Part shown: one piece after another, positions 1-64,000 of the stretch | How the letters are laid out: each line of letters starts with the position of its first letter | Numbering within the stretch: the first letter of the stretch is position 1 | Source of the DNA: a virus | Reading direction: 5' to 3' (one strand) | Length of the DNA: 64,000 nt | Virus record (IMG/VR): IMGVR_UViG_3300025073_000027 | Span: 1-64,000 of that record | Made by a program: the position numbers and the translations under genes | Notes under the pieces: model-generated | Told to the model about the DNA's origin: nothing | What the model saw: only the letters and a program-made list of their open reading frames with translations | The model's database searches: none

Positions 1-100
1 ATTATCTCTATAGTTTTTAAATATTATTAAAACATTATTTTTCATCACAAAAATTGAAGCAAACACATATTATCACATTATATTATTTTTGTCAAGATAA

Positions 101-145
101 AACGTAAATTCCCCTAACTTTTTTATTGTTAAGGAAATTTACGTT
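101..145 (-). terminator. Probable intrinsic terminator downstream of the Csx16-like gene
   Basis: Imperfect inverted repeat aacgtaaattcccctaac / gttaaggaaatttacgtt just past the stop at 175. Confidence 0.55.
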
Positions 146-174
146 AGTATATTTTAATTAATTAAAAATTTACA

Positions 175-981
175 TTATTGATTTTTAATTAATTGTAATA
201 CATTTCTCCATCCACCAGGCTTATCTAAATAATTAAATAATTGTATCCATTCATTTTTTTCTTCAATTACTCGAAACCATCTGAGTTTGGCTTCCGCATC
301 ATATAAATCATCTGTGGATAACGATGTACCAATTTGATCTGCTCGAATACCAGGAATATCAATTACTCCTACCCTTTTGGCAAGAGTACCCAATCTATAA
401 GGTAAAGTACCTACAACACTTTTACCTTTAATCTTATCTGGCATAGCTCTAACCGTAACTTCGCCTTGAACTCCATGTTGTCTAAGCCATTCAATATTAG
501 CTGGAAATTTGGTTACAATTATGGCCTCACTTTTTTCGTAATCAGATAATATTACATCAGATTCAAGTTTAGGTATTTCTGAAATACCATTATATTCCCT
601 ATCCATGTCCTCATCAACAATTTCTTCAATTATCTTATTCGCTTTTTCTTTTTTTCCATTATCATTTTCACTACGTTGAATTCCAACTTCTTCTAAAGAT
701 AACGGAATTCTTTCTCCAATAAGTGTATCTTTTTTGTCTCCAAATAGTTCAATAGATTTCATTCCAGTTCTACGAGCGTTAGTTTTAGTTAATATTTCTA
801 CTAAAATGGCTTTAGAAACATCATTCGGAGTATTATTTTCGCCAATAACAATTTCAAATTCCGCTTTTTTAGATGCATCTTTAATTTCTAAAAGAGCTTC
901 ATTTTTCTTGTCAAATGGTCCAATAAAAATTGGATCTCCTTGAGGAAAAATTCTTTTAAGTGAAACAAAATAATCAGCCAT
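175..981 (-). CDS. Two-domain protein with C-terminal Csx16-like (VVA1548 family) putative cyclic-oligoadenylate ring-nuclease/binding domain
   Basis: C-terminal IIVTKFPANIEWLRQHG...VVGTLPYRLG...GTSLSTDDL..AEAKLRWFRV resembles the Csx16 pattern SRHPGAxEWL...VIGTLPxxLA...GxELSxxEL..GAxL; RBS AAGGAG upstream. Confidence 0.7.
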   Translation of the reverse strand: MADYFVSLKRIFPQGDPIFIGPFDKKNEALLEIKDASKKAEFEIVIGENNTPNDVSKAILVEILTKTNARRTGMKSIELFGDKKDTLIGERIPLSLEEVGIQRSENDNGKKEKANKIIEEIVDEDMDREYNGISEIPKLESDVILSDYEKSEAIIVTKFPANIEWLRQHGVQGEVTVRAMPDKIKGKSVVGTLPYRLGTLAKRVGVIDIPGIRADQIGTSLSTDDLYDAEAKLRWFRVIEEKNEWIQLFNYLDKPGGWRNVLQLIKNQ

Positions 982-1057
982 TTTCTAATTCTCCTTTTTT
1001 AATATTTTATTACAATCTTTTTCATATCATTAATTGATACTTAAATAATTATGGTGT

Positions 1058-1086
1058 ATTATATTACATATGTTTATTATTGTCAA
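1058..1086 (-). promoter_or_regulatory. sigma70/sigmaA promoter for the Csx16-like gene
   Basis: Perfect TTGACA-17-TATAAT on the minus strand. Confidence 0.8.
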
Positions 1087-1454
1087 TAGTTAAAATTTAT
1101 TTGTTCTATATTTATTGCTTTATTCTTACTATTTTATATATTTTATCATGTTATTTTACATTGTCAAGTACATTTTTATATCTTAACAAAATCTTAACAT
1201 GATAAATTTATAAATATTAAATGAATAACTTTCATAATTATCAATAATTATGACACAAATATTGCACATTTAATTTACGATTTAGAAACTACTGGTTGTT
1301 TCTTTTTTTTCTTTTTGGTATTGCTTTCATAAATAACATTACCTTTATCATCTGTAATTTTTATAGGAGTATTAGGCAAGGCTTCTTTCATCAATTCAAT
1401 AATATAATTGTAATTCTTTTTCTTCATTATTTTATTATCCTTTATCTATTATAA

Positions 1455-1488
1455 AATAAAATAACCCTAATAAAAGGGTTATTTTATT
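1455..1488. terminator. Bidirectional hairpin terminator
   Basis: aataaaataaccc-taataaaa-gggttattttatt, 13-bp perfect stem; also contains a copy of the 18-bp junction palindrome. Confidence 0.6.
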
Positions 1489-1521
1489 AGATCTATAAAG
1501 TTGCTCTGTTATACAAAAAAA

Positions 1522-1800
1522 TTAAAATATATAAAACATTTCATTCAAAATATAAATAACTATCGTATATACTGGTACTAATACTATTCCCGCTATCAAT
1601 GACGCAAAACCCCATTTAATAATAAAAACTATCATTGAATCAAAATTCATCCAGATATCATTTACCACTATTGGAGTAGGTTTTAGATGTTCCTCTTTTT
1701 GTTGTTTCAATAATTCACGTATTTCTAATAATAATTCAACCTGTTCTTCAATTAATGTTACCGGGCTTTTTTGAGATGGTGATTGAAATTGATTAGCCAT
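1522..1800 (-). CDS. Small membrane protein
   Basis: Coiled N-terminus, long hydrophobic C-terminal segment; RBS AAGGAG. Confidence 0.7.
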   Translation of the reverse strand: MANQFQSPSQKSPVTLIEEQVELLLEIRELLKQQKEEHLKPTPIVVNDIWMNFDSMIVFIIKWGFASLIAGIVLVPVYTIVIYILNEMFYIF

Positions 1801-1844
1801 AACAATTCTCCTTTCATCAATTATACGATTTATAATATTACATT

Positions 1845-1873
1845 AGTATATAAAAAGAATGCAATATTGTCAA
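1845..1873 (-). promoter_or_regulatory. sigma70-type promoter
   Basis: TTGACA-17-TATACT on the minus strand upstream of 1800. Confidence 0.65.
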
Positions 1874-1921
1874 CCCATTAATTATTAAGAAGTTGTTATG
1901 GCTAATAAAAACTGAATTTTA

Positions 1922-2887
1922 TTATTTATTTTGACTACAAACATTATTATAATCAACCAAGCAATCAAGACAATTATTCTTACAAATTACATCTTCGTGT
2001 GTATTATGATTTAATGACCAGCGATAACGTTCTTCTCGCATTTTACTAGAAACTTTTCCTATTGGTTCACCACCTTCTCGCATATGAATTACACAAGGAA
2101 AATGCCAATTTCCAGCCACCACAGAATCATCTTGAACAAGATAACATCGATTAGTGTCACCATTATTAATACCACGAACATTTCTACCAGAAATCAAATT
2201 ATTTACCCTATATTTTAAAACGGGATGAGCACTTAAAATATCTTCTGATAAATGTTCTAATTTAGATAATAATCCATTATATTGTGCTGCGGTAATAATT
2301 CGTATATCGCTTACACCTAAATCATGAGCAAATTTAATAACATCTACAACTGTAGACTCAGTTTCTTTTGTTAACACTATACCGACTGTTACGTATGTTT
2401 CTTTAGATAACCATTCAATATTATTGATTACTGTTTGAAAATATCCCTTACGACCAGCCATTTTATCAGCATTTTCAGCGCAACAAGCATCTAAACTAAT
2501 TGAGAAATCATTTACACCCGCATCCAATAAAGATTCATATTTTTCTTTAGGAAGAGATCCGTTACTAGAAATTGCAATTCGATTTATGCCTCCTTTTTTT
2601 GCCATTTGAACCAAGTCTAAAATTCTAGGATAAAGAGTTGGTTCACCTCCTGAAAAACGAATATTTTTTAATTTATCTTCTATCCAATTAGATATAACAA
2701 ATGAAGCATTTGCAAAATCAATATGTCCATTACAATCTTTACTATAGGCTTCAACACCTCTGCAATAAGGACATCTAAAATTACAAAAAGATGTAACTAT
2801 CATTTCGCATCTTTCTAAATGTAAATGGGTTTCTCTAGCTCTTTTATCAGTTAATGTATAAAACCCTATATTATTCAAAGAATACAT
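1922..2887 (-). CDS. Radical SAM protein (MoaA-like fold, Cys-rich C-terminus)
   Basis: CNFRCPYC motif, FSGGEP, ISSNG, SISLD; start probably ATG 2887 or TTG 2878 rather than 2932. Confidence 0.9.
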   Translation of the reverse strand: MYSLNNIGFYTLTDKRARETHLHLERCEMIVTSFCNFRCPYCRGVEAYSKDCNGHIDFANASFVISNWIEDKLKNIRFSGGEPTLYPRILDLVQMAKKGGINRIAISSNGSLPKEKYESLLDAGVNDFSISLDACCAENADKMAGRKGYFQTVINNIEWLSKETYVTVGIVLTKETESTVVDVIKFAHDLGVSDIRIITAAQYNGLLSKLEHLSEDILSAHPVLKYRVNNLISGRNVRGINNGDTNRCYLVQDDSVVAGNWHFPCVIHMREGGEPIGKVSSKMREERYRWSLNHNTHEDVICKNNCLDCLVDYNNVCSQNK

Positions 2888-3161
2888 AATAAAATTCCTT
2901 TTCTCTAAAATGTGTCCAGCAATATTCATCATTAATTATAAACATAACCGCAAATTCCTTATCTTTTGGACGACACATAAGTTTTTCGGCTTCTATATAA
3001 CCAATTGCATATTTTATTAATATGTTAGATTTTTCTATTATGTCATAATATTTACAAACAACACCTATTTCAGTCCATATGTCAATACCATATAACCATC
3101 TCAACCAATCAAAAGAGTCTATGGGTAATTTTGGTATTATACAAACTTTATTATAAAACAT
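2871..3161 (-). CDS. Hypothetical phage protein
   Basis: 96-aa ORF in the co-oriented array. Confidence 0.6.
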   Translation of the reverse strand: MFYNKVCIIPKLPIDSFDWLRWLYGIDIWTEIGVVCKYYDIIEKSNILIKYAIGYIEAEKLMCRPKDKEFAVMFIINDEYCWTHFREKEFYYVFFE

Positions 3162-3166
3162 AGATT

Positions 3167-3391
3167 TTATACAAACAAATACCCAACAATTCGAATTTTC
3201 TGACTATGGATAAAATGAAGATCATCATCATAAAGATTATTATAATAATCAATGGCCTCATGTAATCTTTCTGATGTGACATCCAATTTTTTAGATCCAT
3301 TAGCAAGTTCAATAGCCACAACTACATACGATAATGTTTTAGTATTAATCGCACGTTCAAACGCATTTAAAAACTCTTCTTTTTTATTCAT
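3167..3391 (-). CDS. Hypothetical phage protein, paralog of 5306-5545
   Basis: Shares KEE...TLSY.V.A...DD.L....K..IV.YL.V with 5306-5545. Confidence 0.75.
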   Translation of the reverse strand: MNKKEEFLNAFERAINTKTLSYVVVAIELANGSKKLDVTSERLHEAIDYYNNLYDDDLHFIHSQKIRIVGYLFV

Positions 3392-3469
3392 TATCTTGCC
3401 CCTTTCGTTTACTAACTATTTTTATTTTAAGTATTTATTTTATGTTTTATATTTATTATAAAACAACAA

Positions 3470-3670
3470 TTATACTTTTTCCCAATATGTTATAAAAGAA
3501 TAAAATGTCCAGCATTTAGGACAACAATAATCAGAAAAAATCGCATCATATTCATCATCACAATCACTATCAAAATCCATTTCTGATACTGTTCCTATCC
3601 ATCCACATTTAAAACATTTATATAATTGTTCTGTATCTATTATATCTCCATATTTATCCTCATATATCAT
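3470..3670 (-). CDS. Small zinc-finger protein
   Basis: CFKC and CPKC pairs; RBS AAGGA places start near 3670. Confidence 0.65.
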   Translation of the reverse strand: MIYEDKYGDIIDTEQLYKCFKCGWIGTVSEMDFDSDCDDEYDAIFSDYCCPKCWTFYSFITYWEKV

Positions 3671-3691
3671 TATTATTTCCTTATAAAACAA

Positions 3692-3913
3692 CTATTTTAT
3701 AATAATATTATATTTTTCTATTTTTTGTTCTACGTTTTTTCTTGCTTCTTCTAATGTCTCGCCATAACCATAAATCGTAATTTCAATGTCATTAATAATT
3801 AATTCTTTTTCAGCAATTATTATATAACTAGAATTAGTTGCTATACAATTTTCTATTGTTATAACATTATTGCAGCTTTTATGTATATAAAATTCAAAAT
3901 CTGATTTATTCAT
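3692..3913 (-). CDS. Hypothetical protein
   Basis: ORF with RBS GAGGA, bounded by junction palindromes. Confidence 0.65.
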   Translation of the reverse strand: MNKSDFEFYIHKSCNNVITIENCIATNSSYIIIAEKELIINDIEITIYGYGETLEEARKNVEQKIEKYNIIIK

Positions 3914-4583
3914 TATTGTTTTTCCTCATAAAATATCCACTTTATTCATCTAATGAAAATAGAAGCAGTATCATAATCTAGCATTTCACCATCTAACTTC
4001 AATTCCACTTTAATATATTGAATACCGTCATCTATATCACTGTAAATATAAATTCTAAGATTTTTATCTATATATTCTTTTATTAATTTTCTAATAGTAT
4101 CATCTAATTCTTTATCCATAATGTTTCCTCATAAAATATCTATTTCATTCATCATCTTTTTGTTTAACACTAATAAGAGCAGGTATTAAAAATGCCCATA
4201 AACAATAAGTGTTATGTGTTAAATAAATACCTACCGATATAGCAAACGCTGTTACTATCCAAGCTGTTCCATATGCAATATAAGCCCATTTATAATAATC
4301 CATACAATCTCCTTATAAAAAGTATATTTTATTCCTGATACCCAAACTGTATATGCTGCATAGCCCAATCGTGTACTATGCTCTGTTTTTCAATTGCACT
4401 CAATGAATACCATTCATCTTCATCTAAAACATATTCTGTTACGTCAATTTCTTCTTCTACTGATTCGGAATTCAAATCTACCCAAAATCTAACTCTCATT
4501 TTATGCTCCTAATGTTAAAGAATTCAGAACGATTTAATTTTTTAACAAACCTATACGAATAATAATACTATCAAACAAAAGTT

Positions 4584-4880
4584 TTATTCTGTTATTTCTT
4601 TCGCTGTTAAATCCCATCGATCTAAATCAGGAGATTCAATAATCCTCGCATTACTATCTGGTTGATCTGCCCAACCATCCAAATGAGAAAGACTCCACCC
4701 ATTGATAATCAAATTATATGCAATATGTTCGGCAATATCTTCTGGTGTGTACAAATCATATAATGCAGATCTCCACTCATCATCTACAACATCAATTACT
4801 GCATCATCTAACTCGATTATAGCAGTGTCAACATATTCTCCATACATTTCAAAATCGACTTCAAATTTTCTTTTAGACAT
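4584..4880 (-). CDS. Acidic hypothetical protein
   Basis: RBS AAGGAG; stop lies within a junction palindrome. Confidence 0.7.
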   Translation of the reverse strand: MSKRKFEVDFEMYGEYVDTAIIELDDAVIDVVDDEWRSALYDLYTPEDIAEHIAYNLIINGWSLSHLDGWADQPDSNARIIESPDLDRWDLTAKEITE

Positions 4881-5096
4881 TTTTATCTCCTTATTTATTA
4901 TAAATCTAAGATTCTATGGTTTATCTACAATATAATCATAAATAAAATACTCATACGCATTTTCAAAATTATCGTTTGCGTAATCTTCTGCCAATTTTTT
5001 AGATGAAAAGACTCCCTTTACGATTGTGCCACAAGAATAATCATCAAATATTAGTATATACACTTTCATTATATAATCCCTTATGAAACGGAAATT

Positions 5097-5285
5097 TTAT
5101 TGATTATAAACAGTTGTTGTAATAAGTTCTACCCTATAATAAAGTAAGCGTTCGCCATCTTTCAATTCTTTTCTCTTTAAGTATTCACTGTATGCTTCAT
5201 CATAATTATCAAATTCCATGCTAAAACTCCCATATCCATAACACACAATTTCATATCTTGTTTTTTCGCTCATGTTATGCCTCAT
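5097..5285 (-). CDS. Hypothetical protein
   Basis: Short ORF bounded by palindromes; likely start at MSEK. Confidence 0.6.
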   Translation of the reverse strand: MRHNMSEKTRYEIVCYGYGSFSMEFDNYDEAYSEYLKRKELKDGERLLYYRVELITTTVYNQ

Positions 5286-5305
5286 AAAATAGAATCTTTA
5301 TCCTG

Positions 5306-5545
5306 TTATACAATCAAATAATCAACTATTTTTACCTTTTTATTATTATACAACTCCAAATTGTCATCAAAAGCTCTGAGTATAAAATCTAATTTTTGAT
5401 AAAACCCATCCGAAATAGTAATCAATTCCATAAATCCTTCTGGATTTTGTACGGCATATACTATATAACTTAAAGTTCTTTTGCCACTTGTTAAGTCAAA
5501 CTTTCGAATTAATTCTTCTTTTCTAGTCATTCTGTTATACCCCAC
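5306..5545 (-). CDS. Hypothetical phage protein, paralog of 3167-3391
   Basis: Visible similarity to 3167-3391. Confidence 0.7.
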   Translation of the reverse strand: MGYNRMTRKEELIRKFDLTSGKRTLSYIVYAVQNPEGFMELITISDGFYQKLDFILRAFDDNLELYNNKKVKIVDYLIV

Positions 5546-5597
5546 ATATATTAATAATTATTGTTTATTATATTATAAAACCTGCAATTTATATTGG

Positions 5598-5876
5598 TTA
5601 ATCTGCTATAAATTCTCTCATATCTTCCTTAAACTTTTTGACATCATCACCAGATAATAATAGATCATAGAGATTAAACTCTTTTCCTGTGATTGCCCAC
5701 CAAATCATCTGTAGACGGATCTTTAAAGATTTTTGAATTGGATAGGAATTACTGCTGAAACTGGTTATATAATGAATAATCGTTAATTCATCAATTCCAT
5801 CATACTCATCAAGAATAAACTTTAAAGAACTGCAACTTCCAATACAACCACAATCAACTCGAATTTCTTTTTCCAT
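5598..5876 (-). CDS. Hypothetical protein
   Basis: RBS AAGGAG, CxC motif. Confidence 0.7.
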   Translation of the reverse strand: MEKEIRVDCGCIGSCSSLKFILDEYDGIDELTIIHYITSFSSNSYPIQKSLKIRLQMIWWAITGKEFNLYDLLLSGDDVKKFKEDMREFIAD

Positions 5877-5885
5877 ATACTCTCC

Positions 5886-6125
5886 TTAACAAAATAACGA
5901 AATCAATATATAAACTGTAAACATTACACCAGCAGCCTTCAACCACTTTACTATTTGGCTTGCTAAACCTGTTCCCATTTCTCTATATGGTATAGTCTGA
6001 TATCCTCTGCCAACAGGAGCTTCAACAATCACATGATCACCTTTGCCATTCCTTACTGTTAAACCAGATTTTTTAGCTTGTTTAGCAAGGTAACGACCGT
6101 CTCGCATTTTTTCAGTGATCTTCAT
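5886..6125 (-). CDS. HicA-like (dsRBD-fold) RNase, orphan, hydrophobic C-terminal tail
   Basis: SGLTVRNGKGDHVIV...TIPYREMGTGLASQIVK matches the HicA GxH pattern; start at ATG 6125. Confidence 0.7.
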   Translation of the reverse strand: MKITEKMRDGRYLAKQAKKSGLTVRNGKGDHVIVEAPVGRGYQTIPYREMGTGLASQIVKWLKAAGVMFTVYILISLFC

Positions 6126-6462
6126 CCTGTACCTCACTCTCATCTTCATCGATAAGAATTTCCTCCTCATTTACCTGGATATTTACAATAAATCCTCTAT
6201 CTATAAAGTAAACTTGCAAGTCATCAACTAATTCTTTTACTTGCTCTGGTGTTACCCAATCGTCAAAAGTAATTTTTGCAATAGTATTCATGTTCTTAGT
6301 CCTCTTTCAATAGATTAAAAGTTAAATAAATCTTATCACGTTTTTCTTTTTGTTGACGCTGTTTTTTAAGAGATTCTTTTTTGGCGGTTTCTTTGTTTTT
6401 TTCATTATCGTTATTTTTCATTTTATTACCTATATATTACCAATTTATAAATTCTAACTCCA

Positions 6463-6491
6463 AGTTTATCACTTTTTTGCTAATCTGTCAA
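6463..6491 (-). promoter_or_regulatory. Extended -10 sigma70-type promoter
   Basis: TTGACA-17-TAAACT with TG extension. Confidence 0.6.
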
Positions 6492-6612
6492 TAGTAGAAC
6501 CGGACTTATTTTCAGATTTTTCATATTTACCTATAAAATAACCACTCAAAATTGAAATTATAATAATAATAGCTATTTCTACTGGTAACATATTATCTCC
6601 TATTTATTATAG

Positions 6613-6657
6613 TTTCGTAAATTGTCACTAAATCAAAAATAGTGACAAGATACGAAA
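6613..6657 (-). terminator. Hairpin/terminator
   Basis: tttcgta..ttgtcacta / tagtgacaa..tacgaaa inverted repeat after stop 6674. Confidence 0.5.
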
Positions 6658-6673
6658 TAAAATGCCTCTTCTA

Positions 6674-6937
6674 TCACTCAAAATAACCGACTGATAACAC
6701 CCATACCTTACCTAGAGGTTGATTGTCGTCAATTGAAACCAACTCCCATAAATTTAATCCATTGATATCTTCGCCATACATTTTTAAAATATCAAGAAGT
6801 TCTTCAAGGGTATTAATTTCTAAAGATCCATATGTTGAACTAGGATGTTCCTCTAAGTATGCAACTTGCTTAAGGGTATCCTTATTTTTATCTTCAAATC
6901 TTGTATAAAATTTCATATTATTCTCCTTATCAAACAC
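6674..6937 (-). CDS. Hypothetical protein
   Basis: ORF between palindromes; true start probably MKFY. Confidence 0.65.
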   Translation of the reverse strand: MFDKENNMKFYTRFEDKNKDTLKQVAYLEEHPSSTYGSLEINTLEELLDILKMYGEDINGLNLWELVSIDDNQPLGKVWVLSVGYFE

Positions 6938-6942
6938 TCATT

Positions 6943-7281
6943 TTATTCCATGCCTGGAAAATTAGTTTCTACATTATTCTTACCAAACATATCTTCAATT
7001 TCTCCGAGTTCTTCTGAAAGTGTCAATGCAGACTTATTCGGATATTGCATTCTAATTCTTTCAGCAATGCTATAAACAACTCCCGCACCTTCTGTGTGTT
7101 CTAGGGCATATCTTTCGGCCCACATACATAGAATTCTAAGTTCATGCCAATTTATAGTTATATCTACCTGATTGTCATATGTACAAGGAACACTTGTGGT
7201 TTTACAGTTTGGACAACATTCCATATCATCAGTAAATTCTTCTATATCTAATCCGCACATTGTACAAAATCCTTCTGTCAT
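6943..7281 (-). CDS. Zinc-ribbon-containing hypothetical protein
   Basis: CTMC...CPNC; RBS GGGAG. Confidence 0.75.
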   Translation of the reverse strand: MTEGFCTMCGLDIEEFTDDMECCPNCKTTSVPCTYDNQVDITINWHELRILCMWAERYALEHTEGAGVVYSIAERIRMQYPNKSALTLSEELGEIEDMFGKNNVETNFPGME

Positions 7282-7309
7282 TATATCTCCCTTATCAAAA
7301 CTTATTTTT

Positions 7310-7570
7310 TTATTCTGGTATCCAGGCTGGTAATCCAGCCTTTACACAATCTTCGATTGTCGCCCATCTTCCATCTGATTCAACATCGACTATTTTGTAG
7401 TCCTTGATTGGATCATTCCAAATAGCAATATATTCAACAACCTGCTCTGGATTCTCAAACGTTATGGCTTCTGGCTGTCCACATGGATCAAGTTCGCTCC
7501 AAAATCCAAAACCCATACATTCGCCCAAAAATATTCCGTAGCCTTTTTTATATAAAACATACCTTTTCAT
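7310..7570 (-). CDS. Hypothetical protein
   Basis: ORF in array. Confidence 0.7.
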   Translation of the reverse strand: MKRYVLYKKGYGIFLGECMGFGFWSELDPCGQPEAITFENPEQVVEYIAIWNDPIKDYKIVDVESDGRWATIEDCVKAGLPAWIPE

Positions 7571-7781
7571 AATTATTTATGCCATCTTTTATTAATTTCT
7601 TGAAGAATTCTTAATAAATTATTTTGATGATTTTCTCTACTTCCATCTTGTGCAAAGAATTTCAATTCTAATTCTCGATAGTACAATTTCCAAAGATGAT
7701 CTAAACTAGAATTTTTTAATACATTATCTGTTATGTCTGCGCTTGACATTATAAACTCCTCATCATAAAATCAGACTTCTA

Positions 7782-8027
7782 TTATATTGGATTTCCGTAA
7801 AACTTATTATTTTTAATTTGTTCTTCGGTTAGCCCCAAGTCTCTTAACAATTTTTCGGTTTCTAAATAATCTAAATACGATGGTAACTTGGAATCCGAAC
7901 CTCTGCAAACAATATTTTCTCTATTGATATTTAAATATTCTACCACTTTGTTTAATTTGTAATATGGACATTGAGCAGAATAAAGTTTATTATTTATTTT
8001 TATCGTATAGAAATATATCTTAGGCAT
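7782..8027 (-). CDS. Hypothetical protein
   Basis: RBS AAGGA; palindromes on both sides. Confidence 0.65.
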   Translation of the reverse strand: MPKIYFYTIKINNKLYSAQCPYYKLNKVVEYLNINRENIVCRGSDSKLPSYLDYLETEKLLRDLGLTEEQIKNNKFYGNPI

Positions 8028-8054
8028 TGTTTATTTTCCTTATAAATCGGGCTT

Positions 8055-8333
8055 CTATTTTTCTTCCATTTGATTAACATAATCCAGATAAATCGGATTA
8101 TCCAAATCCATTTGCTCATGACCGTTATCACAAACGCTATCATCTGCTGGAACATGCCCTCCACATTTATAACAAGGATAGCATAAAGGCAAACCCATTA
8201 ATGCAAATTCTGGATCTCTACAAATGTAGCAGTTTTCATTGTACACTGAAGGTATCTCAATTTTATGTTTACCGGACAATCCTTCTTCTAGCAACCAATA
8301 TGCAGGATCACTTTTTTTCATTGGTACTGACAT
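8055..8333 (-). CDS. Cys-rich zinc-binding hypothetical protein
   Basis: CYIC, CYPCYKC, C-x-x-x-H. Confidence 0.75.
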   Translation of the reverse strand: MSVPMKKSDPAYWLLEEGLSGKHKIEIPSVYNENCYICRDPEFALMGLPLCYPCYKCGGHVPADDSVCDNGHEQMDLDNPIYLDYVNQMEEK

Positions 8334-8337
8334 TATC

Positions 8338-8559
8338 TTATCCTTTATTTATTTTTATTCTATTACGGCCCAACTTCAATTTATAATTTTCGTATCTAAT
8401 TAATGGAGCTTCGCATCCCCAACTATATTCTTTCCTGTATTCATTATAATAACGATCTTTTTTCCAATAAAGTTCAAAAGATTCTTTATTATAATAAACT
8501 GCAAATCTCCACAATTCCTTACACTTAAGTTGTGTAATTTTTATCTTAGGTTCTTTCAT
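8338..8559 (-). CDS. Hypothetical protein
   Basis: ORF in array. Confidence 0.6.
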   Translation of the reverse strand: MKEPKIKITQLKCKELWRFAVYYNKESFELYWKKDRYYNEYRKEYSWGCEAPLIRYENYKLKLGRNRIKINKG

Positions 8560-8601
8560 AGTTCTCTATCTTTATCCTTTATGTAGTATGAAATTGAGCT
8601 T

Positions 8602-8862
8602 TTATTTTCTATTCTTAATTTTTTCAATTATTTTACTTGGTACAACATTATCTCTTATATCTGTTTCTACCCCGCACTCAGGGCATTTGAATGTTATATA
8701 GGTTTCATTGCTTCCATCATAATGACTAGAATAGGTAAAATATAGATTATCTTCTTCAACCAATAATTTTGCTCCACATCCTCCATTCCCATTACCTTTT
8801 CCCGTACACTTTTCTTTTATGCTCCAACCCTTTTGTCCAGATCCAGATTGCAAGATTTTCAT
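8602..8862 (-). CDS. Zinc-ribbon protein
   Basis: CTGKGNGNGGCG...CPECG; RBS GAGG. Confidence 0.75.
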   Translation of the reverse strand: MKILQSGSGQKGWSIKEKCTGKGNGNGGCGAKLLVEEDNLYFTYSSHYDGSNETYITFKCPECGVETDIRDNVVPSKIIEKIKNRK

Positions 8863-8887
8863 TGTGACCTCTTATAAAATCGAACTT

Positions 8888-9145
8888 CTATTGTAAACCT
8901 TCTTTACTTCTAAGAAATAGACGTAATGCCTCCGAAAACGCAATATTCCACCTCTCATTATAGCCCTTTACTTTTTCTGACTGTTTATGTAATTTATCGC
9001 TTATTTTATTATTGCCTGTTTGTTCAAATGCCTTAGCTAAGTCATCTAATTCTCTAGATATATAATGCAAACTATCATATAAATTGATGCTCTCATTAAT
9101 TAATTTATATTCTGGTTCTTCTTCTAATTTTTTTATGCTTTTCAT
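8888..9145 (-). CDS. Helical hypothetical protein
   Basis: ORF between palindromes. Confidence 0.65.
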   Translation of the reverse strand: MKSIKKLEEEPEYKLINESINLYDSLHYISRELDDLAKAFEQTGNNKISDKLHKQSEKVKGYNERWNIAFSEALRLFLRSKEGLQ

Positions 9146-9173
9146 TTATATATTCCCTTATCAAATCTTACTT

Positions 9174-9404
9174 TTATTCATTGCCTTCCCATTTTGACCA
9201 ATCACAAGTTACACCATCAAATTCCCAAACACCGCTTCCCATACCTCTGCCAATTCTCATACAAGGCATTCCTTCAATATAAAAAGTTTGGTAAACAATA
9301 CCATCATTATTCTCTTTGCTAGGCAATACATTCACACCACCCGAAACAGAACAACTAGAAAGAAAAACTAAAACAAGCAATAATAAAACAGTGAACTTTT
9401 TCAT
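9174..9404 (-). CDS. Putative lipoprotein
   Basis: MKK + hydrophobic stretch + LSSC lipobox. Confidence 0.7.
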   Translation of the reverse strand: MKKFTVLLLLVLVFLSSCSVSGGVNVLPSKENNDGIVYQTFYIEGMPCMRIGRGMGSGVWEFDGVTCDWSKWEGNE

Positions 9405-9606
9405 TTTTTATCTCCTTTTTTTATTATATTAATTCTTCTTTATTATTATTTTCATTTTCTAAATTTTGTATCATAGCCAAAGCATCATCAAAATGCTCAT
9501 ATTCCATAAATTCTTGATATTTTTGCAATTCACCAAATATTTCCCATGCTAATTCCAATAAATTTTTGATTGTTGTTTTATCTTTATCCATTATAAAACT
9601 CTGTTT

Positions 9607-10056
9607 TTATCTGTTATTCAATTCTTCATCAAAACGTTTCCAGCACTTATCTTTTTGTTGAAAATAACTGCATTTAGAAAAAGCACCCCATTCACACTCA
9701 TCCCAATCAGGAGTTATATCATAATTTGCATTCTGATACCACCAATGAGGACATACATACTCTCTCATTTCCATACCAATTTCAAATTTCTTTCCATTCC
9801 ACCACTCTTCGTATGTCATACCACCAAAATTTAGATCTCCTCCAAGAATAATGCCAGGATTACATTCTACTACCCTTCGAACACTATTCACTTTAATCTT
9901 TTCGGTAAATTCTTCAAATTCATGAACAAAATGATATTTTCCTGTGCCTTTACAGGTATAACAAACGTTTCCATAACCATCATGTTCTGCCATACCAACA
10001 TAAATACCCCTTCCCTTGCAACTAGGACATTGCTCATCAATTTCAATTTTTTTCAT
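9607..10056 (-). CDS. Protein with DnaJ-type CxxCxGxG zinc finger
   Basis: CPSCKGRG and CYTCKGTG. Confidence 0.75.
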   Translation of the reverse strand: MKKIEIDEQCPSCKGRGIYVGMAEHDGYGNVCYTCKGTGKYHFVHEFEEFTEKIKVNSVRRVVECNPGIILGGDLNFGGMTYEEWWNGKKFEIGMEMREYVCPHWWYQNANYDITPDWDECEWGAFSKCSYFQQKDKCWKRFDEELNNR

Positions 10057-10095
10057 TATTTATTTTCCTTTATTTATTATAAAACCCTATTTTTA

Positions 10096-10296
10096 TTACA
10101 ATAATCCGGCCTCATCAGTATACATTTCAGCACCGCATTCACAAGTATATAAATTAATCCATCGAGCAAAATATCCATCTGTGAAGAATGGTTTCAATCC
10201 ACGCTTCTTGTATTCCTTTTTAGATTTAACTTCAACCCAACGATGCTTTCCTAATAAACCATGTCCTTTTCCATTTTCAAGAATACATTGTTTCAT
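10096..10296 (-). CDS. Small Cys/His protein
   Basis: RBS AGGAG; C..H..CEC. Confidence 0.6.
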   Translation of the reverse strand: MKQCILENGKGHGLLGKHRWVEVKSKKEYKKRGLKPFFTDGYFARWINLYTCECGAEMYTDEAGLL

Positions 10297-10324
10297 TTTT
10301 TATTCTCCTAATAAATATTTGATT

Positions 10325-10507
10325 CTATTGGTTATATACGGCACAAATTTTATATATGTAATCCCATCCACTCATCCGATCTTCAATTTTTGCAGAAAAT
10401 ATACTTTCTTGTGCGCCTTCTTTAGTATCGAAAATTTGCTGCTCAAGAATACAATCAAATGTATTATCGTCTCTTAAGGCAACTACTATATATTTTTCGT
10501 TTTCCAT
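10325..10507 (-). CDS. Hypothetical protein
   Basis: ORF between palindromes. Confidence 0.6.
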   Translation of the reverse strand: MENEKYIVVALRDDNTFDCILEQQIFDTKEGAQESIFSAKIEDRMSGWDYIYKICAVYNQ

Positions 10508-10542
10508 AATTTAATCCTTATAAAACCACCTTTTTATCTGGT

Positions 10543-10573
10543 GATAGTGGGGAGTTTTGACCTCCCCACTATC
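10543..10573 (-). terminator. GC-rich hairpin after the 10587-13037 gene pair
   Basis: gatagtggggag-ttttgac-ctccccactatc, 12-bp perfect stem. Confidence 0.7.
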
Positions 10574-10586
10574 CAAACACCTAATA

Positions 10587-10976
10587 CTAAAGTTCTTCGA
10601 GCATCTTTGATAGATCTTCAACAGACATACTATGTAACACTTCATCTTGTTTGGCAGAAATAATCTCCATAACCTTTTGCTTCTTTTCTTTTTGTTCTTT
10701 AGCCTTAAGTTTTGCTTCCTTTTCTGCAAGTTTGATACTTACGATGTGCTTTACAATTTCAACTTTAACCGTAAGTTCTTCGTCTTCCTTTGTTCTCTTA
10801 TTGAGAAGACTTTCTTCTTTAGATTGCTTTACTTCAGAGTTAAGTACCTTGAAAACTGAATCTAAATTCTCAAGAGACAAATCCCATAAATCTTCTACAG
10901 ACACTACCCCACGAAAAGGAAATCGGAGTTTTGCCCTAGTTGCTACTTCAAACATATTATCATTATTAGTTGTCAT
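10587..10976 (-). CDS. Conserved phage coiled-coil protein (partner of the 681-aa protein)
   Basis: MFEVATRAKLRFPFRGVVSVEDLWDL motif typical of a widespread phage family; long coiled coil. Confidence 0.85.
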   Translation of the reverse strand: MTTNNDNMFEVATRAKLRFPFRGVVSVEDLWDLSLENLDSVFKVLNSEVKQSKEESLLNKRTKEDEELTVKVEIVKHIVSIKLAEKEAKLKAKEQKEKKQKVMEIISAKQDEVLHSMSVEDLSKMLEEL

Positions 10977-10991
10977 TTTATTTTTCTCCTT

Positions 10992-13037
10992 TTAAAATTT
11001 TATCTTAATTATTCTTTCTGATTGACCTGTTATCTTTGCCACTACTTCATTTCTTTTTGTTGATGAAAATCCTAAACCAGATAATTGATCATCGGTATCT
11101 TTTACTGCCATTTTTCCACCAAGAGCTTCAAATACTCTCTTGTGTTGCATCAAGTCCTCTTTGAGAAATTCATTGTAAAACCCGTTTGGATTTTCAGGAT
11201 TGACGCAATTTTTCAACATAAAAAAGTAGTGCCGATGTCCAATTCCATCTTGTTCATCCCAATAATTAGGGGAATACATAACAACTGACACTGGAATAAA
11301 TTGATTTATTTTTAAACTCCATACCTCCTTAGATGAAACACTTGATGGTAATTTTTCTGAAATAGAAAATCCCATTTCTCTATTGAATACAACTTCCGCT
11401 ACTTGCACATTTTCATTCTGTCTAACTTCTTTGTTATAGTCAAAAGAATATATTTGTCCATCAAATTCTATTTCTGATTTAAATCCGCTTCTACCTCCAC
11501 GATTAGAAAAGCCATGAACAAAAAATTTATATGTTCCTTCTCTCATATGTCCCTTATTGGCCCATGTTATATTTTCAACAGCAGGAACATTTTTTAATGG
11601 ATGAATTATATCTACATCAAGATTACCACCCGTATTAATGTTGACTTTTCTCGCATAATAAATCTCATTACCTCCTGGTTCAATGCAATGAGCATCTAAA
11701 TCATTTTGATCGTGATCTAATCCATCATTCCATTGTATTGAAAAGCGTAAAACTCCCTCAACATTACCACCAGCAGATTTAACTCTTTCTTTAATGGCAC
11801 TATCAGTAATATTTCCAGAATAAGCCCAACTAAAACCGTTATTCCATTTGAACATCGTACAAGCGTCTTTATTTACAGGTGCAATGAGCGACATAAAATT
11901 GCCAGAATGTTTGTTTTCAAGAAGAATTTGCAATTCCTTAGTAATAGGTAAAACACTAGTAACAAAATCATCAACTGTTATCTCTTCTATCTTTGAAAAC
12001 TTTTTAGGACTGGTAGAAATATCAGTAAGCATTTCATCAAAAACACTTGTTCCACAGATTCGTTTAGCGGAATCCTTATTTGAAAACAAAATATTGTTCA
12101 CGGTAATATCATCGAGTGTTGCATAACGCCTATTCAAAGATTCTAAATAACCAAGTTCTTCTATGGTTTTCTTTGCATCCTCAAGCATTTTTTGAGTAAA
12201 AATTGCTTTTGGTCTTTTATAATTCGTAGGAGCAACAATTTTTTCATATTTTCTAACGGCAATATCTAAATCTTCACCTTCACTAATATCAACAAGTAAA
12301 GTGCCAATAGAATGATTCCGAATTCTGCCAATTGCACCGCCAACTTTGACAGACTTTTCCCAAGTGTAATTTTCTCTTTCTTCTACGGATTGTAATTTTG
12401 TATATTCCTTCTTTAACTTTAAGAAATCTGTAAGTACCGATTTCCATTCCTCACCCTTGTATAAGGAGTTTTGAGAAATCAATTCCAAGACTGTTAACAA
12501 ACTTTCTTCAGAGATTTCTTCTAATGATCTTTTAAAAACATTTCTTGTATCTCTATACGTTCCCTTCACATCCCCGATTGATTTACCGGAGTTATTTACA
12601 AACCTATCAGGTAACTTTATATAAAAATGCTGCCATTCAACAACATTATCTTCGGATTTTTCAAAGTTCTTATCCGTTCCAATTGAACTAAATTTAGTAA
12701 CAAACACATCAGATACGATTTTAGACTTTACATACTGAGACAATGCATTAATTACAGGTTGAAATGTGGAATCTTCTATTTCAAAATCCCAAATAGTTTT
12801 TATTCTATTGTTATTTATAACCACAACATTTCCAATGTTTTTAATAAAATGCTTACAGCAGCTACAATCGAATTCTCTTCTTTGACGATAGATATTATTT
12901 GTTCCTTCTGGAAAACTATCAAGGTATAAATTCCAAAGCACATCCTTATCTAAATCAACTTCAAATAAAACATTTTCTCCTTCTGTTATAGTCTTGAAAT
13001 TTTGTTGAAATACTTTTTTGAAATCCTTGAACTCCAT
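10992..13037 (-). CDS. Large conserved phage protein with YfaP/DUF2135-like domain
   Basis: FDCSCCKHFI at the N-terminus; LRFSIQWN...NDLDAHCIEP...LDVD...AVENITW. Confidence 0.85.
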   Translation of the reverse strand: MEFKDFKKVFQQNFKTITEGENVLFEVDLDKDVLWNLYLDSFPEGTNNIYRQRREFDCSCCKHFIKNIGNVVVINNNRIKTIWDFEIEDSTFQPVINALSQYVKSKIVSDVFVTKFSSIGTDKNFEKSEDNVVEWQHFYIKLPDRFVNNSGKSIGDVKGTYRDTRNVFKRSLEEISEESLLTVLELISQNSLYKGEEWKSVLTDFLKLKKEYTKLQSVEERENYTWEKSVKVGGAIGRIRNHSIGTLLVDISEGEDLDIAVRKYEKIVAPTNYKRPKAIFTQKMLEDAKKTIEELGYLESLNRRYATLDDITVNNILFSNKDSAKRICGTSVFDEMLTDISTSPKKFSKIEEITVDDFVTSVLPITKELQILLENKHSGNFMSLIAPVNKDACTMFKWNNGFSWAYSGNITDSAIKERVKSAGGNVEGVLRFSIQWNDGLDHDQNDLDAHCIEPGGNEIYYARKVNINTGGNLDVDIIHPLKNVPAVENITWANKGHMREGTYKFFVHGFSNRGGRSGFKSEIEFDGQIYSFDYNKEVRQNENVQVAEVVFNREMGFSISEKLPSSVSSKEVWSLKINQFIPVSVVMYSPNYWDEQDGIGHRHYFFMLKNCVNPENPNGFYNEFLKEDLMQHKRVFEALGGKMAVKDTDDQLSGLGFSSTKRNEVVAKITGQSERIIKIKF

Positions 13038-13075
13038 TTTATATTCTCCTTATAATTTATAATCAAATTACGTTT

Positions 13076-13306
13076 TTATGACTCACTAATTCGGTAACAA
13101 TTATTTTCTTTATCCCATACTGCTTTATCTAGCAAATGATTTAAAACTTCTTTTACAAAATCTATTTGCATGAATTCAGAATCGATTATTAATTGCCCAT
13201 TATTTTTCTGAAAGGTAATTTCACCAAATCCAGTTCCTTTAGAAATCCAACCAACAAGAAAACCATCTTTATAAAAATTTATATCCGTATGAATGATGTT
13301 ATACAT
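13076..13306 (-). CDS. Hypothetical protein
   Basis: GTGFGEITF...IDSEFM motif; ORF in array. Confidence 0.7.
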   Translation of the reverse strand: MYNIIHTDINFYKDGFLVGWISKGTGFGEITFQKNNGQLIIDSEFMQIDFVKEVLNHLLDKAVWDKENNCYRISES

Positions 13307-13309
13307 ATT

Positions 13310-13546
13310 TCACCATGAAACTTCATACCAAAGACAGGCACTATTCCAAAAAATTTTATATCCTAATGAGACTAAGTAATCCGATTCTTCATCTTTAAAA
13401 TGTTTACCATCTGTATAAAAAAATCCAGAAAACTTACCATCTTCTGCTTCTCTTTCGACAAAAGCAAAAAATAATTTTAACAAACTATCTTCTTTCATAT
13501 TCCCAATAGCTAATTCCCCTGCTTGTTCAGCCGTTAAATCTTCCAT
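13310..13546 (-). CDS. Hypothetical protein
   Basis: RBS AAGGAG; ends LGYKI...EVSW. Confidence 0.7.
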   Translation of the reverse strand: MEDLTAEQAGELAIGNMKEDSLLKLFFAFVEREAEDGKFSGFFYTDGKHFKDEESDYLVSLGYKIFWNSACLWYEVSW

Positions 13547-13587
13547 TATTTTTTCTCCTTATGAAACATGTATTTTATTTGTACCAG

Positions 13588-13669
13588 TGGGATGAGAGGG
13601 ACTTGAACCCTCACGGATTGCTCCAATAGATTTTAAGTCTATCGTGTCTGCCAATTCCACCATCATCCC
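13588..13669 (-). tRNA. tRNA-Leu (anticodon UAA)
   Basis: GGGATGA/TCATCCC acceptor stem, TGGTGGAATTGGCAGACAC D arm, ATAGA-CTTAAAA-TCTAT anticodon arm, long variable arm, GGTTCAAGTCC T arm; CCA not encoded. Confidence 0.95.
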
Positions 13670-13683
13670 ATAACAATATTATA

Positions 13684-14070
13684 TTACTTCTTTCCAGAAA
13701 TCAAGAACGCTAATACTGCAATTGCAATCAACATACCAATACCATAAACAGCCCAGGAAAATGATGCTGTACTACTCATTACTGTTTGTGACAAGTCACC
13801 AGCATGAGAAACATCAACAATCTTTTGTGCCATTTCCTGATCGTGTTCTGTTATTCTACTTACAAGATTATCTTGAATTTGAGCAAAACTACCAACAGTC
13901 ATTGTTATAACTGTTGCATCTTCAAATACAGAAGTGGTAGGAGTTACGGATTGTTCCATATTGTTTTGGGCTGAGTTAACAAGCAATGGAGGAAAAAACT
14001 TTATTGCTGCTCCAATACCGCAAGCAATTATTACAAGAACGAAAAGAAAAGCAAGTAACCCTTTATTCAT
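13684..14070 (-). CDS. Membrane protein with N- and C-terminal hydrophobic segments
   Basis: Signal/lipobox-like IIACG and C-terminal TM helix; upstream promoter TTGACA-17-TACACT at 14108-14136. Confidence 0.7.
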   Translation of the reverse strand: MNKGLLAFLFVLVIIACGIGAAIKFFPPLLVNSAQNNMEQSVTPTTSVFEDATVITMTVGSFAQIQDNLVSRITEHDQEMAQKIVDVSHAGDLSQTVMSSTASFSWAVYGIGMLIAIAVLAFLISGKK

Positions 14071-14158
14071 TTTTATTTTTCCTTATTTCTTATATATTAT
14101 AGTGTTAAGTGTACACCAACTTACATTTTATGTCAATAGAATTTCAAAAGTTGTAAGT

Positions 14159-14473
14159 TTACAACAATAACGTAATTTCATGATCTGATAATCTCTTGAA
14201 TAAATAATCTTCTTCTTGTTTAATTTTTAATGATAGTTTTGGCCCATAGTCTTTACGTGATTGAATTTCTTCGATTCTATTTTGAATGCGTTCGAATTGA
14301 TATCTCTGAATTTCGAACTGTTCTTTAGAAAGTTTCTTCACCCAACGATGAGAATATTCGCCCTCATCATTATCGTCAAAATGAGATTCCCAAATATCTA
14401 AATAATCTTTATATGTATACATTTTATCCTTATAAAATATTTTTTTATTTCTTTTTTGATAAATATCCAACAA
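14159..14473 (-). CDS. Hypothetical protein (start uncertain)
   Basis: ORF in array; RBS suggests start at MYTY. Confidence 0.55.
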   Translation of the reverse strand: MLDIYQKRNKKIFYKDKMYTYKDYLDIWESHFDDNDEGEYSHRWVKKLSKEQFEIQRYQFERIQNRIEEIQSRKDYGPKLSLKIKQEEDYLFKRLSDHEITLLL

Positions 14474-14586
14474 TGAACGCTAAACCATAAACAACAGCAC
14501 AAGAAATTACAAGTAGCAAAAAGGTAATAATTATTAACAATGCTTCGTTCATGACTTTCATCTCCTCTTATAAAATCTGTCTTTTA

Positions 14587-14784
14587 TTACAATGAGCCTT
14601 TACCGGGCAAGAATGTTCGAGAAATACAAAGCAGAACAAGAAAAACAAAAATACAACTAATTGACCCGTATATATTAAAATCAATAAAAGTATAATTAAT
14701 AAACCCCCAAATAGGGACACCAAATACAAAACAAGCGATTATAAACGCTATAAAATTTTCTACAATCTTATCTAAAGTTTTCAT
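14587..14784 (-). CDS. Two-TM small membrane protein
   Basis: Two hydrophobic helices. Confidence 0.65.
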   Translation of the reverse strand: MKTLDKIVENFIAFIIACFVFGVPIWGFINYTFIDFNIYGSISCIFVFLVLLCISRTFLPGKGSL

Positions 14785-14808
14785 TTTTATTCCTATAGAA
14801 CTAATCTT

Positions 14809-15003
14809 TTATGATAAACCTTTTTCTTTGCTGTAAAAATATACAACTACTCTCCATAACTTTGCAACCAATTCCATCAATAAATGATTGGGTGCGCCAA
14901 ATGGATCTTTTCCATAATCAACACACATTTTCAATAATTTTTCCTCTCGTTCATTAAAAGTTTGACTTGCGAGAGTAAAAGGTTCGTGTGGAAAGATATT
15001 CAT
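14809..15003 (-). CDS. Hypothetical protein
   Basis: RBS AGGAG, palindromes on both sides. Confidence 0.65.
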   Translation of the reverse strand: MNIFPHEPFTLASQTFNEREEKLLKMCVDYGKDPFGAPNHLLMELVAKLWRVVVYFYSKEKGLS

Positions 15004-15028
15004 TTTTTCTCCTGATAAATCCGATCTT

Positions 15029-15262
15029 TTATTTGTTTACAATAGTCCAGTAACCCAATTTAATTTCATCTATAATCCGTTCAACACTCCAAGTAAGTCC
15101 ATCTGCTCTAACATATGCACCATCCCAAATAATAGAAAATACTTGTTCTTTTTTTATTCCTGCCCAAAATTGATCCTCATTCGATTTCAAATATGTAAAA
15201 TTACGTAATCCTAATTCATTTTTAGGAAATTTATTAATATCCATTCTTATATCCTTATTCAT
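15029..15262 (-). CDS. Hypothetical protein
   Basis: ORF between palindromes. Confidence 0.6.
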   Translation of the reverse strand: MNKDIRMDINKFPKNELGLRNFTYLKSNEDQFWAGIKKEQVFSIIWDGAYVRADGLTWSVERIIDEIKLGYWTIVNK

Positions 15263-15277
15263 TATAAAATTGATCTT

Positions 15278-15787
15278 TTATCGTAAAGATTTTATGTTAT
15301 ATATTTCTTGTTGAAAACTATCCCATTCTTCACCATCTTCAGGATTATTTTTTTCGCGTGGTTTTTCTTTTTCAAAATCTTTATCAATAAGATCACAATC
15401 ATCATAATCTACATAACCACCAAAAAATTCTACTAATCCTGTTCCAACCAATCTCCAAAATTCATTATAGCCACCAGAAATACAACGCATATTTTCACTT
15501 GTTTCAAAATGATAATAGCCAGTATGCCATTGTTTATCTATAAAATTATTTTGAATTTCGATAGTACAAAAACCTGGACGATAATTAGATCTAGGAAAAA
15601 CAATATAATCATCTTCCTTTTCTTCTTTAGTGATAAATGTTTCTCTAACACCATCTACTTTACAATACCAACCACCTCCCGATAAACTTACTTTATATTT
15701 ATCAAGATCCAAAAGAATACCAATAACATCACAAACATCACTAAAACGAGTATCAGAAGGTAAATAAATATTACATGAAATTCCCAT
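15278..15787 (-). CDS. Hypothetical protein
   Basis: 169-aa ORF with RBS AAGGA. Confidence 0.75.
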   Translation of the reverse strand: MGISCNIYLPSDTRFSDVCDVIGILLDLDKYKVSLSGGGWYCKVDGVRETFITKEEKEDDYIVFPRSNYRPGFCTIEIQNNFIDKQWHTGYYHFETSENMRCISGGYNEFWRLVGTGLVEFFGGYVDYDDCDLIDKDFEKEKPREKNNPEDGEEWDSFQQEIYNIKSLR

Positions 15788-15812
15788 TATGTTTTTCCTT
15801 TTCTGCTATATA

Positions 15813-16838
15813 TTACTTTTTTGCCCAATCCAAAATAACATTAGCTGCATTTGCCATAGTATTAGCACGATTACCGAACAATATTGAATAATTGGATGGT
15901 TTTTTTGTTACCCTACCATGATTTTCATATTCTGTTATCGAATTAAACACACCCCAACCATCAGGAGTAATTTGAATACCATTACCACTAAATAAACTTT
16001 CAACTGCAACTCGATCACGTTCTGCTTTTTCTTTTAGAATATCAATTTTTTCTTGCTTTTCTGCTCGTAATCTAGAAGGAAAATCTACAGGAATAGGTTT
16101 AGGATCTGGATAAATTTTAAATAAAAGATCTGCAAGAGATTTTTGATTTTCAACGGCCTTCTTTGCCATAAAATTAAACATAGCAGAAGCAGTATTTACT
16201 TGATTTAATGCCTTTTCCTGAACATGTTCCATCCAAATGCCTAAATCACGCTCTAAATTGTTACTGTTATGTCTACCACTCCAAATTTTGCCTTTACCTG
16301 CTTCATTACCGGTTTCTCTTTCGCCTTCGTTTACTGCCATAGTAAAAGTGTTATTGCAAACTACCCTTACAGAAACAACATAAAGAGTAGCACCAAATTT
16401 ACCATCATAGCCCACCGCAACAAAACCATAAAGATTCACTAAATCGCCATTTACATCAAATGAAGGTAGTACCCATGTGAGAAATAGTTTTTCTCCATTG
16501 CCTAATAGCCCCAAAGTTTCTACTGGTTCTTTTACCCATTGATCAAATTGTTCACAAATTTCAAGTGGTTGAAGAATATTATAATTCTTTTTTACAAATC
16601 CAAGTAATTTTTCATTAGGATTCGAGGGAATAGCAGAACGAATAATTGCATAATCTCCTGTTACCTCTTGCAATTCTCCATTCAAAAATACACTTACTGG
16701 ACGTTTCTCATAAAACACACCCTCAAGAATAGAAAATGCCTCAACCGCACCACGAGAGGTTTCAGAAACAAAACCCAAATTATGCCAAGCGGGAGTATTA
16801 TTTAAATATACATTGTTTCCCATAATATTGTGTGCCAT
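15813..16838 (-). CDS. DUF932 family (TIGR03299-like) phage/plasmid protein
   Basis: MAHN...PAWHNLG...Y.ILQP...ETLGLLGNG...DG...RVVCNNT...RH...WGVFNSITEY. Confidence 0.9.
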   Translation of the reverse strand: MAHNIMGNNVYLNNTPAWHNLGFVSETSRGAVEAFSILEGVFYEKRPVSVFLNGELQEVTGDYAIIRSAIPSNPNEKLLGFVKKNYNILQPLEICEQFDQWVKEPVETLGLLGNGEKLFLTWVLPSFDVNGDLVNLYGFVAVGYDGKFGATLYVVSVRVVCNNTFTMAVNEGERETGNEAGKGKIWSGRHNSNNLERDLGIWMEHVQEKALNQVNTASAMFNFMAKKAVENQKSLADLLFKIYPDPKPIPVDFPSRLRAEKQEKIDILKEKAERDRVAVESLFSGNGIQITPDGWGVFNSITEYENHGRVTKKPSNYSILFGNRANTMANAANVILDWAKK

Positions 16839-16873
16839 AATTTTTATTCCTTATCCTTATTGTACTATAATTT

Positions 16874-16902
16874 ATTTTATTACATATTTGTAATTTTGTC
16901 AA
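16874..16902 (-). promoter_or_regulatory. sigma70-type promoter for the DUF932 gene
   Basis: TTGACA-17-TAAAAT. Confidence 0.65.
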
Positions 16903-16938
16903 GAGGGAATTTTATAATTTTATAAAATTCATATTTTA

Positions 16939-17352
16939 TTAACTATGACACAAATACTCTAATGCTTTTTCGTAACGATGTATTAAATTATTATAACGAT
17001 TAAAATAAACAAATTTAGCACTATGAAGATTTTCTTCCAAATCAGCAATCTTAACTTTAGTTGCAACTTTATATCTTGCTACTCGTCTAATATAAGTATC
17101 TAAGTATAATTCACCATTTCGCCTTGTGAGAAAATCAACTGCTGTTGCTATTTCATCACCAAAATTTAATTCTATATCATTTAAAGTAATATTTGTATCT
17201 TCTACAACATCGTGCAATAAGGCAACAGTCTTAATTATTGGATCTTCAAAATGCCTTGCTACCATAAGAGGATGAACAATATAGGGCAAATCACCATATT
17301 TTTGATCACCGTGAGCATTTATAACAAATCGAATTGTTTCTTCAATATCCAT
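16939..17352 (-). CDS. HD-domain small alarmone hydrolase-like protein (RelA/SpoT hydrolase, Mesh1-like)
   Basis: AHGDQ..PYIVHP, ALLHDVVEDT, LTR, VKIADLEEN. Confidence 0.85.
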   Translation of the reverse strand: MDIEETIRFVINAHGDQKYGDLPYIVHPLMVARHFEDPIIKTVALLHDVVEDTNITLNDIELNFGDEIATAVDFLTRRNGELYLDTYIRRVARYKVATKVKIADLEENLHSAKFVYFNRYNNLIHRYEKALEYLCHS

Positions 17353-17358
17353 TAATTA

Positions 17359-17667
17359 TTATCCTTCCTCTTCATCATCGAACCAATCTTCAAAATATTC
17401 ATCCTCTTCATCCTCTTCATCTTCCTCGTCTTCATCCCAATCAATATCATCATATTCTTTTTCAGCACTACCCACATTAACCCACTTCATAACCGTTTGC
17501 AAGAGATGATCATAATCACCGGACATAGCTTCATTTTGAAATTCAGTAATTTTTTCTGCGGAAACACCCGCTTTCCTCATAGCCTTAGAAACATTTCCTA
17601 AAACACTAAATGCATTTCCATCATTACCGATTAATTCAACATAGATATTAGGGTATTTTACGTCCAT
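17359..17667 (-). CDS. Conserved phage protein with highly acidic tail
   Basis: LIGNDGNAFSVLG...AMSGDYDHLL followed by a D/E-rich tail. Confidence 0.8.
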   Translation of the reverse strand: MDVKYPNIYVELIGNDGNAFSVLGNVSKAMRKAGVSAEKITEFQNEAMSGDYDHLLQTVMKWVNVGSAEKEYDDIDWDEDEEDEEDEEDEYFEDWFDDEEEG

Positions 17668-17708
17668 TTTATTTATTCTCCTGTTATATGAAATAAAGAT
17701 TTTATGAG

Positions 17709-18026
17709 TTATTCAATCCCTAAACTTTGATAAGCCTTTTCCATTTCTTCAGCTAATTTTTTTGCCTCTTCATATCCTTCTAATCTAATTTCATTGGTAT
17801 CAATATCAGTAATAAAATTCCATCTATTTTGAAAACCAATTATATTAACATTATGATCATTAAGCAAATCTAATAATTCAGATATATAATCGTGTAATTC
17901 TTCTAATTCTTCTTTTTTACCAGCATCTTCAGGACTATCAAAATATTCATCTTCTGCAATTACATCATTCCTGAATGCATCGTAAATACTACCACCATAT
18001 GTTACATAGATCCGATATTTTAACAT
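17709..18026 (-). CDS. Acidic hypothetical protein
   Basis: RBS GAGGAG. Confidence 0.7.
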   Translation of the reverse strand: MLKYRIYVTYGGSIYDAFRNDVIAEDEYFDSPEDAGKKEELEELHDYISELLDLLNDHNVNIIGFQNRWNFITDIDTNEIRLEGYEEAKKLAEEMEKAYQSLGIE

Positions 18027-18043
18027 TTTGTTTACTCCTCATA

Positions 18044-18262
18044 TTATTTATTCTTTTTCATGTACTCATTCTTTATTTCTTTAGATAAAGAATTTATATT
18101 ACCATCAATTAAAGGGCATTTAATAAACATGCATCTATGAGGTACAATATAATAAATTGCACACATTAGATTACCATGTTTATCCGTAGTGGGATAATCA
18201 TGTCGCGCAGCCCATTTATATCTACAATTTTTAAATTCTTTTAACCATTCTTTTTGATTCAT
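18044..18262 (-). CDS. Hypothetical protein
   Basis: ORF in array. Confidence 0.55.
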   Translation of the reverse strand: MNQKEWLKEFKNCRYKWAARHDYPTTDKHGNLMCAIYYIVPHRCMFIKCPLIDGNINSLSKEIKNEYMKKNK

Positions 18263-18301
18263 AATAAAATCTATTTTTTATAATAAAATGCAAATTTCAT
18301 T

Positions 18302-18730
18302 CTAATAATAAATTTCTCGGCCATAATCAACAAAACCCTCTAACTTCTTACCTGTTATACGCTTATATATTCTCAATGCACCATCATAACTTACTATTTT
18401 CATTTTCCAATTATCGCCAGTAATAACAAGTGGATTTTCCAGATCTGGAAAACGTTTAAAGTAATAAATAATAAAATTTCTTGAATAACCATGCTGATAA
18501 AAATTACCTCTCTTTTTAGCATTAGTTTTTGTATATTCAGTATCAATATAAATTTTCAAATGATCTGATTGTACATCAATAATGTCACCTTTTTCCCATT
18601 CATGAATAGGCTTATCTGTTACCTTAGCATGATCATTCCAATCCCAATTTTCAGGAAGAGTTTTCATAAATAATTCAATTTTTCTAGAAATTAAATCGCG
18701 TTCGTTTTTATTGTAACCAAAATTAGCCAT
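18302..18730 (-). CDS. Hypothetical protein
   Basis: RBS AAGGA. Confidence 0.7.
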   Translation of the reverse strand: MANFGYNKNERDLISRKIELFMKTLPENWDWNDHAKVTDKPIHEWEKGDIIDVQSDHLKIYIDTEYTKTNAKKRGNFYQHGYSRNFIIYYFKRFPDLENPLVITGDNWKMKIVSYDGALRIYKRITGKKLEGFVDYGREIYY

Positions 18731-18779
18731 AATTTTTAATCCTTATTTGTTATATACAATAAAAGAATGTTTTTATTTG

Positions 18780-19019
18780 TTATGATATAAACTGCTTTAC
18801 GCTTAAATAAGTCCAACTGTAAACTTTACGTAATGGACATTGAGGCCCACTATAAATTTTCGCATTAGATAAATACTCTTTCTTCCCCTCCCACAATTCT
18901 ACACTCCTACCAGTAGATGAAATTTTAAAAAATTGATTAGATGATAAATTTACGGTTAAATTTTTAATAATAGCTGATTTTACAGTAGGATTGATTGTAC
19001 CGGTTTTATCAATTAGCAT
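18780..19019 (-). CDS. Hypothetical protein
   Basis: RBS AGGAG. Confidence 0.65.
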   Translation of the reverse strand: MLIDKTGTINPTVKSAIIKNLTVNLSSNQFFKISSTGRSVELWEGKKEYLSNAKIYSGPQCPLRKVYSWTYLSVKQFIS

Positions 19020-19081
19020 TTTATAATTATCTCCTATTATTATAATTTACTGTTATATAAATTTATTATATCATAAAAATA

Positions 19082-19270
19082 TTATTTTATTTCAAATCCA
19101 TATTCATTATATTTTTTATCAACATCTTTATAACAAGTTTTCCATCTATCAATATGAGTATTACCGATAAAAAAACTATCATAATTTTTATTATAAATTC
19201 CCCAACATGCCCCCAACCAATATTTTTTACTATCTTCTAAAATAATTTGACCGGTTTTATTTTTATTCAT
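19082..19270 (-). CDS. Hypothetical protein
   Basis: RBS AGGAG. Confidence 0.6.
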   Translation of the reverse strand: MNKNKTGQIILEDSKKYWLGACWGIYNKNYDSFFIGNTHIDRWKTCYKDVDKKYNEYGFEIK

Positions 19271-19450
19271 TTTTATTCTCCTAATAATAAAATCGGATTT
19301 TTTATCTGTTATCTGTTATGGTATCCTGTTGTTCAATAGGATATTTTATAAATTATAAGTAGTAATAATATAATCAATAGTAATATGTCAATAGCGTCTA
19401 TTTGTTTTTTCATATTGTTTTTTCATAAGAAATATACCAGTAATTTACCA

Positions 19451-19822
19451 TTAACATGCCAAATAATTACCCTCTTTTAATCCATTAGTTACAATGTTAT
19501 TGTGCTTTACACATTCATAGCAGATTGATTCAACATCAAAACCAATATGATGATCATCTTTTAAATAAAGAGTATTTTTTATGCTTCCATTGTTATAATA
19601 ACGGGTTTTAAAATTATAGGTTAAAAATAATGCTACAATTTGATTAGCATTATCTGGTTGAACCTCCATAATATTATATTTTACTTCAAAATTTAAACCG
19701 GTATTTTCGTAGATGTGTCTAATTGCTACATCATTATAAACCTCCAAAATAATAATTTTGGGTAATTCTACAGTATATGGTTGACCATTTCCATTGATTC
19801 TAGTAATTGTATTTTCACACAT
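19451..19822 (-). CDS. Hypothetical protein
   Basis: RBS CAGGAG, promoter directly upstream. Confidence 0.7.
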   Translation of the reverse strand: MCENTITRINGNGQPYTVELPKIIILEVYNDVAIRHIYENTGLNFEVKYNIMEVQPDNANQIVALFLTYNFKTRYYNNGSIKNTLYLKDDHHIGFDVESICYECVKHNNIVTNGLKEGNYLAC

Positions 19823-19877
19823 TTTATAATCTCCTGTATTTGTGATTGTTATCTGTTATCTGTTATTCGATATATTG

Positions 19878-19906
19878 ATTATAAATCAATTTACAAATTT
19901 TGTCAA
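19878..19906 (-). promoter_or_regulatory. Consensus sigma70 promoter
   Basis: TTGACA-17-TATAAT. Confidence 0.8.
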
Positions 19907-19938
19907 TCATAAAAAATAATAATTATAAAATTGTTATT

Positions 19939-21759
19939 TTATTTTACATATGAATTATATACCGGATATTTTTCCACAAATTGAATTGTGGCATTAAATA
20001 AGTTAGGAGAAATAGAAAAACCATATGCATCATATGTTATAAGTTCCCTATCTTTAAATATATTGTAACATTCCTTACAATCATTTAGATCAGAATAACC
20101 TTCTAAAATTAAATTTACCTCATACTGTATACAAAAATTCTTTATTTTATTTTTATCAGTTATCTTTATATCATTATTCAATAAAAATGATATATCATTC
20201 ATTCTATTTACTACGCGCCGTAAAAATGGAGTAATTGACATTATATAATCTCCTGTTATCCTAATAAAAGTAATATTTTATCCTTTTAAATCATACATAT
20301 AATCAATATGATTATCATACCACGCGCCGCCGGTAATTTGAAAATGGATTAATCCTAATTCTAATAAAGCTTGTATAGCCTCATTTTCAGTATTAAATGA
20401 TTTTACTCTTGTTATAGGTAAATTTAAACTGTTTTTATCAGTATATGTTAATTCAATGGGTACACTTCCAACAATAGTATATTTATTGTTAGGAGTTTTT
20501 ATAATTGCAGTAGAAAATTTTCTATTGCCAAAAAATGATGATACGCTCATTTTATACTCCTTTAATGACAATAATATTTTGAAGTTTTAAATCCGTAAAC
20601 TTGATTAATATATTCTGGTAAAATCCATTCTGTTATAACGTCTTTTACTGATTTATTATAAGGATTATAATATATTCCTACCATTTCAGGAATTCCAAAT
20701 TTTGAATGTTCTTTTTTAGTCCATATTTCAACCCAAAATTTATTATTGTTTTTTAACATTATATAATCTCCTATTATGTTATCAATTATTCATTTATCAT
20801 ACAAGCTAAACATTGACTCTTAATTTTACAATCAATACAACCTTTTTCTAGACTGTTATAATAATTTTCTGAATCATCCAACCAATGATTATTTACCGAT
20901 AAAATGCCACTTGCTAACAATGAGGATAAGCACAATATAGACTCAATGTCATTTGATTTATGAATGATAGGATATCCGATATTTACGGTTTTTTTACTGT
21001 TTAACATGGGATATACTCCTGTTATGATCTAATTACCATTTATTTATATCAGATAAATTGTTATATAATCTCTCGCATATTGCCTCATATTTTAACGCCT
21101 CTTGAATATCACCGGATTCCCTTAGATCCATAGCAATTTTTTTATTTATAGCATATGCCTTAATAATCTTTATATCTGGTATGCTTATATTATACTTTTT
21201 AGCAGATAACCTAACATGGTTATCAATTTCACCAAATAAGGATAATAAATCATCTTTACTCATACAGTCTAGATTTAACATGATTTATTCTCCTATGATC
21301 TAATTTGATTTATTAGTTAAATCCATTATATCAATGTGACAAGCTATACCCTCTGTTGTTTGTGATTCAAAAATGGGAATCCCCTTATCATCATATAAAA
21401 CAATCGTTTTATAACCATTGTTTTCAATTACATTAAATGCATGTAATTTTAATTTTTTTGTTTTTTCCCATTCATTAATAAGTTTTGCCGGATTTTCTTC
21501 ATCTGTAAAATTAAAACCATTTTGTGTAAATTTCATTTCTGCTATTCCTTATAATAAAACTGGTATTTTATTGTTCTATTTTTTCCCCAAATCCAAAAAT
21601 AAATAAATTTGGAGAAATTCCAATCATAAAATAATACTGAAAAATATCCCAATCAAATTTATCAGATGATAAATGAGCAAAAATTATACCAATAATAATA
21701 AAAATTATAAACCAAATAAAAGTAGCTTTATTTGTTATCTTAAACGTATGCGTTTTCAT
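19939..21759 (-). CDS. Run of seven short hypothetical genes (19939-20241, 20278-20571, 20562-20759, 20786-21007, 21033-21281, 21300-21536, 21568-21759)
   Basis: Co-oriented ORFs, most with AGGAG/AGGA RBS; the last is a 2-TM protein. Confidence 0.6.
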
Positions 21760-21853
21760 TATATATATTCCTTGCCTCTTTTGTTCTGAATGTTTTTATA
21801 ATCCACATGTTATTTACTCCTATTATACAATGAAAATATAATTTTATTGCCTG

Positions 21854-22534
21854 TTATTTATCAGATAAAATAGGCATACTGTTATAAATGGATCTTACCT
21901 TTACAATGTCAATTTGTTCTAATTTACTACCATTCCAGTAATATAAATCATTTTGGGTATTTTGATTAAATTTAAATCTTTTTTCTTCTTCTTTTATAAT
22001 TTCATCATTAAAATTATGTTTATGATAAATTAACCATGTACCAGTATTTCTTACAAACCATAAAAATTTATTAGGTTTAATGGTATGAAGTAATAAAGCT
22101 TCGTGATAATAAAAATCTGTTTTATAGTGGATGATTTTATTATCTGCTATAGGTTTAAGAATTAACCAAATAGGATTATTTCTACCCTCTAAAATTTGCT
22201 TTTTAATTAATCTCATATTCCTTTTTACTTGTTTTTCACCCTCAATTAATGCTTTTTCTCCTACCAAATTTATAGTGCGCTCCCTATTTTGCCAATTTGC
22301 AAGAGAATCGTTTTCATGTAATAATAACCTATAATGTATTTGTTCTATACCCCTATATTTTTGTATTGATAATTTTTCTCTATCAATATCTGCCGAAACT
22401 TCTAAATATTCTTTTATATCTTCATATGGATAATAATAAGATTTACCCTTATTAACTGTTATCAATACAGATATTTCACCTGTATTTGTTAGGGTATAAT
22501 TTTTAAGGTTTTTTGTTCTCATTTTTGTTGTCAT
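21854..22534 (-). CDS. Hypothetical protein
   Basis: 226-aa ORF with RBS AAGGA. Confidence 0.75.
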   Translation of the reverse strand: MTTKMRTKNLKNYTLTNTGEISVLITVNKGKSYYYPYEDIKEYLEVSADIDREKLSIQKYRGIEQIHYRLLLHENDSLANWQNRERTINLVGEKALIEGEKQVKRNMRLIKKQILEGRNNPIWLILKPIADNKIIHYKTDFYYHEALLLHTIKPNKFLWFVRNTGTWLIYHKHNFNDEIIKEEEKRFKFNQNTQNDLYYWNGSKLEQIDIVKVRSIYNSMPILSDK

Positions 22535-22584
22535 TGGATTTTATCCTTTATATGATTATATCTTATTTTTGTTATGGTTTTCTG

Positions 22585-23102
22585 TTATCTTACAATGATT
22601 CTAGTTAATCCCTTATAATTTTCATTATACCACATTACATAAAATAGCGCGCCTATTTTATCGATAAATTTGGCAACAATTGTTATTTCTTCTTTTTCAT
22701 CATTGGTACAAAAATATCCTACTTCATACCATTTACCAGTATGATATTTAGTTAAATCTGTTATATTTATCATTATACTTTATTCCTTATTTTTGTTATG
22801 ATAAAAATACGATTTTATTATATCCAAATTGTTTTTATAGGATTGACATTTTTAGCCAAATTTATTTGATCATTTGCAAGCTTTTTTTCTTCTTCATTCC
22901 ATTTTGTATAATGTAAAAATTTATTGTTTTTATACATTGTGGCAAGTATATCTTCTTCAATTGTGTGTACCAATACATAGTAATTATCATTATTTATTAT
23001 TAGATTATTTTTGGTTATAATCATTTGATTTTTACTCCATAATTCTGTTATAGTCAAATAAAAAATACATTTTATCCGGTTTTTATTCTTCAGTAATAAC
23101 AA
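22585..23102 (-). CDS. Two short hypothetical genes (22585-22773, 22818-about 23024)
   Basis: Co-oriented ORFs separated by the palindrome at 22801. Confidence 0.55.
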
Positions 23103-23246
23103 TTTTTAAACTGTTTACAAGTGTAATTATAATTCGATAAGTAATAATTTTATCACTTGCTAAAATGATTATACCCTTATTAGAGTATTTCATTATTACC
23201 AATTTTATACCATTTATTGTATATTTCATATATTATTTTTATCCTC

Positions 23247-23462
23247 TTATTTCTGATAATAATTATCACCCTCAATTAATTTGATTACATTTCTTAATGT
23301 CCCTCTTGAAACGTCCTTACCCTTTGGAATGCTTAAGGGAGGTTTATTATTACCCTTATAAATATCATGGCTACCTGTAGTATGATCATAATAATAACCT
23401 TCATTTTCTACCAGTTTAATAAGATCTTTTCGTTTTCGAATATTGGTTAATGAATTTTTCAT
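23247..23462 (-). CDS. hicA: HicA family toxin-like RNase, orphan
   Basis: DLIKLVENEGYYYDHTTGSHDIYK...SIPKGKDVSRGTLRNVIK; the promoter at 23502-23530 places the start at ATG 23462. Confidence 0.8.
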   Translation of the reverse strand: MKNSLTNIRKRKDLIKLVENEGYYYDHTTGSHDIYKGNNKPPLSIPKGKDVSRGTLRNVIKLIEGDNYYQK

Positions 23463-23501
23463 TTCTGTTATCCTATTATCTATTATTGTTATTCTGTTAT
23501 T

Positions 23502-23530
23502 ATTATAAATGTTTTCTATTTTATTGTCAA
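23502..23530 (-). promoter_or_regulatory. Consensus sigma70 promoter for hicA
   Basis: TTGACA-17-TATAAT. Confidence 0.8.
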
Positions 23531-23569
23531 TTATCATATTTTACAAATATCCAATTTGTGCTATTTGTG

Positions 23570-23639
23570 CCATTCTAAGCGATTTTTATATTATTATGAT
23601 ATATGGATACCATTTTATAATTTAAATCGCTTAGAATGG
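23570..23639. repeat. 16-bp perfect inverted repeat with 38-bp spacer
   Basis: ccattctaagcgattt (23570-85) / aaatcgcttagaatgg (23624-39). Confidence 0.85.
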
Positions 23640-23663
23640 TTATTATTGCCATATAAGAGTATT

Positions 23664-24002
23664 TTAAACCTCATTTACGCGAATAGGTGACAATGAAGAA
23701 TGAGAGGTACAATGCATTTCTCCTATTGGATATGAATCCGATTCACGGTTTATATAAATATTAATATCATCTCCCAATAAATCAAGTTTACATGATATCC
23801 CAAAAGCTTTTTTAATCTGATAATATGTAGGATAAGCGGATTTAAATTGCATAGAGGTATCAGGATTATTAACCTCAATTTTAAGGTTAATGGGATAATT
23901 TCTATTAAAGCAAAATTGATCATTAACACTGAATCCTTCTTCAGAATTACCCCAAACATCACAACTCCATAATTCCCATGTAGTTTTTACGGTTTTTTTC
24001 AT
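23664..24002 (-). CDS. Hypothetical phage protein
   Basis: DVWGNSEEGFSVND motif; RBS AAGGAG. Confidence 0.75.
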   Translation of the reverse strand: MKKTVKTTWELWSCDVWGNSEEGFSVNDQFCFNRNYPINLKIEVNNPDTSMQFKSAYPTYYQIKKAFGISCKLDLLGDDINIYINRESDSYPIGEMHCTSHSSLSPIRVNEV

Positions 24003-24241
24003 TTGATTTTTACTCCTTTTATTGCCTGTTATCTGGTAAGATGAAATTATTTTATTGATTTTTATTTTCTAATTCTTTAATACGGTTTTCCAATTCTTCA
24101 AATTTAAGCATTGTAAGGATTGTTATAAACGTCAACCATCCAAAAATTATAATAAACGTTTCAATATTCATGTTATACATTCCTCATTGTTAGATCTAAT
24201 GAAATTATTGTTTTATCTGGTAGAATATATTTAATTATAAT

Positions 24242-27180
24242 TTATTTAATATTTGGATTCTCTGAATCATATTCTCGCCACTCATTAATTAAATCTGTTA
24301 TAACTGGATTATTGGATAAATCACCCTCAATAAGCCAATCATAAATTTCTTGAATTTTGTTAGAATAAAAATATTTATCATCTAAATGTCCAAAGCACGC
24401 ATTGTAAATTTTTTCTGAAATAGATTGAATAGTATTGACGTTCATTTTATCTCCTTTTAAAGCTTGTTAATAAAATAATGGTTTTATCAGTCTAAATCAA
24501 TATGAAAATCGGCAATAAATAAACCATGAAAACCGATTCCCCATTTATAAAACCATAATGCAAAAGGCCATAAACCGGATTTATTTATTGAATATTTGTG
24601 CAAGCATAATCTAATTTGAAAATTTTTATTAAATATCCGATAAAATTTTTTTCTTACAATGATTTTATCCATGATTTAATCTCCTGTTATAGTCTACCAG
24701 ATAAATAAATGATTTTATCCGGTTTTATCGTTTATTTTTCTTCTTTTAAACTATCATTTAAAACCTTTTTACAATCCGCGCATATTCTGTTATCATTTAA
24801 AATTTGATCATTTGTTACATTATATAATGTAGAATAATGCATGAATGTATCATCTTCATTAATAACGGATTCTCTATTGATTTTACAGAATGGTTGACCG
24901 GCATAAAATCCTGAAAAGGTTAAATGTATCATGGTTTTATTATATCCTTTTTTTGTTGAATCTATGTTAGATGTTATTAGGATTAAAATTTATTGTCATT
25001 ATTTTTAAATACAGTTACACAATACATTAAACCTATTAGGGGTAAACTCATTATAATAAAAGGCATTGAGGCTTGTATGATTGATTCTAGCATGGTTTTT
25101 TTACTCCTGTTATCTATTATTTATTATTTGTTATAGTTTATTGTGTTATTCTGGTAAGATCCATTATATTATGAATTGTTTATTTTATGATAGTTTACTT
25201 CTTACAATTTCTATATGGTTAGAATGGATGTTATCATTTTTTAGATCCTCTAGTAAGGATTTTTTAAGTTTACTGAAGAATTCATTTAAGGATTTAATGA
25301 TTTTTACCGGATTCCCTTTGGTTTTTCTGAATGATAATTTTTTACTGTTATATACCAGATAGGGAGAATTAGGTTTAATATGATAGGTTTTATGGTTATT
25401 CTCTAATGATATAACAGATAGTTCAGATTCTAGATTGATATTTTTTGTAAACTCTTTAAAATTTTCTTCACTAATTAAAAATCCTACTTGTAAAATATCA
25501 TTGTCTAAATAATTATTTATGCATTCGCTCCTATTTTCTGCTAAATAGCAATTAATAGAAATAGAAGGATATAAATTTTTTGACAGTCTAACAATGATTT
25601 TACTTTTTGGAAAATGATCATAGTATGATTTTTCAATTTCTGTTATTAGTTGATTAGTTTTCATGATTTTTTATCCTTATTATAAAATCCTGATTTTATT
25701 TGTGATTAGTTATTTCTGTTAGGTATTTTATGGCCTTTTTAATTGTCATTTTATAAACTTGATTCAAATGTAAAATAGAATAACCACGCGTTCTATAAAT
25801 ATTATCTATGCAATATTCTATTTTACAACGGTTATTTATAAGAGTATACTTCCAATTTTCATTATCAGTATGATTTTTCATTGTATAAACTCCTGTTATC
25901 CTGATTATATCCTGTTATAGTCTTAATTAGTTAAAATAATTCAACACGATAATGATCTAAGTTTAGCATAAAATCATCATATGAATCGCATATAGAACGA
26001 TTTAAAATACTTGCACCAAATAACCAAATATTACCGTCATCACATAAGGCATAAATTTTGTCAGTATAGGGAAGCTTGCCTATCTTCTTAATTATGGATA
26101 ATACCGGTTTATTGTTGGTTGGTTGGATTTTTGATCGATTCATGTGATTTTATTCCTTATTATTTATTGCATCTGGTAGAATGATTCTTGTTGTCATTTA
26201 AAGGTATTATAATTCCTAATTGGATAATTTACCGGATGATAAGAGGGGTAAGAAGAGTATAAGAGGGGTAAATTATCCTATAGGATTATAATGGTTTATT
26301 GGTTTTTTTCATAGTGGATAATTGCCTTACATTCGCGCCCTCTTAAATCCAGATCCATATTAATGATTTTACAATTTATCGTTTGAATCTCATTTGCTAA
26401 ACGAGTACAAAAATCACCAAATGATTCACGTTCTTCTGTTTTTTGGGCGATAACATATTCCTTAACCATGGTTTTCTCCTTATTTATTGGATCTAATGAA
26501 ATTAGATTTTTATTAGGGTTTAAAGAATATTGCCCTTATGGTCAATTTGCACAATCGATATTAACTCATTTGTATACCGATTACAATAGCTATAAATAAC
26601 ATTGCCAGTTAATTGGTTAAAATTGGTTGACATTGTAACAGGTATTGAAAAATTTTTAAAAATATTTTGAGATATTTTATCCTGTTTTTTTGAGGTGGTT
26701 TTATACATTCCATTAGGGTATTTGTTAGACATTTGATTTTTACTCCTTATTTGTTGGATCGATCCTGATGAAATAATCGTTTTATTGTTGATTATTATCT
26801 TCTGTTTTTTCTTCTTCAGTAGGGTTATCAGTATAATTACCTATACCGGTATAAAATTTATAATCATCTTGGCATAAATCATAATGAGGATTAAAATCCT
26901 TATAGGGGATTGGATCTCGATTATATAAAGCTTTAAATGAGGGTGATTTTTTCATGGTTTTTTTTATGTCCTGTTTTTACTTGAAAATATAAATTCCTGT
27001 AGTTTTCAAATATAGCGTAGTGCTATTTTTATTATAGCGAATTCCGGTAATTTCTACCAGTTTATTTTTAGTCCTGAAGAGGTTTTTTATTTCTTCAATA
27101 AGCTTATCATCATTATCAGGATATAAACCTGAATTATACTTTTTACCGTCTAGAAAAAAATTGTATTTTTTTGTTTTCAT
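24242..27180 (-). CDS. Run of short early hypothetical genes (24242-24445, 24487-24672, 24732-24932, 25185-25664, 25696-25881, 25931-26143, 26520-26732, 26977-27180, plus unlisted ORFs under 60 aa)
   Basis: Co-oriented ORFs with RBS, many bounded by the junction palindrome. Confidence 0.6.
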
Positions 27181-28000
27181 AATTTTTTTGTCCTGTCTGA
27201 TAAAATTTGTTTTTTATTATCTTATTGAGTAGGATTATCTCTCGATAATCCTATCGGATAAAACAATAAAATTTTTATTATTAATATTGTTTGGCCTTCA
27301 AAGTAATATTTTTTATATCAGATAATAATTTATTTAATGCCCTATCAGAAATATAATCGTAATTTGAATTAATGCGGATAATTTCAATTTTGAAATTTTT
27401 AATTTCATCATTGATTTTTTTTAGTGTATCATTTTTTGGGGTATTTTTTGTTTTCGGCATTTCATAATCTCCTTATTTTTTATATATCCTATTCAATTAA
27501 TAACATTGTACCATAGAATATATGCAATTGTGCCAACCAATTTATAACGAGTTTGTAAATATTTATTGCATTTATTGTAAGTTTATTATAGGTGATTATT
27601 ACAATACTTGTATAAATGATGATAGCATATTTACAAATATTGTAAAAAAAACCCAACAGGAACGATTCTAAGCAATTTAAAATAGTAAAAGGTAGTAAAC
27701 TACCTATAATTTAAAAAACCTCAAAATGGTATCTAATAACGATTGTACCAAATAGCACTATTTTTCACAATTAAATACTTATTGAAATTGTAAGTTTATA
27801 AGTAAAATTATTTTGCATTTATTGATTTTTTGTAAGTTTATAAGCTTATAACAGGGTATAAATGTTAATAAATTGTAAAAATTACAAAATTGATAGGGTT
27901 TTTAGGGTTTTATCTGGTAGAATTGAATTAATTGTAAGATCGATCTATTAAGATAAACGATAAGAAGATAAGATGATAAACGATAAGGAGTAAATAAATT

Positions 28001-28195
28001 ATGCTATCAGAAATTGAATCAATTTTAGCAAGTGCTGAAAAATTAGCACAAAATAATCCGATTGAGTTTATCGGATTAATATTATTTTTCATGGTTTTAT
28101 TTATAATCGTCATTCCAGGAATTACCACCGCGAATGATACTAGCAGAGACAGAACGCATTCAGGAAAATACTTACATGGTAGAATGATCAAATGA
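28001..28195 (+). CDS. Small single-TM membrane protein (lone plus-strand gene in the control region)
   Basis: RBS AAGGAG at about 27985; hydrophobic FIGLILFFMVLFIIVIP. Confidence 0.65.
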   Translation: MLSEIESILASAEKLAQNNPIEFIGLILFFMVLFIIVIPGITTANDTSRDRTHSGKYLHGRMIK

Positions 28196-28240
28196 GGATA
28201 GAAGATAACAGATAGATTGATAATTGAATAAATGCAAGGG

Positions 28241-28283
28241 ATAAATAAGAGCTGAAAATAAAAATATTTCAGCTCTTATTTAT
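28241..28283 (+). terminator. Intrinsic terminator
   Basis: ataaataagagctgaaa / tttcagctcttatttat followed by a T-rich tract. Confidence 0.75.
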
Positions 28284-29338
28284 TTTGTTGGTTGGTTTTT
28301 TGGTTGGTTGGTTTATTTGTTGGATCTATAATTATTATCTGATATACAATTATGGTATGCAATTAAGCGATAATGGTATGAATACGCTATTATATGAAGA
28401 GAGTATGATTATAGAAGGGAATGATGAAAATTAGTTAAGTATACTTAACTATTAATACTTCTTATCTAATATTCTTGTTATAAAATTGGTAAATACTACC
28501 CCTATTATCATATAGCCTATACAAAATATATAATATTTATTAATAAAATCATAATAATTGCATAACCATATAATAATCGTGGTAGATCGAATAAATAAAA
28601 CCGGTATAAACTCGATTATTACCCCTTTTCGCTCCTGAAATAACCTCAAAAATGATCAACGGCCTATTTTTATCCCTTTTCCTTGCGATTATATACTAAT
28701 AATCACAAGCAATTGATCCTGTAAGATGCTGAAGAAGTTTACTAGAATACTTGTATGAATGATCACTCCCATATATCCCCCTCCTTTACATGCCTGAAAA
28801 CCGGCAGAGACAGCATACGCCATATAGCACATCAATTCACACCCTCACAAGACAATATCTTATACCGTCCTCATATCACCAACTTATCACCAAACATTCT
28901 CCCTAATTACAAATTCTTTTATCACTATATTTCTAAATTCCTAAAAATCTCTAAAAATATAAAAAAAATATTCAAAAATAATATCTGTATCCTAAAAACC
29001 TCTAAAAACCCCTAAACCCTACTTAAAACATCTCTAAACACACCATACTAGAACACTCCTATAAAAACACCACAAACAACTTATAACTTAAAACTATATT
29101 AATACTACTTACCGTTAAGAATATCAACATAATAGAATATAACTATAAAAAATGAAACTGGAACATAGAAATCTAACTTGATTTAAAAATATAGTAAAAA
29201 CAACTGTAAACAGCTAAAACATTAAAACCAAATAAATTAAATAAACTATCAAATAAACCAAATAAAAAAATACCCCAAAATCCATTACTTAGGATTCTAA
29301 GGTATCTCTTACTCGAACAAATAAACAACAAAATATAA

Positions 29339-30097
29339 TTATTGCTCTTTTAATTTATCTTGATCTTTTGTCTTGTTTTTATATAAAACTAATTTACCGT
29401 CTTTTTTCAAACCATTACAATGTTTACATAGTAATTGTAAATTATCCAAATCATTTGTTCCCCCTTCTATCAAGGGATTTATATGATCGATAGTTAATCC
29501 ATGTACCGTATTACATCCTTGACAGCAATAACCATCTCTTCTTCCAACTTTCATAAAATAATAATCATAATCCTTAGCAATTTCTCTTCGTTTCTTTTTA
29601 GATGATTTTCTATTTTCGATTGTAATACGAACTTCTTTATATGCACTAACTAATTTACGATATGTTCTATTGATAATTTTATATTCAATATAAGGTTTTA
29701 AAGTCATAATATCTAACTTTAAATTATTTAAAAATCTTGAATCACAATCATCGCCAAATTCATCAATTTCGAATTCTAATTTTTCATCTCCCCACATTGG
29801 AGATTTAATTGCTTTTGGAAACCCTAATCCAGTTAAATAATAATCAAATCCATTCATTTCAGTTTCTATACATAAATTATAAGCTTCGCAAATTTTATAA
29901 TGCTCTTGTATTAATTCTAAATCAGATTTAGTAATAGTAACAATTTCATTATCCAATAAATATTCATTTAAATTTTTTATTGATAATAAAATAAAATTAT
30001 TATTATAATTATAATCATTCCAAAATCCAATTCTACAAGAAATATCATTATTTAATTTTATATTTCTAAAAATTTCTGAATCTTCTGACATTTTCAT
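29339..30097 (-). CDS. HNH endonuclease
   Basis: RRDGYCCQGC...LTIDHINPLIEGGTNDLDNLQLLCKHCNGLK. Confidence 0.9.
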   Translation of the reverse strand: MKMSEDSEIFRNIKLNNDISCRIGFWNDYNYNNNFILLSIKNLNEYLLDNEIVTITKSDLELIQEHYKICEAYNLCIETEMNGFDYYLTGLGFPKAIKSPMWGDEKLEFEIDEFGDDCDSRFLNNLKLDIMTLKPYIEYKIINRTYRKLVSAYKEVRITIENRKSSKKKRREIAKDYDYYFMKVGRRDGYCCQGCNTVHGLTIDHINPLIEGGTNDLDNLQLLCKHCNGLKKDGKLVLYKNKTKDQDKLKEQ

Positions 30098-30136
30098 TCT
30101 CCTTTATTTTTATAATTTGCGATCTATTTTTTATTG

Positions 30137-30160
30137 AAGATTGCGATTTATCGCAATCTT
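30137..30160. terminator. Perfect hairpin between the HNH gene and the iteron array
   Basis: aagattgcga-ttta-tcgcaatctt. Confidence 0.5.
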
Positions 30161-30221
30161 TATATTCATCATATTATTCTTTTTATATTATTAAATAATA
30201 GTAATACTAATATTATTTTCT

Positions 30222-30322
30222 AGGTACTACGTACCTGCGAGTTAGGTACTACGTACCTTAGAGGAGGTACTACGTACCTGTGGACAGTTACTACGTACCT
30301 AACTAGTAGGTACTACGTACCT
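30222..30322. repeat. Five palindromic 15-bp iterons AGGTACTACGTACCT with 21-22 bp period; probable replication origin
   Basis: Copies at 30222, 30244, 30265, 30286 (1 mismatch), 30308; AT-rich tract at about 30160-30220; directly downstream of the wHTH gene. Confidence 0.8.
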
Positions 30323-30767
30323 AACTATGGAAATCTATCTTTTTTTCACCCCAATATTCATCTTCTAAAGTATCTAATTTTTCACTTTTCTTTTTCTTCT
30401 TTCTAATATTGCTATATTCTTTTTGAAATGCTTTTAATGCTTCAATATTTTCGGTTGTAATATTTGGATCTGTATTTAAATAATATCTGCACGAATTCAT
30501 AAATCTATGTTCAATTTTATCAATAAACCCTAATATTTTTAATTCTTGAATTGCTTTTTTTACAGACGATTCACTTACACCAGTCCAATAAGCTAGTTCA
30601 GGTTGACCACAACTAACATAAGGATTTATTCTATTTTTTGTCTTTTTATTTAACCACCAGTATGTTTGCATTTCTAACCATACACACGTAGTAGTCGCAG
30701 ACATAAATGGTCTATGCAACAAAAACGTTTTTCCCACACTTACATATTCAGTTTTTTCTTCATCCAT
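30321..30767 (-). CDS. Winged-HTH DNA-binding protein, putative replication initiator (HTH_36-like)
   Basis: GQPELAYWTGVSESSVKKAIQELKILGFIDK HTH followed by a wing. Confidence 0.7.
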   Translation of the reverse strand: MDEEKTEYVSVGKTFLLHRPFMSATTTCVWLEMQTYWWLNKKTKNRINPYVSCGQPELAYWTGVSESSVKKAIQELKILGFIDKIEHRFMNSCRYYLNTDPNITTENIEALKAFQKEYSNIRKKKKKSEKLDTLEDEYWGEKKIDFHS

Positions 30768-30805
30768 ATTTTCATTCTCCTTATAATTTATCAGAATCTA
30801 TTTTA

Positions 30806-31006
30806 TTACATTTTATTTGCTTGTAGATCAGCAGCACAATGTTGACAAATCAAATCTCGCTTAGTTAATAATTTATTTTCTCTAGTAGATAAACTTACTC
30901 CCCAATGATTATTGCAACCAGGAACAGTACAATGAATTAAAATATAATCTATTTGAATATTAAATCTCTCACTAATTTCTACTGGTAATAATATATATTT
31001 ATCCAT
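30806..31006 (-). CDS. Small zinc-binding protein
   Basis: CTVPGC...CQHC; RBS AAGGAG. Confidence 0.65.
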   Translation of the reverse strand: MDKYILLPVEISERFNIQIDYILIHCTVPGCNNHWGVSLSTRENKLLTKRDLICQHCAADLQANKM

Positions 31007-31067
31007 TATTTCATTTCTCCTTTTCTTTTTCTATTATCTTTAAATCTTCTTATAATTCTAACCTCAA

Positions 31068-31196
31068 ATCTTATCACACTTTTACAAATATGTCAATCCC
31101 CAATTCTCATTTTCCCAACACTCCCCCCCCATTTTTACATTTTCGTAAATATCACCCTCTCTTACCCTTGACATAATCTTATAGTTGTGGTAAAAT
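31068..31196. promoter_or_regulatory. Divergent extended -10 sigma70 promoters at the strand switch
   Basis: Minus: TTGACA(31096-91)-17-TAAGAT with TG; plus: TTGACA(31168)-17-TAAAAT(31191) with TG. Confidence 0.75.
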
Positions 31197-31258
31197 TCAC
31201 ACACTTATAAATATCTTTCTTATAAATTCTATACTCAGGAGGTATCCCCTAACCCATA

Positions 31259-31507
31259 TTGATACATACTAATAAACAAGAACACATTATTTCAGTGATT
31301 TGTGATAAATGCTCCACTTTTGAAGATTATTGTTTAGATGAAGATTTACCTTGTATAATAGATAATCTTTTACTACGAGGATGGGAAATAACAAATAATT
31401 TTAAAACCTATATTTGTCCAGATTGTGCCAACTACGATATTGGTTTATTTCCTAGTGAAGATAAATTAAAACACATAAAAGATTTTTATTATAAAAATTA
31501 TTATTAA
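31259..31507 (+). CDS. Small zinc-ribbon protein
   Basis: CDKC...GW...CPDC; GGAGG upstream. Confidence 0.6.
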   Translation: MIHTNKQEHIISVICDKCSTFEDYCLDEDLPCIIDNLLLRGWEITNNFKTYICPDCANYDIGLFPSEDKLKHIKDFYYKNYY

Positions 31508-31562
31508 TTGCATAATTATTAATTGCATAATTATATTTATATAATTGTATTTGTATAATAAT

Positions 31563-31606
31563 AGTGATATTTATCACTTGACAAAATTTACAATTTATGA
31601 TAAAAT
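31563..31606 (+). promoter_or_regulatory. Promoter of the RNAP operon with a palindromic operator abutting -35
   Basis: TTGACA(31578)-17-TAAAAT with TG; agtgatatttatcact palindrome at 31563-31578. Confidence 0.7.
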
Positions 31607-31701
31607 GCATTATGAAACCGACAAGTTTCGGCACATTTTTATATATATTATAAATTATTTTAATAATCGTACTACAAATTTTATAAATTATAAGGAGATA
31701 T

Positions 31702-31890
31702 ATGATAAATCAGGAATGCCAGGAATGTATTTTTTTTAACAATACCTGCTTTCCATTCGAACAAATATCAGAAAAATATAATTGTAATTATTTATCGAAC
31801 TTTGATATTAATGGTGAAGATGGAGAGTTAGGAGAGGAATGGAGTAATATTTCTTATCGTAGGTATGTACAAACATCTTTAGATATATGA
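31702..31890 (+). CDS. Small Cys-rich hypothetical protein
   Basis: RBS AAGGAG; CQEC..C..C. Confidence 0.55.
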   Translation: MINQECQECIFFNNTCFPFEQISEKYNCNYLSNFDINGEDGELGEEWSNISYRRYVQTSLDI

Positions 31891-31939
31891 ATAATAATAA
31901 TAAATAATAAAATAATAAATAAAGGAGTCATATTCATAA

Positions 31940-32437
31940 ATGCCACTATTGTATGAAATAGAATTTTGGAATATTGAACAAGAAGAAATCGGTCAATTTC
32001 ATATGTTAGGTGATTATTTTTATCAAATTGCAGATGAAGTTACTTATTATTTGGATGAATTGGCTGGTGAAAATAATTGGGAAATATTAAAAATTGTAGG
32101 TATGCCTCAAATTGCTATCATAAATTTAGAAGATTATGTGATTGGTAGTTTAGAAGAAGAAAACAATCATTTCAAATGGTTTCCTGAAAACATAGAATGC
32201 CCAAGTTGCGCTTTGGAACATACGGTTTTAGATAATATATTAGAATTTGATTGTTTATGTGGAGCAAAATATAAACTTGCTGATAATGGGTGGGAAAAGA
32301 TTATTTGTGGAAATCCTGAATGTCGGAATGATATATTGAGAGAAGATATTATAAGAGATAAGATTAGTGGGAAATTGGTCTATGGAAAGAAGAATAAGGA
32401 TATAAGAGATAAAGATATAAATCAAGTAAGAGAATAA
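31940..32437 (+). CDS. Zinc-finger hypothetical protein
   Basis: CPSC, CLC, CGNPEC; RBS AAGGAG. Confidence 0.75.
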   Translation: MPLLYEIEFWNIEQEEIGQFHMLGDYFYQIADEVTYYLDELAGENNWEILKIVGMPQIAIINLEDYVIGSLEEENNHFKWFPENIECPSCALEHTVLDNILEFDCLCGAKYKLADNGWEKIICGNPECRNDILREDIIRDKISGKLVYGKKNKDIRDKDINQVRE

Positions 32438-32449
32438 AGGAATAATTAT

Positions 32450-35230
32450 TTGAAAAAATTACAACAATATTATATTTTTAAAATATCGACATCACGACTT
32501 AAAAAATCTAATTATTGCTTAAATTTATCAATAAATGAAGCTCGTAAAACTGGCGAAATAGTATCTATTGGCGACTCTCAAATGCTTCGCTCTTTACGAA
32601 AATTGAAAAATCAATCAGTAGATGAAGATACAATTACCCAATTATTTATAGAAAAGAAAAAAATAAAATCTAAGAAATACTCAAAAGAGAATACGGAAAG
32701 ATTAATTGAAATTGAAAATCAAATAGACCAATATCTATTTGTACCAGAAATAATTTCGATTTTTGTTAATGATATTAGACATTATGAATATTTGGGTCAA
32801 AATAATTTTAAATTAAATAATGTTACGTACAAGCGTTTATTATGTGGCGCAGGACAAGCTAGAAGAAACACATCCATTTGGATTGCTGAATCATATGAAA
32901 AATCTTTAAAAACCATTCTCAATAATGATCGAAAAGATATTGAAATTACTCCTGCTAAATTTAACGCATATTTTAGCCTCGCCTCCTCTGCTACACTACC
33001 AGTTTCTACACCTTATTTTTGTGTTGTTCCAGATCATAATATAAAAAGAATAGAACGAGTAGATTATATTCAAGAAATTGAAAATGGTGATGATATCATT
33101 GAAGAACGGGATGAAGAAATAACATTTAATTTATGGGATGGTCAAGGACTAATTTCACCTCGTTTTGCTAAACAATGGGCCGATGAACTAGAATTAGATT
33201 ATATTCCTTCAGCATTTATTATTCGTTCTAATTTTATTAAGGGGATGCTTTGCACAATTGATTTTCATGATTATAGTGAAAATATTGCTGAAAATCATTA
33301 TGTGATAGATATATGGGGCAACAAATATAATATACGTGATGCAGACGTTATCTTAACGGAAAGCCAATTTAAAATTTGGAATGCGTATGAATCTATTGAT
33401 GATTTTGTTGGTAAGTGTAAAAAGAATGATTTAGGTTGGGGTATTAGTCGTGTTACTCCTAAGTATGAAAACACTCATACGTTTTTAAATTATCAGTTTG
33501 TTCAAGTTTTAGATTTAGATAATCAAGATATTATTGACTTGTGCCAACCAACAATAGAATATTTTGAAAACATTACTAAAAATAAAATTGAATACACTTT
33601 ATTATATTTGTTGGGTGAGAAAGCAAATCAAAAACATAATCCAAATATTTTTAATCATCTTTTCGATAATATAACAAAAGCACTCATTCTTAATAATAAA
33701 TTATTAGAAGATCCTTATATAAAAAACTATCTTCTACATAGTCTAAATAAAAAGATTAAACAATCTTATATTGGTAATTTGATCGTAGAGGGTCAATACA
33801 CCATAATAATTGCTGATCCTATTGCCTTTTTAGAATATATTTTTAATTTACCAATAAAAGGTTTGCTGAATAAAGATGAACATTATAGTCATTATTGGTT
33901 AAATAAAAAAGAGACAAAAATAGCAGCAATGCGCGCTCCTCTTACCTGGAAAAGTGAAGTCAATATTTTGAATTTAAAAAGAAATCTTGAAATTGATAAA
34001 TGGTACAAATATCTCAATAATTGTATCGTTTATAATGTATTTGGAAATGATAATTTGCTTCAAGGAGGAAGTGATCAGGATGGCGACATAATTTGTTTAA
34101 CTAATAATAAACAAGTTATTAAAGGTGCTAGTGGTGGTTTACCCATTCATTATGCTACAAAAAAAACTCCGAAACAAAAAATCGTAGAAGAAGAATTATA
34201 TAAATCAGATATAAATGGTTTCAATAATAATGTTGGTTTTGTTACTAATACAGCGACTAGTGCTTTTGCTATCTTGCCAAGGTTGAAAGAAAATAGTCCT
34301 GAATACATTGAAACAATTAATCGCTTAAAGAGATTTAGAAAAGAGCAGGGAGCAACCATTGATGCTACAAAGGGATTAGATATAAAACCTTTTCCTGTTC
34401 ATTGGACTAAATGGAAACGAATTCCTAAAAATGTAAGCGATGAAGAAAGAAAACAGAGAAAATTTGAAAACAGTATAGTCATTAATAAGCGTCCTTATTT
34501 TATGCGGTGGGTTTATTCTGCATATAATCGAAAATATTTAGAATTTAGAAAAAAATATTCTAAAGATTCACATATGCGATTTGACAAAGAATTAGATTTA
34601 CTATTGAATCAGAAATCAAATTGTGATAAATTAAGTGAAGAAGAAATTAGTTTTCTAAATGATTATGCTCAATATAATCCATTAATAGAAACAGATTGTT
34701 TAATGAATAAAATTTCCTGGCATATAGAAAGTAAAATAAAACAATTAAAAATAAGTTTATATAATAAACCCACAGAAGAAATTATTTTAATTTTAAAGAA
34801 TAAAAACATTATCACAGATAAAAAGAAGTATAAAAAACTTTATGATCTTTATAAAATTTATAAAAGTGGGAAAAGGAATTTTTCTAATATTGATAGTGGC
34901 AGCGAATCATTTAAATTTCGAACTATTGAACAATATAATAAATATATTCGTTTAAAAGCCAGTGAGATTTCTTCTAATGGATCTGAATTGGCTAATATGG
35001 CGGTAGATATTTGTTACGTTATTCATCCTACCGATAATAAAAATTTTGTGTGGCAAATATTTGGAGATGAAATTATTGAAAATATTATATTAAATAAGCA
35101 AGAATTTTGTTCTGTTCCATTTCGAGATAAAGGAGGAACTATTGATTATTTAGGAGATAAATATTCTATGTTTAATATAGAAATAAACAATGATGAAAAC
35201 TATGAGTATTTAATATATGAAGATTTTTAA
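32450..35230 (+). CDS. yonO: YonO-like single-subunit (double-psi-barrel, RdRP-related) DNA-dependent RNA polymerase
   Basis: WDGQGLISP, FIIRSNFIKGML, MRAP, catalytic GSDQDGD, IDATKG, RPYFMRW; located upstream of HU/terminase as in SPbeta. Confidence 0.88.
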   Translation: MKKLQQYYIFKISTSRLKKSNYCLNLSINEARKTGEIVSIGDSQMLRSLRKLKNQSVDEDTITQLFIEKKKIKSKKYSKENTERLIEIENQIDQYLFVPEIISIFVNDIRHYEYLGQNNFKLNNVTYKRLLCGAGQARRNTSIWIAESYEKSLKTILNNDRKDIEITPAKFNAYFSLASSATLPVSTPYFCVVPDHNIKRIERVDYIQEIENGDDIIEERDEEITFNLWDGQGLISPRFAKQWADELELDYIPSAFIIRSNFIKGMLCTIDFHDYSENIAENHYVIDIWGNKYNIRDADVILTESQFKIWNAYESIDDFVGKCKKNDLGWGISRVTPKYENTHTFLNYQFVQVLDLDNQDIIDLCQPTIEYFENITKNKIEYTLLYLLGEKANQKHNPNIFNHLFDNITKALILNNKLLEDPYIKNYLLHSLNKKIKQSYIGNLIVEGQYTIIIADPIAFLEYIFNLPIKGLLNKDEHYSHYWLNKKETKIAAMRAPLTWKSEVNILNLKRNLEIDKWYKYLNNCIVYNVFGNDNLLQGGSDQDGDIICLTNNKQVIKGASGGLPIHYATKKTPKQKIVEEELYKSDINGFNNNVGFVTNTATSAFAILPRLKENSPEYIETINRLKRFRKEQGATIDATKGLDIKPFPVHWTKWKRIPKNVSDEERKQRKFENSIVINKRPYFMRWVYSAYNRKYLEFRKKYSKDSHMRFDKELDLLLNQKSNCDKLSEEEISFLNDYAQYNPLIETDCLMNKISWHIESKIKQLKISLYNKPTEEIILILKNKNIITDKKKYKKLYDLYKIYKSGKRNFSNIDSGSESFKFRTIEQYNKYIRLKASEISSNGSELANMAVDICYVIHPTDNKNFVWQIFGDEIIENIILNKQEFCSVPFRDKGGTIDYLGDKYSMFNIEINNDENYEYLIYEDF

Positions 35231-35972
35231 TGAATTAGAATATGCAAATAAATTAATAAAAAGTGGTTTTACAAAAACAATTTCGATGGGGGAATTGATA
35301 ATTTTAGCCAAATATTTTCGTTATATAGGAATAGATTCAAACAATTTAGAAAATGAATTAATAAGTTTTTGTAAAAAACATGTTCCTGAATTTATTTATA
35401 TTTTACACTATAATAAAATAGATATAGCAATAAGAAATTCTGAGAAATATTTACTTCGCATACCTGTAAATATACCTATTACTGAAAATGAATTAAAAAC
35501 AATAAAAGAATTAAAGAATTATCGATATGAGAAAATTTTATTTACAATGTTGGTGCTTGGAAAGTATTTTAAACTAACGAACACTACTTCTAAAAGCAAA
35601 TCAACTCGTTATTATATTTCTGCTTATGATAATGTTATTTTTCGATTAGCCCATACTTCTCAAAAAAAAGGTGAAAATATAATGCATTATTTATATAAAC
35701 AAGGGCTAATTGATAATATAAAAAGAACTAATTCTTATTATTTGCTTTTTACTTCAAATGAAGATGAATCGGAAATTGTTTTATATATAACAGATATAAA
35801 TAATATCATTAAATTTTATCCACCTCATTGTGATGTTTGTGGAAAAGATTTAGTTAAAAAGGGTAACAGACAATATAAATGTGATGATTGCAAAAATGAA
35901 TTAGAAAAAATAAGATGGATTCAAAGTAAAAGAAAACAAAGACATAAAATGTCCCGCATTAGAACTATGTAG
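35217..35972 (+). CDS. Hypothetical protein overlapping the RNAP stop, with C-terminal zinc finger
   Basis: 14-nt overlap; CDVCG...CDDC. Confidence 0.8.
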   Translation: MKIFNELEYANKLIKSGFTKTISMGELIILAKYFRYIGIDSNNLENELISFCKKHVPEFIYILHYNKIDIAIRNSEKYLLRIPVNIPITENELKTIKELKNYRYEKILFTMLVLGKYFKLTNTTSKSKSTRYYISAYDNVIFRLAHTSQKKGENIMHYLYKQGLIDNIKRTNSYYLLFTSNEDESEIVLYITDINNIIKFYPPHCDVCGKDLVKKGNRQYKCDDCKNELEKIRWIQSKRKQRHKMSRIRTM

Positions 35973-36043
35973 TAAATTAATGAGTATATAAGAGTTTATA
36001 CAAAATAACATGAAATTTAGAAATTCAATAAAGGAAAAATAAT

Positions 36044-36409
36044 ATGTCACCTACTAAAAGAAATTCTATAAACAAAGAAGAATTTATACGACTTATTGCT
36101 CGTGAAGCAGGATTTACTCTTGCTGATACTCGTATATTTTGGGATACTGTTGAGCAAATATTTGCAAGAGCAATTGTTTCTCATAAAACAGTAACTATTA
36201 CAGGTTTTGGTAAATTATATATTGTAGATATTCCTGGCACTAAAGAAAGCGGCAATAAGTTTTGGGATAACATTCATAAAAAATATTATGAACGGAAAGC
36301 ATCAAAGCGTGTTGTATTTCAAGTATCAAGCACATTACGAAATTTATTGAAAGATAGTTTAGAAGTAGAATTAGATGAAGAATTGATTAGTGAAAATGAG
36401 GTTGATTAA
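36044..36409 (+). CDS. HU/IHF-like DNA-binding protein (YonN-like)
   Basis: INKEEFIRLIAREAG...VTITGFGKL...RVVFQVSSTLR. Confidence 0.85.
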   Translation: MSPTKRNSINKEEFIRLIAREAGFTLADTRIFWDTVEQIFARAIVSHKTVTITGFGKLYIVDIPGTKESGNKFWDNIHKKYYERKASKRVVFQVSSTLRNLLKDSLEVELDEELISENEVD

Positions 36410-36432
36410 TAATTTAAAAAGGAATTAACAAT

Positions 36433-36684
36433 ATGATAAATATGTGTCCTTACTGTAATTTAGACACTGCTGGAAATCATGAATGGAATTGTCCATTAAA
36501 TTCAAATTATAATAAGCAAAATGAATATTCGAAAAATAATATAATGGGTTGGGAATGTCCTAAGTGTGGTTCAGTTTATGCTTGGTATGTTTCAAAATGT
36601 CCTAATCATGGGCCTAAAATTATAACTTCAAATTCCAGCAATTCAGAATATGAAATAAAGTATAACTGTGAAGGGGCCAGTTAA
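36433..36684 (+). CDS. Small zinc-finger protein
   Basis: CPYC..H..CP, GWECPKCG. Confidence 0.65.
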   Translation: MINMCPYCNLDTAGNHEWNCPLNSNYNKQNEYSKNNIMGWECPKCGSVYAWYVSKCPNHGPKIITSNSSNSEYEIKYNCEGAS

Positions 36685-36920
36685 TTAAATAATTAAATGA
36701 TGAATTATTTTTAATAATTTTAAAGGGAGGTGATGAAATTGAAATATAGAATTTATTGTATGAATGAAGCTATATTTAACAATTTCAATGACAATAAAAA
36801 TATAAATATATCGCCTTCTTTATATGATATTAAAATTATTGTTCAGTATGTTAAATATAATAGTTGGTTTAATTGCTTTCAAAATAAAAATTTTGACCGT
36901 AGTTTAAGGAGTAGTTAATT

Positions 36921-37304
36921 ATGATTACCGCCAATAAAAAATTTTCTTTTAACAATGGCGTAATGCGTTGGATAATTTACTACGGTGACGGCAGCACGTT
37001 CAGCGACGCGGATGGCGCGCCAGAGGACGCACCCGCCAGTAATGTGCAGGTGATTGCTATTGAAGATGAGGACTGCGGCAAGGTCTTACTGAACACTAAG
37101 GACTATTATTGGTGGACGGGAACGATCTGGCTGGCAGGTGACATCTTCGGGCTGTTTGACTATCTGTTACAGCCTGGATGGAAGCGGGTACTGTTCGGAA
37201 GGAGCATTGACAACCGTGAGTATCAGAAATTGTTAGTGCGTGCGAGCGAGGATGACTATTTGCCACGCAAATCCGCACGCAGGAGTTGGGAGCGTCAAGC
37301 ATGA
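36921..37304 (+). CDS. Hypothetical protein (GC-richer segment)
   Basis: ORF; stop overlaps the next start (ATGA). Confidence 0.75.
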   Translation: MITANKKFSFNNGVMRWIIYYGDGSTFSDADGAPEDAPASNVQVIAIEDEDCGKVLLNTKDYYWWTGTIWLAGDIFGLFDYLLQPGWKRVLFGRSIDNREYQKLLVRASEDDYLPRKSARRSWERQA

Positions 37305-39616
37305 CCGCTGTATTACCAGTCTGGACGCAGCAGAATTTTAGAGGCCGTAATGATAATGGCTCAGAAAGCGCGGCTACCTGGATTGCCAACGTCAATACCA
37401 ATTTTAGTCAGGCAGTTGATATAGCCTTCCGTGTTCGCTTGAGCATCACCGAAACCGCCGGAGCGACCAAGATCAACACGCCTGTTTTCGTGCTGCAATA
37501 CAACTTGGGCGGTGCGGGTTGGAACACAGTCACGACTACCAGCAGTGTGGTCAGAGCATCAGCCAGCGGGTATGTCACCCACGACACCGTTACCACGCAG
37601 CAGGTAGGGACAGGCACGTTTGAGGCCGGGCGTGTTGTAACCAACAGCGATACGCATACCGCATTGGGAGCAATGGCAAGCGAAGTCACCGACATGGAAT
37701 GGTGCGTCACAATCCAGTCAGGGGACGTAGCGAATGATAACACCATCCAACTAAGGGCGGTCTTATCTGGCGACACTATATTGAATGGTGGGTACACCAA
37801 CACACCCACAGTCACGGTGATTGAGGCAGTACCTAATGAATTAGAAGCTGTAGGAATAACTATTGGAAACCCAATAATAGGTAGCACTACAATAGGTCAA
37901 ATACATAATTTTTCTGCTGCTGGAATAGCTACTTCTTCTCCAATAGTAGATAATACTACACTAAAACAAACACACGCATTAATATCTGTGAATATAAATA
38001 CGGATAGTCCCATTTTGGGAACACCAACTTTAGGAGAAGCGAGTACTGAAAATATATTAGATGCAGATAGTGTTTCTACTGGTAGCCCTATATTAGATAT
38101 TCCTATAATAGCGCAATCTCATACATTGGGATCGTCTGGAATAACTGTTGGTCCTCCTGTATTAAGTGAAACATCACTTGCGGGAACGCATAATTTAACT
38201 TTAAATAATTTAATTATTGGTAATCCATCTCTTGAAAACCCTGATGTTAGTCAAAAACAATATTTTATTAGTGATAATTTAGAAAGTGGAAGTCCATCTT
38301 TAGGTAATTCTGATTTAATACAAGATCAAATTTTTACAGCAAGCAATCTTGCAACAGAAGCACCAATTTTAAATCACCCAAGTTTATCGGGTGATACAAT
38401 TTTAGAAGCAGATGGAATTGCAACGGGAAATGTAGAACTAGAAAATCCTGTATTTGTGCAAGAACATAGTTTATCTGCTATAAATTTAATTACAAATGAA
38501 ATATCTTTTGAGACACCTCAAATTGGGCAAAATCATGTAATTATAGCAAATAACTTAGCAACAGATAATCCAATTTTTGAAACATCTTCGATTGTGCAAA
38601 ATCATATCTTAGTTGCTAATTCTCTTGAACTTAGTAATCCGGCTTTAGATTATCCTTCAATAAGTGGCGAAGCATATTTAATTGCAAATGATTTAGAAAC
38701 CAGTGTATTAATTCTTGATAATCCTTTAATTGGTCAAATTTATGATTTAGTTGCAAATTCATTAGAAACGGGTAGTTCTGTCTTAGGACACCCATCTATG
38801 ATTGGTGAAAATATATTCGTTGCTGTAAATTTAATAACGGATAATCCAGAATTAGAAAACTCAACTTTAACTCAAAATCATAATATTATTGCTAGTAATG
38901 TTGTAACAAATAATGTTGATCTTGAAAATTCTTTAATTGGGCAAATTCATAATTTAACTGTATCTGAATTAGCAACAGGTAATCCCTTTTTGGGTACGCC
39001 TTCAATGCTTGGTGAATCTATACTTAGTGCTTTTTCATTAATTGCAGGTAGTCCCATTTTAGGAAATCCTGATTTTGGTCAAATTCATGAATTAATTTCT
39101 ATAAATCTAGTTAATGAATCTATTGAATTAGATGAACCTATTTTTAAACAAGAACAAATATTAATTGCTTTTGATTTAGATATAAATAGTCCGATATTAG
39201 AAACATCAACAATAAGTCAAAATAATATTTTAATTTCAAATAATATGATTGTTGATTATCCTGTTTTAGATAATCCGATTATATTGGTAGAGACAGGTTC
39301 AAATTTATTAGCAAATAATTTAGTGGTTGATAATCCCGTTTTGGGAATTCCTGCAATAATTCAGGATCATATATTTATTGCTGATAATCTTATTAATGAA
39401 AATTTGCAATTAGGAAATCCTGTTTTTAGCCTTGTTTTACAGGGAGAAATATCTGAAACATCTGATGATCAAACTTATATAGTTTTAGGTGATGTTAGAA
39501 TTGAAATTATTGGAATAAATAATAGAGAATATATAATTTTAGACGATATTATTTTAACTGATAATAGAGAATGTTACATTTTGGGTGAAAATAGGGTTTA
39601 TAAAATATTTAAATAA
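37301..39616 (+). CDS. Large repetitive virion/fibre-like protein
   Basis: N-terminal beta domain, then many about 19-aa degenerate repeats (L.A..L.T..P.L..P...Q.H); start ATG 37301. Confidence 0.75.
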   Translation: MTAVLPVWTQQNFRGRNDNGSESAATWIANVNTNFSQAVDIAFRVRLSITETAGATKINTPVFVLQYNLGGAGWNTVTTTSSVVRASASGYVTHDTVTTQQVGTGTFEAGRVVTNSDTHTALGAMASEVTDMEWCVTIQSGDVANDNTIQLRAVLSGDTILNGGYTNTPTVTVIEAVPNELEAVGITIGNPIIGSTTIGQIHNFSAAGIATSSPIVDNTTLKQTHALISVNINTDSPILGTPTLGEASTENILDADSVSTGSPILDIPIIAQSHTLGSSGITVGPPVLSETSLAGTHNLTLNNLIIGNPSLENPDVSQKQYFISDNLESGSPSLGNSDLIQDQIFTASNLATEAPILNHPSLSGDTILEADGIATGNVELENPVFVQEHSLSAINLITNEISFETPQIGQNHVIIANNLATDNPIFETSSIVQNHILVANSLELSNPALDYPSISGEAYLIANDLETSVLILDNPLIGQIYDLVANSLETGSSVLGHPSMIGENIFVAVNLITDNPELENSTLTQNHNIIASNVVTNNVDLENSLIGQIHNLTVSELATGNPFLGTPSMLGESILSAFSLIAGSPILGNPDFGQIHELISINLVNESIELDEPIFKQEQILIAFDLDINSPILETSTISQNNILISNNMIVDYPVLDNPIILVETGSNLLANNLVVDNPVLGIPAIIQDHIFIADNLINENLQLGNPVFSLVLQGEISETSDDQTYIVLGDVRIEIIGINNREYIILDDIILTDNRECYILGENRVYKIFK

Positions 39617-39650
39617 ATAATTATTACATTATAGAATAATAGGAGGCAAA

Positions 39651-40013
39651 ATGTCTTTTCTTTCGGAAAATATTTATAAATATGGTTTAAATTATCTTGA
39701 CGATTATGGTATTCGTTTGGATATTTGTTCTGCTGAACCTGCTACATATGAAGAAGCAACAACTACTTATACGGCTGGAAGTAAAGTTATTGTTTCAGGT
39801 TCGGCTACTCCTGGTGATCCCGATGGTTGGATGGTTATTATTCCTGCTATTACTGACGGAATAGTAAGTGCTAGTGAAACAGTGACTCATTGGGCGATTA
39901 GTGGTTCAGCAGAATTATTGGCAGCGAGTACATTATCTGGTTCTCAAGTTGTAACTTTGGATAATACATTTACTTTAACTTCTTTCAATATTAGAATTCC
40001 TGATCCAGCATAA
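39651..40013 (+). CDS. Putative virion structural protein
   Basis: LDICSAEPATYEEA...THWAI...FTLTSFNIRIPDP; 3 SGS. Confidence 0.75.
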   Translation: MSFLSENIYKYGLNYLDDYGIRLDICSAEPATYEEATTTYTAGSKVIVSGSATPGDPDGWMVIIPAITDGIVSASETVTHWAISGSAELLAASTLSGSQVVTLDNTFTLTSFNIRIPDPA

Positions 40014-40028
40014 TAGAGATTAATTATT

Positions 40029-40367
40029 ATGGCTAATACGTTCTTAAAAGATCCGCAGGCCATTCTAGATTATAAATTTAATTGGGCAGCACTTAGAAAT
40101 GGATCAACTGATCCTGGTGTTACAGATTGGTTATCTGCCAATGAAATTATTAATAGCTATGTTATAACGGCAACAGCATTGAATTCTGGTTGTGTAATTT
40201 CTGTGGTTGATTCATATTTATCGGATAGCGATAGTAGTGTAACTGTTTGGTTGGGTGGGGGAGATGCATATAAAGATTATTTAGTTTCTTGTAGAATTAC
40301 AACTAGTTCTAGTCCTGTTGCTAGGGTTGATGAAAGATCAATAAAAATAGAGGTTAAGAATCTTTAA
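40029..40367 (+). CDS. Putative fibre-tail adaptor protein
   Basis: KDPQAILDYKFNW...VTVWLGGG...CRITT...RVDERSI. Confidence 0.7.
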   Translation: MANTFLKDPQAILDYKFNWAALRNGSTDPGVTDWLSANEIINSYVITATALNSGCVISVVDSYLSDSDSSVTVWLGGGDAYKDYLVSCRITTSSSPVARVDERSIKIEVKNL

Positions 40368-40382
40368 AGGAGATAATAATTT

Positions 40383-40592
40383 ATGACAGTAGTAAAAATT
40401 CCTTTTGATAGTGTTACTTATATGATAAATACTTCTGATATTTCAGGAAGTAAAGTAGCAGGTGTTTCAGTAATTGGAGCTAAAGTTTTTGATGTTAATT
40501 CAAAGCGTTGGTATATTAGCGGAAGTGATTTATTTTTAAATGAATTAACTTGGATGACAGGATCTTATACACCTGGAATGCTATTATATTAA
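40383..40592 (+). CDS. Small putative virion protein
   Basis: RBS AAGGAG; 2 SGS. Confidence 0.65.
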   Translation: MTVVKIPFDSVTYMINTSDISGSKVAGVSVIGAKVFDVNSKRWYISGSDLFLNELTWMTGSYTPGMLLY

Positions 40593-40899
40593 ACTATAAA
40601 AGTTAGATTTTATTAGCCTTATCTACCAGGTGTAGAAAAAGATCTGATAACGCAAGTGCGTTTAATGTAATTTAGCTTATGTACCAAGTGTACAAAAAGT
40701 AACAGTACCGTTCAATAGAATGTTACCTGCATTTATATTGCCTCGTTTTGTCTATGGGTATACACGTAGACAACAGACCCACGCATGAGTCTGAGAGTGC
40801 TAGAAAAGGCGTGGCTTTTCTATGCTTATAGATTTATTAATGTATAAAATATTATAAATAATTATAAATTATAAAAATAATGTTTGAAAGGATAATAGT

Positions 40900-41868
40900 T
40901 TGGATCAACGACAATACGAATCACTTTATAAAAGGTGGCTAGAAAGAGATCCTTCAAGTAGATTTTGGACAAATGAAATCGCGGTTGAATATAATATGCC
41001 TTCTAGTGAGGCTACTCGTTCAGCTTTAAGGAGATATCGTAAACTTATAGAAAGTGAAGAAAATATAAATAAAACTTTAATTAATAGCAAAACAAGTGTT
41101 GGAAATGCTCGAATTTTAGTTTTTGATTTAGAACTTGCTCCTCTTGTTTGCTATAGTTTTGGACTTTGGGAAGAAAATATTGGAGTTGATCAAGTTATAT
41201 CTGATAATTTTATTATTTCTTGGTCTGCTAAATTATTAAATAATTCTGAAATAATATCTGATGTTCTTACTTCAAAAGAAGCACTTTCTAAAAATGATTA
41301 TAGAATTACAAAAAGTTTAATGGATTTATTAAATTCTTGTCATATTTTAATTGGTCACAATATACAAAATTATGATATTAAAAAATTAAATGTACGATTG
41401 CTTAAAAATAATCTTCCTCCTTTAACAAAACCTCAAATTATAGATACGTTATTAGTGGCGAGACAAAATTTTTCATTTCCATCTAATTCTCTTAAATATT
41501 TAAGTAAAACGTTGGGTATTAGAACTAAGATAGAGACAGGTGGTTTTGACTTATGGCGTAGGTGTATGGAAGGTGAAGAAGAATCATTAAAATTAATGGA
41601 TGAATATTGTCAAGGTGATATATTGGCAAATGAAGATTTGTATTATCGCATTCGACCATTTGTAAAAGGCCATCCTAATTTGTCATTATATTTTGATACA
41701 AATGAAGAACGCTGTCCAAATTGCGGTAGTGAAGAATTAAAACATGAGGGATTTTATTATACTCCTGCTGGTAAATGGGCTAGTTTACGTTGTGAATGTG
41801 GTGCTGTTAGTCGATCTAAGGTAAATGAACTTAATAAAGATAAGAAAAAAAGTTTAAAAGTTAATTAG
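40900..41868 (+). CDS. DEDD/RNase H-like 3'-5' exonuclease with C-terminal zinc ribbon
   Basis: LVFDLE, IGHNIQNYD, IDTL, YCQGDI; CPNCG...CECG. Confidence 0.85.
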   Translation: MDQRQYESLYKRWLERDPSSRFWTNEIAVEYNMPSSEATRSALRRYRKLIESEENINKTLINSKTSVGNARILVFDLELAPLVCYSFGLWEENIGVDQVISDNFIISWSAKLLNNSEIISDVLTSKEALSKNDYRITKSLMDLLNSCHILIGHNIQNYDIKKLNVRLLKNNLPPLTKPQIIDTLLVARQNFSFPSNSLKYLSKTLGIRTKIETGGFDLWRRCMEGEEESLKLMDEYCQGDILANEDLYYRIRPFVKGHPNLSLYFDTNEERCPNCGSEELKHEGFYYTPAGKWASLRCECGAVSRSKVNELNKDKKKSLKVN

Positions 41869-41878
41869 AGGTAAATTT

Positions 41879-42877
41879 ATGGTTGATATTGAAAGTAATG
41901 AACCATTGAAAAAAGGTGTTCGTAGTCGTAGGAAAACAAGTACTAATTTTGAGATTGATCCAAAATCAACTGCGAATGAATTAAAGTCTTGGATATGTCG
42001 TAAGTGTTTACGAAGACGACCTTTGAGAGATTATTATTCTACGGGTGATCCAGAGTGGGATACAACAGGTCATGTTAGTATTTGTCGTTTTTGTGTAGAT
42101 GATGCATTTGAACGATATTATGTTTCTGAAAATAGTTTTGAAAAAACAATTTTGCGTCTTTGTAAAGTTTTAAATTTTAAATTTGATAGTGGAGCAATAG
42201 AAGCAACAAAAAAACAGATTGAAACATCTGAGGCTAAAGGTAAACCCATAAAAGGTATTTTTGGTATTTATAGGAAAAGTTTAAATACCGGTGGTTTTGG
42301 TGGTTATAGGGGAGATGGGGATTTGAGTTATCAAGGAAGCGCAGATTTTGTTCCAACGAATGCATTGCGTGAAACTATTGAATCTCCTGAGGATATTGAA
42401 TATTTTGAAAAATCTTGGGGGCAAGGATTTGAAATTTCCGATTATGCTTTTCTTGAAGAATCTTATGCTAAATGGACTAGAACTACAGAAGTAGATAATT
42501 ATGGGGTAGAAATACTTCTCAGAGAACTATGTCATAAAGAAAACGAAATAAGAAAAGCTAGATTAGAGGGTAGTTCTGTAGATGGCTTAGTGAAAAGTCT
42601 TCAAGAAATTATGAAAAATTCGGCATTGACACCAGCATTACAAAATGCCGCTTCTAATGGTAGAAGCATAGATTGTTTAGGTGTTTGGATAAAAGATTTA
42701 GAAGTTCTATCTCCTGCTGAATGGTGGGAAGATCAACAAAAATATAGAGATATGGATGGAATTACTGAAGATATAGATGATATTAAGCGCAGCATGAAAA
42801 ATTTTGCAACTGGATCTAGAGATTACAACATTAATGATTTAGAAGAAATTAATAATCTTGAAAATGATGAAGATTGA
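41879..42877 (+). CDS. Zinc-finger protein preceding TerL (candidate terminase small subunit)
   Basis: CRKC...ICRFC; synteny with SPbeta-like packaging modules. Confidence 0.6.
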   Translation: MVDIESNEPLKKGVRSRRKTSTNFEIDPKSTANELKSWICRKCLRRRPLRDYYSTGDPEWDTTGHVSICRFCVDDAFERYYVSENSFEKTILRLCKVLNFKFDSGAIEATKKQIETSEAKGKPIKGIFGIYRKSLNTGGFGGYRGDGDLSYQGSADFVPTNALRETIESPEDIEYFEKSWGQGFEISDYAFLEESYAKWTRTTEVDNYGVEILLRELCHKENEIRKARLEGSSVDGLVKSLQEIMKNSALTPALQNAASNGRSIDCLGVWIKDLEVLSPAEWWEDQQKYRDMDGITEDIDDIKRSMKNFATGSRDYNINDLEEINNLENDED

Positions 42878-42896
42878 GTAAGAATAGAGGTTAAAA

Positions 42897-44720
42897 GTGC
42901 CAAGCTATAATAATTTTAGAAATGATTATAAGAGAAGTGTTGAAGGGGCGAATCAATTCAAAAATCCCAAAGTAATGATAAAACAAAGTGACATAAGCGA
43001 AGAACGAAAAAAAAGATTAGTTGATTGGATCACTTTCTATAGGCGCAACGTTCATAGATTTGTGGAACATTATTTTGGTATTAAATTATATCCATATCAA
43101 ATAATATGGTTATATATGATGAGTGTTAGTGATTCGTTTGTAGCTATATGTAGTCGTGCCGTTGGAAAAACATGGCTTCTTGGTGTTATGGCTTGCGCTA
43201 GAGCAGTTTTATATCCTAATTCTGAAATTGTAGTTGTAAGTTCAACTAAAGAACAGGCTGGAATTCTTGTATCAGATAAAATTACCAGTCTTCGTAATGA
43301 TTATCCGAATCTTGCTCGCGAAATATCAAATATAGTTACTAATATGAATAAATGGCAAGTTGATTTTCATAATGGATCAGTGATACGAATTGTGGCTTCA
43401 AGAGATTCAAGTAGAGGTAAAAGGTCTACTTTCACCATTTACGAAGAATTTCGTTTAATTGATAAACTGGTTCTTGATTCGGTGATTAGACCATTTGCTT
43501 ATATTAGGCAAGTTCCATATTTAAAAAAAGAAGAATATAAAAATTATGTCGTATTAATTGAAGAACCGAAAGAGGTTTTTATTTCTTCTGCTTATCATAA
43601 GGGTTTGTGGTGGTTTGAAGAAACCAAGAAGAATATTAAATCGATGATTAAAGGTGAAAATTCTGGTTTTATTGCAATGGATTTTCAAGTTGCTATTCGT
43701 CATCGCATAAAAACGCTTAGACAAATTAAAAATGAAATATCTAAGATGGATGAGATTACTGCCCTTGAGGAATATTATAACATTCCTTGGGGTGAAAGTT
43801 CTGACGCTTATTTTAGATTGAAAATGTTTGAAAGAGCGAGAACAATTAAAAAGGCGTTTTATCCTCAAAGGATGGAAACATATAATCCTAAAAAGAATCC
43901 TTATGGAATTCTTAAGTTGCCGGGGGAATTGAGAGTTGTTACTTGTGATACCGCTCAAAGGGCAGGACGAGCAAACGATTTAAGTATTACTGCTTGTTTA
44001 CGACTTCTTCCCACACATAAGGGATTTTTTCGTGAATTGGTATACATGGAATCATTTTCGGGAGTAGACTCGATAACTCAATCATTGAGAATGAAACAAG
44101 TATATTTTGACTTTGATGCAGATGCTTTAGTTTTAGATGTTGCTGCTGGTGGCGGCGGTCTTCCTATTTATGATCAACTTGGTATTTTAACTAAAGACGC
44201 TGAACGCGGTATTGAATATCCTCCCATGACAATTATTAATCACTCTAGCATAGATAATTCTGAATATGAAGAATTGTTGAAAAGAACTTTGGGTGTAGAT
44301 GCAAAACCAGTTATATATCCGATATCAGCTAACGCTAAATTGAATTCTCTATTGGCAGTAGAAATGAGAGATAAATTACAAAAGAGAATGTTTGGGCTTT
44401 TAGTTGATGAAGTAGTTGCTGAGGATTATTTGATAAGAAATAATAAAGAGTTTATGAAAATTGATGATATAAACGCTAAAAGTTTTTTTACTATGCCCCA
44501 TGTTCAGGTAAGCCTTTTTATAAATGAATGTGTTGGACTTTCGATGTCCATGCTATCGGGCAATCTTCGATTAGTGGAACCTCCTGGTTCAAGAAAAGAT
44601 AGATATGTGGCTATTGCAATGGGGAACTACTATGCATCTTTGTTGGATCAAGAATTGTTAAGAATAAATAGTGATACGACAGATCTTGAGGCATTAATGT
44701 CGGTTACTTTTATAAATTAG
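42897..44720 (+). CDS. terL: Terminase large subunit (YonF-like)
   Basis: LYPYQ, SRAVGKT Walker A, RGKR, IYEEFR Walker B, ISSA, nuclease CDTA...RKDRY. Confidence 0.92.
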   Translation: MPSYNNFRNDYKRSVEGANQFKNPKVMIKQSDISEERKKRLVDWITFYRRNVHRFVEHYFGIKLYPYQIIWLYMMSVSDSFVAICSRAVGKTWLLGVMACARAVLYPNSEIVVVSSTKEQAGILVSDKITSLRNDYPNLAREISNIVTNMNKWQVDFHNGSVIRIVASRDSSRGKRSTFTIYEEFRLIDKLVLDSVIRPFAYIRQVPYLKKEEYKNYVVLIEEPKEVFISSAYHKGLWWFEETKKNIKSMIKGENSGFIAMDFQVAIRHRIKTLRQIKNEISKMDEITALEEYYNIPWGESSDAYFRLKMFERARTIKKAFYPQRMETYNPKKNPYGILKLPGELRVVTCDTAQRAGRANDLSITACLRLLPTHKGFFRELVYMESFSGVDSITQSLRMKQVYFDFDADALVLDVAAGGGGLPIYDQLGILTKDAERGIEYPPMTIINHSSIDNSEYEELLKRTLGVDAKPVIYPISANAKLNSLLAVEMRDKLQKRMFGLLVDEVVAEDYLIRNNKEFMKIDDINAKSFFTMPHVQVSLFINECVGLSMSMLSGNLRLVEPPGSRKDRYVAIAMGNYYASLLDQELLRINSDTTDLEALMSVTFIN

Positions 44721-44873
44721 TAAGTATTTATTAGTAATAAATAATAATTGATTAGATGGCGACAAGAATAGCTAACTTGTTGAAAAGGGGATTCTCTTCC
44801 TAATCCCCTCCATTTGTTTTTTTAATTTGAGGAAGAATAATTGATAAGAAATATAAAAGGAAGAATGAAATAA

Positions 44874-46247
44874 ATGACTAGTGGAATAAGATATACAGAA
44901 GAACAAGTTATTGATATGATTGAAAATTTTGGTTGTAAATTAGAGAGTTCATATTTGGGAGCAAGAAAAGATGTAACAATAATTTGTGTTTGTGGAAGAA
45001 GATTTACAACTAAATTCTATCGGTTTATAGATAAAAATAATACTCATAGATGCTCAACTTGCGCTAAAAAAATTGCTGCCAAAAAATTAAGGAGTGATTT
45101 TGATGAATTAGTTAGAAATTGTGAAAGTATTGGTTATTTTTATATAGAGGGTGAATATACAACTCGAAATTCACAATTGATATTTGAAGATAGTGAAGGA
45201 TATAAATATAGAGTATCTTATGCTTCAATTTATCATATTTTACAAGGTAAAGTGAAACGTTTGGAAATGTTTAGTTATAATAATCCTTTTACTTTTGAAA
45301 ATATGAAAAATTGGTTAAAGATAAATAAAAACGATTTTGAAATATTGGGTGGTCATTATACAACAAGGAATTCGACATTAATTTCTTATTGTAAAATTTG
45401 CTATAATGAATTTAATTCAAGTTGGATTAATTTAAAAAGTAGAAAATTTTGTCCAGAATGTGAAATAATGGCAATGTCAGATAGATTTAGGTTTAGTGTT
45501 GATAAAGTTAATGAAATTTTAAAAAACGCCGGATATTATTTGGTAAATGGAAATTATGAGGGTTGGGATTCTAAAATGAATCTCGTAGATGATTTTGGTT
45601 ATGAATATTTTTCTTCTATAAATTGTATAATCAAAGGTAGGCTTTCTACTTTTGGAAAAGGAAATCCTTATACCGTTAGTAATATTTGTAAATGGATAGA
45701 AATAAACGAAAAAAATTATAAGTATGTAAAAGGTAAATACATTAATGCGAGAAAGAGAAATTTAATTTTTAATTGTAATAAATGTAAAAACGATTGGAAA
45801 ACTTGTTGGAATGCGATTGAAACTGGTAATTCTTGTCCTAGATGTGGAAATTATTCAAAAGGTGAAACTCGAATAGAAAAATTTTTGTTGAATAATAATA
45901 TTTCTTATGAGAGAGAATATTGGTTTCCTGATTGCAGAAGGTTAATACGTAAACCGTTGGAATTTGATTTTGCAATATTTGATAAAAATAAAAAAATTAT
46001 GATGATCTGCGAATATGATGGTGAGTCCCATTTTATGCCTGTGGATTATGCTGGTAGGGGAGAAGAATGGGCTAAAGAGCAATTAGAGTTATCAAAAGTA
46101 AAAGATGAAATCAAAAATAAATATTGTAAAAATAAGGGTTATAGTTTACTTAGAATCCCTTATTGGGATTTTGATAATATTGAAAAAATACTTGAAGAGG
46201 CATTAAAACCAATTCCATGCCTTAACTTTCAAGGAAAGGAGGTTTAA
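44874..46247 (+). CDS. Free-standing homing endonuclease-like protein (repeated Zn ribbons plus C-terminal PD-(D/E)XK/Vsr-like domain)
   Basis: CxC/CxxC repeats; SKGETRI...FDFAI...EYDGESH...DEIKNKYC...LLRIPYW. Confidence 0.85.
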   Translation: MTSGIRYTEEQVIDMIENFGCKLESSYLGARKDVTIICVCGRRFTTKFYRFIDKNNTHRCSTCAKKIAAKKLRSDFDELVRNCESIGYFYIEGEYTTRNSQLIFEDSEGYKYRVSYASIYHILQGKVKRLEMFSYNNPFTFENMKNWLKINKNDFEILGGHYTTRNSTLISYCKICYNEFNSSWINLKSRKFCPECEIMAMSDRFRFSVDKVNEILKNAGYYLVNGNYEGWDSKMNLVDDFGYEYFSSINCIIKGRLSTFGKGNPYTVSNICKWIEINEKNYKYVKGKYINARKRNLIFNCNKCKNDWKTCWNAIETGNSCPRCGNYSKGETRIEKFLLNNNISYEREYWFPDCRRLIRKPLEFDFAIFDKNKKIMMICEYDGESHFMPVDYAGRGEEWAKEQLELSKVKDEIKNKYCKNKGYSLLRIPYWDFDNIEKILEEALKPIPCLNFQGKEV

Positions 46248-47860
46248 TGGCTCCAAGAAAAAAGAAAATTGAAACAGAAATAATTACTTCGGAAAATGAA
46301 GAAATTCTTCTTGATAAAGGAACTGTGTGGGATGTTTTAACTTTTGCAAGAAATTTAGTTGGGGGAATGTATCCCGGTTTAATTACGCCAGATTTGATTA
46401 ATGCTCGTATGAAGGATGTTTCTTATTCTCCTCTCGCTGCCACGAGTGATAGTTTAAATCGCGCATTAGCTAATCCAAAAGAATCAGAAGAATCGCTTCG
46501 GAGTTTTATTGAAAATTTTGAAATAGTTTCGATGCCATTTAAGCGAATTTTATCTTATATGTCATCACATTTATCGATGGATCTTCAATATACTGTTACT
46601 AATCCAAAAGTTGATTATAAAAGTACAAAATTTAAAACAGATCAAAGTTCGGTATATGGTTTTTTTGATAAATTTGATCATAAATATTATTTTCGCAATG
46701 CAATCAAACAAATGCTTCGTAATGAATTGTATTTTGCTTCAGTAAGAGATGAAGGAAATAAAATAGTATTACAAGAATTACCATTGCAATTTTGTAAAGT
46801 GACTGCTCGATGGGATTACGGACTCTTGGCATCGTTCAATTTTTATTATTTTTTAATGCCTGGAATAGATATTGATTTATTTCATCCATTTTTTAAAAAG
46901 AAATTTAATGAAATACATAATGGAAGAAATAGAGAATATAACCCTTCCTTGCCCGTAGAATTACGTGGTAACTCACAAGATTACTATTGGGTAGATTTGC
47001 CGCCTGATGTTTGTTGGGTTTTTAAACTTGATACATCTTTAATTACGGCTGTTCCTTATTTTACTGGAATGATGCCTCTTTTGGTGGATGAAGGAATCAT
47101 GAGGGGGCTTCAAAAAGACATAAACATGGCAAGTGCTTCAAAAATGCTATTTGGAGAAGTCCCATTATTGAAGGATACTAAAGCCAGCGTCAAAGACATG
47201 ATTGCGATTGATCCTCAAACACTTGGACAGTTTTTAAGTCTTGTAAAATCGAGTTTAGGGAATGCGGTGAAATTGGGATCTGCACCTTTGCAAAATATGA
47301 CTGCGATATCATTTGATGGCAATGATGAACTTTTGGATAAATGGACTCGAACCATGATGAGTAATTCAGGAATGGATACATCTTTGTTGTATTCTTCTCA
47401 AGTAAAAGCTAATCTTATTGATTCACAATTGAGTTTTGAAAGTGATAGTAAGATAGTAGAACAACAACTTTATCCTCAAATGGCATTGTTTCTTGATTAT
47501 TGGGCAAATAAGAATCTTAAACATTATAAATATGTGTTTCGATTAGAAGGTAATGATTATTATCTTAATCGTCAACAAAGATTTGATCGAGCTATTCAAT
47601 TGGCTGGTTTAGGAATGGTAATGCCTCAATTGTTTTCATCATCGTTGGGTTTAAAACCGCAAGAATTTTATCGAATGCTGGAAGAATCAAAGGCGTTAGA
47701 ATTTGTAGATAAACTAACTCCCATTATACCGGGTTCTCAATTGTCTGGTAAAGAAAATGGACAAGGCAGGCCTCAAAAAAGTGACGATGAATTGGGGGAC
47801 TCTGGCGCACAAACTAGAGAAACGGGGGGGAATATTGCTTCGAAAGGTGGAAAAATATAA
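46247..47860 (+). CDS. Portal protein (YonE-like)
   Basis: 537 aa, after TerL and before the protease; C-terminal GRPQKS tail. Confidence 0.8.
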   Translation: MAPRKKKIETEIITSENEEILLDKGTVWDVLTFARNLVGGMYPGLITPDLINARMKDVSYSPLAATSDSLNRALANPKESEESLRSFIENFEIVSMPFKRILSYMSSHLSMDLQYTVTNPKVDYKSTKFKTDQSSVYGFFDKFDHKYYFRNAIKQMLRNELYFASVRDEGNKIVLQELPLQFCKVTARWDYGLLASFNFYYFLMPGIDIDLFHPFFKKKFNEIHNGRNREYNPSLPVELRGNSQDYYWVDLPPDVCWVFKLDTSLITAVPYFTGMMPLLVDEGIMRGLQKDINMASASKMLFGEVPLLKDTKASVKDMIAIDPQTLGQFLSLVKSSLGNAVKLGSAPLQNMTAISFDGNDELLDKWTRTMMSNSGMDTSLLYSSQVKANLIDSQLSFESDSKIVEQQLYPQMALFLDYWANKNLKHYKYVFRLEGNDYYLNRQQRFDRAIQLAGLGMVMPQLFSSSLGLKPQEFYRMLEESKALEFVDKLTPIIPGSQLSGKENGQGRPQKSDDELGDSGAQTRETGGNIASKGGKI

Positions 47861-48087
47861 GGACATTTCTTATGAAACTTACTCCTATGGATTGGTTAAA
47901 TAGACGTAAAGCGAAGAAAGAAGTTCCAAAAGAAATTCCGAAACAAAGTAATAAAGAGAAAAATAAAAATAAGTAATAAAAGACAAATTTTATTTGTTTT
48001 ATAAATAACAATAAATTTATAGATAACGGTATTGAAAGATGCTGGCCTCGTCTATAAAACTATAAAAAATAATGGAGGAAAAATTTC

Positions 48088-48414
48088 ATGGCTATTTCGA
48101 GTACAAACGTTACAAGATTGAACAAGATGAATCGTGCTGCTAAAGATGCATTGCTTGGAACTCGTTTACAACTATGTGGTGTAATTTCTGGTTCTGTTGG
48201 TGTTTCTACGGCACAGCAAACCGGAAGTGCGGTGACTGTTTATGATGCTCTTGCGACTCAAGGTGGTTATTTGTTTAGTATAAGCACCAATGGGAGTCCT
48301 TTAGACTTGGTGGCTGGATTTAGGGCTGCTCGTTCTGGTGGAAGTCTTACTATCGTTCCCCATGCATCAGGCAGTTACACGGTGGGAGATGCGGTAAATT
48401 ATATAATCTGGTAA
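48088..48414 (+). CDS. Putative head decoration/virion protein
   Basis: LNKMNRAAKDALLGT N-terminus; G/S/T-rich; GDAVNYI end. Confidence 0.65.
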   Translation: MAISSTNVTRLNKMNRAAKDALLGTRLQLCGVISGSVGVSTAQQTGSAVTVYDALATQGGYLFSISTNGSPLDLVAGFRAARSGGSLTIVPHASGSYTVGDAVNYIIW

Positions 48415-48471
48415 TATTAGATAGTATTTATCATAATATTAATCTTATAATTTAATAAGGAGTAAAAAAAT

Positions 48472-48672
48472 TTGTATATAATTTCTCCTACTCAAGATCA
48501 AATAGATGAATGGTTTTGTTGCAAGAAAAAGGTTGCTGAATTTTTAGTTAATGAATGCAAAATGCCACTTATACATAAAAATGAAAATAAATATTATTTT
48601 GCTATTACTAAAAAATTAAATGAGGCACTTGATAAAGTTCCATTATGGATGAAATTCTTAGAATTGCTTTGA
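48472..48672 (+). CDS. Hypothetical protein
   Basis: TTG start with RBS AAGGAG. Confidence 0.6.
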   Translation: MYIISPTQDQIDEWFCCKKKVAEFLVNECKMPLIHKNENKYYFAITKKLNEALDKVPLWMKFLELL

Positions 48673-48735
48673 GTTATAAAATATTTGTAGAGAAAGAGAA
48701 ACACTTCCTTTCTCTTGAAAGGAGGTATATATTGG

Positions 48736-50421
48736 GTGAATAAAACTGATATAAATAAAAATATACTTAGTTTTGCTGTTGAAAATATTAGTTTATTAAA
48801 AGATGAAGAAAAATCCCAATTCGCTGAGTTACAAGTTGATGCTTTTGCAACCGGAAAATCTTTACATGATACATATGTATCAGAAGAAACGTTAAGAAAA
48901 ACTGCTCATACAATTTTACATAAACCATTTGTTTTTGCTGTTGATACTAGATTCGATGACATTTCAGGCCATCATAAGAAGGAGATACCAGGCGGCTTTG
49001 TCCCTGCCAATAGCCCTCTAGTATTTAAAACACTAGAAGATGGTCGCATTATGCTATCTTGTCATGTCCTTGTTTGGCGTAGATATAGTGGTAAATTATT
49101 GGAATATTTTGTTCGAGATGGAAATCGAAAAGGTGTTTCGGTTGAAATAGAAATTTATGAACAAGAAAAACGTTCAGATGGTTTAACTGAAATTTTAGAC
49201 TTCTGCTATTTTGCAATAACGGCATTGGGTGATTTGATTCGAAGTGCTATACCAAATGCTCAAGCAATTTTACAGTTTTCTCAGGAATATGAGAAAGCAG
49301 TAGAAGAACTTGAATTTGGTCGTTATGACGAAGTTGATTTAAAGATACCACGAAAAGTTAAAAAGAATGCTGAAAAAGCGTTGGAACTTTATAAACAACT
49401 TGGCAAAGGTGGCAATTCACAATCACTTGCTAATGCTAGATATTTGATTTCTAATAATGTAATTGAACCAAATAGAGTACGTAAAATAGCAACACGTAAA
49501 CCCAAAAACATTGAAATAGATGATGAAACAAGTAATGATTATATTTCTAATGGTCTTTGGGGTGGAATTGAAGGTTGGATGTGGGCAAATAAAATTGTTG
49601 ATAAATTAAATGATGTAGATGATAAAACAATGTCTTACTTTGATGATAATGGGGAAAATAAAATTGAAAAAGTAGGCGATCCTGAAAGTAAGGAGGTAGT
49701 TTCTGTGACAGATGAAGAAAAATTAAAACAAGAATTTTCTGAGGATGAAGATCCGAAAGAAGATGAAAAGCAAGAAAAGAAAGAAGTTGAAAAACTTTCT
49801 GAAGAGGAAGAAAAACAACCTACTGAAGACGAAAAGGGAGAAGAAGAGGAAAAAGAAGAGAAAGAAGAAAAAGAGGAAAAGAAAGAATATTCTCTTGATG
49901 CTAATTTTATTGCTGATGCTTTGGAATTTCTTAAATCTGAAACTGATGAATATCAAGTTTTAGTTACTGAATTTTCTGAAGAAGGTGGTAAAAATTTTGC
50001 TACTCTTGCTTATGCTTTGTTCGCTAAAGCGAAAGAAGTTCAAGAGATGTGCAATAAATATGCTGCTGAAAAGTCTGAAATGGAAGAAGGATGCAAGGCA
50101 CATATGGCAGAAAATGAGGAATTGAAGAAATATAAGGCTGAAAAAGAGCAAGAGCAATTTACTTTTGCTGTTGATGCTGTTTTGAAGCATATTGAAGAAA
50201 AAGCCGAAATTCCTGCTGATGAATTAGAAAATTTGAGGGAAAAATCAAATGAATATAGTTTAGAGACTTTTGATGCTTGGTCGAATATGGCTAAGGCCAG
50301 GGGTTTAGATTTTGCTGCTAAAGATAAGAAAGAAGATAGTAATGGTATTGTACGAATTGGTTTACCGAATATGCCATTTACTAAAGTGAAAGTAAGTAAT
50401 TCCCCTTGGGAACGTCAATAA
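48736..50421 (+). CDS. Prohead protease-scaffold (YonD-like)
   Basis: GHH...G, VSVEI, FCYFAITALG..SAIP protease motifs; acidic coiled-coil C-terminus; GTG start after GGAGGT. Confidence 0.8.
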   Translation: MNKTDINKNILSFAVENISLLKDEEKSQFAELQVDAFATGKSLHDTYVSEETLRKTAHTILHKPFVFAVDTRFDDISGHHKKEIPGGFVPANSPLVFKTLEDGRIMLSCHVLVWRRYSGKLLEYFVRDGNRKGVSVEIEIYEQEKRSDGLTEILDFCYFAITALGDLIRSAIPNAQAILQFSQEYEKAVEELEFGRYDEVDLKIPRKVKKNAEKALELYKQLGKGGNSQSLANARYLISNNVIEPNRVRKIATRKPKNIEIDDETSNDYISNGLWGGIEGWMWANKIVDKLNDVDDKTMSYFDDNGENKIEKVGDPESKEVVSVTDEEKLKQEFSEDEDPKEDEKQEKKEVEKLSEEEEKQPTEDEKGEEEEKEEKEEKEEKKEYSLDANFIADALEFLKSETDEYQVLVTEFSEEGGKNFATLAYALFAKAKEVQEMCNKYAAEKSEMEEGCKAHMAENEELKKYKAEKEQEQFTFAVDAVLKHIEEKAEIPADELENLREKSNEYSLETFDAWSNMAKARGLDFAAKDKKEDSNGIVRIGLPNMPFTKVKVSNSPWERQ

Positions 50422-50469
50422 TATTTTATTTTAAAAATTTAGATAATTTATAGGAGGTAAATAATTACT

Positions 50470-51018
50470 ATGGCTTATGGTGTAGTGATCCCAAATAAAA
50501 TTGAAGCAACTAATCGAGAAGTTCTTAATCGAACTGTTGTAAGTGCTTCTGCAATTGAAAATGGAAGTGTTTTTGCTCTTGATAGTAAGTCTGCCGTTAG
50601 TGGTTATGGTGAAGTATGGACTGCCACTTGGCCCACAACTGGTTCATTAACTGGTGTGTGGATGGCTATGACCCCTGAGGTTGTAAATGTTGCTGCTGCT
50701 GATGGTACGGTTTATCGTGGTATTAATGCTGATCCTCGTAACTTTACTAATTCGGCTTCTGCAATTATTGATGCTGTGAAACTTCAGCCTGGAGACATTA
50801 TTACTTTATCCTCGGATGCGTTTACCGGTGCTTATGCTGCTGGTTCTACTCATGCTACTGCGGCTTTTCAGAATTGGCAGTTGCAGTGGAGGGCTTTTGA
50901 CCCTGGTGATGCTCTTACTTTGAAGTATCTTTCGACTACATATATTCCAATTGGTAGTGGTAGTGCTATTGGAGATACTCGTCTTGCTGCTTATAAGTGC
51001 GAAGTAATTCGGAATTAA
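50470..51018 (+). CDS. Capsid decoration/minor head protein (YonC-like)
   Basis: IENGSVFAL...RNFTN...LQPGDIITLS; between scaffold and major capsid. Confidence 0.75.
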   Translation: MAYGVVIPNKIEATNREVLNRTVVSASAIENGSVFALDSKSAVSGYGEVWTATWPTTGSLTGVWMAMTPEVVNVAAADGTVYRGINADPRNFTNSASAIIDAVKLQPGDIITLSSDAFTGAYAAGSTHATAAFQNWQLQWRAFDPGDALTLKYLSTTYIPIGSGSAIGDTRLAAYKCEVIRN

Positions 51019-51109
51019 TTTTATAAATAGATAAATTAATTTTGAAATAATTAATAATTAAATTTGTGGTTTTTATAGTTAATAAAATAATAAGGAGGAT
51101 AATCTAAAT

Positions 51110-52222
51110 ATGATTCCTAGCAATGTTTTAAAATTCGCTACTAAAGATAATCTTGGTGTTTATGAGAAGTTTCAAGATTATTACAATCATTATCGGTCTA
51201 TAAATGAAAAGAAATCTTTTACTTTTTCTGAAAAAGACACCGAAGGGAATCCAATTACATTTGCGGAAAAAGAATTAATGATGAGTGCTGCATTGAAGCG
51301 TGAAATTATGCGCGTAGCAGGTATTCAGAATTTTGAACAATTTCCGTTAGAACAATGGGTTACAAATCCCATGTTAAATTGGGCGACTTTTGCAGTAATA
51401 AGCGGTCTTGTTGAAGTGGTTATTCCAGATGTAATTTTTGATAGTTTTGGTTTGTTTACTGATATCAAAAATATTGGGTGGGGTGATAGTGCATTATTTG
51501 AAGTTGAAAGCAATGGACTGTTTACTGTTTCTAAAGCTGGTCGCGCTCAAAGAACGACTGAAATGTATAAAGAGTTTAAGGGCAATGTTTCGATTGTTCC
51601 TGAGCCTCGTCAGTTGACTGTTGGTGTAAGTTTATATCGTGTACTTTCGGGTGCAGAAAGTCTTGCTCGTTTCGTTTCAAAACTAATTTTGTCTCTTGAA
51701 AGTCAGATGACTATTGATGTATATAATGCATTTGTTACTTTAATGAATGGTCTTCCTACGACTACTACTACGGGTTTACAGGTTTCTGGTTATTCTGAAA
51801 CAGATTTACGCAGAATTTGCGCTCAGATTGAAGCTTGGACTCGGACTAAACCAATGGTGGTTGGAACAAGTCTTGCTCTCGCGAATGTTCTTCCTTCAAC
51901 GGATGTGAATTATCGTTGGGATCTTGGAACAAGTGAATATTCTCGTTTAGGTTATATGCAGACTGCTTGGGGATACAATATGCTTGCTTTACCCAATATT
52001 GCAGATCATACAACTGAATGGGCAAGAGTTATTAGTGATTCTTATCTTTGGATTCTTGCTCCTGCTTCTGGTAAACTTTTGAAATTGGTTCTTGAAGGCG
52101 CTACTTTGTCGAATACTGATAGTGTATTTGAAAACGGTAACTTGCTTCAGAGGTCAACCATGATTAAGAGTTATGGAATTGGAGTTGTTACTAATTCCTT
52201 GGCTGGACTTATTGCTCTCTAA
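51110..52222 (+). CDS. Major capsid protein (YonB-like, HK97 fold)
   Basis: 370 aa, FTDIKNIGWGDSALFEV E-loop-like segment; strong RBS and downstream terminator. Confidence 0.85.
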   Translation: MIPSNVLKFATKDNLGVYEKFQDYYNHYRSINEKKSFTFSEKDTEGNPITFAEKELMMSAALKREIMRVAGIQNFEQFPLEQWVTNPMLNWATFAVISGLVEVVIPDVIFDSFGLFTDIKNIGWGDSALFEVESNGLFTVSKAGRAQRTTEMYKEFKGNVSIVPEPRQLTVGVSLYRVLSGAESLARFVSKLILSLESQMTIDVYNAFVTLMNGLPTTTTTGLQVSGYSETDLRRICAQIEAWTRTKPMVVGTSLALANVLPSTDVNYRWDLGTSEYSRLGYMQTAWGYNMLALPNIADHTTEWARVISDSYLWILAPASGKLLKLVLEGATLSNTDSVFENGNLLQRSTMIKSYGIGVVTNSLAGLIAL

Positions 52223-52259
52223 AGATAGAATTTTTATAATTTAATAGTTTTATTAGTTG

Positions 52260-52295
52260 TCATGCAGATAAGTATAAATCTACTTATCTGCATGA
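52260..52295 (+). terminator. Terminator after the major capsid gene
   Basis: tcatgcagataagta / tacttatctgcatga 15-bp stem. Confidence 0.75.
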
Positions 52296-52352
52296 TAAAT
52301 TAATTTTTATAAATAGATAATTATAGATAAATAGATAAAAGGAGATTTTATA

Positions 52353-53057
52353 ATGGCAAGACCTAGTAAATCGCAAGTTGCGGACTCTACAGATGTTTCA
52401 GTTGGAACAGTGAGTGGAGATAATATAAATCAAAATGATTTAATGGAATTAATTCGCGGATTACAATTAAAAATTGAAGAGCTTGAGAAGAAAAATAGTT
52501 CTCAAGGTGAAACGCCAATTGTAGGTAATTATGACGATGAAGAAAATGAATATGAAAATATAACTATTCGTCCTGATAAATATATCAAGGTGATGAGTTT
52601 AGATACATATCCTCTTAATTTAAGTACAGAGGGTAGGGGTAAAGGAAGAATTTTCCGATTTAATGAATTTGGTGAAATCAAACGTATACAGTACAGGTAT
52701 CTTTGTGACATTATTGAACATCAAAGAAATTTTCTTAAGGGTGGTAAATTTTATATTCTTAATCGTGCAGTAATTCATGAACAAGGATTGGAAGAAGAAT
52801 ATTCTAAAATTCTCACAAAAGAAAATATTGAAGTGATTTTGAATGGAAATGATCGAGATATAACTATTTCTTTATTTCAATCTGCTAATAAATCACAGCA
52901 AGAAGTTATTATTCAAATGTTAATTGATCGTAGGATTTCTGGACAAAACGTTGATTTAAATATTTGGGATAAAGTTAATCGATTAGCGGATTTTGATATG
53001 GAAGAAAAATATAAAGTTACGAAAGATTATTTGGATTCTGTAAATAAAAGTGAATAA
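52353..53057 (+). CDS. Head morphogenesis protein (YonA-like)
   Basis: Position after capsid; F.FNEFGEIKRI motif. Confidence 0.65.
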   Translation: MARPSKSQVADSTDVSVGTVSGDNINQNDLMELIRGLQLKIEELEKKNSSQGETPIVGNYDDEENEYENITIRPDKYIKVMSLDTYPLNLSTEGRGKGRIFRFNEFGEIKRIQYRYLCDIIEHQRNFLKGGKFYILNRAVIHEQGLEEEYSKILTKENIEVILNGNDRDITISLFQSANKSQQEVIIQMLIDRRISGQNVDLNIWDKVNRLADFDMEEKYKVTKDYLDSVNKSE

Positions 53058-53077
53058 TATTATAGAAAGGAGGGCAA

Positions 53078-53533
53078 ATGACCACATCTTTAGAAAATAT
53101 AAGCGATTTATTTTTGTCCTTGAGTAATGATTTTAGATTAACTGCCCTCTATCAAACATCTGGTAGCGTAGCACTTAATGATTATTTAGAACCATTTTTA
53201 TTGTTTAGTATTGATGATTTTGCAGATATTTCTTCTCAAGATTTAACTTATTCTACAACCACACAATTGTTTACAGAAACATTGACTCAAAAAAATAAAA
53301 ATATTCTTGCTCAAATTATGACTAAATATCATTTGCAAAGAGAATTGCAAAATATTATGCAAATGACAAATTTCATTGTTGATAAAGATTTTAAAACTTA
53401 TTCTGCTGCAAATAATTTAAAAGAAAAAAGAGAATTATATAATGCAAAAAGAGAGGAAGTTAGCCAGTTGTTAATTGATTACGGGTATAAGAATAATGAT
53501 TGGGATTCTTGGGAATTACAAGAATTTTCATAA
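53078..53533 (+). CDS. Head-tail adaptor/neck protein
   Basis: MTTSLENISDLFL...ILAQIM...KDFKTYSAANNL. Confidence 0.7.
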   Translation: MTTSLENISDLFLSLSNDFRLTALYQTSGSVALNDYLEPFLLFSIDDFADISSQDLTYSTTTQLFTETLTQKNKNILAQIMTKYHLQRELQNIMQMTNFIVDKDFKTYSAANNLKEKRELYNAKREEVSQLLIDYGYKNNDWDSWELQEFS

Positions 53534-53542
53534 GGAGGATAA

Positions 53543-54580
53543 ATGGCATACAAGTATTTCCTTTCGGGGAGTCCAATTACTTTTTATTCTCCTAATGAAT
53601 CTTTTGTAAATGATTTTAATGCATATCTTACTGCTGAATTTGCTAATGCTTCCAATGTTTATACTATACAAAAAGAATCATCTTTTGCTTCTGGTTCATA
53701 TGTTCCAATTCAAGTAAGAATAAATACAGCAATAGATTCTGAAACAGGTCAAAAATTAGGTGATGACTTTAAAGTTATTTTATTTAAAACTTTGTCGGAT
53801 GCGGGTTCAATGGGAAGTAAGTATTATTTTGATGATAATTATTGGTTGACAATAAACACAGAAGTTACTAAAAATTTAGCTGCTTCTTTAACGGTTCGTA
53901 GGTGTAATAATGTTTTAAGATGGACAAATTCAAGTGGTAGTCAATTGTCAGAACATTGTATTTTTGACTATCGTATAGCATCTCCAAAAAATACTTATAG
54001 GAGTGATCCGCTTATACCGGATGGGACTATTCGTTTATATTGCCAACTAAATTCGAAAACTAGACAAATTAAAGAAAATCAACGTTTTCTCTTTGGTTCA
54101 TCGGGGAATTTTTCGGCATGGCGCGTGTATGGTGCTGGAATATTGTCATTTTTAAATAATGAAACAGAAAATAACGAATCGGCACAAATTGTAGAATTTG
54201 CTATGGGTAAATCATTTATTAATGAGGATACTGATGATTTAGTGGGTGGATATGTAGACGCATATAAAATTTTAGCTTCTGGTTCTACTATTGAAAATAA
54301 TATTCAAATCACACCTACTAGCGGTTCTATTTTAGAAAATGATACTCAAACATATGAAGTGTATTTAGTGTCAGGATCTACAATACTCCCAAATACTTTT
54401 ACTTTTGAAATTTCTGGTTCAACTACGGTGGTTTCAACAAAATATTCTTTTGCCGCTATTGATGATAATTCATTTTCGGTTGAAAATATATCTCAAGATT
54501 TAGATAATTCTATATTTATTAATTGTGTTTCGGGTAGTTATTTAAGAGTTAAAGAATTGTGGTTGCGTGGAATGTGGTAA
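53543..54580 (+). CDS. Head closure/neck protein with C-terminal Ig-like extension
   Basis: GSKYYFDDNYWL...RRCNNVLRW; 8 SGS motifs. Confidence 0.7.
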   Translation: MAYKYFLSGSPITFYSPNESFVNDFNAYLTAEFANASNVYTIQKESSFASGSYVPIQVRINTAIDSETGQKLGDDFKVILFKTLSDAGSMGSKYYFDDNYWLTINTEVTKNLAASLTVRRCNNVLRWTNSSGSQLSEHCIFDYRIASPKNTYRSDPLIPDGTIRLYCQLNSKTRQIKENQRFLFGSSGNFSAWRVYGAGILSFLNNETENNESAQIVEFAMGKSFINEDTDDLVGGYVDAYKILASGSTIENNIQITPTSGSILENDTQTYEVYLVSGSTILPNTFTFEISGSTTVVSTKYSFAAIDDNSFSVENISQDLDNSIFINCVSGSYLRVKELWLRGMW

Positions 54581-54695
54581 GTAGATAGGTTTCATCTGAT
54601 CAATGAAACTGAAAAAGGATGGTTTTCCCTCTAATCATCCTTTCTTTAATTTAATTATATTTATGAAAAAGAGGGAAATAATTGGAGGGAATATA

Positions 54696-55472
54696 ATGAT
54701 AATTAATGGCGATATGGTGAGCAATATAATTATAAGTGGTATTTATTGCATTGAGAATATTATTGATGGTAAAAAATATATTGGATATTCAGAAAATATA
54801 TATAAACGATGGAAATTTCATATTATGAATTTAAATGGTAATTATCATAAAAACGCTTATTTGAATCATGCCTGGAATAAGTATGGAGAAGAAAATTTTA
54901 AGTTTTGGGTAATAGAAGAATATATTAATGATCCACAATTATTGAAATTAATGGAAACTTATTTTATTGTTTATTATGAATCTTTTATAGATTTTGGGAA
55001 AGGATATAATTTAACATTGGGAGGAGAAGGATTATTTAATATTTCTAATTTAACTAGGAAAAAAATGTCTAAAAAAGGAATTAATAATCCTAATTATGGA
55101 AGAAAAGTATCATTAGAAGTTAGAAAAAAAATGTCTAATACACATAAATTATTAACTTTTTCAGAAAACCATCGAAAAAATCTTTCTATATCTGTAACCA
55201 AATATTTAAATGAAAATCGGGAAAAATATATTGGTGAAAACAATCCATTTTACGGAAAACAACATTCAGATGAACAAAAACAAAAATGGTCTGAAATGCG
55301 TAAAGGTAAAAGAAATGGTGGTGAAAAATTGAGTGTTGAAAATGTAATAGAGATAAAAAAAATGTTAATGAATGGAATAATGGGATGTGAAATTGCTAAA
55401 ATCTTTAATACATCTAAATCTAATATATCAAGTATTAAAAATGGTTTAACTTGGGGAGATATAATATTATGA
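54696..55472 (+). CDS. GIY-YIG homing endonuclease with NUMOD3 repeats and C-terminal HTH
   Basis: SGIYCIENIIDGKKYIGYS...RW..H...GYN; NPNYGRK, NPFYGKQHSDE; start ATG 54696 after GGAGGG. Confidence 0.9.
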   Translation: MIINGDMVSNIIISGIYCIENIIDGKKYIGYSENIYKRWKFHIMNLNGNYHKNAYLNHAWNKYGEENFKFWVIEEYINDPQLLKLMETYFIVYYESFIDFGKGYNLTLGGEGLFNISNLTRKKMSKKGINNPNYGRKVSLEVRKKMSNTHKLLTFSENHRKNLSISVTKYLNENREKYIGENNPFYGKQHSDEQKQKWSEMRKGKRNGGEKLSVENVIEIKKMLMNGIMGCEIAKIFNTSKSNISSIKNGLTWGDIIL

Positions 55473-55506
55473 TAATTATTAATTTTTATAATGGGGAAAT
55501 TTATTA

Positions 55507-56307
55507 ATGTCTCCTATACAATTGCATCCTCGTCAGTTGGATCTTATCAAGCTTTCCGGTTCACACATTCGCAGAGAAGGTGCATTACCAGATCAAAAAT
55601 TAGGGGTAACGAGTGGTTCATCATCCATTTATTCTGTTTTTCTTTCAGATGGTGCAGGGGGAGCATATTGGGGAAATATGGGGGGTGAATTTGCTCATAA
55701 AATTACTGTTTTTCATTATGATGGTTCACCTGCTGAATTTTTTGAAGTAACGGATGCTGGTTGGGATTTAGCGGCAGCAGAATGTAGTGCATATGACACA
55801 ATGGTCAGCCCGCCTGCTGTTTACAGTACATCTCATACAGTACCGAATCAAGTTGCATATTTGGGAGCCGGGACACTCTCCACCAGGCATACGGGCAAGG
55901 TCACAATTGGAGCGGGCTGCTATATTCGAGATATAAATATTGTCAGAAGTGCCAACGATGAGAATGATCTTGACGGAATGGATGGTCCATCATCGGGAGA
56001 ATCATATCTCAATACGGTTAATATAACAGTTACGCAATTGGGGGCAGGCAACGCCAATGCTATCAACCTGGGGGTAGGTACGTTAAAAACTAGGGAGTGC
56101 TATTTGCGAGCGATTGTGGATGGAGCAGGAAGAGCGTCAGGTTTGTCATGTTCAGGTGATGGGATAGCATGGCTTCAACAGTCTGAAATGATCGCTTTGG
56201 CTGGCGAGACTGGTACGGCCTATGGCTGTTACCGAACATTGGGAACGGTATATATTATTGGCGGTCAGTGTATTGGCACAACCGCACCTACTTATAGTGA
56301 GGCATGA
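55507..56307 (+). CDS. Putative virion protein with beta-helix-like C-terminus
   Basis: G/A/T-rich beta repeats; GC content rises within the gene. Confidence 0.65.
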   Translation: MSPIQLHPRQLDLIKLSGSHIRREGALPDQKLGVTSGSSSIYSVFLSDGAGGAYWGNMGGEFAHKITVFHYDGSPAEFFEVTDAGWDLAAAECSAYDTMVSPPAVYSTSHTVPNQVAYLGAGTLSTRHTGKVTIGAGCYIRDINIVRSANDENDLDGMDGPSSGESYLNTVNITVTQLGAGNANAINLGVGTLKTRECYLRAIVDGAGRASGLSCSGDGIAWLQQSEMIALAGETGTAYGCYRTLGTVYIIGGQCIGTTAPTYSEA

Positions 56308-56308
56308 A

Positions 56309-57322
56309 ATGACAGGTACAATTACATGGATGACGGGATTTAATCGGAATATACCACTCAATTCGGTGGATTATAGCGGCGCAATTACAAGAGATACAGA
56401 ATATTATCGTACAGGAACTGCATCGCTGAAACTTTATACATGGAACGAACCCGCATATTGGGTACGACATCAAATTGCAGGATCACCAGACAATCCAAGC
56501 ATTGCTATTGCTATTAATCCGCACGATTATTTCAGTTACAACGTAGAGAATTTTCCTAAAATATATTTACGGAGGGATATTGATACCTATTTTGAACTGA
56601 GATGGAATTTCGACACGCATACAATGGATTTATATATTGATGACGCGCTAGCACAGGCTGGAGGTATTGAGGTATCGCAAAATGATTGGTTTCACCTGCA
56701 ATGGAAGATAGATCCGGATGGGGATAAAATCTATGTCAAGATAGATGGCCATGTTTCAATTGATTATGATTACACTGAAGCATATACATTTGATTATTGC
56801 TATTTGGTAGGTGGTAAATATGCATTACTGGATACGTACGAATGTTATTTCGATGATTGGTGCATTGGCTATGGTGATTATTTTGGTGATGTTCGGATTG
56901 AATCGCTTACACCAGAGGCCGATGATACTGTGCAATGGGACAGGTCAGCGGGAACGACAAATTATGAGAATGTTGATGAAACACCGCAATCAGATACAGA
57001 TTACAATTATACACGGGTAGATGCGGAATATGACAAGATGGATGTGACAGATTTTGTCACACCCGATCCTGTAACTGGAATAGCAAAACAGGTTATTGCC
57101 GTGATGCCTTGGGTACGTGCTAAGGTTGATGTTGCAACGGGTGAATATATCAAGGTTGGTGTAGACAGCGCAAGCACGATTGATACCACCACTCATGCCC
57201 TGGCATACTCGTATGAAATATATGAGCATATTATGCAGATCAATCCGGCTGACAGCGCAGCTTGGGAAGATGCTGATATTGATGCGTTGTTGCTGTATTA
57301 TGAGGCAGCGTTAGGAGCATAA
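56309..57322 (+). CDS. Concanavalin/LamG-like beta-sandwich virion protein (paralog 1)
   Basis: WFHLQW..IYVKIDG..YFDDWCI; shares C-terminus with the next gene; start ATG 56309. Confidence 0.65.
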   Translation: MTGTITWMTGFNRNIPLNSVDYSGAITRDTEYYRTGTASLKLYTWNEPAYWVRHQIAGSPDNPSIAIAINPHDYFSYNVENFPKIYLRRDIDTYFELRWNFDTHTMDLYIDDALAQAGGIEVSQNDWFHLQWKIDPDGDKIYVKIDGHVSIDYDYTEAYTFDYCYLVGGKYALLDTYECYFDDWCIGYGDYFGDVRIESLTPEADDTVQWDRSAGTTNYENVDETPQSDTDYNYTRVDAEYDKMDVTDFVTPDPVTGIAKQVIAVMPWVRAKVDVATGEYIKVGVDSASTIDTTTHALAYSYEIYEHIMQINPADSAAWEDADIDALLLYYEAALGA

Positions 57323-58315
57323 ATGACTTATTTAATGACTTATGATGGCAATATTGGTGGAGTACCAGTTCCGAGCGGTTATTATGTAGGTGCATCAATT
57401 TATGCTGGATATGCTATAACGGGAACTTACTCGACACGAATATATAGTAACTCCTCCGCAGAGGTTTATATTAATTTTCCATATCCGAATACATCAAGTC
57501 CAGCGGTATCAATGTGGTTATATTTAACGGGTTTGGCTTGGACACATAGTTCATATTGTAAAATACAATTTTTGATCGGTAGCCTGTATGTTGGATTATT
57601 GTGGAATGGAACGAATAAAACTTTTGATCTCTATGTAAATGGTTCTAAAGTGGCCGATGGGACTGTATTTCTCGATTCTCAAAGCCTGTTTAATCTCAGA
57701 ATCTATGGAACGATTGCTGATTCTGGTGGAATAACAGTCAAAATTAATGGGGAAACTTCAATCGAATATAGTGGAGACACCAAGCCTGGATCGGACACGG
57801 AAGTAACAATGCTCTATTTTTGGACAAAAGGCGCTCTTGGAGCTTCTAGCGGTGTTTATATCTCAAGTTTATCCATCAATGACGGTGGAACTGATCCAGG
57901 AGATCGGCGGGCGCAGGTGCTAATGCCTGATGGTGACAGTAGCGTTCAGTGGACACCATCAACGGGATCAGACAACTATGCTACGGTAGATGAAGTTCCA
58001 TTGAGTGATACTGATTATCTGGAGACATCCACGGATGGACATAAAGACCTACTAACACTGGAGGATTTTGACGGAACAGACAGAACGATTGCAGGTGTAA
58101 CCAAGTTCGTGCGAGCGTGGAAAACAACCGCAGATGCACAGACATTATATAATGGCGTGAATAGTGGCTCTACTGAATCATATACCGAACATGAACTGGA
58201 AACAGCGGCAATATATTTTTATCATGGCATGGCGACCAACCCGGATGATAGCGCAGCCTGGGAAGATGCTGATATTGACGGGCTGCTTGCCATGCATCAA
58301 GCAGTTATACCGTAA
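57323..58315 (+). CDS. Concanavalin/LamG-like beta-sandwich virion protein (paralog 2)
   Basis: DLYVNG...ITVKING...NY..VDE.P.SDTDY...NPDDSAAWEDADID. Confidence 0.65.
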   Translation: MTYLMTYDGNIGGVPVPSGYYVGASIYAGYAITGTYSTRIYSNSSAEVYINFPYPNTSSPAVSMWLYLTGLAWTHSSYCKIQFLIGSLYVGLLWNGTNKTFDLYVNGSKVADGTVFLDSQSLFNLRIYGTIADSGGITVKINGETSIEYSGDTKPGSDTEVTMLYFWTKGALGASSGVYISSLSINDGGTDPGDRRAQVLMPDGDSSVQWTPSTGSDNYATVDEVPLSDTDYLETSTDGHKDLLTLEDFDGTDRTIAGVTKFVRAWKTTADAQTLYNGVNSGSTESYTEHELETAAIYFYHGMATNPDDSAAWEDADIDGLLAMHQAVIP

Positions 58316-58734
58316 TGGCACAAAGAGTTAGCCAGACTGGGATCATTGTTGAATACACAGTTGATGACCATGCAATCCGGGCAAGTCAGACCGGTGTAAT
58401 CATTGAGTATGAGCCACAACCTGGCTGGCAGGTGTCACAGGCTGGCGTTGAGACAGCCTGGATACCACAACCGCCTCGTGAAATCTCAGTCTCACAGGCA
58501 GGCATTGAGATTGGGCAACAGCCCGAATATACTGATGTGCTGGTATCACAGGCTGGTATTGATGTTGCGTGGATACCATTTGTTGATACAACGGGTGAGA
58601 TTTATATCTATTTAACGCATTTAGGAACAACTATATTAGAAGATGGTATTTATTCCTTTGGATGTAGATTGGATACACAATATGATTACAGTGGGAGTGC
58701 AATTTATCAATATGGTGTAGATTGGGAACATTAA
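58315..58734 (+). CDS. Repeat protein with five (V/A)SQ(T/A)G(I/V) units
   Basis: VSQTGII, ASQTGVI, VSQAGVE, VSQAGIE, VSQAGID. Confidence 0.65.
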   Translation: MAQRVSQTGIIVEYTVDDHAIRASQTGVIIEYEPQPGWQVSQAGVETAWIPQPPREISVSQAGIEIGQQPEYTDVLVSQAGIDVAWIPFVDTTGEIYIYLTHLGTTILEDGIYSFGCRLDTQYDYSGSAIYQYGVDWEH

Positions 58735-58747
58735 TGGGAGAATTAAA

Positions 58748-60505
58748 ATGAGCGATTACACACCTTTACCGGGAGATAGAAGCCCATATAAAACAAATAT
58801 TGCAGGAGTTCCACATGCTGATGATTGGGATGATGGTGATAGTCATCATGCGCCTATAACCTTGGGGAGTGGAGGAGATTCAGCATTATCTTTAGATGGG
58901 CAAGAATTAACATTAGCAGATGTTCTTACTCCTACTGAACATACTGCTATTGGCAATGGTTCTCCTCATCATGCGCCTATAACGTTGGCAGATGGAAGTT
59001 CTGGATCATTAATAGGACAAGAACTTGATTTAACTGGACTTGTTGAACATCCAATTATTTTAGAGACATTATCAATTTTAACGATATCTAGTGGATCTTG
59101 TACGGTAAGTAAGGATTATCACATTATTGCTGCCGAGTCTGGGACTACAGATGATCTCGTTACTATCAATGGGGGAGTAGATCGTCAAGTATTAGCAATC
59201 CAAGCAGATGCAGGTGATACCATTACAGTCAAGCATGGAACAGGTAATGTTTATCTGAATGGTGAAGCTGACTTTGATCTATCTGGAGACAAGAGTTTAT
59301 TGTTATTTTATGATGGAACAAATTGGAGTGACTTGGGTGCTGGTGGGAGTAGTGGAGTGTTAGTCGATCACGATCATTCTGGCGATGTTGGAGATGGTGG
59401 TACATTTGATGCGGCTAATTTAACCAGTGGTAGTGCAAGTGTTGGTGATGTGTTAACTTCTGATGGTGTAGGTGGAGCGGCATGGGAAGCATCAGCAGCA
59501 GGTATTGATCCTTATGATCTTGATCCGGAAGCAAATGGAGTAGCTGATCCTGGTACATCGGGTAGTTATAGTCGTGGTGATCATGTTCACACTTCGGGAT
59601 CGGGTGATGGCGATATGACTAAAGCAGTTTACGATATTGATGCTAATGGGGTTATAGATATTGCAGCAGGAGGAACAGGTGCAACTACTGCTCAGGCTGC
59701 AATTGATGCATTGACTAATGTGTCAGCAGCTACAAATGAACATGTGTTAACTAAAGATACAACAACAGGTAGTGCAATATTTAAAGAGGCGGCCAGCGGA
59801 AGTGGCGATAGCACCTATACAGATGCTTATGCCAGCAGGCCAGCGGCGAGTAATGATGGGGATTTATTCTTTCCAAATGATAGCTTTTATGTTCAACGGG
59901 ACACCGGAGCAGCTTGGGCATCCTGGGGTCCTATATTCCCATTAACACCGCTAGTAAATGATGATTTCGCATGGGTCAATCAGGGTGATGCAACTGTATC
60001 AGTGGTGAATGGCGGAGTATATTTAGAAAAGCCAGCAGCAACCGGGCAAAGTTTGAGAATACGAAAAAAGGCAGTACCATCCACGCCTTATACAATAGAT
60101 GTTTTAATGATACCAACCAGAGCGCCCGTCCAAGTGGCTGAATGGGGTATAGGTTGGCGACAGAGTAGTGACGGAAAATTGGCAGTATTGATGTTTCAGA
60201 CAAGCGTAACGCCTAATGTAACTGTATATTCTGGAAAATTCACTAATGAGACAACATGGAGCGCGGTATATCCTTCAGCGACTCTAGCATTAACTTCGTG
60301 GAATGTACCTCCTATATTTTGGAGGATTGAAGATAACGCGACCAACCGGATTATTAGTTATTCATGGGATGGGATACACTTTATGCCGTGGCACAGTATA
60401 GGGCGAACTGATTTTTTGACTGCCGATGAAGTTATTTTCTATGTATGTCCAAACCATGCAACAAATAAAATTGGTTTGAACATTCTAAGTTGGAAAGAGG
60501 CATGA
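58748..60505 (+). CDS. Mosaic tail-fibre/receptor-binding-like protein
   Basis: HHAPITL duplication, GTTDDLVTING module, SRGDHVH, GDMTKAVYD, GGTGATTA fibre motifs; GC-richer C-terminal lectin-like domain. Confidence 0.75.
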   Translation: MSDYTPLPGDRSPYKTNIAGVPHADDWDDGDSHHAPITLGSGGDSALSLDGQELTLADVLTPTEHTAIGNGSPHHAPITLADGSSGSLIGQELDLTGLVEHPIILETLSILTISSGSCTVSKDYHIIAAESGTTDDLVTINGGVDRQVLAIQADAGDTITVKHGTGNVYLNGEADFDLSGDKSLLLFYDGTNWSDLGAGGSSGVLVDHDHSGDVGDGGTFDAANLTSGSASVGDVLTSDGVGGAAWEASAAGIDPYDLDPEANGVADPGTSGSYSRGDHVHTSGSGDGDMTKAVYDIDANGVIDIAAGGTGATTAQAAIDALTNVSAATNEHVLTKDTTTGSAIFKEAASGSGDSTYTDAYASRPAASNDGDLFFPNDSFYVQRDTGAAWASWGPIFPLTPLVNDDFAWVNQGDATVSVVNGGVYLEKPAATGQSLRIRKKAVPSTPYTIDVLMIPTRAPVQVAEWGIGWRQSSDGKLAVLMFQTSVTPNVTVYSGKFTNETTWSAVYPSATLALTSWNVPPIFWRIEDNATNRIISYSWDGIHFMPWHSIGRTDFLTADEVIFYVCPNHATNKIGLNILSWKEA

Positions 60506-60597
60506 AACCCATTACCCACATCTTCATCGCCGCACAGTTCGCAGACATCGCTATGACAATTACTGGAATGGGCCAAGGGTGCAAATATTTTAAATAA
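60502..60597 (+). pseudogene. Truncated DUF5658-like membrane-protein gene
   Basis: MKPITHIFIAAQFADIAMTITGMGQGC aligns with LIIAQFLDILTTFIG of 60739-61071, then stops where GC content drops. Confidence 0.6.
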
Positions 60598-60738
60598 TAA
60601 GTTTAATATTAAATAAAATATAATAATTTTTTATATTGAACATTACAATATAAATAATAATTAATAATATATAAATAAAATATTGATTTTATTACAAAAT
60701 TGTCAAGGTCTTGTTAATAAGGATAACAATAATAAATA

Positions 60739-61071
60739 ATGATAAATTATAATAAGATACAAAATAATATATTTAAACATCCTTTTTATATTAGAATAAT
60801 AAATTTAAAAAGGGTATCTTATTGGTTAATTATAGCACAATTCTTAGATATACTAACAACTTTTATTGGTGTTAGTTTAATGGGATTGATGGAATTAAAT
60901 CCTATGGGATTTACATTTCAAATAGTAATGTTAAAAATATTAATAACTTTTTTAGTGGTATATGTATTAGAACATGAAAAATATTTTAAATTTATGTGGG
61001 CTGTTCCAATTACAGTATTAATATTTCCTTTATGGAATTTATTAAATATTGTTTTAGATTTAATATTATAA
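60739..61071 (+). CDS. DUF5658-like multi-TM membrane protein
   Basis: AQFLDILTT..G...ELNP...K motif, 3 TM segments. Confidence 0.7.
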   Translation: MINYNKIQNNIFKHPFYIRIINLKRVSYWLIIAQFLDILTTFIGVSLMGLMELNPMGFTFQIVMLKILITFLVVYVLEHEKYFKFMWAVPITVLIFPLWNLLNIVLDLIL

Positions 61072-61095
61072 TGGTAAAAAAAATAAATGGATTAA

Positions 61096-61127
61096 ATTGC
61101 TACGCATATTCATTTATGCGTAGCAAT
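61096..61127 (+). terminator. Hairpin terminator
   Basis: attgctacgcata / tatgcgtagcaat. Confidence 0.65.
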
Positions 61128-61160
61128 ATATTAAATTTGAAAAAGAAAGGAGGATAATGG

Positions 61161-61703
61161 ATGCCAGAATATAATCAATATGAACAATTGCCAAATCTTC
61201 CTTATAATTGTATAAAATATTTAATGGAAAATAGTGAGTTGGCATTCCGCTTACTTCAATATAATGACGGAAACGCCTGGAAACTAGATGTAACTCATCC
61301 TAATTTAACAACTGCTGAAAAGGGTGCGTTAATTTATGATGGAGTTAAAAGTCAAACTGATTGTAGAATATTTATGACTGCGGGAATTGATAGTGCTTGG
61401 ACTGAACAAGTTTGTCAATTACGCATTAGTATTCTTGAGGTTTATCCTTCTAATCATATTGTTGGTAATGTATTAATAGGAATGGAAGTATATCCTCATG
61501 CTTTAGTATCTCAACTTTCAAATTATACTACGCGAGCAGATTTAATGATACAAGAATTGATACGTGTATTTAATGGGGCAGAAATAGGTGGATTAGGATA
61601 TTTATTTTTTGATGCTTCCAAAAATTCACGTTGTAGGATGATGTCGATTGGTGCATCTCCTTTTATTGGAAAAGCAATTTCTTTCGCTAATTGGGTAATT
61701 TAG
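61161..61703 (+). CDS. Putative tail terminator/completion protein
   Basis: Position before the tail tube; RADLMIQEL...G.G.L.F. Confidence 0.6.
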   Translation: MPEYNQYEQLPNLPYNCIKYLMENSELAFRLLQYNDGNAWKLDVTHPNLTTAEKGALIYDGVKSQTDCRIFMTAGIDSAWTEQVCQLRISILEVYPSNHIVGNVLIGMEVYPHALVSQLSNYTTRADLMIQELIRVFNGAEIGGLGYLFFDASKNSRCRMMSIGASPFIGKAISFANWVI

Positions 61704-61716
61704 GAGGTGTTCATGG

Positions 61717-62562
61717 ATGGATGATATCGAAAAGATATATGATTCCAAGAGAGATTTATGGGGGCAAGCACAAATTTATAAAAATATAAATTTTTATCCC
61801 ATACGATTAAAAGATACTCATGCTCAAAATCTTTATTATAAATTGTTTCAATATCCTAAAAATTTTATTAATGAAAAACAAATAGTTAAAGCAAGTTATT
61901 TGAAATATTTATTATTATTTATTCAACAATCTATGAATCCTGATGGCAGGGAAATCCAAGACGGATTGATAGATTTTTTAAAATTGGTAACTCAAAGCGA
62001 AAAAATAGAAATAGAATATAAATTGATAAATATACCAGATGAGCAGAAACAAGATATATTAAATCGAATGGTAATAACCATAGATATAGATGGCATTATT
62101 TTCACAGAAAAAGATTTCGATATTATTAGAGAAATTATTCTTAGGCAAAATGGTTTATCGACAAAATTTATAGAAGAATATAATCCTGAATTAGAAAGAC
62201 ATTTACAATATGTGAATAGCAAATTCGATGATCTTTCTTTAGAAGATGAAGTGATTTTATTTTCTGTAATGATGGGTAAAAACTTAATGGAAATAGAAAA
62301 TTATACTCTTTATCAATTTCGTAAGAGTATGGAAAGATTATTGTTGCTACATAATTTTGATTTATATAGTCCTTTAGAAATATCTGGGCAAATAAAAAGT
62401 AAAGATGGATCAGAAATTGTAAAACATTATTTTTCGGCTATTAATAAAAATTCAGGTAGATATTCAAATATTATGATAGAAAAAGATGAATTTTTGAATA
62501 GTAATCCATATTTACCAGATGAAAATGGTGTAATACGAGATTCTATGGGAAGTGTAAAATAA
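61717..62562 (+). CDS. Conserved tail-module protein of SPbeta-like phages
   Basis: FYPIRLKD...FDIIREIILRQN...YTLYQF. Confidence 0.65.
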   Translation: MDDIEKIYDSKRDLWGQAQIYKNINFYPIRLKDTHAQNLYYKLFQYPKNFINEKQIVKASYLKYLLLFIQQSMNPDGREIQDGLIDFLKLVTQSEKIEIEYKLINIPDEQKQDILNRMVITIDIDGIIFTEKDFDIIREIILRQNGLSTKFIEEYNPELERHLQYVNSKFDDLSLEDEVILFSVMMGKNLMEIENYTLYQFRKSMERLLLLHNFDLYSPLEISGQIKSKDGSEIVKHYFSAINKNSGRYSNIMIEKDEFLNSNPYLPDENGVIRDSMGSVK

Positions 62563-62630
62563 ATTATTAAATATTAAATTTAGTAATGTATAAATAAATT
62601 TAATATAAGAAAAAAGGAGAAAAAAATAAT

Positions 62631-63662
62631 ATGGCAAATCAATTTTTAGTTAGTGTTGCAGATGCAATTGGGCGGGATGCTTCTACAGGCGATTTACTTT
62701 TTGTAGGTAAGGCAAATATATCTTCAAGTTTTACAATGTCCACCCAAAAGACTGAAGTGCGTGGTGGTATTGGTAATGCTATTTTGTATACTTATTATCA
62801 TGATAAGGCTTTGGAAGTTAAAATTGAAGCTGCTACATTCGAAAAATCATTACTTGCTTTAAATGCTGGAACTACGGTTGTAACTGGTAGCACTACTGTT
62901 GTAAAACAAGAATCTGTTACATTAGTTGCGGGTGTTGGTACTGTGACTGAAACTCCTACTGGTGGTAAAGTTAGTGTTTTACTTCCTGATGGAAGTATTC
63001 AGAATTTAACTCCAAATGGAAGTGAAATTACTGTTTCTGGTGGTGCTGCACAAACTGTAACTGCTATTTATGAATATACTGATACTGATGCACAATATGT
63101 AACTGGCTTTTCGACTTTACCTCCTACTGGCATTGATCTTACTTTAATTAGTGAAGTGCGAAATGCTGCTACAACTCTTGAATATTATTTTGTAATTAAT
63201 GTTCCGAACTTCAATGTTTCTGGTAACTATACAATGGCGTTGTCTGCCAATGGTGTTTCTCAGCAATCACTTGATGGTATGGCTGCTGTAACAACTGATG
63301 CGGCAGGAGATTATTATTTTAAAGCATATTGGATTCCTACTACTACAACTACCGCTGTTGCATATACTGATATTGCTGCAACTCCTTCGGTAATTACTTT
63401 TTCTGCTGCTGATCTTCCCGATACTCAGCAATTAAGTGTATTAGGCATTAAGGGTGGAATTTATGCAAATGTTAATATTACTACTTCATGTACTTTTGAG
63501 GTAACTTCTGGTTGTACGGATGTAATTTGGTCTGGTAGTACGGGTGTAATTAGTGCGTGTGCTACTGCTATTGAAAATGATGCTGCTGTGGTTGAGGTCT
63601 CATATTGGGACGTAACTAGCGGAAGTTTGAGCGACACCATGAATGTCGCAATTGGAGCATAA
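62631..63662 (+). CDS. Major tail tube protein with C-terminal Ig-like domain
   Basis: FLVSVADA...EVRGGIGN..LY.YYHD; strong RBS and terminator. Confidence 0.8.
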   Translation: MANQFLVSVADAIGRDASTGDLLFVGKANISSSFTMSTQKTEVRGGIGNAILYTYYHDKALEVKIEAATFEKSLLALNAGTTVVTGSTTVVKQESVTLVAGVGTVTETPTGGKVSVLLPDGSIQNLTPNGSEITVSGGAAQTVTAIYEYTDTDAQYVTGFSTLPPTGIDLTLISEVRNAATTLEYYFVINVPNFNVSGNYTMALSANGVSQQSLDGMAAVTTDAAGDYYFKAYWIPTTTTTAVAYTDIAATPSVITFSAADLPDTQQLSVLGIKGGIYANVNITTSCTFEVTSGCTDVIWSGSTGVISACATAIENDAAVVEVSYWDVTSGSLSDTMNVAIGA

Positions 63663-63683
63663 TCATCAATATTGTTTTTTATA

Positions 63684-63711
63684 AAGTAGGAACATTTATT
63701 TGTTCCTACTT
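63684..63711 (+). terminator. Terminator after the tail tube gene
   Basis: aagtaggaaca / tgttcctactt. Confidence 0.7.
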
Positions 63712-63740
63712 ATCAATTTTTATAAAAAGAGGTGGCATAT

Positions 63741-64000
63741 ATGACAGACGGTTATAATAGTTGCAACGCGCCTTGTATTTGGATAGAAAATTTATCGAAA
63801 AGAGTAGATAAAATGGAGGATACATTTGGTAATGTTAATAATAAAGTAATCGATATTGATAAAAGATATTCTCTTACTGAAATATTATTAGCTAAATTAG
63901 AAGCGGCATTTACCAATAATACAAATGCGATAATTAGTATTGAGAAGACTATGATATCGATGCAAAATGATATAAAAAATAATGCTTATACTACAATGCG
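63741..64000 (+). CDS. Coiled-coil protein, truncated by the window end
   Basis: ATG after GAGGTG; open to the end (MTDGYNSCNAPC...). Confidence 0.6.
   Translation, partial: MTDGYNSCNAPCIWIENLSKRVDKMEDTFGNVNNKVIDIDKRYSLTEILLAKLEAAFTNNTNAIISIEKTMISMQNDIKNNAYTTM

Follow-up and report, generated by a model that had tools for sequence, protein, structure and literature searches.

The question raised by this locus is why the early arm of a phage genome is punctuated, at one gene junction after another, by the same short palindrome, ATAAAA-N6-TTTTAT, and whether such sites serve to exchange the genes between them, to control these genes, or to shape their transcripts. The window (the whole stretch of 64,000 nucleotides that was analysed) belongs to the 137.7-kb genome of a distant SPbeta relative that encodes a YonO-like RNA polymerase. 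The original prediction read the sites as a tyrosine-recombinase array comparable to integron cassettes, with repressor operators and RNA processing hairpins as alternatives.

Abundance and spacing of the dyad

The array proved to be real, since 26 exact dyads were found in the window against 0.32 expected, the expectation being the mean of 100 dinucleotide-preserving shuffles, among which the largest count was 2. Twenty-three of them lie between positions 1470 and 27217, where 21 had been counted before, and 24 one-mismatch copies bring the total there to 47, in agreement with the "about 45" first estimated. The remaining three exact dyads belong to the late arm (40596, 47976 and 60675), and the whole window holds 53 dyads with at most one mismatch. 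When spacings from 0 to 14 were scanned over the whole genome, 53 exact dyads were recovered at N6 versus 0-4 at each other spacing, and 90 versus 11-41 when one mismatch was allowed. Since the other spacings yield so many one-mismatch matches, some of the one-mismatch N6 sites are due to chance, and these are mostly the ones within ORFs. No two of 74 sites had the same centre, versus an expectation of 3.07 identical pairs (P = 0.042). Tandem dyads, 19 bp apart, were observed at 18264/18283 in the window and at 124128/124147 in the genome.

The sites are given below in window coordinates; the dyads carry no strand, and "stop" refers to the stop codon of the upstream gene.

1470..27217, minus strand: array of ~80 small co-oriented early/accessory ORFs with dyads (ORF list, 47 exact or one-mismatch sites, junction statistics)
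1470..1487: exact dyad
1905..1922: exact dyad; stop at -2; TTGACA promoter-like box next
3153..3170: exact dyad; stop within first arm
3683..3700: exact dyad
3928..3945: one-mismatch dyad, junction
4131..4148: one-mismatch dyad; ATGAAA arm with TGA stop
4315..4332: exact dyad; stop in arm
4570..4587: one-mismatch dyad; stop in arm
5083..5100: one-mismatch dyad; stop in arm
5284..5301: one-mismatch dyad, junction
5575..5592: one-mismatch dyad, junction
6657..6674: one-mismatch dyad (ATAGAA)
6929..6946: one-mismatch dyad; stop in arm
7765..7782: one-mismatch dyad (ATAGAA)
8588..8605: one-mismatch dyad; stop in arm
8874..8891: one-mismatch dyad; ATAGAA with TAG stop
9160..9177: one-mismatch dyad; stop in arm
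9593..9610: exact dyad; stop in arm
10079..10096: exact dyad
10311..10328: two-mismatch dyad, at gene end 10325
10520..10537: exact dyad; G+C-rich hairpin just before
13062..13079: one-mismatch dyad; stop in arm
13561..13578: one-mismatch dyad between tRNA-Leu (directly before) and next RBS
14570..14587: exact dyad; stop at -2
14795..14812: one-mismatch dyad; stop in arm
15015..15032: one-mismatch dyad; stop in arm
15264..15281: exact dyad; stop in arm
16922..16939: exact dyad; stop at -2; TTGACA box 19 nt downstream
17688..17705: one-mismatch dyad, junction
18264..18281: exact dyad; tandem with 18283, 19 bp start to start
18283..18300: one-mismatch dyad; tandem partner of 18264
18759..18776: exact dyad
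19073..19090: exact dyad
19925..19942: exact dyad; stop in arm; TTGACA box 18 nt downstream
20264..20281: exact dyad; stop in arm
21395..21412: exact dyad within called 78-aa ORF (exception)
21554..21571: exact dyad; stop in arm
21830..21847: one-mismatch dyad, junction
22801..22818: exact dyad; stop at -2
23058..23075: exact dyad; TTGACT box abuts
24199..24216: one-mismatch dyad, junction
24470..24487: exact dyad; stop at -2
24701..24718: one-mismatch dyad, junction
25682..25699: exact dyad; stop in arm
26496..26513: one-mismatch dyad, junction
26768..26785: one-mismatch dyad; stop in arm
27200..27217: exact dyad
40596..40613: exact dyad, long late-arm gap
47976..47993: exact dyad, long late-arm gap
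60675..60692: exact dyad, long late-arm gap

Placement relative to genes

The motif is not equally common inside genes: 49 of the 53 exact sites in the genome fell outside the ORF calls, which are crude and cover 91.7% of the genome. Dyads were almost confined to the junctions of the early, minus-strand arms, in which junctions with a gap of 20-45 nt held a dyad in 25 of 44 cases, and a one-mismatch form only in 7 more, versus 0 of 16 late-arm junctions with a gap of 20-70 nt. Of the 90 exact or one-mismatch sites, 29 have the upstream stop codon beginning at motif position +1, where the first arm supplies the TAA, TGA or TAG, and 13 have it at -2. The overlap with stop codons had been proposed for 17 gene ends, and 16 coincided with such +1 sites; the last one (10325) does carry a dyad, but a two-mismatch rather than a near-exact one (ATAGAA-N6-ATTTAT, coding strand). 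The downstream start codon usually lay 28-46 nt past the first motif base, and the dyad fell in the interval from stop codon to RBS, directly upstream of the latter. Host-type TTGACA promoters were found 3′ of some dyads, at distances of 0 to 32 nt from dyad to box, and in SPbeta one dyad separates the RBS of yorM from an SPBRE promoter. In the reading preferred below, the dyad marks the 5′ edge of early/accessory gene units composed of dyad, RBS, ORF and stop codon.

Occurrence in related phages

Exact dyads numbered 32 in G001 (a 121.9-kb relative), 15 in BUCT082 and 13 in SPbeta, with 0-1 matches for a control pattern. In a 4.5-Mb Bacillus genome, 20 of 31 dyads were located within its ~130-kb SPbeta-like prophage, at a density ~60 times that in the rest of the host genome, and 33 unrelated phage loci (6-22 kb, some equally A+T-rich) presented 0-2 dyads each. 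The motif is specific to this phage lineage. SPbeta itself harbors ~34 loose dyads versus ~10-14 copies of SPBRE, the operator of MrpR; identity of the two elements was considered and rejected, as their sequences differ.

Symmetry and nature of the site

The half-sites vary independently, without covariation, and the dyad is therefore a site in duplex DNA for a symmetric protein rather than a hairpin. Among 64 distinct SPbeta-clade sites, no outer pair exceeded shuffled partners in Watson-Crick pairing (all P >= 0.16), and no stem extension was found beyond the arms. The ATGAAA variant (7 sites) was about as frequent as TTTCAT (9 sites), of which only the former keeps pairing in the mRNA; pairing of the sense RNA was disrupted by 13 of 20 single variants at arm position 3; and centre positions 6 and 11 formed fewer pairs than expected (9 versus 15.9). 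The SPbeta-clade flanks mirror each other, with T at -5 in 49 of 76 sites and A at +22 in 58 of 76. The protein-type geometry with a free 6-bp centre was thus upheld, and the 11-6-11 layout of Xer/dif sites was recovered in the SPbeta relatives, while the symmetric extension in this phage reached only ~9 bp per arm (about 9-6-9), an estimate confounded by the RBS.

Gene exchange boundaries

Breakpoints were analysed in the SPbeta clade, the window's own array having no relative close enough. Among SPbeta relatives, homology started at dyads in 34 of 113 clusters versus 9 of 111 homology-end clusters, and a breakpoint was present in 35 of 47 dyad junctions versus 53 of 123 other junctions of five pooled genomes, the genomes pooled for both counts being not independent. 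The proposal of gene shuffling was thereby borne out in part: boundaries in this clade are enriched at dyads, but over half of them lie at junctions devoid of one. When SPbeta alone was taken as reference, no enrichment was observed (6 of 11 dyad versus 15 of 30 other junctions), and in the late region of G001 compared with G002 the breakpoints were not at dyads. Among 56 replaced-segment events, the dyad was found at the right boundary in 16 and at the left in 7. Nine events could be anchored on the centre plus the right arm; in these, 7 of 54 left-arm positions differed, versus 3 of 162 over the 18 nt that follow (P = 0.0028). The ancestry switch in the SPbeta clade falls within the left arm of the dyad, and in most cases the dyad moves with the gene that follows it rather than with the one before. 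In the laboratory hybrid Hyb2, the two crossovers lay in parent-identical stretches of 1.4 kb and 4.9 kb, for which plain homologous recombination suffices. Neither circles nor deletions nor any other sign of recombination turned up in the sequencing runs compared, which corresponded to contigs from one and the same strain and whose joints offered flanks of just ~20 nt.

Integron attC sites share with the dyad the cassette-like junctions and a stop codon often within the site. However, they are imperfect palindromes of 57-141 bp that act as folded single strands, with structure and not sequence conserved, and are kept with the upstream ORF. The dyad is opposite in this linkage, and its 18-28 bp, sequence-specific arms and absence of pairing covariation do not describe a folded attC. 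Consequently, the original reading of a tyrosine-recombinase array stood as to the sites, their geometry and the recombinase genes, but not as to the integron analogy.

Recombinases and a possible mechanism

No recombinase is encoded in the window, as had been noted, and the three of the genome all lie outside it. Two are tyrosine recombinases with intact motifs, which scored 125.7 and 80.8 bits against PF00589:

Genome 125510-126409: 299-aa XerA/C/D-like protein; Arg, Lys, His-x-x-Arg, His and Tyr motifs (alignment to XerA)
Genome 68904-69953: 349-aa YomM-like protein; Arg, His-x-x-Arg, Trp and Tyr motifs (alignment to XerA)

In sequence searches, the YomM type was the only DNA-binding family common to this phage and SPbeta. 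The stop codon of the YomM-like gene is overlapped here by a dyad (genome 69950), and a dyad adjoins the YomM ortholog of the Bacillus prophage. Despite its 32 dyads, G001 (121.9 kb, 92% complete) has no YomM-like gene.

The reading that we tentatively prefer, at somewhat less than an even chance, is that the dyad is the docking site of a symmetric phage-protein dimer and a joint for gene exchange by a phage Xer-like recombinase. Such a tyrosine recombinase would bind both arms, the candidates being the 299-aa or the 349-aa protein in this phage and YomM or YopP in SPbeta. Strand exchange would take place where the left arm meets the 6-bp centre, and therefore the centre, the right arm and the downstream gene would stay linked and the upstream gene would be swapped, while the unique centres would prevent recombination between sites of one genome. 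We infer the identity of the binder, the cutting at the dyad and the extension of the SPbeta-clade behaviour to this window. Two further points count against this reading: differing centres normally block tyrosine-recombinase exchange, as known from work on Cre and Flp, and CRP-type regulators also fit a 6-bp spacer between short arms.

In the available sections of a report on Xer/dif sites (including the single-recombinase systems XerA, XerH and XerS), these resemble the dyad of the SPbeta relatives in their inverted ~11-bp arms and 6-bp centre, and the arms of XerH and XerS sites contain A or T runs, as do the inner arms of the dyad (PMC5357621). This phage, too, encodes an XerA/C/D-like recombinase, recombination at the dyad being putative. 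However, dif usually occurs once per replicon, near or far from the recombinase gene, whereas dyads number 50-74 per genome and their centres are all different. Genes between recombinase-type sites with differing spacers are, by their descriptions, also found in the pdif modules of Acinetobacter plasmids and in lox/FRT cassette exchange. Unlike the dyad, pdif has asymmetric arms, one for XerC and one for XerD, and alternating orientation, and heterospecific lox/FRT sites are engineered.

Alternative explanations

A phage regulator may instead act at the dyads as on an operator or roadblock, silencing or shutting off the early/accessory genes one by one, in the manner of the "stoperators" known from cluster A mycobacteriophages; we consider this unlikely, though deserving of serious attention. 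The regulator could be a helix-turn-helix dimer, a repressor with a recombinase fold (MrpR being an example) or the HU-like protein beside YonO, and the swap boundaries would be a by-product of the dyad opening each expression unit. The symmetric double-stranded site without covariation, its restriction to the early arm, its position just upstream of the RBS and its movement with the downstream gene, the tandem copies and the SPbeta copy preceding yorM all suit this explanation. A precedent exists in the same phage group, in which SPBRE, a repeated intergenic element, is bound by the tyrosine-recombinase-fold repressor MrpR, according to the accessible part of the report (PMC10516654). Identity with SPBRE did not hold: AATATGTATA is common to all ten named promoter regions, in a promoter-like context, and the ten MrpR ChAP-seq peaks given in that part are all SPBRE promoters, which differ in sequence (PMC10516654). 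Moreover, among orthologs of G000 and G001, 15 genes had an upstream dyad in one genome and 0 in both; an operator does not predict the left-arm ancestry switch or the absence of identical centres; and sequence searches found no candidate regulator common to all dyad-bearing phages.

It is improbable that the dyad is a passive linker, that is, a conserved expression signal at which general phage proteins would recombine short homologies with no dedicated enzyme. The PeSLs (promoter-early stem-loops) of T4-type phages offer the parallel: in the portions available of two reports, they join a strong sigma-70-like promoter to a terminator stem-loop, form short conserved repeats between small early genes that are non-essential, coincide with the limits of insertions, deletions and replacements when related phages are compared, and serve as conserved junction cassettes with modular shuffling, the exchange being ascribed to homologous recombination (PMC2839356, PMC4122927). 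One imprecise junction, AATAAA versus ATAAAA (events 7, 12 and 16), the TCTAA or TCTGA before the dyad common to unrelated upstream ORFs, a Sak4-like protein annotated for annealing in SPbeta, and the Hyb2 crossovers, which require no special site, point the same way. Unlike a PeSL, however, the 18-28-bp protein-type dyad has a free centre and neither a sigma-A promoter nor a stable stem; the variable centre has just ~11 conserved bases on its left, very short for homologous exchange; and the primary function of the dyad would be left unexplained.

An AUAAAA-N6-UUUUAU hairpin in the polycistronic early mRNA, acting in processing, stability or translational coupling, is very improbable: the dyad is transcribed between stop codon and RBS, and two SPbeta sites are annotated as stem_loop, but six A-U pairs with a 6-nt loop are expected to be unstable, and the outer pairs without covariation, the missing stem extension, the common pairing-breaking variants and the deficit of centre pairs disfavor the processing hairpin suggested originally. 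A terminator, or a promoter read by the YonO-like polymerase or by a modified host polymerase, would suit the unit-boundary position and the host-type promoters after some copies, but is scarcely to be expected of a dyad that is too near the RBS for transcription to start beyond a -10 element, has separate TTGACA boxes at inconstant distance, and presents no G+C-rich stem or U-run.

The docking site for a symmetric phage protein, with exchange by an Xer-like recombinase, is thus retained as the tentative reading. Among related phages, the dyad looks like a preferred joint for the swapping of genes.

Phage Lineage and Gene Content

The phage, whose sequence was recovered from groundwater and soil metagenomes, is a distant relative of SPbeta and is probably temperate, as indicated by the relatives of its polymerase, the neighbouring HU gene, and its serine and tyrosine recombinases. 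A 926-aa protein (window 32450-35230, +) matched PF05183 and corresponds to a YonO-like single-chain RNA polymerase, for which the best relatives among cultured phages were those of Bacillus phage BUCT082 (35% identity), Clostridium phage c-st, Enterocloster phages, and YonO of SPbeta itself (26%). An HU-family gene (PF00216; window 36044-36409, +) was found two genes downstream, and this polymerase and HU neighbourhood is common to the present phage, SPbeta (yonO, yonN), and BUCT082. The original prediction, in which the small accessory genes formed an integron-like cassette array, left its tyrosine recombinase to be sought elsewhere in the genome; two PF00589 proteins were indeed found outside the window, where a large serine recombinase is also encoded. 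A perfect direct repeat of 126 bp was observed at the record ends (window 1-126 and genome 137592-137717), which suggests a complete genome, derived either from an assembly closing on itself or from a terminally redundant molecule.

The genes of 1-31 kb and 83.5-137.7 kb are encoded on the minus strand, those of the intervening region on the plus strand. The following products were distinguished among those of the left arm:

Window 175-981 (-): Cas_VVA1548-like domain protein, by family match
Window 1922-2932 (-): radical SAM protein, by family match
Window 10992-13037 (-): 681-aa ORF with no Pfam match
Window 15813-16838 (-): DUF932 protein, by family match, among the few genes common to G001, a 121.9-kb relative of this phage
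Window 29339-30097 (-): HNH endonuclease, by family match

The 681-aa ORF looks like a promiscuous gene, judging from its relatives in 33 viral contigs (47-76% identity), which belong mostly to large phages without the dyad. The same ORF attracted a pile-up of contigs from other organisms in metagenome runs.

A Dyad with Fixed Spacing at Early Gene Junctions

The dyad, ATAAAA-N6-TTTTAT, comprises two 6-bp arms around a variable 6-bp centre. It was found in 26 exact copies in the window, against an average of 0.32 and never more than 2 in shuffled sequences of the same dinucleotide content, and 23 of these copies fall within positions 1470-27217. The earlier estimate of about 45 sites in this array agrees with the 47 counted there with at most one mismatch, and the excess over a shuffled background that it had presupposed was confirmed. 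The whole 137,722-bp record contained 53 exact dyads and none of the backwards control. The 6-bp spacing is essential to the dyad: when spacings of 0-14 were scanned, 53 copies were observed at N6 and 0-4 at each of the others, and leaving the third arm base free gave 74 sites at N6 and 3-11 at other spacings.

These sites lie between genes, 49 of the 53 exact ones being outside ORFs, though the crude ORF calls covered 91.7% of the DNA. Of the 90 sites obtained when up to one mismatch was allowed, 29 had the stop codon of the upstream gene beginning at motif position +1 and 13 had it at -2; the next start codon was placed mostly 28-46 nt past the first motif base. Among minus-arm junctions with a gap of 20-45 nt, 25 of 44 harbored the dyad and 7 more only its one-mismatch form; no dyad was found in the 16 plus-arm junctions (late structural genes) with a gap of 20-70 nt. 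One copy was preceded by a tRNA instead of a stop codon, and four were followed by a TTGACA or TTGACT box, these boxes being probably host-type early promoters:

Window 1905: dyad, followed after 32 nt by a TTGACA box
Window 13587-13669 (-): tRNA-Leu (anticodon TAA) inside the array, followed by 8 nt, a one-mismatch dyad, and the next RBS
Window 16922: dyad, followed after 19 nt by a TTGACA box
Window 19925: dyad, followed after 18 nt by a TTGACA box
Window 23058: dyad, followed after 0 nt by a TTGACT box

Tandem pairs of dyads were observed at window 18264-18300 and genome 124128-124164; in each, the second dyad begins 19 bp after the first, and one base separates the two. In addition, a G+C-rich hairpin without a clear U-run (window 10538-10575) was located directly upstream of the dyad at 10520.

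Distribution among Phages

The dyad is a trait of a phage lineage and not of A+T-rich DNA or of the host. Exact copies numbered 32 in G001, whose RNA polymerase is 64% identical, 15 in BUCT082, and 13 in SPbeta, with controls of 0-1, and the loose form TAAAA-N6-TTTTA occurred 34 times in SPbeta against 0-3 times at other spacings. The Bacillus rugosus genome (4.5 Mb) carried 31 copies, 20 in an SPbeta-like prophage and 11 elsewhere; a Fictibacillus genome, also with a YonO prophage, had only 2. Each of 33 unrelated phage loci, some of equally low G+C, contained 0-2 dyads. The 72 YonO loci of bacterial genomes (1.36 Mb), which carry little weight because they are mostly late regions, gave 17 dyads against 13 over six control spacings, and viral contigs scanned with a 15-base form of the motif yielded single, apparently chance matches among those listed. 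No description of the dyad was found in the literature searched, which did not take in the 1999 SPbeta genome paper or supplements.

No close relative of the window's array was found. The best was G001, sharing only 3 of about 80 left-arm genes. When viral and metagenome contigs were searched with the 681-aa protein and the DUF932 protein, nothing above 76% and 74% protein identity, respectively, was obtained, and the 681-aa gene proved to be carried by unrelated phages. For this reason, breakpoints were studied in the early regions of SPbeta, phi3T, Goe11, Goe14, and SPR.

A Probable Double-Stranded DNA Site

The motif is real, lineage-specific, and largely limited to the early arms, and its sequence features make a protein-binding DNA site very likely. 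The pairing around the dyad extended neither outward nor inward. The arms vary most often to ATGAAA on the first side (7 sites) and to its mirror image TTTCAT on the second (9 sites); the former keeps mRNA pairing and the latter breaks it, yet they are equally frequent. With a further variant, TTTGAT (4 sites), pairing is lost on both strands. Among 76 SPbeta-clade sites, position -5 of the left flank was T in 49 and position -4 a pyrimidine in 59; the right flank mirrored this, position +22 being A in 58 and position +21 a purine in 66. Covariation was absent from the 64 distinct sites of this clade, in which no outer pair showed more Watson-Crick pairs than shuffled partners, and C at -4 faced A 15 times and G 13 times. 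Mirror-image flanks without covariation indicate that each half would be read independently, as a symmetric protein dimer reads double-stranded DNA. The SPbeta-clade consensus is thus a 28-bp palindrome, TYTRR-WTAAAA-N6-TTTTAW-YYARA, with an 11-6-11 layout; in the present phage, the symmetry is clear to only about 9 bp per arm, and the right side overlaps the RBS.

Other readings of the motif did not hold. A REP-like selfish repeat is unlikely, since the genome has no RAYT/Y1 transposase (PF01797). An intrinsic terminator, which combines a G+C-rich stem with a U-run, was rejected because the arms are A-T only, and a sigma-A promoter because promoter hexamers lie at no fixed place relative to the dyad; a YonO promoter was rejected along with them.

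Dyads as Probable Joints of Gene Exchange

At many dyads of the SPbeta clade, an unrelated left flank meets a homologous right flank, the alignment beginning between -11 and +3 nt of the first dyad base. Over all genome pairs, a dyad (up to one mismatch allowed) was present at 34 of 113 homology-start clusters and at 9 of 111 homology-end clusters. The original prediction that breakpoints of gene gain and loss would fall at the sites was sustained for the five related genomes pooled, in which 35 of 47 junctions with a dyad held a breakpoint against 53 of 123 without one (odds ratio 3.9), but not for SPbeta alone (6 of 11 dyad junctions against 15 of 30 others; no difference). Moreover, 56 replaced-segment events had a dyad at the right boundary 16 times and at the left 7 times, so most boundaries are located elsewhere. 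It was also observed that the same TCTAA or TCTGA ended unrelated upstream ORFs just before the dyad. Taken as an association, the dyad is probably a preferred, and not the sole, joint of gene exchange in this clade.

The position of the joint was examined in nine events with identical centre and right arm. Since that identity was imposed by the anchor, the valid comparison is between the left arm, with differences at 7 of 54 positions, and the next 18 nt, with 3 of 162 (P = 0.0028). The eight bases further left were unrelated, with mismatches at 45 of 72 positions. This excess of left-arm differences, together with the unrelated bases beyond, places the switch of ancestry inside the left arm or at its inner edge; 6 of the 9 events have the switch in or at this arm, which is compatible with strand exchange there and is no proof of it. 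Loosening the criteria gave 31 candidate events, but in many of these the alignment was shifted by small indels or no dyad was involved, and their pooled mismatch rates are unusable.

Comparison of G001 with two other genomes (G002 and G003) over the late and RNAP region revealed no boundary at a dyad, bar one insertion adjoining a dyad-like site. In the laboratory hybrid Hyb2phi3Ts-SPbeta, both crossovers lie within stretches identical in the parents and are thus not placeable. Thirteen metagenome runs contained the present stretch; the four compared consisted entirely of contigs, in which most joints had sides of only about 20-31 nt and long pieces were identical to the window, and they speak neither for nor against excised circles and deletions.

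Candidate Recombinases and the Operator Alternative

Both PF00589 proteins, which show the catalytic motifs when aligned to XerA, are candidate partners of the dyad:

Genome 125510-126409: 299-aa tyrosine recombinase (PF00589, 125.7 bits) with a SAM-like N-terminal domain
Genome 68904-69953: 349-aa YomM-like protein, orthologous to YomM of SPbeta (27% identity) and located at the corresponding point of the late region

The alignment of the 299-aa protein with XerA spans the Arg, Lys, His-x-x-Arg, His, and Tyr motifs. Its ortholog in G001 is 38% identical, and a sigma-A-like box pair, read by eye, precedes the gene in both phages. The stop codon of the YomM-like gene is overlapped by one of six exact late-arm dyads. 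A dyad also adjoins the YomM ortholog of the Bacillus rugosus prophage, and in SPbeta the nearest one is about 400 bp from yomM. When all ORFs of this phage were compared with those of SPbeta by phmmer in search of a shared regulator, the only DNA-binding protein among 14 matches was of the YomM type; Pfam scans of conserved early proteins returned glycosyltransferases, a vWA domain, and HNH endonucleases.

The best single mechanism would be the action of a phage Xer-like recombinase on the dyad, a plausible if tentative reading of the sequences that includes binding without proven catalysis. YomM, YopP, or the 299-aa protein would exchange strands at the boundary between left arm and centre. 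Dozens of Xer-type sites with identical arms and unique 6-bp "address" centres would lie between accessory genes, and co-infecting phages and resident prophages could swap single genes with gene order unscrambled. That SPbeta-like phages carry such a built-in, order-keeping exchange system, which would resemble heterospecific lox cassette exchange but occur naturally, is a speculative extension that we consider improbable.

Several observations stand against a recombinase. Dyads are not kept at orthologous genes, for 15 genes had an upstream dyad in either this phage or G001 and none in both; no YomM-like gene was found in G001; both hybrid crossovers fell in parent-identical stretches; and the contig-only runs showed no support. 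Centres also differ within a genome, and differing centres block exchange between sites in the Cre and Flp systems.

No identical pair in either orientation was present among 74 centres (3.07 expected, P = 0.042), nor among those of G001 (0.99 expected). Three centres were common to this phage and G001 and two to this phage and SPbeta, those inspected not being syntenic; we take this sharing to be about chance level.

Ranking after the recombinase, an operator or roadblock is the less likely function of the dyad. In SPbeta, the recombinase-fold master repressor MrpR binds SPBRE, a 15-bp motif at ten ChAP-seq peaks, in ten promoter regions (PMC10516654). The dyad was rejected as this operator: the ten regions named in the part of the article available share AATATGTATA, in a promoter-like context, and not the dyad, the shared sequence being taken from the regions and not from the published logo. 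The nearest exact dyads were 95 bp to 19 kb off. One exact dyad (SPbeta 111028-111045) falls within yorM as annotated, with an SPBRE-type promoter 116 bp ahead of it and a good RBS immediately after; the true yorM start may lie downstream of the annotated one.

Comparison with Known Systems

The attC site of integrons is recognised as a folded single strand, with conserved pairing and free sequence, and remains with the upstream ORF of its cassette. In contrast, the dyad has sequence-conserved arms and no covarying pair, and among SPbeta-clade phages the site, together with its centre, mostly stays with the downstream block (34 starts against 9 ends), so the integron analogy of the original prediction fails in both structure and polarity. 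The tyrosine recombinases of this phage are Xer-like, and the match of IntI4 to the 299-aa protein was confined to residues 216-283.

The closest geometry is that of the dif site, which, in the portion of the source available, is described as having a central region of 6-8 bp between inverted arms of about 11 bp each (PMC5357621); mirror-symmetric flanks give the SPbeta-clade dyad the same layout to 11 bp, and the present phage to about 9 bp. Among published concepts, the PeSL of T4-type phages comes nearest, as far as the excerpts of the two articles go (PMC2839356, PMC4122927). In the SPbeta clade, where the comparison was made, boundaries of gene gain, loss, and replacement fall at the dyad in a PeSL-like manner. 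PeSLs combine a sigma-70-like early promoter and a terminator stem-loop, whereas the dyad has neither fixed hexamers nor, with its A-T arms and lack of stem extension, a terminator.

Implications for SPbeta-like Phages

Since the dyad occurs in SPbeta itself (13 exact and about 34 loose copies), a genetically tractable model, the question is directly testable. If the dyad were an operator, SPbeta would possess, in addition to MrpR and SPBRE, a second layer of control acting across its genome. If it were a recombinase target, the orphan tyrosine recombinases of SPbeta would acquire a function, and large temperate phages would have a new route for exchanging accessory genes, such as those of defence, counter-defence, and metabolism.
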